Below, piece after piece: positions 1-64,000 of a DNA stretch of 64,000 bases (positions are counted from its first letter, which is position 1; the number at the start of each line of letters is the position of its first letter). The stretch covers positions 46,604 to 110,603 of the forward strand of contig NZ_CALKTT010000093.1 of NCBI RefSeq assembly GCF_937997535.1, in the 5' to 3' direction. The notes beneath the pieces were generated by a model. The model worked only from the letters and a program-made list of their open reading frames with translations, was not told where the DNA came from and made no database searches. The stretch comes from an uncultured Campylobacter sp. GTDB taxonomy: Bacteria; Campylobacterota; Campylobacteria; Campylobacterales; Campylobacteraceae. The position numbers were made by a program, and so were the translations under genes.

Positions 1-914
1 CTCGCGAAAAGAGCAAGGGCGAGCTTGCGATCGGCACCACCGGCAAGGGCATAGGACCTGCGTATGCTGATAAGATCGCGCGCACGGGACACCGCGTAGT
101 GGAGCTTTTAGAGCCTGAAAGGCTTGCCGAGGCGCTATCGCGCGATTTTGCTTCGCATGAGAGCGTTTTTGAAAAAGCTGGGGTTAAAATTCCTAGCAAG
201 CTTGAAATTTACGATGAGCTAAAGCGCTATAAAAGCGCGCTCGAGCCATACATCGCCGATACCACGCACATGTTGTGGAAGGCGCTTGATTACGACAAGC
301 GCGTGCTCGTAGAGGGTGCGCAAGGAAGCCTGCTTGATATCGATCACGGCACTTATCCTTATGTCACTAGCTCGACGACTATCGCGGGCGGAGCTTGCAG
401 CGGGCTCGGGCTCGCTCCGAAAGATATCGGCACGGTAATGGGAATTTTAAAAGCCTACACCACTCGCGTGGGCAACGGCGCGTTTCCTACCGAGGATAAG
501 GGCCCGCAAGGCGAGGCGATGCGCGAGATCGGCAAAGAGTACGGCACCACGACGGGACGGGCGCGCCGCTGCGGCTGGTTCGACGGAGTAGCTACGAAAT
601 ACGCCGTGCGCCTTAGCGGCATCGACAAGCTCGCGCTTATGAAGCTTGACGTCCTAGACGGCTTTGAGAGCATTAAAATTTGCCGCGCGTATCGCTACAA
701 GGGCGAGGAGATCGATTATTTTCCGATCGATTTGGAAGCTGCCGAGCCGGTTTATGAGCAGATGCCGGGCTGGGACAGCGTCAAGGGAATTTCAAAATTT
801 GAGGATCTGCCGCAAAACGCGCAAAATTATATCCGCAAAATAGAGGAGCTAAGCGGCGCGAAGGTGGGCTTTATCTCTACCAGTCCCGAAAGAAGCGACA
901 CGATAATTTTATAA
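1..914 (+). CDS. purA: adenylosuccinate synthetase, 5' end cut by window edge
   Basis: Frame is open from the window edge (..[22 protein letters not shown]..). The rest matches PurA ([34 protein letters not shown]). Confidence 0.95.
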
Positions 915-989
915 ACCCGGTGAAATTTTAAAATTTCACCCGTTGCGGGCGGCGAGACCGCTCATAGAACTGAATTTAAAGGAACGATC

Positions 990-1541
990 ATGCGAATACG
1001 ACTACCACACGTGCCATATATCGCGCATAAAATAGCGCTGGATCTGCTAAACTCGGGCTGCGTTACGCTGAGCGCGGGCATAGAGCCCGTCGCAAAGGAA
1101 GCGGACGAGATCATAAGGGCCGATCTGCAAAAAGAAAGAGCGATAGACGAGCGCGCGAATGAGCTGATAGATGAGCGCATAAGCGAGCTAGATGAGATGA
1201 GCGTGAATAAAAAAGATATGTTTTGGCTCATCAAGCGCCACATCGCAAACGACGAGAATTTCGAGCTAAATTTTGAGGATCGCTACGGCACCATATCGCA
1301 TAAAATTTTAGAAACCGTTTGGAAGAAAAATTTGATCGATTACAAAGTCTCGGAAAACAGGCTAAAGACGATAATTTATAACGCGATCGAGGAGTATTTG
1401 AAAAGCTACCAAAAGATCGAGGACGAGGTCTATGAAAAGATCGAGGGCTACAAACAAAAACTGATCCCTGGGACCGAAGAATACGAGCTTGTGTTTGAAA
1501 AGCTCTACGAAGAGGAACTAAGAAAACGGGGCATGCTGTAA
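990..1541 (+). CDS. DUF507-like conserved acidic helical protein
   Basis: 183-aa ORF with a charged helical sequence (MRIRLPHVPYIAHKIALDLL..). Its stop overlaps the carA start. Family assignment is from memory of epsilonproteobacterial DUF507 proteins. Confidence 0.6.
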   Translation: MRIRLPHVPYIAHKIALDLLNSGCVTLSAGIEPVAKEADEIIRADLQKERAIDERANELIDERISELDEMSVNKKDMFWLIKRHIANDENFELNFEDRYGTISHKILETVWKKNLIDYKVSENRLKTIIYNAIEEYLKSYQKIEDEVYEKIEGYKQKLIPGTEEYELVFEKLYEEELRKRGML

Positions 1542-2659
1542 TGAATGCGTATATCTACATAGAAAACGGCATCTATCTGCAAGCCAAGGCGTTCGGCAAG
1601 GGCGGCAGCGCATTCGGCGAGCTCGTGTTTAACACCTCCGCCACCGGCTACGAAGAGATCATCTCAGATCCTAGCTACGCGGGGCAGTTCATCATCTTTA
1701 CGATGCCCGAAATCGGCATCGTAGGCATCAACGAAAACGACAAGGAAAGCTCCAAAATCCATGCCAGCGGAATTTTCGTAAGAAATTTTAACAACGAGCC
1801 TTCAAATTTCCGCTCGCAGATGAGCTTGGAGGATTATTTTCTGCAAAACGGAAAATTCGGCGTTTACGACATCGACACTAGATTTTTAACCAAAATGCTG
1901 CGCGACGAGGGCAGTCTGCGCGCCTTCGTCTCTACCGAGATCAGCGATAAGGCGGCTCTTAAAAAGGCGCTTAGCGAGTCTGCGCGCATAGAGGAGATCA
2001 ACTACGTAAGCATCGTAAGCACGAAGGCGCCATATAAGCACACCTCCGGTCGCTGGGACGCCGCGCGCGGAAGCTACGCTCAGCCCGCAAGCTGCGGCAA
2101 AAAGATAGCCGTGATCGATTACGGCGTCAAGCGAAATATCCTAAACGAGCTTTGCGATCTGGGGCTCGGCGTCGAGGTTTTTCCGCATGACGTTAAAGCG
2201 GAGAGCTTGATCGCTAAATTTAAAGAGGGGCAGATCGATGGCGTGTTTTTATCAAACGGCCCGGGCGAGCCTCGCATGCTTAAAGAGGAGATCGCGCAGA
2301 TCAAAAAGATGGTCGAAGCGCGCGTGCCGATTTTTGGAATTTGTCTAGGTCATCAGCTGTTAAGCAACGCGATGGGATATGAGACCTACAAGCTGAAATT
2401 CGGCCAGCACGGCGCAAACCACCCCGTGCAAAACCTGCGCACCAAATCGATCGAGATCACCGCGCAAAACCACAACTACAACGTCCCAGAAACGATAGCG
2501 CAGATCTGCGAGATCACGCACCGCAATCTTTTCGACGGCACGATCGAGGGCGTGCGCTACAAAGACTATCCCGTATTTTCGGTGCAGCACCACCCCGAAG
2601 CCAGCGCGGGGCCAACAGAGAGCAAGTATATCTTCAAAGAATTTCTTGAAATTTTATGA
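1541..2659 (+). CDS. carA: carbamoyl-phosphate synthase small (glutamine amidotransferase) subunit
   Basis: CPSase small-subunit N domain plus class-I GATase motifs (PIFGICLGHQLL, SVQHHPEA). Confidence 0.95.
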   Translation: MNAYIYIENGIYLQAKAFGKGGSAFGELVFNTSATGYEEIISDPSYAGQFIIFTMPEIGIVGINENDKESSKIHASGIFVRNFNNEPSNFRSQMSLEDYFLQNGKFGVYDIDTRFLTKMLRDEGSLRAFVSTEISDKAALKKALSESARIEEINYVSIVSTKAPYKHTSGRWDAARGSYAQPASCGKKIAVIDYGVKRNILNELCDLGLGVEVFPHDVKAESLIAKFKEGQIDGVFLSNGPGEPRMLKEEIAQIKKMVEARVPIFGICLGHQLLSNAMGYETYKLKFGQHGANHPVQNLRTKSIEITAQNHNYNVPETIAQICEITHRNLFDGTIEGVRYKDYPVFSVQHHPEASAGPTESKYIFKEFLEIL

Positions 2660-2681
2660 TTTTTGAAATTTTGCCCGCATG

Positions 2682-2715
2682 AAATTTTACCGCGGCCCTG
2701 CGGTAAAATTTTAAA
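2682..2715 (+). terminator. hairpin downstream of carA
   Basis: 12-bp perfect stem aaattttaccgc / gcggtaaaattt with loop ggccct, followed by a T-rich stretch. Confidence 0.55.
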
Positions 2716-3504
2716 TTTACGGCAAGCTTTAAATTTTAATGTGGTCTTTGCGTCGTAAATTTAAAGCTCGTCGCAGCCTGGATAATTGCAGGCTGGAGCG
2801 GTACACAAAGCACGCTTTTACGGACTTAGGATTGTCGCGGCGATTTTGAATTAAGCGGTTTTTGGATGAAGCGATCTGTGCTAGTCGCAATTTTAAATTT
2901 AAACTGGCTGCGCGCCGCATGCTTTTTATTCGTTCGATTATGCGTTCACGTAAGCTTCTAAGTGTGCGCGGCTAAATTCCATGCACTTTAAAGATCAGGC
3001 TTAGAGCGCTTTGCCCTTTCAAAACAGATCCTGCGGTATATTTAGCATGACTTCAAGCCCTTTAAATTTGACGAACCATTTTGTTGCCGTTAAAAGTTAC
3101 GCTAGCAAGCTGCCTTGCCGTCCGTAAAATTTTATCTAACGCCGTTTACCTACTAAAACCTTATCAGCGCTGTTTCATTTCCCTCTAAAATATTTGCCTA
3201 AAATAAAATTCCGCTCCGCCGCGTAGTGAAATTTTACCTGCGCCAGCTTTGGAATTTTACTTTCAGCCGCTCTTAAATCTTTTTCGCACTGATAAGATTT
3301 AGCTCGCGTTACTTTAAATTTTTGCCCCATTCCTAGGCCGCGATTTTTATCCATGCTTCTTTTTTAATTCCGCCCATATTTGCACCTAAAATAAGAGTTG
3401 TGTTACTTTATGAAATTAAATTTTTAACTTAACATTATTTTAAGCTCAATAAAAGAGAAAATTTGAAAGAATTTCGTTTGAAATTTCGCCTTGAGGGGTC
3501 TGCT

Positions 3505-4188
3505 ATGAGCTGCGCTTTAAAAGAGCTGGACGTCTTGCTAGTCGAGGATGATACTAAATTACTAGCCTCGCTGCATAAGGCGTTTGAGGGTATTTTTAAC
3601 AACGTTTACAATGCCCAAAACGGGCTTGAAGGTGTGAAAAAATTCAAAAAATTTAGTCCCAATCTCGTCATTACCGACATTCTAATGCCGATCGAGGATG
3701 GGCTAGCGATGATACGTCAGATTAAGCAGATCTTTCCGCATGCCCCAATCGTGGTGCTTAGTGGCTTCAGTAGGGAGGAGCAGCTAAAAGGCGTTATGGA
3801 GATTGGCGTCGAGCGGTATTACTTTAAGCCGGTAGATATCGCCGCATTTGTGCTAGAGATAAGTGCACTGATGAAGTCTAAGCTGGACTCGGTACGAGTC
3901 GTAAATATGGGCGCAGGCTACGTATTTGACGGGCTTCGTCGTATTTTACTGAAGGATGGCGAGCAGATCGTGCTTACTAAAAAGGAGCTTTCTTTTGTTT
4001 CGCTGCTAGCCAGTCGCGTGGGCGAGCTGGTACTTTACGAGGAGATCAAGCGTTATGTTTGGACCGAAGGAGCCGTGAGTGATACGGCGCTTCGCACCTT
4101 CGTCAAGCGCATCCGCGATAAAGTGGGTGGTGAAATCATAAAAAACGTCCCGAGCCTGGGATACAAGATCGAGCTTGAGCCCGCTTAA
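3505..4188 (+). CDS. OmpR-family response regulator with no adjacent kinase
   Basis: Receiver motifs (LLVEDD, ITDILMP, FKP) and a C-terminal winged helix (LTKKELSFV.., TFVKRIRDKV, LGYKIE). ATG at 3505 is preferred over the upstream TTG at 3463. Confidence 0.85.
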   Translation: MSCALKELDVLLVEDDTKLLASLHKAFEGIFNNVYNAQNGLEGVKKFKKFSPNLVITDILMPIEDGLAMIRQIKQIFPHAPIVVLSGFSREEQLKGVMEIGVERYYFKPVDIAAFVLEISALMKSKLDSVRVVNMGAGYVFDGLRRILLKDGEQIVLTKKELSFVSLLASRVGELVLYEEIKRYVWTEGAVSDTALRTFVKRIRDKVGGEIIKNVPSLGYKIELEPA

Positions 4189-4462
4189 ATTTGATCGCGT
4201 TTTTGCCGCTTTGTAATTTACGGAATCCACTCGTAAAATTTTGCGTCGAAATATGCCGCGATTAATGCGGAGCGAGGTAGAATTTTGCGCTCAAAGCGCC
4301 ACAGATTAAATTTTACGCTCATCCAACTTACTAAATTTGACTTGATAAAATTTAGCCTCTCAAGCTTTTCAAAAACTTCTTTGCTTAAAAGCCCAAACTA
4401 AAAATTTCTTGCTAAAATATCGCAAAATTCCGCGTTCTGCGAATCACTCTAAAGGATTTGTT

Positions 4463-7375
4463 TTGAAAAATTTTCCCTCTAAAAATCTCTTTGTCTACAC
4501 TAGCTCGCGTGCGCTACGCGCGGCGCTGCAAAGCGAGAGCGGCGGCGTGCTGGCGCCTAGGATTACGTTGGCGGAATTCTACGAAAAGGCGCTTTTTGTG
4601 CCGGATCTTGTCGCTTGCGGTGAGATAGACCGCGCGCTTTTTATGAAACAAGCGGTAAACGAGAGCAAGCGCGCAGGCGAGAGGCTTAAATTCCCTAGCG
4701 AGCTTTACGAGTTTATGCGCAACCGCGAGTATCTTTTCGGCTTTTTCAAGGAGCTTGCGACGGAGCGCGTAAGTATCGATGCGCTCGATCTTAGCGACAC
4801 CTATGCGTGGTACGCCGAGCATTTTGAAATTCTGCGAGAGCTAGCGGGGGCGTATGCAAGGATTCTGCGCGAGCATGGATTTTACGACGAGATCACGCTG
4901 CCCGCGCTTTATGAGCTAAACGAATCCTATCTGCGCGGATTTGAGCGGATAGAAATCAACATCGACGGCAATCCTAGCGCATTTGAGTTCGAGGTTTTTA
5001 AGCGCGCTGCGGAGCTTAGCGAGGTTGCGTTGAGCTTTAGAGCCACGACTTTAAATTCCAAGCCCGTGCGCGCGGTGGAGGAGCTTTGCGGCATAAGTCT
5101 AGAGCTAGGTTTTGCCTACCGCCTAAATCTTAGTACGGGTGAAATTCTAAGCCGAGAGCCGCTAAGCGTGGGCGGAGCGGTTGTATGTAGAGGCTTTGAG
5201 CTGCGAAGCTTGCAGGCTAGCTACGTTTTTGAAAAAATTTCATCCTTTGTGCGCGCGGGCATTGCGCCGGAGCGTATCGCGGTGATTTTGCCCGACGAGA
5301 GCTTTGCCGGCACGCTGCGAATTTACGACGAGCGCATCGCAAGGGCTCGTGGCTCGCACCGCATGCTAAATTTCGCGATGGGTGAGAAGCTTAAAGATAG
5401 CCTATTTTACGTAACGCTAGAGAAAATTTCGCAATGCTTAAAAGAAGCGCGCACGCCGAAATTTGGCGTAGATTACCGCGCATTCAAAAGTCCGGATGGA
5501 GAATTTTTGGATACGGAGGATTCCGCGGCACAGCAAAATTTAGCGCTAGGGAATTTCGCTTCGGAGAATTCTATTTCGCAAAATTTCGCACAGCAAAATT
5601 CCCCGTTTGATTGCGAAATTTTTTCAAATTCTAAAGCGGATTTAAATTTTATGTCTGCGCGAGAGCTTGAAAATACGGAAAATTTTGAAATTCTGCACGA
5701 AATTTCGGCGGAACGCGCGGATAGTGCGGAGGAGGAAAGCTTTTCGGTAGAGTTTGTAGAGTTTCAAGAGCCCTTGGAGTGTGCGCAGCAGCGCGATTAT
5801 TCGGTTAGTGCAAAACGGCAGGAGCCTTCAAGGAAGCAGCAAGGGAGCCTACGAGACTCTATGCAGCGGAAGCATATAGAGCTTGAGGAAGAAGATGGGT
5901 ATTCAAAAAGCCCTGAGCAGCGCGATCGTTTTAGGCACTCTAAAATGCGCGAGGACGCAGATGAGTATCCGCAGCGTCCAAACCCACAGGAGCTTGATCT
6001 GTTTTTTGCGAGTGTGGACGTGGATGAGGCGCTTTTTGGCGAGTTTGCGCGCGATTTTACAAAGCAAGTAAGCTTTGAGCATTTCGAAGCGCTAATTGTC
6101 AAGCTCGCCTGTTTACCTAAAATTAGCGACGCGCTGCTGCAAGAAAAGCTAAAAGAGCCGCTATATCTAATTAAAATTTTGCTTCGAAAATTTAAGGACG
6201 AAAACCTAAGCTTGGGCAATCTAATCGATCTTTTTTTGCTGGAAATTTCGCGCATTAAGCTCGATGATGTTCGTGGCGGAAAGGTCACGGTAATGGGGCT
6301 TTTGGAGAGCCGTGGGCTACAATTTGATGGCGTGATAATCCCAGATTTTAACGATGATCTGGTGCCAAAGCGCAGTAGCGGAGAGATGTTTTTAAACTCT
6401 GCTTTGCGCGCTAGAGCAGGGCTCATCAGCCACGCAGACCGCGAAAATTTACAAAGATTTTACTACGACGGCTTGCTAAGAGGCGCTAAAAAAAGCGCGA
6501 TTTGCTATTTGCAAAGCGTCGAGAAATTGCCTTCGCGGTTTTTGAAAAGCTTTGAAGTGCAACAAGACGCGGAATTTTCGCAGGAGGATTATTTGCGGCT
6601 TTTTGGGCGAGAGGAATTTAAGCCTGTATTATGCGGACAAGAAGATCCCGTGACTCGCCATGATTTTTTTGCCGAGGAGCTGTCGTTTTCGCGGCTGGAT
6701 ACGTTTTTAGAATGCAAGAGGAAGTATTATTACCGCTACGTTTTCGGACTGAGGGAGGGGCTAAAATTCGGTGAGGACAATGCGCTTTTAGGTAAAATTT
6801 TACATACGAGTTTTCAGCGTTTATATGAGCGAGCAGGGATGAAATTTAGCATGGAAAAATTTCGCCCTATTTATTCGCAGCTTGCGCGAGAAGCGGGTAT
6901 CACGCGCTTTGATGCAGAGCTTGAGCTAAAAGCTGTAGAAAAGCTAGCTGGGCTTTTGAAAGAGCATGAGCAAATTTGGAGCTTTAGCGGTAGTGAAGTA
7001 TCGCTAAAAGGCGAGCTTGACGGAGTGCGGCTGAGCGGGCGTATCGACCGCATCGACGAAGATAAGGCAGGGCGGAAGTTTATCATCGATTATAAACGTG
7101 GTTCAGCTAAAAAACATATGGAAAAATTCCAGCTTACGTTTTATCGCGCGCTTTTGGCTCAGGAGTGCGAATGCGCCTATCTATCGCTAAAAGATTGCGC
7201 GTTTGCGGCTCCTGGCGACAAAACGCCTAGCTTAGAAAACCTACGCGAGACGCTAAGCTCTATCGGCAAGGAATTTGCAAGCGAGGTCGCTTTTACGCGC
7301 ACGGAAGCGGTGCAAAGCTGCGAATACTGCGATTATAAAATCATTTGCAAGGGGCAGATTGATGGCAAAATTTGA
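4463..7375 (+). CDS. addB: AddB-type PD-(D/E)XK nuclease subunit of AddAB, with internal low-complexity insertion
   Basis: C-terminal nuclease motif GRIDRID..IIDYKRG and a Cys cluster (CEYCDYKIIC) typical of the AddB Fe-S nuclease domain. It overlaps the addA start. Start is uncertain: TTG 4463 has an AAGGA RBS, and TTG 4409 is also open. Confidence 0.8.
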   Translation: MKNFPSKNLFVYTSSRALRAALQSESGGVLAPRITLAEFYEKALFVPDLVACGEIDRALFMKQAVNESKRAGERLKFPSELYEFMRNREYLFGFFKELATERVSIDALDLSDTYAWYAEHFEILRELAGAYARILREHGFYDEITLPALYELNESYLRGFERIEINIDGNPSAFEFEVFKRAAELSEVALSFRATTLNSKPVRAVEELCGISLELGFAYRLNLSTGEILSREPLSVGGAVVCRGFELRSLQASYVFEKISSFVRAGIAPERIAVILPDESFAGTLRIYDERIARARGSHRMLNFAMGEKLKDSLFYVTLEKISQCLKEARTPKFGVDYRAFKSPDGEFLDTEDSAAQQNLALGNFASENSISQNFAQQNSPFDCEIFSNSKADLNFMSARELENTENFEILHEISAERADSAEEESFSVEFVEFQEPLECAQQRDYSVSAKRQEPSRKQQGSLRDSMQRKHIELEEEDGYSKSPEQRDRFRHSKMREDADEYPQRPNPQELDLFFASVDVDEALFGEFARDFTKQVSFEHFEALIVKLACLPKISDALLQEKLKEPLYLIKILLRKFKDENLSLGNLIDLFLLEISRIKLDDVRGGKVTVMGLLESRGLQFDGVIIPDFNDDLVPKRSSGEMFLNSALRARAGLISHADRENLQRFYYDGLLRGAKKSAICYLQSVEKLPSRFLKSFEVQQDAEFSQEDYLRLFGREEFKPVLCGQEDPVTRHDFFAEELSFSRLDTFLECKRKYYYRYVFGLREGLKFGEDNALLGKILHTSFQRLYERAGMKFSMEKFRPIYSQLAREAGITRFDAELELKAVEKLAGLLKEHEQIWSFSGSEVSLKGELDGVRLSGRIDRIDEDKAGRKFIIDYKRGSAKKHMEKFQLTFYRALLAQECECAYLSLKDCAFAAPGDKTPSLENLRETLSSIGKEFASEVAFTRTEAVQSCEYCDYKIICKGQIDGKI

Positions 7376-10280
7376 AAATTATCTGGCGCTTGAAGCAAGC
7401 GCAGGCAGCGGCAAGACCTTCAATCTCGCGGTCAGGTTCATCGAGCTGGTGCTAAAAGGCGAGCCGATCAACGAAATTTTAGCGCTTACCTTTACTAAAA
7501 AAGCGGCTGCTGAGATGAAAACGCGCATCGTGGAGAAATTTCAAAATTTGCTGCTTTTGCAGGATGGTTCGTTAAAGCCTAGCGCCGAGCTGGAGCAGAT
7601 TTGCGCTGATTTAGGGCTAAGCGCTGATGAGGTTTTGGCAGCGCAAGAGCGGCTGAGCCCAAAATTTTTAAGCGAGAGCCTAAATGTCTTTACTTTCGAT
7701 GCGTTTTTTGCAAAGGCTCTGCGCTCCTTTGCGCTAAATAGCGGCATTGATCCAAGCTTTGAAAACGATGAAGGGATTTTGGGTGTGCAGCAGGCAGCGT
7801 TTTTAGGCGCTATTTGTAAAAACGAAGCGCTATTAAGAGAGGTCGTGGACTACGTAAGCGACTCAGGAATGACAAAGGGTGAGTTTCTAAATAGCTTGCA
7901 AAGCATTTGGAGAGGCGATATAAGCATAAATCCGCCCACGCTTCCTGCAAGCTCCGCGCTAGCAGAGATAAATGAAATTTTATCCCACTTGCAAAAAGCG
8001 GCGAGAGATGCGGGCGTAAGCGCTGGAGCCGTAAATGGGCTAAGCCCTGTTAGCGATTTGTCAAAATTATCCTCTGGTTTCATTCTTTCGGCTCTTGCCA
8101 ACGGTAGTTTCGATTATCCGCGCTCACAGCTTAAAAAAATTTCGCATCTTGACGGCGAGCTAGCAAGGCTAAAAGACGCCATAGCTCGCGAAATAGCGTG
8201 GATGGATGCGACATATGCGGCTAAGCTGGCAGGACTAATTAAAATTTATGCCGAAGCGCTTAAATCGGTGCAGCGCAAAAGCGGCAAGCTCACGTTCGGT
8301 GATGTCACTGCAGCCGTGCACTCGCTGCTAAATCCAAGCGCAGAGGCGTTACAGGGCAACCGCGAGCTTTTGTATTTCAGGCTCGATTCTAAAATCACGC
8401 ATATTTTAATTGACGAATTCCAAGATACCGACATTTGCCAGTATGAAATTATGCTGCCGCTAATCTCTGAGGCGCTTGCTGGCAAAGGGGCGGAAGAGCG
8501 CTACGGCAGCTTTTTTTACGTAGGCGATAAAAAACAGAGCATCTATAAATTTCGCGGCGCAGAGAGAAAAATTTTTGATATTTTGCGCGAGCAGTTTAGT
8601 CAAATCAAAACGCAGAGCCTGCCGTGCAATTATCGCAGCTTAAAACTCATAGTAAAATTTGTAAATGAGATCTTGCGCGATAAATTTGCGTCTTATGAAG
8701 ATCAAATCGCAGCAAATAAGCTAGATAGCGATCTGCCCGCTTCGGTGCTACAAAAAATCAAGGACTATCCGCTTTCCCATCCGCAAATGCCGCTATTTGA
8801 GGTGCAAAGCGACGATTACGGCTACGTAGCGGCGTTTTCATACGACGATGTGCTAAAGGGGGCTGCGGAGCAAGCGCGCAGGCTTATTGAGGAGTGCGGC
8901 GTGAGAGCTGATGATATAGCGATTTTATGCTGGAAAAACGAGCATGTAAGCGCGCTAAAAGAGATGCTATCGGAATTTTGCGAGGTGTGTAGCGGCTCAA
9001 ATAAGGCTTTGCGTTGCAGTGAGCAGGTAAATGCCGTAATTCAATACGCGAAATTCTGCGTAGGTGGCGATGAAATTTATCTGCGAAACGCCGAAGCGAT
9101 TTTAGGGAGGCGGCTTAAAAAGATAGCGGTCGATCTGCATAAAAACGCGCAAAAAACGGCGGAATTTATCGCTAGCTCGCTGAAGCTAAATTTTGTCGAT
9201 CCGGATCTGTTGCTGTTTTTTGAGACGCTGGCAAAATTTAATAGTTTTAGCGAGTATCTGTTTGCAAACGACGAAACGGAGGTATTTGCCAAGGAACAAA
9301 GCGGCATTAAAATTATGACCGTGCATAAGTCTAAGGGGCTTCAGTTCCCGCACGTAATCGTCTGCGACCGCATCGGAGGAAAAGACCGGGGCGAGAGCTC
9401 AAAGCTCGCGACGGACTATGATTTCGCCACGCATAAGTGGAGAATTTTTTATAAATTTGCGAGCAGAAAGAGCCTGGATGCGGAATTTGCGGCGCTAATG
9501 GATGAAAACGATCGCTCTGCGCATGAAGAGGATATAAATAAGCTCTATGTGGCATTTACACGTGCCGAACGCTCGCTCATCATCGTAAAACGCTCCGAGA
9601 CAAAAATAGATCAATACAATTATAGCTTTTTTTCGCCTTACGCCAAAAAGACCAAGGGCGCGGGCGTCGTGGAGTGGCTGGATATCCCGGATTTTCAATA
9701 CGGCTACGTAATCCCAAGCTCCGTAAAATCAGAAGAGCAGCCGCCGCGCAAAAAGATCGCGCTCGTAGCGGGCGAGCCTCAAAGCGTGCAAGAAAAAGCA
9801 GCCAGCGGCGAAACGGAGGCACTAAGCGCGATATATTTCGGAGAGGCGCTGCACTATGCTCTGGAGATGAGCGAAGGATTTGCGGCGGATGAAATTTTGC
9901 GAGGAGTAAGCCTTGCTAGAGCTCAATACGATAAATTTTTAAACGATGCGGATTTTGAAAATATCGCGGCGCGGGCGCTAGGACTAAGCAAAAACGAGGA
10001 ATTTTTAGCTCTGATAAGAGGCGCTCAAGCTTATAAAGAGATGCCGATTAAAAGCGCGGAGGGTGATCTTTTGCGCGTGGATCTGGCGTGCTTTGGGCAG
10101 GATGAAATTTTGCTTTTTGATTACAAAAGCTCCGAAAAATACCTCGCGCAAAATAAGGCTCAAGTGGCGCGGTATAAAAGCGTAATCCGCGAGTTTTATC
10201 CGCATGTGCGAGTGCGTGCCTTCGTGCTGGTTCTCGAAGCTGCGGGCGCTAGGTTGATTGAAGTAAATGAGGAGGGATAA
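7362..10280 (+). CDS. addA: AddA-type UvrD-family helicase-nuclease
   Basis: Helicase motifs EASAGSGKTF, ILIDEFQDTD, TVHKSKGLQF and YVAFTRA. C-terminal RecB-like nuclease (DLACF..LLFDYKSS). The ATG at 7362 overlaps the addB end by 14 nt. Confidence 0.9.
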   Translation: MAKFENYLALEASAGSGKTFNLAVRFIELVLKGEPINEILALTFTKKAAAEMKTRIVEKFQNLLLLQDGSLKPSAELEQICADLGLSADEVLAAQERLSPKFLSESLNVFTFDAFFAKALRSFALNSGIDPSFENDEGILGVQQAAFLGAICKNEALLREVVDYVSDSGMTKGEFLNSLQSIWRGDISINPPTLPASSALAEINEILSHLQKAARDAGVSAGAVNGLSPVSDLSKLSSGFILSALANGSFDYPRSQLKKISHLDGELARLKDAIAREIAWMDATYAAKLAGLIKIYAEALKSVQRKSGKLTFGDVTAAVHSLLNPSAEALQGNRELLYFRLDSKITHILIDEFQDTDICQYEIMLPLISEALAGKGAEERYGSFFYVGDKKQSIYKFRGAERKIFDILREQFSQIKTQSLPCNYRSLKLIVKFVNEILRDKFASYEDQIAANKLDSDLPASVLQKIKDYPLSHPQMPLFEVQSDDYGYVAAFSYDDVLKGAAEQARRLIEECGVRADDIAILCWKNEHVSALKEMLSEFCEVCSGSNKALRCSEQVNAVIQYAKFCVGGDEIYLRNAEAILGRRLKKIAVDLHKNAQKTAEFIASSLKLNFVDPDLLLFFETLAKFNSFSEYLFANDETEVFAKEQSGIKIMTVHKSKGLQFPHVIVCDRIGGKDRGESSKLATDYDFATHKWRIFYKFASRKSLDAEFAALMDENDRSAHEEDINKLYVAFTRAERSLIIVKRSETKIDQYNYSFFSPYAKKTKGAGVVEWLDIPDFQYGYVIPSSVKSEEQPPRKKIALVAGEPQSVQEKAASGETEALSAIYFGEALHYALEMSEGFAADEILRGVSLARAQYDKFLNDADFENIAARALGLSKNEEFLALIRGAQAYKEMPIKSAEGDLLRVDLACFGQDEILLFDYKSSEKYLAQNKAQVARYKSVIREFYPHVRVRAFVLVLEAAGARLIEVNEEG

Positions 10281-10395
10281 AATTTTAAAATTTAAATAAA
10301 ATTTGAGCGCAGATAGATTAAAGATAGCTTAAATTAAGCTATACGTAAGGATATTTCTATATAATCACAGCTCAAATTTTAATAAGGCGGAAACC

Positions 10396-10821
10396 ATGAC
10401 AGAAATTACAAAGCCTAGCGAAGTTAAGCGCGACTGGGTCGTTATCGACGCGACCGACAAAAGATTCGGTAGAATGCTTACCGAAGTTGCGGTATTGCTA
10501 CGCGGCAAACACAAACCAAGCTACACTCCAAACGTGGATTGCGGAGACTACGTCGTTATCATCAACGCTTCAAAGGCTGTATTTACCGGTAACAACAAGG
10601 GCGACGACAAACTTTATCACAGCTACTCGGGCTATTTCGGAAGCGTAAAGAGCGTGAAATTCCAAGACCTACTCAAAAACAATCCCGCAAAGCTCTACAG
10701 ACTTGCGGTTCGCGGCATGCTTCCTAAGACGAAGCTCGGCAAGGCGATGATCAAAAAGCTATTTGTATATGAAGGCGGCGAGCACCCTCATACTGCGCAA
10801 ACAACTAAAAAAGGAAAATAA
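10396..10821 (+). CDS. rplM: 50S ribosomal protein L13
   Basis: 141-aa ORF with a typical L13 sequence ([28 protein letters not shown]). Confidence 0.97.
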
Positions 10822-10823
10822 TC

Positions 10824-11213
10824 ATGGCGACAATTTATGCAACCGGAAAGAGAAAAACTGCCGTAGCTAAGGTTTGGGTAAAACCGGGAAGCGGCAAGAT
10901 CGTAGTAAACGGCATGGATCTAAACACCTGGCTAGGCGGTCACGAAGCGATCAAGCTAAGGGTCGTTCAGCCGCTTTTGGCGACTAAACAAGAGACCTCG
11001 ATGGATATCACCGCGCAGACTTTGGGCGGCGGATATTCGGCTCAAGCGGATGCGCTAAAGCACGGAATTTCAAAAGCGCTTGCCGCGATGGATAAGGATT
11101 TTAGAGCAGCTCTCAAGCCAAAAGGTCTGCTAACTCGCGATAGCCGCGTGGTTGAGCGAAAGAAATTCGGTCGCCGCAAAGCGCGTAGAAGTCCGCAGTT
11201 CTCTAAGAGATAA
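10824..11213 (+). CDS. rpsI: 30S ribosomal protein S9
   Basis: 129-aa ORF ending [12 protein letters not shown], the canonical S9 C-terminus. Confidence 0.97.
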
Positions 11214-11312
11214 TGTTTTTTACAAATTTGTGGCAAAATTGTCGCAAATTTGTAAATTCTTTAAAAATTTTATGGTAATATCGAATTACAACTTTATTTG
11301 AAAGGATGTTTA

Positions 11313-12335
11313 ATGAAGAAAGTTCTACTTGCATTAAGCTTATGTGCATCTAGTGCGTTGCTCGCTAGCGATGCTGATTATCACTGGGAGATTACCCCTA
11401 CTGTTGGCGGAATGACTCATGAGGGAAATATGGATTTGGATTCGAATTTTATGTTCGGTCTACGCCTTGCTAAAAACCTACAGAATTCATTCATCGATCA
11501 ATTAGAGGCAGGTTTCGATTACTCTCGTCATATCGGGGTAGAGGATCTAGCTTACAGAGCCGGCAATGCTAAGCCTAGCGCTAGATACTACCACATCAAT
11601 GCTGTAAAAGACTTGGTAAATTTCACCGATAATTTCAAATTATACGGCTTACTAGGTCTTGGCTATATGGATTACACTAAAGACGTTTACAACGATGGTG
11701 ATCAAGATAGCGGCTTCGGTCAATACGGCTTGGGTCTAAAATACTACATTACCGACAATTTCGCTACAAAACTTGAAGCACGCGATGCTATCAGATTTGA
11801 CGACGGCAACCACGTATTGTTCTATACTCTAGGCTTTGCAGTTGATTTTGGCAAGAGATATGCTGATGCAGCTCCAGCTGCCGCTCCGGCTCCTACAGGC
11901 TGCAAAGACGCAGATAACGACGGCGTATGCGATAATGTCGATAGATGCCCAGGCACACCTGCTGACGTAGTTGTTGATGAATATGGCTGCGAGAAAGTTA
12001 TTAGATTAAATTTGGCCGTAAATTTCGCTACAGATAGCTCAAAAATTTCTCCTGAGTTTATGAACCAGATCAAAAATGTAAGCGACGTGCTAGTAGCTCA
12101 CCCTGATTACAAAGTAATCCTAGAGGGTCACACCGATAGCACAGGCTCGAATGCATATAATCAAAAGCTTTCCGAGCGCAGAGCTGCTGCAGTTGGAGGT
12201 GCGCTTAAGAGCTTCGGCGTAGATGCTAGCAGAATCACCACTGTAGGATACGGCGAGACTAAGCCTATCGCTACAAACGCTACTAAAGCAGGCCGCGCTC
12301 AAAATAGACGCGTAGATGCTAAATTTAGAAAATAA
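11313..12335 (+). CDS. cadF: OmpA-family outer-membrane protein, CadF-like
   Basis: Signal peptide, then a beta-barrel N domain (WEITPTVGG..), a thrombospondin-type-3-like DADNDGVCDNVDRCPGTP linker, and an OmpA_C domain (ILEGHTDSTGSNAYNQKLSERRA, NRRVDAKF). Architecture matches C. jejuni CadF as I remember it. Confidence 0.85.
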   Translation: MKKVLLALSLCASSALLASDADYHWEITPTVGGMTHEGNMDLDSNFMFGLRLAKNLQNSFIDQLEAGFDYSRHIGVEDLAYRAGNAKPSARYYHINAVKDLVNFTDNFKLYGLLGLGYMDYTKDVYNDGDQDSGFGQYGLGLKYYITDNFATKLEARDAIRFDDGNHVLFYTLGFAVDFGKRYADAAPAAAPAPTGCKDADNDGVCDNVDRCPGTPADVVVDEYGCEKVIRLNLAVNFATDSSKISPEFMNQIKNVSDVLVAHPDYKVILEGHTDSTGSNAYNQKLSERRAAAVGGALKSFGVDASRITTVGYGETKPIATNATKAGRAQNRRVDAKFRK

Positions 12336-12353
12336 TCTTTTCTAGATCCACAT

Positions 12354-12379
12354 AAGCGGGGCTTCGGCTCCGCTTTTTT
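12354..12379 (+). terminator. rho-independent terminator after the cadF-like gene
   Basis: Hairpin agcgggGCTTCGGCtccgct followed by a T7 run. Confidence 0.8.
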
Positions 12380-12401
12380 TATATCCAAATTAAATTTTAA
12401 A

Positions 12402-13460
12402 ATGTCAAAATTCCAAACCACTCTGCTTTTTGATCTCGATGGTACGCTCATAGACTCCACGCCCGCGATATTAGATGGTTTTCATTATGCATTTGCGCAT
12501 TTGGGCGCTGCAGAGCCTAGCGATGAAGCGATTAAAAAGCTTATCGGGCATCCGTTAGAGGTGATGTTTGAGCGTCTAGGTATGACGCGCGATGTGCAGA
12601 ATTTCGTGCTCGCTTATAAGCAACGATACGCGCAGATATTTTTGGATCAGACCGTTCTGCTAAGCGGTGCGTTCGAGGCGGTTCGCACGGCGAGCGAGTT
12701 TGCAAATTTAGGCGTCGTGACGACCAAGACGTCGAAATTTTCTAAAATTTTATTGCAGCATCTGGGTATCGCGGAATTTTTCGGCACCATCGTCGGACGA
12801 GAGGATGTGAAAAATCCCAAACCAAGCGCCGAACCGATCTTAAAGGCGCTCGAAAATTTAGGAATTTGTGGCGTGACCGCTAGCAAAAGCCCGCATGCGG
12901 CTTGCGGTAAAACTCACGACGCGACTGCCGATGAAAACACAAGCGCTGCTAGCAGGAGCGCGATTTTGAGTGAAATTTTAGCGCCTGATTTAAAGAGCCT
13001 TCCTGCGCTTGATCCTGATCCTAGCAAAGTTTACGAGCAAAATTTAAGCAGCATCGCGAGTCAAAATTCTGATAGGATTTCGTTTAGAAATTTAAGCAAA
13101 GCAAAGAGCAATAGACATGAGGCTGGCGATAAGAGCCAAAAGAGCGGTATCGGCATCGAGAGCGAGAGCGATAAAGGCGGAGCGCGCGGCAGTAAAATTT
13201 ATGATGCACATGAGCTAAATTCCACTCCTTGTTATGACAAAATTTGCAGTGACGAAATCCTGTCTTCTGTTAGCCAAAATATCTTTATGATCGGTGATAC
13301 GTCGCTTGACGCCATCGCGGCAAAGTCGGCAGCGGTGCGAAGCGTGGGCGTAAGCTGCGGCTACGGCAGTGCCTCGGAACTACGGGCGCATTTCGAGTTC
13401 GTATGCGCGGACGCAAAAGAGGCGGTTGAGCTGATACGCGAAATTTCATCGAAATTTTAG
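12402..13460 (+). CDS. HAD-superfamily phosphatase (phosphoglycolate phosphatase-like) with ~135-aa internal insertion
   Basis: HAD motif I FDLDGTLIDS, motif II VVTTKTS, motif III K (NPKPSAEPI), motif IV GDTSLD. Motifs III and IV are separated by a long Ser/Asp/Lys-rich segment. Confidence 0.85.
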   Translation: MSKFQTTLLFDLDGTLIDSTPAILDGFHYAFAHLGAAEPSDEAIKKLIGHPLEVMFERLGMTRDVQNFVLAYKQRYAQIFLDQTVLLSGAFEAVRTASEFANLGVVTTKTSKFSKILLQHLGIAEFFGTIVGREDVKNPKPSAEPILKALENLGICGVTASKSPHAACGKTHDATADENTSAASRSAILSEILAPDLKSLPALDPDPSKVYEQNLSSIASQNSDRISFRNLSKAKSNRHEAGDKSQKSGIGIESESDKGGARGSKIYDAHELNSTPCYDKICSDEILSSVSQNIFMIGDTSLDAIAAKSAAVRSVGVSCGYGSASELRAHFEFVCADAKEAVELIREISSKF

Positions 13461-14376
13461 GCGTGACGGAGCGAAATTTTACCTAGTTTTGATGCGCTAT
13501 TTTTACAAATATTTAAGCGAATTCGCGCTCGAAATTTAAAATTTCCAATTAATTTTTGCGTTTTAAACAGCGCGCGATATAAAATTTGTCCGCGCTATTT
13601 AGCTGGGGAGCAAGGTGCTTTCTAGGTGTTCAAACGATAGGCGGAGTTAATTCCGCATATTTCTGCTCTGGTCTAGCAATAGCCTATGCCGTATCAACTA
13701 TGTATGAGAGATTTCACTCTGTTCGTCGTGCTTGATCTGATTTGTCGAATGTTCAGTATTAAAAATGCATGGGGAAATCTTGCCGCAGTCAAATTTTACG
13801 CAATTTCATAATGTCTTTTGAGCCCGTAAAGGGCTTTTGTAAGAAATTTTATGTGAGCTTCGCACTCAAATTTTGGCTTTGATTTTAGTTTAGACCCCGC
13901 CTAATCGCGATAAATTCTTATGCTTCGTCTGATGTGAGTATTTGGCGGACTTATTGCGCAACCTTGTCGTAAGCCTATTTGACGCTTATTTTGAGCGCCG
14001 TATTCGGGTTTTGTTGCAATTATGCTCGCTGCGGATTTTCGGTTTGATTTATAGCATTTAAGGCCGCGCCCGCCCAGCGAGCACTAAACATATATGTTTT
14101 GAAGACAGGCTTATATGCTAAAATTTTATCCTGCGACAAACAGCTCGCGAAGGCGTAAATATAGGATAAACTAGCCAAATTTTAAAATTTAGCTCCGCGG
14201 CGAGCAGCCATATTCTTTTATCGGAGCCTATGAAAGCAGCGTTAGCTTTTACGTTTTAATTTTATTGTTTAGGCGCAGCAGGGCTTTAAATTTAATTAAA
14301 ATTTTGCAAAATTTTAAAATTCCGCCCGCTCTTATGCTTTTTTAAAGCAAAATTCTATAAAATACCGCTTTCGCAA

Positions 14377-14450
14377 TGGGCTATCGTCTAATGGCAGGAC
14401 AACAAACTCTGGATTTGTGAATATAGGTTCGACCCCTATTAGCCCATCCA
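14377..14450 (+). tRNA. tRNA-Gln (anticodon CTG)
   Basis: Manual cloverleaf. Acceptor TGGGCTA/TAGCCCA (U1-A72), D arm GTCT-AATGGCA-GGAC, anticodon arm ACAAA-CTCTGGA-TTTGT, T arm ATAGG-TTCGACC-CCTAT, encoded CCA. Confidence 0.8.
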
Positions 14451-14616
14451 CTTAAATTTTTAATCCCTTTTATCATAGCTAGCGTTTGAAATTAATTTGC
14501 GCGTCATTTTTGCAGATCATGGCAGCATTTGCCGGCTAAAGCAAATTGCGTTGAGCCATAAAATATGCAAAATTTTAGCGAACTAATAAGTAAGTTTGCC
14601 GCTTTGAAGCGGCGGA

Positions 14617-15078
14617 TTATTTGATTTTTTCTTTGCCTTTGTAAGTGGCGATGCTTTGATACGAGCCATCCTTTTTAAACGCTACCACATCATAGACCTC
14701 GGGCTGTGAGCCTTGCTCCATACCTGGCGCTTCTAGCGGCATGCCAGGCACTGCTATGCCGATGACGTCTTTAGGCTTATTTTTTAGTAGCGTGCGGATC
14801 TCACCTGCTGGCATATGCCCTTCGACTACATACCCATCTATGATCGCGGTGTGGCAGCTAGCGAGCTCCAGCGGAAGTTTGAGCTCATTCTTCTTCTGAA
14901 TAAGCGGCTCGTCAGCCAGCGAAATCATCTCGACTTCAAATCCGTTTTGCTCCATGTATTTTGCCCAGTTGTGACAACAGCCGCAGCTCTCGCCGTGATA
15001 TACCTTGACGTGTTCGCCCGCCGCGACATAGCTTCCTAATGCCGCTAAAAGCGCACCTGCAAATAAAATTTTCTTCAT
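14617..15078 (-). CDS. periplasmic DUF411 (CopG-like) metal-binding protein
   Basis: Signal peptide plus the CGCCHNW motif and the conserved ..SCHTAIIDGYVVEGHMP.. block typical of DUF411. Confidence 0.8.
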   Translation of the reverse strand: MKKILFAGALLAALGSYVAAGEHVKVYHGESCGCCHNWAKYMEQNGFEVEMISLADEPLIQKKNELKLPLELASCHTAIIDGYVVEGHMPAGEIRTLLKNKPKDVIGIAVPGMPLEAPGMEQGSQPEVYDVVAFKKDGSYQSIATYKGKEKIK

Positions 15079-15237
15079 ATTTTACTCCAGTGATTAAAAG
15101 TCCTCGATTATACAATACGAATAGTAAATTTTTAAGAGTGAACCGTAGGATTTTAAGATTAGATTTGACGAAGCAGACCCGCTCGTAAGCCGAAATTTTA
15201 CGAAATTTTAAAATTTCGGCGTCGCGGATAAGCTTAG

Positions 15238-15681
15238 TTATAGGCACTGAGAGAGTGCTGATTTGATAGCGGATTTTGATACGTAGCCTTCCGAGTCGCT
15301 GGTAAGTGATACGTCGCAGCCCGGCTTATAGTTTTTCCAGGTGTAGATATTACCATTGTCTTCGGTTGTTTTGATGGAGTCTGGCTGTTTATTCCATGCA
15401 GAAATTACTTGATTGATATGAAATGCATCGCTGCGGTCTTTCGGCGCATTAGTCATACCTGTGCTATCGGGCAAGGTCGTTTCGACCATATCAGTGGTGC
15501 CTGCGGTGGAGACCTCTTGGACTTTATCATTTACGCCGCCGATATTTGTTTTGCTGCTTTGGGATTTTGTTTGATTGCGTACTCCGCTTGGTTCGTTGGA
15601 TATATTCCAGTTGGAACAACCGATAAAAAATACCGCTGCTATGAGCGCAGCTATTAAATTTCTCATAAAATTCTCCTTCAA
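15238..15681 (-). CDS. hypothetical lipoprotein
   Basis: Signal peptide with lipobox (AVFFIGC), then a Ser/Thr/Asn-rich mature part. No family recognised. Confidence 0.6.
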   Translation of the reverse strand: MKENFMRNLIAALIAAVFFIGCSNWNISNEPSGVRNQTKSQSSKTNIGGVNDKVQEVSTAGTTDMVETTLPDSTGMTNAPKDRSDAFHINQVISAWNKQPDSIKTTEDNGNIYTWKNYKPGCDVSLTSDSEGYVSKSAIKSALSQCL

Positions 15682-15886
15682 AAATTTCGTTGCGATAGTA
15701 GCACATTTATCTTTAGTTTAAAATAAATCCGAGCCCTTGAAATTTGAAATTTCGCAGGAATTTTGCGAGGCGTTTCAGTAGGAATTTATAAAATTTGAGA
15801 TAATATTGCAACCTTTCATACCAAACGGGCTTTTAAATTTTGCACGGCAAATGCCTTTTTGGCTACCAAATTTTAAAGGATTTTTG

Positions 15887-16195
15887 ATGTATGCTATCAT
15901 CAAACACGGCGGCAAGCAGTATAAGGTCGAAGAGGGTAACTACCTAAATTTAGACCATTTTAATGCAGAGCCGAAAGCAAAGCTCGAGCTTAGCGAAGTT
16001 TTAGCGCTAAACGACGGCGAGTTAAAGGTAGGAGCACCGTTTGTAAAGGGTGCCAAGGTGGTTTTGGAGGTCGTTTGCGAGGGCAAGGATAAAAAAGTCG
16101 TTATCTTCAAAAAACGCAGACGCAAAGATTCAAAAGTAAAACGCGGCTTCAGACGCCAATACACCCGTGTCAAAGTCGTTTCGATTAACGCATAA
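15887..16195 (+). CDS. rplU: 50S ribosomal protein L21
   Basis: [17 protein letters not shown].. is the canonical L21 N-terminus. The upstream part of the ORF is an AAATT-rich leader. Confidence 0.95.
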
Positions 16196-16205
16196 AGGAT
16201 AGGAA

Positions 16206-16463
16206 ATGGCACACAAAAAAGGTCAAGGCTCAACCCAAAATAATAGAGATAGTATCGGACGCCGCTTGGGCGTTAAAAAATTCGGCGGCGAGTTCGTTCG
16301 CGCGGGCAACATCATCATCCGCCAACGAGGCACTGCGACGCACCCGGGCTGCAACGTAGGCATGGGTAGTGATCACACGATTTTCGCGCTGATCGACGGC
16401 GTCGTAAAATTTGAGCGAAAAGATAAAAACCGCAAAAAAGTATCGGTTTATCCCGCTGCGTAA
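16206..16463 (+). CDS. rpmA: 50S ribosomal protein L27
   Basis: [21 protein letters not shown].. is the canonical L27 sequence. Confidence 0.97.
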
Positions 16464-16479
16464 TTACCGCTAAAATCTT

Positions 16480-16501
16480 CGGGGGCGCAAGCCCCTCTTT
16501 T
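16480..16501 (+). terminator. rho-independent terminator after rpmA
   Basis: GGGGC-GCAA-GCCCC hairpin followed by TCTTTT. Confidence 0.75.
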
Positions 16502-16573
16502 AAAATTTCATCCGTTTAAAAAATATCTTCAACTCATTTGGCTATAATTGCCGTTTTAAATTTAAGGATAGCT

Positions 16574-17629
16574 ATGTTCATAGACAGCGTAAAATTTAGT
16601 GTCAAATCAGGGGACGGCGGCGCGGGCTGCGTCAGCTTCCGCCGCGAAAAATTCGTCATCTCAGGCGGTCCCGACGGCGGCGACGGCGGCGACGGCGGCG
16701 ACGTGTATTTTAGGGTCGATAAAAACTCCCACACCCTCTCATCCTACAAGGGCAAGCGTGAGTTTAAAGCGCAAAACGGCGCGCCCGGCGAGGGTCGCAA
16801 AAAGACGGGCAAAAGTGGCGAGGATCTCTATCTTATCGTGCCTCCGGGCACCAGCGTTTACGACGAGGATAGCGGCGAGCTGGTGCTTGATATGCTAAAC
16901 GACGGCGAAACGAAGCTGTTTTTAAAAGGTGGCAAGGGCGGGCTTGGCAACGTGCATTTTAAAAGCTCGATCAATCAAGCCCCAGAATACGCGCAAAAAG
17001 GCTTAGAGGGGCAGACGCGAGAGGTGCGGTTGGAGCTTAAACTCATCGCCGACGTGGGGCTCGTGGGCTTTCCAAACGTCGGTAAAAGCACGCTAATCTC
17101 GACCGTCTCAAACGCCAAACCACAGATAGCAAACTACGAGTTTACCACTCTCACGCCAAAGCTCGGCCTAGTCGAGGTCGACGAATATAGCGGCTTTGTG
17201 ATGGCCGATATCCCAGGCATCATCGAGGGGGCGAGTGACGGACGCGGGCTTGGCGTGCAGTTTTTAAAACACGTCGAGCGCACGAAAATTTTGCTTTTTA
17301 TGCTAGATCTTGCGAACTACCGCAGCCTTGAGGAGCAGTTTGACGCGCTGCGGGCCGAGACGGCGAAATTTTCAGAGGGGCTTGCGAAAAGAGACTATGC
17401 GATCGCTCTAACTCGCGCGGACGCGGCCGAAAATTTGCAGGAAAAATTTGACGCGTTTTTGTTGCATTTGGGGCTTGTGGGCACGGCTGGCGAGATGAAA
17501 TTTAAACAAGATATTTATGAATTTGACGCCACCAAGCCGTTTTTTGTAACGCCGATCTCCTCGGCGACGGGACAAAATATAAACGAGCTAAAATTTAACT
17601 TGCTTGAGCTACTTAAAAAGGAGCTGTAG
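16574..17629 (+). CDS. obg: GTPase Obg/CgtA
   Basis: [23 protein letters not shown], a glycine-rich Obg fold, and G motifs [18 protein letters not shown]. Confidence 0.95.
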
Positions 17630-17755
17630 ATTGCGCCAAAAGCCGCGCCGTAGGGAGCTTTGACGAACGCGAGCTTTAAGCGTGCCCGTATATGCGGGTA
17701 AATTTTATATTTATCGCTCGCAAACACTGCAAAAAGATAAAATTTAGGGGTGGAA

Positions 17756-18097
17756 ATGAATAAAATTTTAATTTTTGCGTTGTTATGCTTCGGCGCATAC
17801 GGTTGCGATCCCGCCGATCCGGTGCCGAATTTTATGGACTTTAACGACAAGGATCGCGACGGTGCGCTAAGCCTGGATGAGTGGGCGGCTAGCGAGGTGC
17901 CGCATGGGTTAAAAGTAGAGTTAAATCTGCGCTCAGGCTCGGAATTTAAGAGGCTCGATGCTAATCATGACGGCAAGATTAGCCCGGATGAGCTGGGAGC
18001 GAAACCGTCTGCAAAGATTTATTGGTCCGAAGATCCGTGCGCTTTTTGGCCTTGGTCAGACGGATCCGAGGACAAAAATCAATCCGCCGTCAAATAA
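17756..18097 (+). CDS. secreted (possibly lipidated) EF-hand calcium-binding protein
   Basis: Signal peptide ending ..FGAYGC. Two canonical EF-hand loops: DKDRDGALSLDE and DANHDGKISPDE. Confidence 0.7.
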   Translation: MNKILIFALLCFGAYGCDPADPVPNFMDFNDKDRDGALSLDEWAASEVPHGLKVELNLRSGSEFKRLDANHDGKISPDELGAKPSAKIYWSEDPCAFWPWSDGSEDKNQSAVK

Positions 18098-18211
18098 GGC
18101 GCACGAGCTTGAACCGAGGTTTACCTCACGGTCTGCGTAAAATTTATTTCGAGCACGATTGCGTCCGCGCGATCGCTCGCGCCTTGATTTGGCTAAATTT
18201 AAAGGAAAAGA

Positions 18212-19132
18212 ATGAATATAGTTTTTATGGGTACGCCCGAATACGCGGCTAAAATTTTGTGCGCGCTTGCGGAGGCGAAATTTGAGATCGCGGCCGTATT
18301 TACGCAGCCTGATAAGCCCGTCGGTAGGAAGCAAATTTTAACGCCTAGCGAGGTCAAAGTTTACGCGCAGCAGTATCTGCCCGCCGTGCCGATATTTCAG
18401 CCTGCGAGTTTAAAAGACGAGGCGGTCGCAGTGCAGATAAAAGAGCTAAAGCCTGATTTCATCGTGGTTGCGGCATACGGTAAAATTTTGCCGCAGGCCG
18501 TGCTTGATATCGCGCCTTGTATAAATCTGCACGCTTCGATCCTGCCCAAATACCGTGGCGCAAGCCCTATTCAAAGCGCGATCTTGGCGGGCGAAAAGCA
18601 GACGGGCGTGACGGCGATGCTGATGGATGCAGGGCTTGACACGGGCGATATGCTTGATTTTGCCTACACGCCTTGCGAGGATAAAACGGCGGCGCAGCTG
18701 TTTGACGAACTGGGTGATCTAGCGGGCGAGCTGATCGTGCGAGTGTTGCTAAATTTTACAAATTTGACGCCCCTTAAGCAAGATGACGCACAGGCTACGC
18801 ACTGCAAAAAAATAAGCAAATCTGACGGGCTTTTTAGCTTTGAGGAAAGCGCAGAGCAAATTTATAATAAATTCCGTGCGCTAACGCCCTGGCCGGGGAT
18901 CTATCTAGCTAGCGGGTTAAAAATTTTAGAACTAGAGCTTTTGCGCGAATCTTGCGGGCGCAAATTTCAGCGCGCGGGTGAAATTCTGTGCGTTGATAAG
19001 CCCAGTTTTTGCGTTTCTTGCGGCGAGGGCGCGGTTAAGATCATAAAGGTGCAAGAGCCTGGCAAGAAGCCCGTAGACGCTAGCGCATATCTAAACGGCA
19101 AGCGGCTAAAGATCGGCGATCTACTATGCTAA
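18212..19132 (+). CDS. fmt: methionyl-tRNA formyltransferase
   Basis: MNIVFMGTPEYA.., HASILPKYRGASPIQ (SLLP motif), and the C-terminal Fmt domain. Confidence 0.95.
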   Translation: MNIVFMGTPEYAAKILCALAEAKFEIAAVFTQPDKPVGRKQILTPSEVKVYAQQYLPAVPIFQPASLKDEAVAVQIKELKPDFIVVAAYGKILPQAVLDIAPCINLHASILPKYRGASPIQSAILAGEKQTGVTAMLMDAGLDTGDMLDFAYTPCEDKTAAQLFDELGDLAGELIVRVLLNFTNLTPLKQDDAQATHCKKISKSDGLFSFEESAEQIYNKFRALTPWPGIYLASGLKILELELLRESCGRKFQRAGEILCVDKPSFCVSCGEGAVKIIKVQEPGKKPVDASAYLNGKRLKIGDLLC

Positions 19133-19139
19133 GCGGGAT

Positions 19140-19650
19140 TTTAAATTCTCGCGTTTTATGCCGCGCTTTTGATGCTACGCGGGAATTTTATTTGCGCCGC
19201 GCTTTTGGCGTCGCGGCGAAATTCTGCCTTGGATATCGCCGCGATCGTGAAGTAAAATTTTGCCGTGCGGAATTTCGAAGCGAAGCTCCAAAACCAAGGC
19301 TTTATAAAATTTTAAAATCTTACTTCTATGCTCTAAAATTTTACGCTCGCAGGAGCTTTAAATTTCGCTTTGGCGGTTGCGGACTTTACGGCGCTACACC
19401 GAACACGCACCATTTAAAATTCTATGATCGTGCCACAGAATTTTTGCGAGATAAAGCTTTAAAATTTTATCGAAATACCGCTGGGAAAATCCGCATTGCC
19501 GAAGAATTTAGCAAGAGCGTAAAATTCCATCGCACAAAATTTTACTATGTCGTAAAATTTAATCATGCTAAATTTTATCTTGTCTCAAAATTCTATCACT
19601 ACGCGGAATTTAAACGCTTGCAATATTTCAAGGCGAGCCCTTCACCTTAC
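19140..19650. repeat. array of degenerate AAATT-boxes filling the fmt-birA spacer
   Basis: About 20 copies of (t)aaaatt(t/c)(t)a spaced roughly 20-30 nt apart. They produce a spurious KFY-rich 182-aa ORF (19126..19674). Confidence 0.7.
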
Positions 19651-19664
19651 GCAAGGAGCGGGTT

Positions 19665-20300
19665 TTGCAAGTAGAATTTGTAGAGCAAATGCCCTCCACG
19701 CAGGAGTTTTTGGTGAACGCCGTGCGCGAAGGCAGGGTAACGCCGCCTTTTGCGATCGCCGCAAATCGCCAAAGTGCCGGTATCGGCTCGCGCGGCAATG
19801 ATTGGGAGGGCGCGAGCGGCAATCTCGCATTTTCGTTCTGTGTCACGCAGAGCGATCTGCCTGCAGACGTGCCTCCGCAGTCGGCAAGCATATATTTTGC
19901 GATGATTATGCAGGAGCTTCTAGCATCGCTCGGCTCTCAGCTTTGGCTAAAATGGCCCAACGATTTTTATGTAGATGAGCGCAAAATCGGCGGGACGATG
20001 ACGAATAAGATCAAAAATACCCTCGTCTGCGGCATCGGCATGAACCTACTCGGTGCGCCCGAATATGCGGGAATTTTAGATATAAAAATCAGTGCAAAAG
20101 ACGCTATAGAGGGCTTTTTTGCGCTATATGAAAATAAAATCCCGTGGAAGCAAATTTTTAGAAATTTTTCGTTACAATTCCAAAAATCGCAAAAATTTAG
20201 CGTTCATCTAGGCGGTGAAAAAATTTCGCTCGCGCAGGCTAAACTTTGCGAAGACGGATCGATCATAATAAACGAAGAAAGGGTTTATGCTTTAAGATGA
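19665..20300 (+). CDS. birA: biotin--[acetyl-CoA-carboxylase] ligase (no N-terminal HTH)
   Basis: GIGSRGNDW (GRGRxGR-like), KWPNDFYVDERKIGG. TTG start is preceded by AAGGAG. Confidence 0.88.
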   Translation: MQVEFVEQMPSTQEFLVNAVREGRVTPPFAIAANRQSAGIGSRGNDWEGASGNLAFSFCVTQSDLPADVPPQSASIYFAMIMQELLASLGSQLWLKWPNDFYVDERKIGGTMTNKIKNTLVCGIGMNLLGAPEYAGILDIKISAKDAIEGFFALYENKIPWKQIFRNFSLQFQKSQKFSVHLGGEKISLAQAKLCEDGSIIINEERVYALR

Positions 20301-21088
20301 GTGAAGTAATTACGATAGCAAATCAAAAAGGCGGCGTCGGGAAGACGACCACGGCGGTTAATCTCGCTGCGTCGCTAGCGATAAAGAAAAAGCGGGTTCT
20401 ACTGATCGACGTAGATCCTCAGGCGAACGCTACGACCGGGCTTGGCTTTAACCGCAGCGACTTTGAATTTAACATTTATCACGTCCTAACGGGGCGTAAG
20501 AGCATGTCCGAAGTGATCCAAAAGACCGAACTTGAGTTTATGGATCTGGTGCCGTCAAATATCGGACTTGTAGGCATCGAGCGCGAAGTAAGTGAAGAGA
20601 AAGACTTCAAACTAATGCTAAAAAATAAAATTTCCGAGGTTAAGGACAGATATGATTTCATCATCATAGATTCGCCGCCGACGCTCGGTAGCATTACGGT
20701 AAATGCCTTGGTCGCAAGCGATAGCGTCATCATCCCGATTCAGTGCGAATTCTACGCGCTTGAAGGCGTCGCGTTGATCCTAAATACCGTAAAAGTCGTC
20801 AAGCAAACGCTCAATAAAAATTTAAAAATTCGCGGATTTTTGCCGACAATGTACAGCTTGCAAAACAACCTCGCCAAAGAAACGGTCGCGAATTTACGCG
20901 AGTATTTCGACGATAAGCTCTTTCGTATCGGTAAGAGTGATGATCTAGTCATCATCCCGCGCAATATCAAGCTAGCCGAAAGCCCAAGCTTTGGCAAGCC
21001 GGTAGTTTTATACGATATAAAATCTGCTGGTTCCATCGCCTATCAAGACCTCGCTAAATCCATAATGGAGCAAAAATGGGCAAGGTAA
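20297..21088 (+). CDS. parA: chromosome partitioning ATPase ParA/Soj
   Basis: Deviant Walker A, IANQKGGVGKTTT. ATGA overlap with the birA stop. Confidence 0.93.
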   Translation: MSEVITIANQKGGVGKTTTAVNLAASLAIKKKRVLLIDVDPQANATTGLGFNRSDFEFNIYHVLTGRKSMSEVIQKTELEFMDLVPSNIGLVGIEREVSEEKDFKLMLKNKISEVKDRYDFIIIDSPPTLGSITVNALVASDSVIIPIQCEFYALEGVALILNTVKVVKQTLNKNLKIRGFLPTMYSLQNNLAKETVANLREYFDDKLFRIGKSDDLVIIPRNIKLAESPSFGKPVVLYDIKSAGSIAYQDLAKSIMEQKWAR

Positions 21089-21939
21089 AAAGAGCGCTCG
21101 GGCGCGGGCTCGGTGCTATTTTAGATGACGTAGAAAGCTCCTATAACAGGGAGCTAGAAAGCGGAAATGCAGATAGTTTAGTTATCGAAATCGATGTCGA
21201 TAAAATCGAGCCAAATCCATATCAACCGCGTCAAAGCTTCGATGAGGAGGCACTTAGGCAGCTGAGCGAAAGCATCGCCCGTCACGGGCTTATTCAGCCT
21301 ATCATCGTTATTCAAAAAGATGATTCTTACGTCCTTATCGCCGGCGAACGACGCCTAAGAGCGACGAAGCTTTTGGGCGAGAGTAAAATCAAAGCCGTAG
21401 TCGCGGACATAAAATCTCAAAATTTAAGAGAGCTTGCCCTCATCGAAAATATCCAGCGCGAGGATCTAAATCCTATCGAGCTTGCTAAGTCCTATAAGGA
21501 GCTCATCGGCGAATACATGATTACGCAAGAGGAGTTAGCCGACATCATCAAAAAGTCCCGCACGCAGATTACCAATACGCTAAGGCTTTTAAATTTATGC
21601 TCCGAAGTGCAAGACGCCATAAGCGCAGATAAAATTTCGCAAGGGCACGCCAAGATAATGGTTGGACTCGAAAAAGAGGATCAAATTTTAGCTCTAAATA
21701 CCATTTTAGGACAGCGCCTAAGCGTAAGAGATACCGAAAATTTAGTAAAAAAGCTCAAAGATAAAACCGTTCCGAAAGAGAAAAAGTTTGGCGTGGAATT
21801 TCAAAGCTTCAAGCCTGAGCTTTTAAAGCTAAAGGCCAAGCTTGATCAATTTGGTAAAATAAGTATCAAAGAGCGTAAAATTTCGATCGAATTTAGCGAA
21901 ATTTTACAAATTTCCGAGTTTTTAAAGAAAATCGGATGA
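21076..21939 (+). CDS. parB: chromosome partitioning protein ParB/Spo0J
   Basis: ParB box LIAGERRLRA, plus IENIQREDLNPIE and an HTH region. Confidence 0.93.
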   Translation: MGKVKRALGRGLGAILDDVESSYNRELESGNADSLVIEIDVDKIEPNPYQPRQSFDEEALRQLSESIARHGLIQPIIVIQKDDSYVLIAGERRLRATKLLGESKIKAVVADIKSQNLRELALIENIQREDLNPIELAKSYKELIGEYMITQEELADIIKKSRTQITNTLRLLNLCSEVQDAISADKISQGHAKIMVGLEKEDQILALNTILGQRLSVRDTENLVKKLKDKTVPKEKKFGVEFQSFKPELLKLKAKLDQFGKISIKERKISIEFSEILQISEFLKKIG

Positions 21940-22013
21940 TTTTTTATAGTGTATTTTAATTTTTCATATTGTAAAATACGCATTTTGTTTAAAACTAACC
22001 TAGAGGAGGTGCG

Positions 22014-22436
22014 ATGCTAGACGTAAGTTTGACCGCCATGATAACGACCATCGTCGTATTTTTAGCTTTGATTTACTTCTTAAATATCAAGCTTTATAGA
22101 CCGCTACTTTTGCATATGGAAAAGCGAGAAGCTATTATTAAAGAAGATGAGGCAAATGCGATGAAAAACGCACAGGATGCAGATGCCGATAAAGCAGAGA
22201 TCGTAAGGATCATGGATGCTGCGAAGTTGCAAGCTGTTAAAATAAAGCAAGAGGCGATGGATAGTGCGAAGCAGGCTGCCGCTAGAGAAATAGCCGAGAA
22301 AAAAGCCGCGATGGAGGAGGATTTTGATCAATTCTTAGGCGGTTTGGATGAGCAAAAGCGCAACCTAAAAAATGATTTGCAAGCCAAAATTCCGGAATTT
22401 AAAAATGCTCTAAGTAGCGCTGTGGCTAAAGTATGA
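22014..22436 (+). CDS. atpF': F0F1 ATP synthase subunit B'
   Basis: Single N-terminal TM helix followed by a long charged helix. First gene of the atp cluster. Confidence 0.85.
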   Translation: MLDVSLTAMITTIVVFLALIYFLNIKLYRPLLLHMEKREAIIKEDEANAMKNAQDADADKAEIVRIMDAAKLQAVKIKQEAMDSAKQAAAREIAEKKAAMEEDFDQFLGGLDEQKRNLKNDLQAKIPEFKNALSSAVAKV

Positions 22437-22446
22437 GGATTTCAGT

Positions 22447-22962
22447 ATGAAAAAATATCTATTTTTATTTATAATTCCCGCGCTTGTTTTAGCAAGCGGT
22501 GGGCACGATGGGGTCAAAGACTACGACGTGCTGTGGCGAAGCATAAATTTCATTTTGTTTTTCGGAATTTTGTTTTATCTTTTAAAAGGTCCCGCAAAAG
22601 CAGCATATCAAGGTAGAATCAACGGCATCGCATCTAGACTTGAGGCTAATCAAAAAATTTTAAAAGAGTCTGCAGCTCGCAAGGAACAAGCTAAAAAAGA
22701 TTTGCAAGATGCTAAGGTTCAAGGCGCAGCTTTAATTGAAACTGCTAAAAAAGAGATCGTGTTCGCCGCCGAAAAGATAAAAAATGCGACCGAGCAAGAG
22801 ATTGCGAATTTGCAAAAATCTTTCGATGAGCAGAAGAGCTTTGAGGCGCGCAAGATCAAAAAAGAGGTCGTAAGCGAGATACTGGATGACGTTTTTGCAT
22901 CGGATGACATTAAATTCGGTCAAGACAAACTGGTTAAAATCGTAGAGAAAAAGGTCGGATGA
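22447..22962 (+). CDS. atpF: F0F1 ATP synthase subunit B
   Basis: TM helix plus a charged coiled coil. Positioned between atpF' and atpH. Confidence 0.85.
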   Translation: MKKYLFLFIIPALVLASGGHDGVKDYDVLWRSINFILFFGILFYLLKGPAKAAYQGRINGIASRLEANQKILKESAARKEQAKKDLQDAKVQGAALIETAKKEIVFAAEKIKNATEQEIANLQKSFDEQKSFEARKIKKEVVSEILDDVFASDDIKFGQDKLVKIVEKKVG

Positions 22963-23492
22963 TGATAAATAACACCTCAAAAAGATATGTAAACGCCCTG
23001 ATGCTGAGCTATAAAAAAGATGAACTAGGCTCTGTTTTGCAGACGCTCGAGAGCGTCGCGAGCGCATTTAGAATTCCAAAATTCCAAGATATTGTGAAAT
23101 CTCCGACGCTAAAAGAGGAATCCAAAGTGGAACTTATTGCGTCGTTTATAAAAAATCCAAGCGAAAAAATCGTAAATTTTATTAAACTTTTAGCTAAGAA
23201 TAGGCGTATTGCGCTAATCCCGCAGATAGTTGAGGAACTGCGCAAGAATATTGCGGCGCTGGATAATAAATACTTAGGTAAAATTTATTCCGCTACCGAA
23301 ATAGACGCCGCGAAAATAAAAGAGCTAGAGACTAAAATTTCAAAGAAATTTAATGCAGATATTACTCTGCAACCTGTTAAAAGCGAGCTTGAGGGTATTA
23401 AGATCGAAGTCGAGGATCTTGGATTTGAGATTAGTTTTTCAGTTGATAGATTGAAACAAAAAATGAGCGAATATATTTTAAAAGCAATTTAA
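22959..23492 (+). CDS. atpH: F0F1 ATP synthase subunit delta
   Basis: 177-aa OSCP-like protein. Position and overlap with atpF support the call. Confidence 0.85.
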   Translation: MMINNTSKRYVNALMLSYKKDELGSVLQTLESVASAFRIPKFQDIVKSPTLKEESKVELIASFIKNPSEKIVNFIKLLAKNRRIALIPQIVEELRKNIAALDNKYLGKIYSATEIDAAKIKELETKISKKFNADITLQPVKSELEGIKIEVEDLGFEISFSVDRLKQKMSEYILKAI

Positions 23493-23503
23493 AGGAGTAA
23501 AGC

Positions 23504-25018
23504 GTGGGTGCGAAAATTAAGGCAGACGAAATCAGTAGCATAATCAAAGAGCGAATCGAAAATTTCGATCTTAGCGTTGATATCGAAGAAACCGGCAAAG
23601 TCGTTTCGGTCGCAGACGGTGTTGCTAATGTTTACGGCTTAAAAAACGTAATGGCTAACGAGATGGTCGAATTCGAAAACGGAGCTCGTGGTATCGCGTT
23701 AAATTTAGAGGAGAGCAGTGTCGGCATCGTTATTTTAGGCGATACTAGCGGTATTAACGAAAGTAGTAGCGTTAAAAGACTGGGTAAGCTTTTGCGCGTT
23801 CCGGTAGGTGATGCCCTAATAGGTCGCGTGGTAAACGCTCTAGGCGAACCGATTGACGGCAAAGGCGCGATAGAGACCAGCGATACTAGATTTGTCGAAG
23901 AAAAGGCTAAAGGCATCATGGCTCGTAAATCCGTTCACGAGCCACTTCAAACCGGCCTTAAGGCGATCGACGCGCTAGTGCCGATCGGTCGCGGACAGCG
24001 CGAGCTCATCATCGGCGACCGCCAAACAGGAAAAACCACCGTTGCTGTTGATACCATCATCAATCAAAAGGGTCAAGACGTCATCTGCATATATGTAGCA
24101 ATCGGTCAGAAACAATCCACCGTCGCACAAGTCGTTAAAAAGCTTGAAGAGTACGGCGCGATGGATTATACGATCGTAGTTGCGGCGGGTGCTAGCGAGG
24201 CGGCTGCGCTTCAGTATTTGGCTCCGTATTCGGGCTGCACCATGGGCGAGTATTTCAGAGATAACTCCCGCCACGCGCTTATCATCTATGACGATCTTAG
24301 CAAACACGCGGTTGCGTACCGCGAGATGTCGCTTATCTTGCGTCGTCCGCCGGGACGCGAGGCGTATCCTGGCGACGTATTTTACCTACACTCTCGTTTG
24401 CTTGAGCGCGCTAGCAAACTAAGCGATGCACTCGGTGCAGGCAGCCTAACGGCGCTTCCTATTATCGAGACGCAGGCAGGCGACGTTTCGGCGTATATCC
24501 CTACAAATGTCATCTCTATCACCGACGGTCAAATTTTCCTAGAATCTGGTCTATTTAACTCAGGAATTCGTCCTGCGATCAACGTAGGTCTTTCGGTTAG
24601 CCGCGTCGGCGGTTCCGCGCAGATTAAAGCGATCAAAAAGGTCTCGGGAACCTTGCGCCTAGATCTAGCTCAATACCGTGAGCTTCAGGCGTTTGCGCAG
24701 TTTGCGAGCGATTTGGACGAGAGCAGCCGTAAGCAGCTGGATCGCGGACAAAGAATGGTCGAAATTTTAAAACAGCCTCCTTATTCGCCGCTTCCGGTCG
24801 AAAATCAAGTGGTCATAATCTTTGCAGGAAGCCGCGGATTTTTAGACGACGTGCCTACGAGCTCAATTGGTAAATTCGAAGCTGAGCTCTATCCGTATAT
24901 CGAGGCAAAATATCCTGAAATTTTTGAAGAAATTAGAAGTAAAAAGACCATCGAGAAGGATTTGGAAGAAAATTTAATCAAGGCTCTAAATGACTTTAAA
25001 GCGACCTTTGCCGCTTAA
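23504..25018 (+). CDS. atpA: F0F1 ATP synthase subunit alpha
   Basis: GDRQTGKT Walker A and a strongly conserved alpha-subunit sequence. GTG start after AAGGAG. Confidence 0.97.
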
Positions 25019-25030
25019 AAGGGCTAAATT

Positions 25031-27348
<2,318 letters not shown>

Positions 27349-27358
27349 GAATTTTAAG

Positions 27359-27763
27359 ATGAAAGAATTTTTGCTTTTAGATATCGTTACGCCCGAAGGG
27401 ATGGTCTTTTCGGGTGAGGTCAAATCCGTCCAGCTCCCCGGCATTACTGGCGAAATGGGTATTTTGCCAGGGCATGCGAGCTTGCTAACGGGACTTAAAG
27501 ACAAAAGCGAAGGCGGAGTCGTTGAGATCGTAGATAAAGACGGCAAAAAGCAGCTTGTTTTGGTAAACGACGGATTTTTGGAAGTTACCGAAGAAAAAAC
27601 TACTATCCTAGCCACTCAAGCCGTAGCTATCGGAGGCGATAGCGAAAGCGCCGTAGCGAAGTCTTTGCAGCGCGCCAAAGATATGCTTGCGTCCATTAGC
27701 TCCGATGCGGCAAATTCTGCAGCGATTATGGCTAGAGTCGACGAATTCGCAAGGCAAAGTTAA
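27359..27763 (+). CDS. atpC: F0F1 ATP synthase subunit epsilon
   Basis: 134-aa ORF with an epsilon-like N-terminal beta domain (LDIVTPEG..). Last gene of the cluster. Confidence 0.9.
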   Translation: MKEFLLLDIVTPEGMVFSGEVKSVQLPGITGEMGILPGHASLLTGLKDKSEGGVVEIVDKDGKKQLVLVNDGFLEVTEEKTTILATQAVAIGGDSESAVAKSLQRAKDMLASISSDAANSAAIMARVDEFARQS

Positions 27764-27765
27764 AT

Positions 27766-28341
27766 ATGCTAGATCTAATTTTAAGTTATTTTACGAGAAG
27801 CACGTTTATTACGATATTCGTGCTTTCTTGGTTATCCGTCTATTTTATCGTCACTTTTACGATTTTGATCTCCAGATTTGTAGGGCTTAGTGCGTGGCAA
27901 CACCGCGAAGCAAAGGCACTCGAATCCTTGCTGATGGGTGGTAGGATTTCGCTTTCGGGCTCTATTTTTCAAAAAGTAAATACCGATAAAATTTCAAAAG
28001 AAGCCCTGGAAATTTATAAAGGCAAAGCCGAACGCGACTCCACTAGCGGACTTACTTGGCTATCTATCGTCGCCTCCACTTCGCCGTTTATCGGGCTATT
28101 TGGTACGGTCGTTAGTATACTTCACACATTTTCCAAGCTCGGTGGCGGAAATTCCGGCATCGATACTATCGCTCCTGCGATCAGTGAGGCGCTAGTTGCC
28201 ACAGGATGTGGAATTTTTGTAGCGATCCCCGCATACACCTTTAGCTTACTTATAAAACGCAAAGCATACGAAGTTATGAGCATTATAAATCGTACAGCGG
28301 ATATTTTGCTATTTAAAGCAAACACTGGAAAAGCTATTTAA
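27766..28341 (+). CDS. tolQ: MotA/TolQ/ExbB proton-channel protein
   Basis: Three TM segments and the conserved ..IASTSPFIGLFGTV..AISEALVATGCGIFVAIPA.. block. Confidence 0.85.
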   Translation: MLDLILSYFTRSTFITIFVLSWLSVYFIVTFTILISRFVGLSAWQHREAKALESLLMGGRISLSGSIFQKVNTDKISKEALEIYKGKAERDSTSGLTWLSIVASTSPFIGLFGTVVSILHTFSKLGGGNSGIDTIAPAISEALVATGCGIFVAIPAYTFSLLIKRKAYEVMSIINRTADILLFKANTGKAI

Positions 28342-28739
28342 TGTATAATTTCGACGAAAATCCAGAGTTAAATATCACTCCGCTCGTCGATATTATGCTT
28401 GTTTTGCTAGCGATTTTAATGGTCGCGCAAACGGCGATTATCTACGATGAAAAGATCGAACTGCCTAGCGGCTCAAAAGCACAGGTTTCGGAAAATACCG
28501 CGGAATTCTTGCTTGTGCGTATCGGCGAAGATCGCAAGGTTTATATCGACAAAAGCTCGATGAGCCTAGCTGAATTCCCGGATAATCTCGTACTGCTTAA
28601 AGGCACCGGCAAGTATAGCTTGGAAAAACCCGTCTATATCCAAGCCGATAAAAGACTCGTTTACGACGATGTAATGTTTGTCTTAAAGAGCTTAAAGCAA
28701 GCGGGTTTTACTAAAGTCGCGCTTCAAACAAATGGCTAA
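28341..28739 (+). CDS. tolR: ExbD/TolR biopolymer transport protein
   Basis: ELNITPLVDIMLVLLAI TM signature containing the essential Asp. Confidence 0.85.
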   Translation: MYNFDENPELNITPLVDIMLVLLAILMVAQTAIIYDEKIELPSGSKAQVSENTAEFLLVRIGEDRKVYIDKSSMSLAEFPDNLVLLKGTGKYSLEKPVYIQADKRLVYDDVMFVLKSLKQAGFTKVALQTNG

Positions 28740-29706
28740 TTATTCAAATTTTACGGGGGTTAAATACGATAATTTTAAATCGTTTTTAATTGCCCTTTTT
28801 GCCTATCTGCTGGTGATTTTTGTTCTTTTATATCAAATTTCAAAGCCGCAGGAAAAATTTAAAAAATATACCGACAATCCCAACGATTATATGGATGTTA
28901 CTTTTGATTTCGAAATAGATGATAAACTTCCGTCCGCGCCTGAAATCGCTAAAGAAACAAAGCAAGGCGAGTTTGAAAATAAGAATGTGAAGGATGTGCC
29001 GGAGGATAAAATTAAGACTACGGCGCAAGTAGTTCCGCCACCTCCGGTGCAGGCGAAGCCGAAAGAGCCCGAAAAGCCGAAGGAAGAGCCGAAGCCGGAA
29101 CCTAAAAAGGACGAGCCTAAGGCCGAGCCCAAAAAAGAGGAGCCAGAGCCTAAGTTGGAAGATAAACCTTCCGAAAAAGTAGTAGAGAAAAAAGAGGAAG
29201 CTAAGCCGGAGCCAAAAAAAGAGGAAAAACCGAGCTTGAGCGATCTTTTTTCGGATACGACTAAGGACAATAAGAAGCTTGAGGAGAGCGCCAAAGCTAG
29301 CGATGCGGTTCAGAGCAATAAAAAGTCCGATAAAGAAACCGCCACCTCTAGTGCTAAGGATAAAGCGGCATCTAAAAATGCTGTCGTCAAATCCGATAAG
29401 CTTGGCGGCAGGACTCAAAGGACGGGAGAATTTAACGCCTACCTCGGCGCTATAGAAAAGAGGCTTCAGGTTCTATGGAGCCGCTACGTAGTGACTGCGA
29501 AAGACGATGCGAAGATTAGTATAACTTTCGGTGCAGATGGACGGGTCGTGGATTATAAAATCATCGAGCTCGGGCGAGAGACGGAATTTAATCAAAAGCT
29601 GCGGGATTTCTTGGATAATCTATCGACTCAGACTTTCCCGAAGTCTCCGGACGGAGCGTCGCATGAGATCGAGACTAGGATGTCCGACGTGATGAAGACA
29701 AATTAG
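28732..29706 (+). CDS. tolA: TolA/TonB-like energy-transducing protein
   Basis: N-terminal TM anchor, a Pro/Glu/Lys-rich spacer (PKEPEKPKEEPKPEPKK..), and a C-terminal TolA/TonB-type domain. Confidence 0.75.
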   Translation: MANYSNFTGVKYDNFKSFLIALFAYLLVIFVLLYQISKPQEKFKKYTDNPNDYMDVTFDFEIDDKLPSAPEIAKETKQGEFENKNVKDVPEDKIKTTAQVVPPPPVQAKPKEPEKPKEEPKPEPKKDEPKAEPKKEEPEPKLEDKPSEKVVEKKEEAKPEPKKEEKPSLSDLFSDTTKDNKKLEESAKASDAVQSNKKSDKETATSSAKDKAASKNAVVKSDKLGGRTQRTGEFNAYLGAIEKRLQVLWSRYVVTAKDDAKISITFGADGRVVDYKIIELGRETEFNQKLRDFLDNLSTQTFPKSPDGASHEIETRMSDVMKTN

Positions 29707-29724
29707 AATTTGTAAGGAAAAAAA

Positions 29725-30117
29725 GTGAAGAGACTTTTTTGTATTTTTGCCTTTTGCTGTATGCTTTTTGCAGAAGATGTGGATTCTGCTAAAAATTCTA
29801 CCTCTTCAAATTTAAACACTGAAATTCAAAATTCTAAAGAATTTAGGGCTTATTATGGAGATATTGTAAAGAAGCTAGAATATCTGTGGCTAAAACAAGA
29901 TGCTACCACTAACGATGACGCAGCGGTCGAGGTTACTTTCGGCGCGGACGGACGAGTGGTGGGTTATAAAATTATCGAGTTAGGTCGCGATATAAAATTT
30001 AACCAAAAGCTTGACAGATTTTTAAAGGGGCTTTCGGAGCAAAATTTTTCAAAATCCCCGGATAATAAACTTCATAAACTTAATATAAGATTAACCGAGA
30101 TTGCGAAATCAAATTAA
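29725..30117 (+). CDS. secreted stand-alone paralog of the TolA C-terminal domain
   Basis: Signal peptide plus about 90 aa that align with the C-terminus of the preceding ORF. The TFGADGRVV.YKIIELGR block is nearly identical. GTG start. Confidence 0.7.
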   Translation: MKRLFCIFAFCCMLFAEDVDSAKNSTSSNLNTEIQNSKEFRAYYGDIVKKLEYLWLKQDATTNDDAAVEVTFGADGRVVGYKIIELGRDIKFNQKLDRFLKGLSEQNFSKSPDNKLHKLNIRLTEIAKSN

Positions 30118-30132
30118 ATTTAAGGAGAAAAG

Positions 30133-31380
30133 ATGAAGAAACTACTTTTGATTCTTGCATTTTGTAGTAGCATTTTCGCGGCAGATGCGACTATGTCTAT
30201 CGTAAACGAAGGGGTAAATCTACCTAAAATCGTTGTTCAGGATGCATCGAACCTTGCAAATTCAGAATTTGGCAACAAATTCTTTAAACTTATGGTGGGT
30301 GATCTAAAGGTCGGTGCGACTTTTGAAGTCAGCGACGAGTATCTACAAAGCAGCTATGATGCGGGCGCTTCCGATAATCTAGGCTCTAGCGGTGCCGCTC
30401 TGATCGTGCGCTACGCGGTAAGTGATAAAAGCTCGCCGATGAGCCTAAAAGCCAAAGTACTTGAAGCGAACAGCGGCAGGGTGATGTACGAGAAGAGCTT
30501 TACGCTTTCAAATGCCGAAAAGTATCCGTTTTTGGCACACATGGCGGTATCTGAGATCGTCAAGCAGCTAGGGTACTCAAACGTCGATTGGATGAAGGAG
30601 ATGATTTTGCTCTCTCGCTACACTTCGACGCGTGAGAGCGAGATCATGGTGGCTGACTATACGCTTACTTACCAGCAGGTTGTGCTTCGCGGCGGATTAA
30701 ATATCTTCCCTAAATGGGCAAGCGCAGCGCAGAACGAATTTTATTATACCTACTATGTCAATAAAAATACGCCCGCTATCTATAAATTTAATCTATCCAA
30801 CGGCAGCAAGAGTAAAATTTTTACCGGTCACGGCATGACAATAGCTTCGGATGTAAGTGCCGACGGCAGAAAGCTTCTAATTACCAATGCGCCTAAAGAT
30901 CAACCCGATATTTATTTGTATGATATAGCCTCGGGCAGCGCTAAGCAAATTACCGATTACGCTGGCATTGATGTAAATGGAAATTTTATCGACGGCGATT
31001 CGCGCGTGGCTTTTGTGAGCGATCGTCTGGGTTATCCAAACGTATTTGCCACTAGCATAAACGGCGGCAACGTTCAGCAGCTCGTCTATCACGGCAAAAA
31101 TAACAACTCCATTAGCACAAATGGCAATTACGTTACTTACTCTAGTCGCGACGGCGGGGGCGGATTTAATATATATTTAATCTCTACTCAAACCGATATG
31201 ATTCGCCAGTTAACGGCTAGTGGCAAAAATATGTTTCCTAGATTTTCTAGCGATGGCGGCAGCATTATGTTTATCAAGCAAGACGGCGGCGGAAGCTCGG
31301 TAGGTATTATCAGAGTTAACGAGAATAAAAGTTTTCAATTTCCGTTAAGAGTGGGTAAAATTCAGTCTGTTGATTGGTAA
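30133..31380 (+). CDS. tolB: Tol-Pal system beta-propeller protein TolB
   Basis: Signal peptide, TolB N domain, and repeated propeller blades (..PRFSSDGGSIMF..). Confidence 0.9.
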   Translation: MKKLLLILAFCSSIFAADATMSIVNEGVNLPKIVVQDASNLANSEFGNKFFKLMVGDLKVGATFEVSDEYLQSSYDAGASDNLGSSGAALIVRYAVSDKSSPMSLKAKVLEANSGRVMYEKSFTLSNAEKYPFLAHMAVSEIVKQLGYSNVDWMKEMILLSRYTSTRESEIMVADYTLTYQQVVLRGGLNIFPKWASAAQNEFYYTYYVNKNTPAIYKFNLSNGSKSKIFTGHGMTIASDVSADGRKLLITNAPKDQPDIYLYDIASGSAKQITDYAGIDVNGNFIDGDSRVAFVSDRLGYPNVFATSINGGNVQQLVYHGKNNNSISTNGNYVTYSSRDGGGGFNIYLISTQTDMIRQLTASGKNMFPRFSSDGGSIMFIKQDGGGSSVGIIRVNENKSFQFPLRVGKIQSVDW

Positions 31381-31435
31381 AATATTAAAAAATCTCGTGA
31401 TATAATAACTTCAATTTTTTTTGAAAGGATAGAAA

Positions 31436-31909
31436 ATGAAACATTTAGTTTTATCTTCGATAGCAGTTGCTGCTCTATTATTGAGCGGTTGTTCTAAAAA
31501 GACCCCAGAGGCCGATACTACAAGCACAAGTGATGCAGATAGACTAGCTGCTTTGGCATCTCAGATCCAAAGTGAAGTTGGCACTGTTTATTTCGACTTT
31601 GATAAATTTAATATTAGAGCCGATCAGCAAGGCACAATCAATAATAACGCAGCTCTATTCAATCAAGCAGGCGCAGAGTCTCTAACTGTTAAAGTTGAGG
31701 GTAACTGCGATGAGTGGGGTTCTGATGAGTACAACTATGCTCTTGGTCTAAAGAGAGCTACTGCAGCTAAAGACGCATTGGTTGCTCAGGGCGTAAATGA
31801 GAGCAGAATTTCCGTAGTAAGCTACGGCGAGAGCAATATGGCTTGCACAGAGCATTCTAAAGAGTGCGACGCTCAAAACAGACGCGACGAATTCAAAGTT
31901 GGATTCTAA
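31436..31909 (+). CDS. pal: peptidoglycan-associated lipoprotein (Omp18)
   Basis: Lipobox LLSGC. OmpA_C domain (VYFDFDKFNIR, EGNCDEWGSDEYNYALGLKRA, NRRDEF). Confidence 0.93.
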   Translation: MKHLVLSSIAVAALLLSGCSKKTPEADTTSTSDADRLAALASQIQSEVGTVYFDFDKFNIRADQQGTINNNAALFNQAGAESLTVKVEGNCDEWGSDEYNYALGLKRATAAKDALVAQGVNESRISVVSYGESNMACTEHSKECDAQNRRDEFKVGF

Positions 31910-32729
31910 TTTGAAATTTAAAAATTTCACGGTGGCGGCTCTTTGTGGAGTCGCCACTTTTTTAAATGCAGAAACTTCTGCATTTGATGCTGGCAATATT
32001 GATTCAGGTAGCTCTTATGGACTAACCGAAAACGAACAAGTATTGCGCGATAACCGCAAGCGTATAAGCGAGATGCAAACTAGTGTAGATAATACACGCG
32101 AGAGTGTCGAAGGTTTGCGAAGCGTCCTTGAAGGAACAAATTCTAAAATTTCGAACCTGGAAAACAGGGTAGCGGATCTAGAAATTCGTACTACGGGCAA
32201 AAGCCAAGGTAACAGAGAGCTAGATCAGATGAAACGAGACATCGCTACTATAAAAGCCCAAATTGCTGAAATCAATAAAAAATTAGGCAGCGGCGGTAGC
32301 GTAAAAAAAAACGCTGAATTAGACGCAGGCACTGCTCCGGCTCCCGCTAGCACAAAAACAGATTCCGATTTTAAATCAAAAGATCAGGCTTCGGTGTTGA
32401 AAGAGGCCGATGCTTTATATGCTAAAAAAGACTATTCCGGCGCAAAAGAGCGCTATAATTATTTAGTATCTAAGAACTATAAGCCCGCTAAGGCAAATTA
32501 CATGCTGGGCGAAATTTCATATTTTTCCGGCTCATACGCAGAAGCGATAAACTATTATAAAAAGAGCATCTCGCACAACGAGAGCCAAGACTACACCCCA
32601 AAGCTCCTCTATCACACCGCGATCAGCTTCGATAAGATCGGTGATAAAGACAGCGCAAATAAATTCTACAAAGCGTTAAAGGTTTCATACCCGGACTCCA
32701 AAGAAGCTAAAGCCGCACCCACTAGATAA
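31899..32729 (+). CDS. cpoB: Tol-Pal system protein CpoB/YbgF (coiled coil plus TPR)
   Basis: Signal peptide, coiled-coil segment, and C-terminal TPR-like repeats (YAKKDYSGAKERY.., SYAEAINYYKK..). The start may instead be TTG at 31911. Confidence 0.8.
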   Translation: MDSNLKFKNFTVAALCGVATFLNAETSAFDAGNIDSGSSYGLTENEQVLRDNRKRISEMQTSVDNTRESVEGLRSVLEGTNSKISNLENRVADLEIRTTGKSQGNRELDQMKRDIATIKAQIAEINKKLGSGGSVKKNAELDAGTAPAPASTKTDSDFKSKDQASVLKEADALYAKKDYSGAKERYNYLVSKNYKPAKANYMLGEISYFSGSYAEAINYYKKSISHNESQDYTPKLLYHTAISFDKIGDKDSANKFYKALKVSYPDSKEAKAAPTR

Positions 32730-32780
32730 CCTAAATTTAAATACAAAATCAAAAATAAAATTTTAAACAGGAGAAAAACT

Positions 32781-50132: not shown

Positions 50133-50794
50133 CTAGATATATTTGTAGCCAAGCTTGGAGGCGTTTATGATGCGATCTTTGCCTAAAATTTTTCGCAGCT
50201 CCGCGATATAAACGCGCAGGCTAAGCTCGCTCGGACTCTCGTCGTAGTCCCATAGCGCGGCGAAAATTTCATCTTTGCTAAGGAATTTATCGCGGTTTTT
50301 AGAAGCAGAGCAAGAAGCCGCGCCTGCTTCTGCGGCATCGGCACGGCTCTTCCGTCGCGATAAAGCGTGTGCTGAGCCATATCGAAGCTAAAACCTCCGC
50401 CGATATTTTCGCGCAGGGCGGCGTTGTGGACGAAGGTGCGCTTTAGTAGATTATCCGCGCGCAGAGCCAGCTCTTTTAGCTCGAAGGGCTTTTTGAGGTA
50501 GTCGTCGCAGCCGCCTCTAAAGCCGCTTTCGACGTCTTGCAGAGTGTTTAGCGACGTCGTGAAAATGCACGGTGCGCCGCGCCCGGCCTCGCGCAGCTCG
50601 CGAAGTAGCGCAAAGCCGTTGCCGCCGATGATTTTGACGTCGAAGATCCACAGATCGAAGCTCTTTTCGTATGCTAATGAAAGCGCCTCGTCGTAGCTTT
50701 TACTGCCGCTTACCTCGTGCCCCGCGCCGCGCATATAGGTGCACATCATATCTAGCAGCATCCCCTCGTCCTCGACGATCAAAACCCTTGCCAT
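50133..50794 (-). pseudogene. OmpR-family response regulator, frameshifted inside the DNA-binding domain
   Basis: Receiver domain is intact (VLIVEDE, IFDVKI, LKKPF). After ..ARLLALLLK the ORF (50183..50794) leaves the family frame. The frame given by one extra A reads NRDKFLSKDEIFAALWDYDESPSELSLRVYIAELRKILGKDRIINASKLGYKYI. Confidence 0.7.
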
Positions 50795-51254
50795 AGCCCG
50801 CCTCCTTGCGTAGAATTTTTGAAATTATACCTGTGAAATTCCACGTAAAATTTAATTGCAAAATTTCGCAGCAAAATTTTATCGTGGCGAAAACGGCGCG
50901 TCTTGGCTCTAAGGCACGCTTCGTAAATTTAGATTGCTCGCCTGGTAATTAATTTACGCAGTGAGCAAAGCGGCGCAAGAGGCTAAAATTTTACGATATA
51001 AAATTTTCGCGCCGCATAAATTTCAAGCTAAAATTCTAAAATTCTCGCACCGTATTTCGATAAAATAAAATTCTGCGCAAGTGCTGCGCGGAACTACGTA
51101 GCTTGCGCGCGGGCAGCTATTGCTGCGTCATAGGACACGGAGCGGCGCCCGCGTTTTGATTGCACGGCATCTCGCCTCTTGGCGGCATTGCCAGACCCGC
51201 GCCGCCGCCCATTCCTTTATGCGGCATATGGCCGCATTCGCCGGGAGCCACCTG

Positions 51255-51650
51255 CTATCTATGCGGACCAAACCCGTGAGCGGGCCTTTTAAATTTGCCG
51301 AAATTGCCGCGGTCTTTAAGCTCGATATCCAGCCTATCCGCCTGCTCAACGCTTAGCTTGCCCGCCTGGGCGTTATAGTTTTTTCTAAACTCGTCTAGGA
51401 ATTTCTCGCGATCCTCGACGCTCATAGCGTCCAGCTTCTTTTTAAACTCCGTCTTAAATCCGCGCTTGAGATCCCTTGCCTGCGCTCTTAGCTCGCCCGC
51501 GCGCTTATCGATCTCAAACGCCGCTTCGCTTAAGCTCTTGGCGTCCGCGCCGGCGACTGCGGCATTGATCTGCTCGGGGCTGCTTGAGCTAAAATCTGCG
51601 GCGAACAGCACGCCCGCGACTAAAACGCTTGCTAAAACAATCTTTTTCAT
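51255..51650 (-). CDS. periplasmic helical protein (possibly DUF1104-like)
   Basis: AGGAGAGAG RBS, signal peptide MKKIVLASVLVAGVLFA, charged helical body. Family assignment is tentative. Confidence 0.6.
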   Translation of the reverse strand: MKKIVLASVLVAGVLFAADFSSSSPEQINAAVAGADAKSLSEAAFEIDKRAGELRAQARDLKRGFKTEFKKKLDAMSVEDREKFLDEFRKNYNAQAGKLSVEQADRLDIELKDRGNFGKFKRPAHGFGPHR

Positions 51651-52041
51651 TCTCTCTCCTTTGTGAAAGTTAGCGTGATTGTAGGAAAAAGTCGTGAAGA
51701 AAAAGTTAAATGAAGCTCGCGCTGCCAAAATAGCTCGGCGCCGTAAATTTAGAACTTTGATTAAATTTGGAAAATTTTGCGATGCTGCTGCGGCAAAAAC
51801 AGAGCGTAATGCGCGCAAACGGAGTTAAAATTTTAAAATTTAAGCGGGAGAGGGGTGCTGCGCGTAAATTTAACATAAATTTTGCGCTGCATAGATTATA
51901 TTAAAGCCCGCCATGCGTAAATTTAACGACAAAGCGGGCGTATCTCGGCGCTGCGAACGGCGAAATTTCATCGCGTAAATTTAACCGCAGAGCGGACATA
52001 CTTAGAGATTGCGGATGATTAAATTTCATCCGCAACGAGGC

Positions 52042-52587
52042 TTATTTTATAACGCCGCAGACCATTCTAGCGCCGCCGCCGCCGAGCGGTTTCGGATGAT
52101 CGCTGTGGTTATCGCCGCCTACGTGAACCATCAGCGAGTGGCCCTTTAGCTCATCTAAGCTCTTGATCTTCGGAGCCAGCACCGGATAGACCGCATTGCC
52201 CTCAGCATCGACGAAAAGTGCAGGCAGATCGCCCTTGTGGCCGCTATCGTCCCAAGCAAACGAGTGCTTTTTGGTATCGCTCGGATCCCAGTGACCGCCA
52301 GCTTTCATGCCTAAGCCCTTCTCGGTAGCGCCGCAGTCAGCGTTTTGATGCACGTGAAAGCCGTGCACGCCGCTAGCAAGACCCTTTAAATTTGGAAAGA
52401 ACGCCACGCCGTAGTTCGTCTCGACCGCTACGACCTCGCCGACGGTTACGTTGCCCTTCTCGCCCAGCTGCTCCATAGTGATGACGAGGTGCTTGCCAGA
52501 CTTAGGGTCGAAATTTTGCATATCGCCGTGTTCGTGAGCGATCAAGGCGCTTGCGACTAAAATTGATGAAATTAGAAATTTCTTCAT
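52042..52587 (-). CDS. sodC: periplasmic Cu/Zn superoxide dismutase
   Basis: Signal peptide and Cu/Zn-SOD signatures: [29 protein letters not shown]. Confidence 0.93.
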
Positions 52588-52652
52588 GAAAAATCCTTTA
52601 AAGTAAAATGCGAGTGCAATTTTATCCAAAAATACTTAAAAAATAATTTTTC

Positions 52653-53321
52653 TTATTTAGATAAATTTTGCTTTTTATCTAAAAGGCTTATCGCGAAGAA
52701 TAAGATCAAGCTGAAAATTACGAGCAAAACGCTTAAAATCAGCGCCCGCTCGTTCTCTCCGTCATACACGGCGCCCATGATCGCAAGGCCTAACGTGTCG
52801 GTTTTGCCCACGATGTTTCCGCCCAACATCAGCGTGATACCCACTTCGCCAAGCCCGCGCGAGAGCGCTAAAATAAGCGCGGAGCCGAGTGTTTTAAGCG
52901 AGCTTGGAAGGATTACGAAGAGGAAAATTTGAGCTCTGTTTTTGCCCAAAATTTGCGCGGCTTCGATTAGGCTCTTCGGAAAGAGCTCAAAGCTCGCACA
53001 CACGGGCTTTACAAACAGCGGCAGCCCCACCAAAAATGCGGCGATTACCAATGAAGAAAAGTTAAAAACGATGTCTAAATTTAACGCAGAACCGATAAAT
53101 CCGCTCTTTCCGAAGATGTAAAGAAGCAGAAATCCCGTCGCGATCGGCGGGAAGATGAGCGGAAAAATTACCAAAATTTCGACGATCTTTTTAAATTTGG
53201 CTTTGCTGAAAGCCAAAAAATACGCAATTGCCAGCCCTATTGAAATCAGCAGCAAAAAGCTGCAAAATAGGGCTTTGACGCTTAGAAGCAAAGGATGCGC
53301 GATCCAAGCTATGTCGCTCAT
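52653..53321 (-). CDS. modB: molybdate ABC transporter permease
   Basis: Multi-TM protein with EAA loop (LIEAAQILGKNRAQIF). Overlaps the modA stop. Confidence 0.85.
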   Translation of the reverse strand: MSDIAWIAHPLLLSVKALFCSFLLLISIGLAIAYFLAFSKAKFKKIVEILVIFPLIFPPIATGFLLLYIFGKSGFIGSALNLDIVFNFSSLVIAAFLVGLPLFVKPVCASFELFPKSLIEAAQILGKNRAQIFLFVILPSSLKTLGSALILALSRGLGEVGITLMLGGNIVGKTDTLGLAIMGAVYDGENERALILSVLLVIFSLILFFAISLLDKKQNLSK

Positions 53322-54019
53322 TTAAGGCCGAATTTTGAAAAAATCTCTTTTGAGCGATCCGATTGAAATTCCTTCATCACCTTTTCGCAAAGCGCCTGCT
53401 CGCTGCACGCGCTTAGTCTTGCAATGCCGATATATGCGGGGCTGTAGAGGCTCTCGTCGATGTAGATTATCGAGCCGAACTCATCTTTTTTGGCGACCGC
53501 TTCGGTGCTGTTGATAAAGCCTGCTTGCACCTCGCCGTTGATGACGTATGCGACCACCTGCGGCACGCCCGCGACGGCTAAAATTTTATCTTTTACCCCA
53601 TCCATCTTGGCGTTTTGTAAAAACTCGTTCGTTCTGATACCGTAAATCGCCTTTTTAGGATCTGGCATCGCGATTTTATCGAACTTTGCGATCCCCGATA
53701 CGCCCTGTATTTTGATATTTTTCGGCGTTACTAAAACTAGTGTGCCGCGGCCGATACGCTCAAATTTAGTGATATTTAGATCGCTTTTTTTCAAAAACGC
53801 CTCGTCGCCCACGATGAATGAAATTTTATTCTCGCGCGATTGAATGACGAGCTGGCCGAGGTTGGCAAACGATCCCGCCACGTCCATGCCCTCTTTTTTC
53901 AAATTTTCGATCACGGCCGAGACGGGCTTTTTGTATCCGCCGCCGGCCGCGATTATCAGCTGATCCGCGCAAAACGAAACGCTTGCCGTAAGCGCTAAAA
54001 TAAAAGCAATTTTTTTCAT
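53318..54019 (-). CDS. modA: molybdate/tungstate-binding periplasmic protein
   Basis: Signal peptide plus ModA-like sequence (IIAAGGGYKKP.., GDEAF.., IAMPDPKKAIYG). Confidence 0.8.
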   Translation of the reverse strand: MKKIAFILALTASVSFCADQLIIAAGGGYKKPVSAVIENLKKEGMDVAGSFANLGQLVIQSRENKISFIVGDEAFLKKSDLNITKFERIGRGTLVLVTPKNIKIQGVSGIAKFDKIAMPDPKKAIYGIRTNEFLQNAKMDGVKDKILAVAGVPQVVAYVINGEVQAGFINSTEAVAKKDEFGSIIYIDESLYSPAYIGIARLSACSEQALCEKVMKEFQSDRSKEIFSKFGLK

Positions 54020-54136
54020 GAAAATCCTTTTTTTTGAAATTTTAAGAATTTTACAAAATATACTCTTATTTATTAATAAATCGCGTTTTTATGCCCTGTT
54101 TTAGACTTTTATGTCTTAAAATTTAAAATTTAATAT

Positions 54137-54988
54137 TTAGATAAGCTCTATCTTTCCGCCCAGATCGCACGCGCCCTGATTCCAAACCGCCGAGCTTACG
54201 AGCACGTCCGCGCCGGTAGCCGCAAACTCTGCGCAGTTATTTTTATTTATACCGCCAGCGGCGCAAATTTTAATCTGCGGCGCCGTCTCATCTCGTCTCA
54301 AAACGCAGGCTCTAAGCTCGCCAGCGCTCATCTTATCGCACATTATCGCATCCGGTGCATAACCTAAAAGCTCGCTAAATTCGCGCTCACTCGCCACTTC
54401 GATCATTATCTTTCGCTCGGGCGCGCGCTCTTTAAATTTAGCGATCTGCGCGCAAAACTCGCTAAAACTCGCAAACGCGCGGATATGGTTTGAAAAAAAC
54501 AAGATGCTGTCGTGCAGCCCCAGGCGGTGCATGCTCCCGCCGCCCGCAATCAGCGCATTTACGCAAAGCTCCTTCGCAAAAGGAAGGCTCTTGCGCGTCG
54601 CACCCAGCACGCAGCGCGGATTCGCCTCTCGCATCAGCGCAACCATCTCGTGTGCGTAAGTAGAAATTTTGCAGGAGTACTCAAACACGATCTGAACGAT
54701 CTTCCAAGCCTTATGGAGGCTCTCGAAGCTCCCTCGCGCGCTAAAAATTTCATCCCCTGCGCTAAATGCGCTTCCCTCGCGCGCTAGATGCTGCGTCTCG
54801 CAACCAAAGCGCGCCGCTACTTCGCGCGCTATTCCTCCGCCGCTAAAGATCAGATCCTGCCTCGTTACGATCGAAAGCCGCGCGGGCGCGTTTAAATCCA
54901 CGAAGTCCTGTAAAAGCTCGGTCGTAAGGTCCAAAAACGCGCCGTCGCTAGCGATTAGATCGTCGATTTTACTCTGTGAAATAAACAT
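54137..54988 (-). CDS. modD: NadC/ModD-family phosphoribosyltransferase, likely ModD
   Basis: Quinolinate-PRTase-like fold (..ATRKSLPF.., GGGSMHRLGL..). Location beside modAB favours ModD over NadC. Confidence 0.65.
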   Translation of the reverse strand: MFISQSKIDDLIASDGAFLDLTTELLQDFVDLNAPARLSIVTRQDLIFSGGGIAREVAARFGCETQHLAREGSAFSAGDEIFSARGSFESLHKAWKIVQIVFEYSCKISTYAHEMVALMREANPRCVLGATRKSLPFAKELCVNALIAGGGSMHRLGLHDSILFFSNHIRAFASFSEFCAQIAKFKERAPERKIMIEVASEREFSELLGYAPDAIMCDKMSAGELRACVLRRDETAPQIKICAAGGINKNNCAEFAATGADVLVSSAVWNQGACDLGGKIELI

Positions 54989-54990
54989 AT

Positions 54991-55488
54991 CTAGCCTACG
55001 AAGTGAATTTTAGCGGGCTCAAAACGTGAATGCGCCTTTGTGACGCGAGACGGAAAGCCCAAAGGCATAATGCAAAACGCCTCTAAATGCCCAGGCAGAT
55101 CCAAAATTTCTCTTACGCGCTCCATCGCGTAAATATCGGGCGCTACGCCCAGCCACGTGGTGCCAAGCCCCAAATGGTGCGCCGCCAGCCAAAGATTTTC
55201 TGCCGCACAAGCGCAGTCGTAGCGAGCGTAGGGCTGGAATTTTAAGCCGCTTTTGCGCGTGCAGACCACGATCGCAAGCGGCGCATCTTTCGTGCAGCCG
55301 CCGTAGGTGCCGACGCTGCTAAGTAGCGTAAGCGTGGTGCGGTCGCGTACTACGTAAAATTCCCATGAGCGCTGGTTGCCCGCACTAGGGGCTTGCATCG
55401 CGGCTTTTAGCACAAGCTCGATCTGATCGTCGCTCGGCATTTTTCCGGTAAAATTCCGCACGCTCGTGCGTGTAAAAATTTCATTCAT
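54991..55488 (-). CDS. nitroreductase-family protein
   Basis: RTSVRNF..., AAMQAPSAGNQRSWEF, typical nitroreductase fold signatures. Confidence 0.85.
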   Translation of the reverse strand: MNEIFTRTSVRNFTGKMPSDDQIELVLKAAMQAPSAGNQRSWEFYVVRDRTTLTLLSSVGTYGGCTKDAPLAIVVCTRKSGLKFQPYARYDCACAAENLWLAAHHLGLGTTWLGVAPDIYAMERVREILDLPGHLEAFCIMPLGFPSRVTKAHSRFEPAKIHFVG

Positions 55489-55499
55489 CGCTGCTCCTT

Positions 55500-56160
55500 T
55501 AAATTAAATTTCTAAATTCCGCTTTTTGCGAGCGGTAAAAAATGGAATTTAGAAGTAAGCTTGCCGCTGCGTTTGCTTGAGCCCTGCTTACACTTTACGC
55601 TTAGTCGCTACGCGGCGACCGATGCGCGCTAATTTGGTTTTGCTTGCCTGAGCGCGCCTTTTCTTGCATCAAAAAGCGCAAAGTCGCGATAAAATTTCAA
55701 ATCGCGCTGCTATGAAAATTCGCCGCAAAGAACATTTGCGTAAACTTGGCTTGCTTAAATTTCGCTCACGAGCAAGCTTGCGATCCGCCTATTTAGATTT
55801 TTAATCCTAGGCTTGCTATATGCGCTTGTTAAAACTGCGCGCCGTATACATTGACCTACGTGCGTAGCTTGCGTGGTCCTTAAATTTCATCTCGCGCCGA
55901 GCCTGTGCTGGTCTTTGCGGATAAAATTTTATCCTTCGCAGCAATGAAATTTCACCTTTGCGCCGAGTAAATTTTATCTTCGTCGCTAGGTAAAATTCCG
56001 CTTTCGCCGCTTTTGAATTTTAACCGCATGCGCGTCCGCAAAGCACTTGCCGCGCCGTACCGCATACAAAGCGCGCTCAGATCAAAAGCTCAAAATATCT
56101 AAAATTTAACCTCAAAGCCCGATTAGCCGGAGCCGCACGCCGAAACGCTATGAAATTTAA
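55500..56160. repeat. AAATT-box array
   Basis: ORF-free 0.66 kb with repeated units such as ataaaattttatccttcgc, atgaaatttcacctttgcgc, gtaaattttatcttcgtcgc. Confidence 0.6.
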
Positions 56161-56163
56161 GCG

Positions 56164-56832
56164 TTAAACCTGCTCGCCTATCAGCCTGCGCACGACGTAG
56201 CTTGCGATGAAAAGCCCGAAGCTCGCGGTCACGCCCATGAAGCTACCCATCGATTTGACGCGCGGCGGCTCGCTCGAGCAGACGACGTCAAAATCGCCCG
56301 CAAAGCCGCGCTTTCGCAGCTCATATCTGATCTTGCGCGCGAGCGGATCGCCTTGCGTCTGCCAGATTGATCGGATTTTGATTTTAGCGGGATCGAGCCT
56401 CTTTGCGCTGCCCATCGAGCTTATGAAGCCCGCGCCCGCCTCGCTGCAGCGTAGCGCAAGAGCGATCTTGGCGCTCACGTCGTCTATCGCGTCGATTACG
56501 AAATCAAATTTGCCGAGGTCGAATTCCGACAAAAATTCCTCATCGATCCTGGCGGCGATCGGCGTCACGCCTTTAAATTTGCGCGCGAAAACCTCGCATT
56601 TTAGCTCGCCTACGTGTTCGCTTCCAAGCTGGCGGTTTTGATTGGTTATCTCGAAGCGATCGCAATCGATCACGCTTAGATTCACCGCGCCGCTGCGGTA
56701 CAGCGCCTCTATCGCCGCTCCGCCCACGCCGCCGCAGCCGCAGATTAAAATTTTAGCGCTTTGCAGCCTTGCAAAATCCTCGCCGAAAAGCAGGCGCGAG
56801 CGCGAAAAGCGGTCTACTACGACCTCACTCAT
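56164..56832 (-). CDS. tcdA: ThiF/MoeB/HesA-family enzyme, TcdA-like tRNA t6A dehydratase
   Basis: ILICGCGGVGG nucleotide-binding loop. The ~220-aa size and sequence fit TcdA/CsdL. Confidence 0.75.
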   Translation of the reverse strand: MSEVVVDRFSRSRLLFGEDFARLQSAKILICGCGGVGGAAIEALYRSGAVNLSVIDCDRFEITNQNRQLGSEHVGELKCEVFARKFKGVTPIAARIDEEFLSEFDLGKFDFVIDAIDDVSAKIALALRCSEAGAGFISSMGSAKRLDPAKIKIRSIWQTQGDPLARKIRYELRKRGFAGDFDVVCSSEPPRVKSMGSFMGVTASFGLFIASYVVRRLIGEQV

Positions 56833-57604
56833 CGTTTTTCATCCACCTTTCTAGCGCGCTCATCTGCTCGTGCGCGGTTAAATTTAGCTTGATCGGACTT
56901 AATGTCGCTCGCCCCTCAAACAGCACCGAAATATCGCTGTTTTCGTTCCTGCTCGCATCAAAACTGAGCGTAGATTTGCCGAGCCAATAATACTCTATTC
57001 CGCGCGGATTGCGGTTTAGCTGCGCGTCGGTATCGTAGAGCTTCTCGCCGCAGGGCGCAACCGAAAGCCCCTTAAAATCCTGCTTTGAGACGGCAGGGAC
57101 GTTTAAATTTAAAAACTGCTTCGGCGGCAGAGGAAAGCCTTTTTTAAAGATTTTCTCGACCAATTCCACCGCGAGCTCGCACGCTAGATCAAATCCGTAT
57201 CGCTGCAGCGAGTCCGCGACGTAAAACTGGCTCACCGCAAGCGCAGGAATGCCTTGTAAAACCCCCTCCATCGCGCCTCCGCACGTGCCCGAATAGGTCA
57301 CGTCCTCCGCGACGTTGGCGCCGTGATTTATGCCGCTTATCACCAGATCGGGCTTGTGGTTATACAGCGCGCGGAGTGCCAAATACACGCAGTCTGCGGG
57401 CGTAGCGTCATCTAGTTTGAAAAATCCGTCGTCAAGCTTGATAAATCTAAGCGGACGCGTAAGAGTGAGTGAGTGCGAGCAGGCCGATTTCTCCGAGCTC
57501 GGCGCTACGATAGTGACGTTTGCGACCCCTCTTAGCGCGCTTGCGAGCTCTAAAAGCCCGCGCGCTTCGAATCCGTCGTCGTTGGTGATTAAAATTTCTT
57601 TCAT
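56825..57604 (-). CDS. surE: 5'/3'-nucleotidase SurE
   Basis: MKEILITNDDGFEARG.., ISGINHGAN. Confidence 0.93.
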   Translation of the reverse strand: MKEILITNDDGFEARGLLELASALRGVANVTIVAPSSEKSACSHSLTLTRPLRFIKLDDGFFKLDDATPADCVYLALRALYNHKPDLVISGINHGANVAEDVTYSGTCGGAMEGVLQGIPALAVSQFYVADSLQRYGFDLACELAVELVEKIFKKGFPLPPKQFLNLNVPAVSKQDFKGLSVAPCGEKLYDTDAQLNRNPRGIEYYWLGKSTLSFDASRNENSDISVLFEGRATLSPIKLNLTAHEQMSALERWMKNDE

Positions 57605-57609
57605 ATTCT

Positions 57610-58020
57610 CTCTTTAGCTAAAATTTCATGACAGACCTATCAGAGCGGAATTCTGTCTGTAAAATTTTAGCGCTTAATTCTTTACTATGCAAAAATTGCT
57701 ATTTAGCTTGCGTGGCATAAAATTCCGTCGCGCCAAATTTTTCAATAAAATTCCATGCGAACTTAAATCGCAAAATTCATAGAAAAATTCCGCTTTTTTG
57801 CTACGAAATTTTATCTTTTTTCGCTACAAATTTTTATAGCTTTTTATAGCCTGCTACGTAATTTCATCGCCTAAATTTCGCTTTCGAAATTCCTTAAATT
57901 TGGTGGTCGCACTCCGCAACTCGCCGCAAAATTTGTCTTTTAAATTATCGTAAAATTTTACACCACGAAATTTTGCTTTCGCGCCGATGCAAATCCGCGG
58001 CATAAAATTACGCTAGACTT
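57610..58020. repeat. AAATT-box array
   Basis: ORF-free 0.4 kb with at least 15 (a)aaatt(t/c)(c/t) boxes. Confidence 0.6.
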
Positions 58021-58022
58021 AT

Positions 58023-58523
58023 CTATAACCCTGCTTTGCGGCATATCTCCTCGCTTACCTGCGAATCAAGTAGGTGCGAGCTTGGATAATCGTAGAAAAA
58101 TCGGTGCACTTCACGCACTCCGCTTCGCAATAAAGCTCGCGTACTAGGTGCGTTGCAGTCATTTTCGGTAATATCCTTGGCTAGCAATTTGAGATATTTT
58201 TGCCGATCGGAGTTTTTCAGGCTCGCCCAGCCGGGGCTTAGCGAGTAGGCATAGATCAGATCGCTTCCTTGTGCGCTAATTTCTTCGAGGAAGGCAAACT
58301 GCGCGACCTTAACGTGGGGCTTGGTGCCGCCTACGTCCGCTGCGATCTCGCTAGCTGCGGCTTTAGCGACGAGTGCGGGCGAGCCTAACTTACTAAGCGC
58401 CTCAAAACGCGCTGTTACTGCGGGATCCTCGGTGACTTGACGCTTTTGGTATTTAGCCGCGCCGCAACCGCCTAGCAACATCACGAACGCGCCGCATAGC
58501 GCTAAAATTTTAAAATTTCTCAT
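58023..58523 (-). CDS. hypothetical lipoprotein
   Basis: Signal peptide with lipobox LLGGC. No family recognised. Confidence 0.6.
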   Translation of the reverse strand: MRNFKILALCGAFVMLLGGCGAAKYQKRQVTEDPAVTARFEALSKLGSPALVAKAAASEIAADVGGTKPHVKVAQFAFLEEISAQGSDLIYAYSLSPGWASLKNSDRQKYLKLLAKDITENDCNAPSTRALLRSGVREVHRFFYDYPSSHLLDSQVSEEICRKAGL

Positions 58524-58591
58524 CTTAAATCCTTTGTCGGCTTAATTTTAGCACATTTTGCTATAATTAACAAAAATTTAAAAGGCTAAAT

Positions 58592-59779
58592 TTGAAATAT
58601 TTAATCTCTTGTCTAGAACCCTCTGCGAACCTGCATTTTAAAGAGGTTCTAGTGCATCTTAAAAGGCTCGATCCCGCTTGCGAGATTTGCGGAATTTTCG
58701 ATGAAAAGCTGGGTTCGCCGATATACAAAAGCAGCGAATTTTCGGCGATGGGCTTTATAGAAATTTTGCCGCTGATTTTAAAAGCCAAGCGCGCGATAGC
58801 ACAGATGATGCGGCTTGCGGCGGAGTGCGATCGCGTGCTTTTGATTGATTCGCCCGCGTTTAATCTGCCGCTTGCTCGCGCGATCAAAGAAAGCGGCGCG
58901 CGCGCGGAAATTTCATATTATATCCTGCCGCAGGTTTGGGCGTGGAAGCCGCGCAGAGCGGAGAAGCTGAAGGCGTTTTGCGACAATCTGCTCTCCATCT
59001 GGCCTTTTGAGGCGAAATTTTTCGGCACGGATTGCAAGGGAGATAAAGGCGCCGTGCCGCAAGAAGCGGAGAGCAAAGACTCTGCACTACAAGAAACAAA
59101 AGATAAAGACGCTGCGCCGAAAGAGGATGCCGCGCACCCAAGCAAGCAAAGCGCCAAAACCACAAAGTACTCTTTCGTGGGGCATCCGCTATTAGACGAG
59201 ATAACGCTGCGAAAGCAAAGCTACGAAAAGCAAGGCAAGATCGCCTTTATGCCGGGCTCGCGTAGGGCTGAAATTTCAAGGCTGATGCCGATTTTTAGAG
59301 CCCTTGCGCCTAAATTTGAAAATAGCAAGCGAGCTCTGATAATCCCGCCGCATCTGATGGATCAAAGAGATGAAATTTACGGGCCTCTGGACGGCTTTAG
59401 CATCGCAAACAATACTCCCGCCACGCTTAAGGATTGCGATTTTGCCTTTATCTGCTCGGGTACGGCGACGCTTGAGGCGGCGCTCATCGGCACTCCGTTC
59501 GTGCTGTGCTACAAGGCTCGCGCGTTTGACGTTTGGCTCGCGCGAAAGCTCGTAAAGCTAAAGCACGTGGGGCTTGCGAATATTATTTTTGATTTTTTGG
59601 GCGAGGAGCCTCTGCACGAGGAGCTTTTGCAATCCGAGGTAAGCGCGCAAAACCTACTCGCCGCATACGAGCGCTGCGACGCCGCTAAATTTAAACTTGC
59701 GAGCGAGAAGCTGCGAGATTATCTGAAATTCGGCTCCAGCGAAAACGTGGCAAAAATTTTAACGCAGCCTGCGAGCTAA
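58592..59779 (+). CDS. lpxB: lipid-A-disaccharide synthase with ~42-aa internal insertion
   Basis: GT19 signatures: CLEPSANLH, DSPAFNL, PQVWAWK, GSR..EI, CSGTATLEAAL. TTG start. Confidence 0.88.
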   Translation: MKYLISCLEPSANLHFKEVLVHLKRLDPACEICGIFDEKLGSPIYKSSEFSAMGFIEILPLILKAKRAIAQMMRLAAECDRVLLIDSPAFNLPLARAIKESGARAEISYYILPQVWAWKPRRAEKLKAFCDNLLSIWPFEAKFFGTDCKGDKGAVPQEAESKDSALQETKDKDAAPKEDAAHPSKQSAKTTKYSFVGHPLLDEITLRKQSYEKQGKIAFMPGSRRAEISRLMPIFRALAPKFENSKRALIIPPHLMDQRDEIYGPLDGFSIANNTPATLKDCDFAFICSGTATLEAALIGTPFVLCYKARAFDVWLARKLVKLKHVGLANIIFDFLGEEPLHEELLQSEVSAQNLLAAYERCDAAKFKLASEKLRDYLKFGSSENVAKILTQPAS

Positions 59780-59827
59780 AATTTTAAGGCTAAAGCTTAT
59801 ATAATTTGATAAAAAGAAAGGAAGATT

Positions 59828-60319
59828 ATGACGACCGAACCAATGACGCTTTACGGATATGAAAAGATCACCTCCGAGCTCAAGGAGCTTCAGAGCGTGA
59901 AGCTGCCTCACATCGTGCAGCAGATCGACATCGCGCGCGGACACGGCGATCTGAAAGAAAACGCCGAGTACCACGCAGCGCGCGAAGAGCAGGCGTTTTT
60001 GCTCTCGCGTATCGCCGAGCTTAGCGATATCGTTTCTCGCTCAAAAATCATCGATCCCTCGACCTACGAGCACGACCGCGTAAAATTCGGCTCCACCGTT
60101 ACCTTTATGGACGTGGAGACCGAGCGGGAGGAGGTTTACACGATCGTAGGCCTTAGCGAGGCAGATATCTCGCGTAAGCTCATCAATATTAATACGCCGC
60201 TTGCACGCCAGCTTTTAGGCAAAGCAGAGGGCGATGAGGTTGTGCTTCAGCTACCATCAGGCACGCGCGACGTGGAAATTCTAAGCGTCGAATACAAGCC
60301 GATTAAATTTGAGAATTAG
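59828..60319 (+). CDS. greA: transcription elongation factor GreA
   Basis: [16 protein letters not shown] and the C-terminal FKBP-like domain. Confidence 0.95.
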
Positions 60320-60320
60320 C

Positions 60321-61328
60321 GTGAAAAAAGTAGGCATCATCGGCGTTAGCGGCTATACCGGGCTTGAACTGATTAAAATTCTACTTTCCCATACGAGCTT
60401 TGAAATTTCATATTTGGGCGCCTCTACGCAGGGCGAGATAAGCGAAATTTTTCCGCAGCTTCGCGGCGTGTTTGAGATGCGCGTAGAAGCCGCGGATGCT
60501 CGCGTTGCGGCACAAAGATGTGATCTTATTTTTTTAGCGTTGCCGCATGAAAAAGCGATGGAATTTGCCCGCGAAATTTTAAAATTTAAAAACGTCAAGG
60601 TAGTCGATCTATCGGCTGATTACCGCCTAAGCCGCGAGCTTTACGAGAAGAATTACACCACGCATTTAGACCCGCAAAATTTATCTCACGCCGTTTACGG
60701 ACTGCCCGAGCTAAATCGCGAGAAGATCCGCGCGGCGCGGCTTACGGCAAATCCGGGCTGCTATCCCACCTGCTCCATTTTGGCGCTCGCGCCGTTCGTG
60801 CAGCTACTCGATCCCGGTATCGGCGTATTTATCGACGCAAAAAGCGGAGTAAGCGGCGCAGGCAAGGCTCTTAAAACGAGCAGCCATTTCGTAAGCGCGA
60901 ACGAAAACGCAAATGCCTACTCGCCGATCTCGCATCGCCACGCAGACGAGATCAAAGAGCAGCTGCAAATTTTAAAAGGCGGCGAATTTAGCACGCTTTT
61001 CGTGCCGAATTTGCTGCCGATTACGCGCGGAATGCTGGTTAGCGCGTTTGGCGTACTGCAAAAGAGCGTGGATGCAGAGGCGGTGCTGCGGGAGTTTTAC
61101 GCAAATGAGCCTTTCGTGCGCGTCCGAAGCGAGCCCGTGAGTATAAAAAACGTCGCAGGGACGCACTTTTGCGATATTTTTGTAAAAACTACGGGCGATA
61201 AAATTTGGATCAACTCGGCGATCGATAATCTTTTGCGCGGGGCCTCGTCGCAGGCGGTCGCAAACGCAAATTTAATGTGCGGATTCGCCGAAGCTACGGC
61301 GTTGCCGCGTATCGCACACGGAATTTAA
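60321..61328 (+). CDS. argC: N-acetyl-gamma-glutamyl-phosphate reductase
   Basis: VGIIGVSGYTG NAD-binding motif and the catalytic NPGCYPT. GTG 60321 is preferred; TTG 60309 is also open. Confidence 0.92.
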   Translation: MKKVGIIGVSGYTGLELIKILLSHTSFEISYLGASTQGEISEIFPQLRGVFEMRVEAADARVAAQRCDLIFLALPHEKAMEFAREILKFKNVKVVDLSADYRLSRELYEKNYTTHLDPQNLSHAVYGLPELNREKIRAARLTANPGCYPTCSILALAPFVQLLDPGIGVFIDAKSGVSGAGKALKTSSHFVSANENANAYSPISHRHADEIKEQLQILKGGEFSTLFVPNLLPITRGMLVSAFGVLQKSVDAEAVLREFYANEPFVRVRSEPVSIKNVAGTHFCDIFVKTTGDKIWINSAIDNLLRGASSQAVANANLMCGFAEATALPRIAHGI

Positions 61329-61371
61329 GCGATGAACTTTTTTGCAAAAGTCGTTACGCGCGGGAGCCTAG

Positions 61372-62106
61372 ATGCAAAATGATCAAATTCAGGCGATAAA
61401 ACCGGGCGCGATCTTTATCGGCGATGCGCACGCGGGCGCGAGCAGACCGCAATTTTTGAAATTTCTGCGCGCGCTGAAGGCTGAGCCTACGCCGCCACCC
61501 CAAATTTTTATGATGGGCGATATGTTTGATTTTTTGGCAAACACGACCTACGTGCAGCGCTTCTACGAAGAGGAGATCGCGCTAATAAACGAGCTGTCGC
61601 AAAAATGCGAAATTTTTTACTTTGAGGGCAACCACGATTTTAATCTGCGCGAAATTTTCCCCCGCGCAATAGTTTATCCAAACGCCGCGCAGCCCGTTAA
61701 ATTTATCTACGAGAGCGACGAGGCGGTGCAGATCGCGCACGGCGATCTGTTTTTGCCGCGTCTGACGCAGTTTGCGCTGCTTTCGCTGCGAAATAGAGTT
61801 TTTCTGAAATTTATGGATCTGCTAGATCGCGCTTTAAAATTTAAAATTTCAAAGATAATCTTAAAATCGCAAAAAGGGAAAAATCTATACAGAAAAATGC
61901 CGGATTTCAAGGCCATAATCGCGCCGAAGATCGATTTTTACGCGGCAAATTTAATCGTCGAGGGGCACTATCATCAAGATGAGATTTTATATTTCGGCAA
62001 GAAAAAATATATAAATTTATGCTCGTTCGGGGCTGGGAGCAAAATTTACGAGGTCGCAAAAAGCGAAAAATTTATGCTAATTCCAAAAAACTTAAACTTA
62101 AATTAG
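61372..62106 (+). CDS. LpxH-like metallophosphoesterase (UDP-2,3-diacylglucosamine hydrolase family)
   Basis: MPE motifs IGDAHAG, MGDMFDF, EGNHDF, HGD, EGHYHQ. Confidence 0.75.
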   Translation: MQNDQIQAIKPGAIFIGDAHAGASRPQFLKFLRALKAEPTPPPQIFMMGDMFDFLANTTYVQRFYEEEIALINELSQKCEIFYFEGNHDFNLREIFPRAIVYPNAAQPVKFIYESDEAVQIAHGDLFLPRLTQFALLSLRNRVFLKFMDLLDRALKFKISKIILKSQKGKNLYRKMPDFKAIIAPKIDFYAANLIVEGHYHQDEILYFGKKKYINLCSFGAGSKIYEVAKSEKFMLIPKNLNLN

Positions 62107-62137
62107 CTATAATTCCTAAATTTTTGCGAGGATATTT

Positions 62138-62761
62138 ATGATAAAGCTTTGTGTTTTCGACTTTGATTCTACGCTGATGGACGGCGAGACGATAGGTTTT
62201 TTCGCCGCTAAAATGGGCACGCAGCGACAAGTTAGCGAAATTACGAAGCGCGCGATGGCGGGAGAGCTTGATTTTTTCGAGAGCCTTAGCGAGCGCGTGG
62301 CGCTTATAAAGGGGATGAAGCTTAGCGATGCCAAAGCTATCGCGGAAAGCCTGCCTTTTGTTTGCGGCGCTAGCGAGATCATCGCGTATCTGAAAAATAA
62401 AGGCATAAAGGTGATCGTCTTTAGCGGCGGATTTCATCTTGCTACCGATGCCGCGCAGAAAAAACTAGGCTTTGACGCGAGCTTTGCGAACTATCTGCAT
62501 GAAAAGGACGGAATTTTAACCGGGCTTTTCGGCGGCGAGATGATGTTTGGATACTCAAAAGGCGCGCTGCTTGCGCAGCTTAAATCTCTGATGGGGCTAG
62601 ATACTAGCGAGATAATGTGCGTGGGAGACGGCGCGAACGACGTTTCGATGTTTCGCGAGGCAGGACTTAGAATCGCCTTTTGCGCGAATGAAATTTTAAA
62701 AGAACACGCAAGCGTTTGCATTGAAAAAAAGGATTTGAAGGAGATTATGAAATATGTATGA
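62138..62761 (+). CDS. serB: phosphoserine phosphatase
   Basis: HAD motif I FDFDSTLMDGE, plus SGGF and GDGANDV. Confidence 0.88.
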   Translation: MIKLCVFDFDSTLMDGETIGFFAAKMGTQRQVSEITKRAMAGELDFFESLSERVALIKGMKLSDAKAIAESLPFVCGASEIIAYLKNKGIKVIVFSGGFHLATDAAQKKLGFDASFANYLHEKDGILTGLFGGEMMFGYSKGALLAQLKSLMGLDTSEIMCVGDGANDVSMFREAGLRIAFCANEILKEHASVCIEKKDLKEIMKYV

Positions 62762-63761
62762 TAAAGCCCTAAATTTCAGCCTTTGGTGCGACTTTTTGGA
62801 GCGCGATTTTATCGATAAAGATTTCGACGAGCTGATCAAAAAAGGGATAATTAACGGCGCGACTTCCAATCCCGCGATCTTTAAAAACGCGATCCTAAGC
62901 TCCCCAGCATACGATGCGGCCAAAGAGGAATTTAGAAAAAAAGAACCTAAAAAGCTGTATGAAATTTTAGCTACCGCGGACATCAGAAGCGCGGCGGAGA
63001 GCCTGCTTAAAAATTTTATCAACGGCGATGACGGCTTTGTGAGCATCGAGGTCGATCCATATTTCGCAGACGACGCCGAGGCGATGTATCGCGAAGGCAA
63101 ACACCTATATGGCACGATCGGCATGCCAAACGTTATGATCAAAATCCCTGCGACCAAGGCAGGCTACGAAGCGATGCGCGATCTACTGAAAAAGGGGATC
63201 AGCGTAAACGCGACCTTGGTTTTTTCGCCTGAGCAGACCGTAAAATGTATCGAGGCTATAAAAGAGGGTATCGCGGGCTTTCGACGCTATTTTCCGAAAG
63301 CAAATTTACCAAAAACCGTAATTAGCATCTTCGTTAGCCGCTTCGATAGGTTACTGGATGAAAAAATGGCCGCGTCGGGCCTTCCTACCGGCAAAATCGG
63401 CACGATGAACGCTTCAAAATGCTACAATATCATCGCTAAAGAAAATTTAAACTACGTAAAACCGCTGTTTGCGAGTACGGGCGTAAAAGGAGACGATCTG
63501 CCGAAGGATTACTACGTAAGCGAGCTGATGTATCCGGGCTGCGTAAATACCGCGCCGCTTGAGACGATAGAGGCCTTTATAAGCGGCGATCAAAAACCTA
63601 AAATGCCGCCGAGCGATGAAGAGATAGAGCATTTTTTTGCCCGAGTAGCGGATGCGAAGATCGATATGAAAAAGGCGTATAAAAAGTTGTTGGATGACGG
63701 ACTAACGGCTTTTGAAGAGGCATTTAAAGAGATAATAAAAACACTTAAAAAGGAGAAATGA
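62754..63761 (+). CDS. tal: transaldolase
   Basis: GATSNPAIF and MIKIPAT (Schiff-base Lys region). Confidence 0.9.
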   Translation: MYDKALNFSLWCDFLERDFIDKDFDELIKKGIINGATSNPAIFKNAILSSPAYDAAKEEFRKKEPKKLYEILATADIRSAAESLLKNFINGDDGFVSIEVDPYFADDAEAMYREGKHLYGTIGMPNVMIKIPATKAGYEAMRDLLKKGISVNATLVFSPEQTVKCIEAIKEGIAGFRRYFPKANLPKTVISIFVSRFDRLLDEKMAASGLPTGKIGTMNASKCYNIIAKENLNYVKPLFASTGVKGDDLPKDYYVSELMYPGCVNTAPLETIEAFISGDQKPKMPPSDEEIEHFFARVADAKIDMKKAYKKLLDDGLTAFEEAFKEIIKTLKKEK

Positions 63762-64000
63762 TGGCGGGTTCTATAGATTATTCGCAGTATCAAGTTGACG
63801 CTTCTACACTGGATTTTAAGCAGCGAGACAGGCTAAATAAATATCTGGAATTTCTAATCCAAAACGGCGGTAGCGACCTTCATATAAAATCGGGCGCGGT
63901 TATCAGGGGTCGTATCCATGGCGAGCTGGTAAAATTTAGCAAAACGCCATTTTTGAAAGAAGATGCGATGACGCTAGCTAAGGAGCTTCTCATCACGCGC
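63761..64000 (+). CDS. PilT-like type II/IV secretion ATPase, 3' end cut by window edge
   Basis: Open frame MAGSIDYSQ..FLIQNGGSDLHIKSGAVIRGRIHGEL.. runs to the window end. This is a typical T2SSE/PilT N-terminus. Not in the ORF track because there is no stop in the window. Confidence 0.65.
   Translation, partial: MAGSIDYSQYQVDASTLDFKQRDRLNKYLEFLIQNGGSDLHIKSGAVIRGRIHGELVKFSKTPFLKEDAMTLAKELLITR

Follow-up and report, generated by a model that had tools for sequence, protein, structure and literature searches.

Abundant AAATTT words in an oral Campylobacter: a 14-bp palindrome made of overlapping copies and its likely relation to the RAATTY self tag

Introduction

In Campylobacter jejuni F38011, 99.7% of the 28,058 RAATTY motifs (both strands, 1.69 Mb) carry m6A (PMC4335053). 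Uptake in C. jejuni is described as requiring methylated RAATTY, and the same sources, citing Beauchamp et al. 2017, give RAATTY m6A set by the orphan methyltransferase CtsM (Cj0208 / M.CjeI type) as the self signal (PMC8468864; bioRxiv 10.1101/2024.09.10.611283). RAATTY methylation has also been reported in C. fetus, C. hyointestinalis and C. lari; these species, with C. jejuni and C. coli, may serve as a model of methylation by a conserved orphan methyltransferase. The DUS of Neisseriaceae, with their lineage 'dialects', and the USS of Pasteurellaceae are words of 9-12 nt that are not palindromic and occur about once per kb; a pilin or receptor reads their sequence, without methylation. HIP1 of cyanobacteria (GCGATCGC) is an 8-mer, also at about 1 per kb, that contains the target of conserved methyltransferases; it has been reported to increase transformation efficiency in a methylation-dependent manner, and its function is debated.

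Here we analysed a window of 64,000 nucleotides from an uncultured Campylobacter sp., in which an initial annotation had described a dispersed, perfect 14-bp palindrome (hereafter the 14-mer). The window shares with C. jejuni the genus, the RAATTY word, its palindromy and its presence in coding and noncoding DNA, and the density is of the same order (10.6 per kb, against 8.3 in F38011). Over-representation is about 9-fold for RAATTY and 20-fold for AAATTT, compared with about 2.3-fold in C. jejuni, because equal density is reached here in a genome of 47% GC. The window further departs from C. jejuni in its marked bias towards AAATTT and in its added T/A flanks (AAATTTTA), which produce the 14-mer. 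As with DUS and USS, a short word is vastly over-represented genome-wide, independently of frame within genes and also between them, with lineage-specific variants and some inverted pairs that form hairpins just after genes (15190-15221 and an alternative purA allele). However, the core here, palindromic and 6 bp long, recurs about 7-10 times per kb, and the methyl mark would be the signal if it works as in C. jejuni. HIP1 is likewise a short palindrome hyper-abundant in all frames, but is unrelated in sequence and phylum. Two or three GC-clamped copies directly downstream of genes resemble Rho-independent terminators or REP-type extragenic palindromes, whereas most copies are unable to form a stable stem, lack a U-tract and a conserved extended consensus, and in some cases lie inside genes.

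Results

All 13 starts given by the initial annotation proved to be exact copies of the 14-mer, and one more within argC (60574-60587, + strand) brought the number in the window to 14. With one mismatch or fewer there were 24 sites, among them the variants already noticed at 14309, 19307 and 36571. Dinucleotide-preserving shuffles (n = 100) contained on average 0.02 exact copies and 0.34 with one mismatch or fewer, and none of the 100 reached the observed counts. The statement that this is not a composition effect therefore holds against base and dinucleotide composition; against Markov models trained on the window it weakens, since the expectation rises to 1.5 (order 5) and 3.6 (order 7). Joining two 8-mers, AAATTTTA and its complement TAAAATTT, at a common TA predicts 3.9 noncoding 14-mers where 12 were observed (P = 7e-4) and 0.96 coding where 2 were observed. 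Overall, the 8-mer counts predict some 4-5 14-mers, leaving a roughly 3-fold residual excess. With expectations this high, most of the 14-mer excess is inherited from shorter words. The palindrome exists, but for the most part it consists of a short word, AAATTT (extended here to AAATTTTA), present twice with an overlap. It is no element in its own right and arises where AAATTTTA and TAAAATTT share their terminal TA; the unit originally proposed gives way to a far commoner word.

AAATTT, the all-A/T version of RAATTY, occurs 452 times in the 64 kb against about 21 expected from base composition. The AAATTTTA/TAAAATTT pair occurs 217 times, with 2.9 expected, and shows no strand bias (113 and 104 on the + strand, respectively). 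RAATTY itself has 681 sites in positions 1-64000, one per 94 bp, so that 681 of the 832 AATT cores (82%) have both a 5' purine and a 3' pyrimidine. Within the NAATTN matrix the four RAATTY cells hold 452 (AAATTT), 111 (GAATTT), 96 (AAATTC) and 22 (GAATTC), and no other cell exceeds 42. After masking of RAATTY, no other word in the window approached its enrichment. AAATTT is distributed throughout (4-24 per 2 kb). Coding regions contain 275 sites, where synonymous shuffling gives 89.7±6.5 and codon-order shuffling 49.8±5.9, and all three reading-frame phases show an excess (78/116/81). The word reaches its highest density between genes. The ratio of AAATTT to single-G/C forms to GAATTC is 452:207:22, where about 1:1.8:0.8 would follow from composition; such a skew is not what a pure RAATTY reader would lead one to expect, and it was counted against an uptake reading. 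Also counted against it was the density of one site per 94 bp, since one methylated site is said to suffice in C. jejuni.

A closer inspection of the individual 14-mers found 10 between genes, 2 overlapping stop codons and 2 in coding sequence. The two coding copies are those at 58505 and 60574. The purA copy (923-936) begins 9 nt past the stop codon, within a GC-clamped hairpin, ggtg-14mer-cacc (919-940, + strand; -9.8 kcal/mol, z -2.7). It is present in 4/8 relatives, and the remaining four have a different hairpin, GGCGGAATTTTAA-gaatt-TTAAAATTCCGCC, folding at -23.8 kcal/mol, so that structure is retained with a different sequence. The first base of the copy at 10280-10293 is the last base of the TAA (10278-10280) of addA, encoding a RecB-like helicase; 4/8 relatives carry AAATTTTAAAGCTT instead. 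At 35817-35830 the central TAA (35823-35825) terminates a ttcA-like gene, and the copy is identical in two related loci, L004 and L005. The second extended hairpin previously recognised, a GC-clamped inverted 8-mer pair with an 8-nt loop (gccgAAATTTTA-cgaaattt-TAAAATTTcggc; 15190-15221, - strand), lies 17 nt past the stop of the gene at 15238-15681 (-) and folds at -14.5 kcal/mol (z -2.8; mRNA-sense strand -14.6). It is kept in 9/9 sequences, two of which have a single change in the loop and one a single change in the stem. The copy at 15203-15216 forms its right arm and part of its loop and is kept in 8/8 relatives. A moderate hairpin (-11.2 kcal/mol, z -1.5) surrounds the copy at 39023-39036, between the divergent genes 38446-38916 (-) and thiL (+).

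GC-clamped copies just after genes probably form hairpins serving as terminators or mRNA-end stabilisers. That the 14-mer is itself the core of an intrinsic terminator is a different proposition, and a very improbable one. Three copies touch or follow stop codons and the hairpins at 919-940 and 15190-15221 are stable, the former keeping its structure despite sequence change, but the suggestion of a terminator core survives only for these 2-3 of the 14 copies. Eleven fold at -0.3 to -5.4 kcal/mol, no better than shuffles, because an A/U-only stem is too weak, and it is the GC clamps, not the 14-mer, that stabilise the others. Moreover, the copies are not followed by a U-run, and further copies occur in promoter regions, in argC and in the signal peptide of a lipoprotein (58505-58518, - strand; residues 2-6, RNFKIL).

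Compared with relatives of 93-94% identity, the copies occupy orthologous positions, and the changes seen are point substitutions or small indels of local extent. Those at 58505 and 60574 are identical in 8/8 relatives. The copy at 14177-14190 falls in a 0.9-kb gap that precedes tRNA-Gln (14377-14450) and is kept in 7/8, and the one-mismatch variant AAATTTTAAAATTC at 14309-14322 is the same variant in 8/8. The 14-mer at 51828-51841, which follows sodC by about 200 nt and precedes the start of a DUF1104 gene by about 10-40 nt, has a counterpart in all 8, in some shifted in register by 1 bp. The coding variant AAATTTTAAAATCT at 19307-19320 is an exact 14-mer in two relatives. Two further copies (48466-48479 and 48527-48540) stand 61 bp apart in a 0.9-kb gap between convergent genes, the first of them overlapped solely by a 105-aa ORF without a family match. 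Dispersed intergenic copies of this kind, and variable copy number in the array at 36.3-36.7 kb, might be expected of the core or remnant of a miniature mobile repeat, as had been proposed. We regard this as having a negligible chance of being correct: no terminal repeats or target duplications were found, the flanks compared are unrelated apart from the extended hairpins (identity extends no more than 2-3 nt past the 14-mer), presence or absence among relatives reflects point substitution at orthologous positions, and the array varies by gain and loss of local tandem units.

This array comprises degenerate tandem repeats of RAATTY-bearing units with periods of 23-26 bp (36303-36623), upstream of an aldehyde dehydrogenase gene, and the number of units varies among the window, L004 and L005. 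It contains the copies at 36352-36365 (a one-mismatch form in L005; an insertion with further copies in L004) and 36547-36560 (identical in both), with near-copies at 36500 and 36571. The copy at 36734-36747, 130 nt upstream of the start codon, is also identical in both, although adjoining GC-rich sequence varies. A divergent promoter region (42317-42444) holds tandem units, 21 and 18 bp long, that all bear TAAAATTTTA or AAATTTTG, and 22-23-bp units with AAATTTT occur at 57793-57850 in a 420-bp intergenic region with about 20 RAATTY-like words. Spacing between AAATTT pairs has a sharp peak at d=8 (17 pairs, of which 14 have TA; adjacent distances have some 4-5) and no pair in the window at d=6. 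Neither these spacings nor the 3-fold 14-mer residue is explained by independent sites, which was counted against the uptake reading.

Such spacing is what two AAATTT half-sites 8 bp apart would give if the 14-mer, or the 10-mer TAAAATTTTA, were an operator bound by a dimeric DNA-binding protein, for example a global regulator or a nucleoid-associated protein. The perfect palindrome, the noncoding excess, and the clusters and 23-24-bp arrays upstream of genes agree with this, as does conservation in 47 of 56 copy-by-relative comparisons at 6-7% divergence. However, two conserved AAATTT hexamers would give equal conservation, and the sites at 923, 10280 and 19307 commonly show alleles that differ by 1-2 substitutions. 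No fixed position of the window copies relative to starts, stops or -10 boxes was found, two copies belong to normal coding sequence, one site in about 4.6 kb would be a high density for a regulator, and no candidate protein was identified. We consider an operator quite unlikely.

Decidedly doubtful is a purely structural role, in which AAATTT, as an intrinsically bent A3T3 tract whose minor groove is narrow, would serve nucleoid packing or promoter-upstream architecture, with 14-mers and arrays as phased bends. Sigma-70 promoters of the genus Campylobacter lack a -35 box, and TAAAAT, a -10-like hexamer, lies at the centre of the 14-mer on both strands. AAATTT is 3.4 times denser between genes than within them, far exceeds TTTAAA (149), and in noncoding DNA has spacing peaks at 23-24 bp, with promoters adjoining tandem arrays. 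Yet bending does not predict the dependence on the flanking purine and pyrimidine (GAATTT 111 vs CAATTT 18; AAATTC 96 vs AAATTG 10), AAAAAA/TTTTTT and the other A/T hexamers checked in the window lack comparable enrichment, and no 10-11-bp periodicity of AAATTT was found in the window. Moreover, the excess is equally clear in genes in every phase, and it is missing from Helicobacter, Arcobacter and Sulfurovum, where RAATTY observed/expected ratios are about 0.5-1.7 at most loci and density fits base composition.

Densities across lineages were taken from one syntenic 21-kb locus. RAATTY ranges over about 5-12 per kb in Campylobacter loci of 32-47% GC: 9.0-9.3 at 46.5% GC, 8.3-8.6 at 44%, 12.1 at 36%, 8.2-8.5 in C. 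concisus (37-39%), 11.2 in C. hominis (33%) and 5.4 in C. hyointestinalis. The genome of 47% GC has about 9-11 AAATTT/RAATTY sites per kb, close to the density of relatives with 32-39% GC. From C. hominis to the window RAATTY falls only from 11.2 to 9.3 per kb, while non-RAATTY AATT falls by about 70%, to near the composition expectation; AATT words other than RAATTY decayed as GC rose. Of the RAATTY sites of C. hominis, 45% have kept a RAATTY in the window at the aligned position, against 14% for its non-RAATTY AATT words, which was counted for the uptake reading. TA makes up 0.52-0.56 of flanks in the C. gracilis-like lineage, against 0.14 expected; C. hominis is weakly enriched and no other lineage is. 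The loci of the other compared lineages contain no 14-mers. This makes the TA flanks, and with them the 14-mer, specific to the C. gracilis-like lineage.

These comparisons also bear on whether the words are a passive relic, left without present function after a GC-favouring fixation bias had taken the lineage from about 32% to 47% GC, with methylated RAATTY, or AT words in general, being exempt or slower to change. Such a force exists, because recent substitutions are AT-biased yet GC3 is 0.53. Other A/T-only hexamers are kept nearly as well as AAATTT (change observed/expected 0.49 vs 0.39, P = 0.13), and on terminal branches 30 losses exceed 9 gains, with about 14 gains expected and so no gain excess; these figures agree with a relic and were also counted against the uptake reading, as were strain-specific low-GC insertions with AAATTT at equal density. 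Against a relic, C. hominis has no RAATTY at the matching position for 44% of the aligned RAATTY sites in the window, which indicates turnover and not survival alone, context-dependent synonymous codon choice favours AAATTT (275 vs 90), and the TA preference is derived in this lineage. We know of no mechanism shielding m6A sites from substitution. A relic is thus unlikely.

Discussion

The best reading, to which we assign a probability of roughly 0.55, is that these words are this lineage's own 'dialect' of the m6A-based RAATTY tag for self-recognition and uptake described in C. jejuni. A methylation or uptake role was among those first suggested for the palindrome, and the data favour it over the other options through the 5'-purine/3'-pyrimidine rule (681/832), independence of frame and occurrence in Campylobacter but not in other Campylobacterota; what has to be given up is the 14-mer as its unit. 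A PilT-family pilus ATPase gene starting at 63761 was counted for an uptake reading, and the lack of a methyltransferase gene within the 64-kb window against it.

By analogy with other Campylobacter, a conserved orphan adenine methyltransferase of the CtsM/M.CjeI type would methylate RAATTY sites here. If natural transformation takes up DNA marked as self by methylated RAATTY, the word would in turn be kept dense by biased uptake, by selection or by both. The T/A flank preference may then be the lineage-specific 'dialect' of the uptake signal, and the 14-mers would be double sites accumulating in the least constrained sequence, with a few GC-clamped copies just after genes additionally forming hairpins. 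Taken together, the roughly 20-fold abundance of AAATTT in this oral Campylobacter most likely reflects a methylated 'self' tag recognised in natural transformation.

Dependence of the palindrome on a shorter word

The 14-mer AAATTTTAAAATTT was found 14 times in the window, at the 13 positions listed in the initial annotation and additionally at 60574, and 24 sites match it with at most one mismatch. Dinucleotide-preserving shuffles of the window (G+C 47%) gave means of 0.02 exact copies and 0.34 sites at ≤1 mismatch. Gene context, assigned from ORFs and family searches, places 10 of the 14 copies between genes and two across stop codons (addA and the ttcA-like gene), in agreement with the earlier description of a mostly non-coding motif in contact with stop codons; the two coding copies lie in argC and over residues 2-6 of a lipoprotein signal peptide. 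Similarity around the copies ends 2-3 nt out and the flanks are otherwise unrelated. The copies are therefore independent occurrences, and do not derive from one larger duplicated sequence, a source that had been considered at the outset.

AAATTT occurs 452 times in the window (~7 per kb) where composition predicts ~21, AAATTTT/AAAATTT 368 times and TAAAATTTTA 34 times. The 8-mer AAATTTTA and its complement TAAAATTT together number 217 against 2.9 expected (3.4 per kb). Their even division between the strands (113 vs 104, no bias) rules out a polar sequence of the Chi or KOPS kind. The expectation for the 14-mer under Markov models trained on the window rises from 0.0005 at order 0 to 1.5 at order 5 and 3.6 at order 7. 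A junction model, in which the 14-mer is AAATTTTA plus TAAAATTT sharing TA and which was computed separately per region, predicts 3.9 copies outside genes, where 12 were observed (P = 7e-4, three of the 12 sharing one tandem-array region and possibly not being independent), and 0.96 inside genes, where two were observed. The earlier statement that the repeat is not a composition effect stands against the shuffles, but much of the signal is absorbed by the order-7 and junction expectations; within the window the count is largely consistent with a higher-order Markov model, and an excess of ~3-fold persists once the 8-mer counts are taken into account. The spacing of AAATTT pairs is another face of this residual excess: 17 pairs lie at a distance of 8 bp, 14 of them with TA between, compared with ~4-5 at neighbouring distances and none at 6 bp. 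The 14-mer itself is largely derivative, and the genus-wide pattern of RAATTY is the more valuable lead.

RAATTY is the enriched word

That AAATTT conforms to RAATTY, as the initial annotation had pointed out, is borne out by the window as a whole. Of its 832 AATT cores, 681 (82%, against 25% expected) carry a 5′ R and a 3′ Y, giving 10.6 RAATTY per kb, and each 14-mer contains two AAATTT sites. After AAATTT the window counts are GAATTT 111, AAATTC 96, AAATTA 42, TAATTT 25, GAATTC 22, CAATTT 18, AAATTG 10 and CAATTG 3, and the remaining A/T hexamers lie at or below expectation (AATATT 18, ATTAAT 9, TATATA 8). Masking RAATTY leaves the window without any other word of comparable enrichment. The top 8-mer after masking, GCGAGCTT/AAGCTCGC (34 copies, 18 times composition), probably reflects how often the dominant codons for Ala (GCG) and Ser (AGC) are paired.

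Within the 66 genes AAATTT occurs 275 times, in all three phases (78/116/81). Shuffling codon order yields 49.8±5.9 (phases 36/6/7.5) and shuffling synonymous codons within each protein 89.7±6.5, which rules out an artefact of codon usage. Density is higher still outside genes (17.4 per kb vs 5.1 inside), and the densest spacers hold a RAATTY-like word every ~21 bp. RAATTY also overlaps nine of the 66 stop codons (as TAAATTT, TAAAATTT, TAGAATTT or TGAAATTT), ~2 times the noncoding background. The density of RAATTY in this genome, above all of AAATTT flanked by T/A, is upheld by a pressure at the DNA level, of which the 14-mer is a consequence.

Distribution across taxa and lineage-specific flanks

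Taxa were compared on the syntenic rplU-atp-tol/pal-ttcA locus, using an AtpD-based genome sample, haphazard in taxa, together with named homologues and exact-protein matches. Among the matches listed, the named taxa nearest by AtpD are unclassified Campylobacter spp. (97%), followed by C. hominis (95%). The window sequence is identical to a contig of a human oral metagenome, and the syntenic contig of GCA_000175875.1 (ACYG01) shares 93.8% DNA identity with it. We take that assembly to be C. gracilis RM3268, and hence style the lineage 'C. gracilis-like'.

At this locus RAATTY stands at 9.3 per kb in the window (GC 46.5%, RAATTY/NAATTN 0.81), 9.0-9.2 in the sister genomospecies L004/L005 (~46.5%), 8.3-8.6 in loci L007/L008 (44%), 8.2-8.5 in C. 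concisus (37-39%), 12.1 in locus L085 (36%) and 11.2 in C. hominis (33%, RAATTY/NAATTN 0.60), with lower values in C. hyointestinalis (5.4) and locus L006 (4.9). The 12 Campylobacter loci thus span ~5-12 per kb. Most of the ~40 sampled loci from Helicobacter, Arcobacter, Sulfurovum, Sulfurimonas and more distant taxa show observed/expected (O/E) ratios of ~0.5-1.7, with fractions of 0.2-0.5. Methylomes from the literature were also considered. C. jejuni F38011 has 28,058 RAATTY motifs on both strands of 1.69 Mb, 99.7% of them m6A (PMC4335053), from which we compute 8.3 sites per kb and an O/E of ~2.3. In C. fetus there are 24,750 motifs and RAATTY is under-represented in prophages (PMC13436318), and RAATTY methylation has been reported in C. 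lari (PMC12679398). Taken together, the loci and the methylomes indicate that RAATTY density is roughly constant while O/E climbs from ~2 to ~9 with rising GC.

The extension of the word is far more restricted. In this lineage the bases 3′ of AAATTT are T in 41-43% of cases at +1 and A in 50-55% at +2, and TA makes up 0.52-0.56 of the flanks where 0.14 is expected. The preference is weak in C. hominis (0.35 vs 0.23), and none was seen in the loci of C. concisus, L007/L008, L085 and C. hyointestinalis. Because the preference is strong only here, the 14-mer is confined to the lineage: 18 loci within it hold 2-7 copies per 20 kb, and all examined loci outside it, including ~105 kb of C. concisus, hold none.

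Retention and turnover of sites

Alignment of the window with C. hominis reveals that 45% of RAATTY sites are kept as RAATTY, against 14% of non-RAATTY AATT words, and in the comparison with L007/L008 AAATTT coincides at 55% of sites, against 24-27% for control A/T hexamers. There is turnover besides retention, since 44% of the window's aligned RAATTY sites have no counterpart in C. hominis.

At short range the picture is less distinct. A three-taxon comparison found AAATTT kept in both relatives at 90.9% of sites vs 76.6% for other A/T-only hexamers, and five losses vs 22 expected, a figure that is inflated because conditioning on an invariant hexamer lowers the rates for all A/T-rich words. 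An enlarged test over 25 terminal branches, with the expectation calibrated on control words, gave observed/expected change of 0.39 for AAATTT and 0.29 for GAATTY; the corresponding ratio was 0.59 in NAATTN other than RAATTY, 0.49 in A/T-only hexamers outside RAATTY, and 0.84 over the full set of hexamers. The difference between AAATTT and the A/T-only hexamers is not significant over these branches (P = 0.13), and for this reason we do not claim short-range purifying selection specific to AAATTT. Gains of AAATTT are not raised (9 vs ~14 expected), and losses on the terminal branches (30) exceed gains.

Alignments of window positions 396-20821, 15894-35841 and 49828-64000 with relatives show that third-position substitutions are AT-biased (1193 S>W vs 483 W>S); the equilibrium GC3 implied by the terminal branches is ~0.32, against an actual 0.53. 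With recent substitutions biased from GC to AT and GC3 at 0.53, a fixation bias favouring GC must uphold the GC content of the lineage. The word is as dense in strain-specific low-GC insertions as elsewhere, so its density in islands does not separate self from foreign DNA here. The short-range data fit active maintenance and the slow decay of a protected relic alike, and what stands firm is that the excess is independent of frame, that the R/Y rule holds and that retention differs at long range.

Orthologous copies, tandem arrays and strain differences

In relatives 93-94% identical to the window, the exact 14-mer is kept at the orthologous position in 47 of 56 copy-by-genome comparisons. Changed alleles differ by 1-2 substitutions, as at 10280 (to AAATTTTAAAGCTT) and 14177 (to ..ATAT), while the copy at 51828 shows a 1-bp register shift and that at 923 is replaced by another hairpin. 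The window's near-copies at 19307 and 51030 are exact 14-mers in other genomes. Tandem arrays with periods of 18-26 bp, each unit carrying a RAATTY word, occupy promoter-proximal spacers at 36303-36623, 42317-42444 and 57793-57850; the copies at 36.3-36.7 kb sit in degenerate 23-26-bp units, the number of units varies between genomospecies, and noncoding RAATTY pairs show a spacing peak at 23-24 bp. A mobile repeat of the MITE or REP type, whose core the motif had been proposed to be, is not supported, given the unrelated flanks and orthologous copies that differ through substitution, register shift and unit number, with nothing resembling transposition.

Several other features were observed alongside. 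A GC-rich, ORF-less stretch of ~400 bp (35880-36290) separates the ttcA-like gene from the AAATTT arrays; it is ~80% conserved with indels in L004/L005 and contains degenerate ~40-bp internal repeats (CTTCTGCGTCYGA...AGAGTGGTTA). A decayed gene and an unknown small RNA are candidate identities for it; Rfam returned no family at E≤1 across 35800-36900, and the only RNA gene that Rfam and ARAGORN detect in the window is a tRNA-Gln. An FKBP-type gene (32781-33431) has a 36-bp repeat of 3.3 copies (33306-33423) in its 3′ end, encoding a His/Asp/Glu/Cys-rich tail like the metal-binding tail of SlyD. The thiL ORF (39368-40843) encodes 491 aa against a profile of ~273-320 aa, matches it in two stretches and contains a 30-bp repeat of 3.1 copies (40348-40438), which suggests an inserted repetitive segment. 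Among the relatives, a G15 homopolymer directly 5′ of a TATAAT box in locus L101 (~15370-15390) looks like a phase-variable promoter; it fronts a strain-specific two-gene island, one product being a PDDEXK_4 protein. In locus L092 of GCA_000175875.1 (6966-9885) addA, a RecB-like helicase gene, is present as two ORFs of 479 and 497 aa where other strains have one 972-aa gene, which could reflect a frameshift or a sequencing error.

Hairpins and other structural readings

The extended hairpins described at 919 and 15190 were recovered, folding better as RNA than shuffled sequence (919-940, -9.8 kcal/mol; 15190-15221, -14.5 kcal/mol), and a weaker fold was found at 39023 (-11.2 kcal/mol, z -1.5). 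Both strong hairpins lie directly 3′ of genes and owe their stability to GC clamps. The purA-side hairpin takes a different, longer stem in relatives (GGCGGAATTTTAA..TTAAAATTCCGCC, -23.8 kcal/mol): window 900-960 and its counterparts in loci L088, L090, L092 and L094 form two alleles with other stems and clamps (-11.7 vs -23.8 kcal/mol). Since the hairpin persists while its sequence is replaced, it is the structure that is conserved after purA. The hairpin at 15190-15221 is an inverted 8-mer pair, the single clear one, and recalls the pairs of Neisseriaceae (DUS) and Pasteurellaceae (USS) uptake sequences at terminators. The proposal of a terminator core finds support in these two GC-clamped structures, but 11 of the 14 copies fold weakly (-0.3 to -5.4 kcal/mol, z > -1.1) and a U run follows the motif in none of the 14, unlike an intrinsic terminator with its G+C-rich stem and U run. 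Such hairpins are co-opted locally and do not represent what the word does in general.

Two further explanations were considered. The copies are hard to read as operators of a dimeric regulator, since some lie inside genes and others as far as 340 nt upstream of starts, with one copy per 4.6 kb. Phased A-tracts or curved DNA do not fit spacing peaks found only at 8 and 23-24 bp, or the strong dependence on the R/Y flanks.

Known systems and a possible mechanism

The system most alike in its working is that of CtsM and RAATTY in C. jejuni, matched here on motif and distribution. Its hallmarks in Campylobacter are an orphan RAATTY adenine methyltransferase, m6A at the third base, and a methylated motif that is required for or enhances uptake. 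The genomic signature resembles both DUS/USS and the cyanobacterial palindrome HIP1. With the former it shares over-representation in all frames and between genes, but DUS and USS are non-palindromic 9-12-mers at ~1 per kb, whereas the core word here is palindromic, 6 bp long and present at 7 per kb. With HIP1 it shares a short, hyper-abundant, frame-independent palindrome; the link to a methyltransferase here comes from other Campylobacter only.

By analogy with work on the genus, RAATTY sites would be targets of a genus-conserved orphan m6A methyltransferase, and methylated RAATTY would license DNA for uptake. More speculatively, the preference of the methyltransferase or the receptor may have shifted, giving the TA flanks, and double sites may be favoured. 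Counting against an uptake tag are the skew AAATTT>GAATTY>GAATTC, gains that do not exceed expectation, and a very high density although one site is reported to be sufficient. NCBIfam and Pfam searches of the 66 ORFs identified no methyltransferase or competence gene within the 64-kb window. A gene for a PilT/PilU-family type IV pilus ATPase starts at 63761, at the window end (TIGR01420, 423 bits), and is complete in locus L096 (13933-15150), which bears on whether the lineage possesses a DNA-uptake machine.

Modelled on the DUS dialects of Neisseriaceae, AAATTTTA and the 14-mer might form a clade dialect of a methylation-dependent uptake signal, with a receptor or methyltransferase preferring T/A flanks and 8-bp double sites acting as high-affinity hot spots, some co-opted as gene-end hairpins. 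We regard this extended scheme as improbable.

In the literature searched, nothing describes an over-representation of RAATTY that scales with GC, the AAATTTTA extension or the 14-mer, and the exact 14-mer turns up in two unrelated papers only. For annotation, calling an AT-rich palindrome in these genomes a terminator, an operator or a mobile repeat requires additional evidence. Methylated RAATTY is a known self tag for DNA uptake in C. jejuni, an AT-rich species with a RAATTY frequency near composition; in this 47% GC relative the word is ~9-20 times above expectation, in all frames, and saturates intergenic DNA. If the uptake-tag reading is true, the tag would be maintained against a large compositional shift, would constrain codon choice and would evolve lineage-specific flanks. 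It would also provide a sequence-only marker of which Campylobacter lineages exchange DNA, and the natural single, double and hairpin sites would form a testable set for uptake. Should the dialect hold as well, the near-constant density across 32-47% GC would be the first quantitative evidence of an epigenetic uptake tag shaping genus-wide composition.
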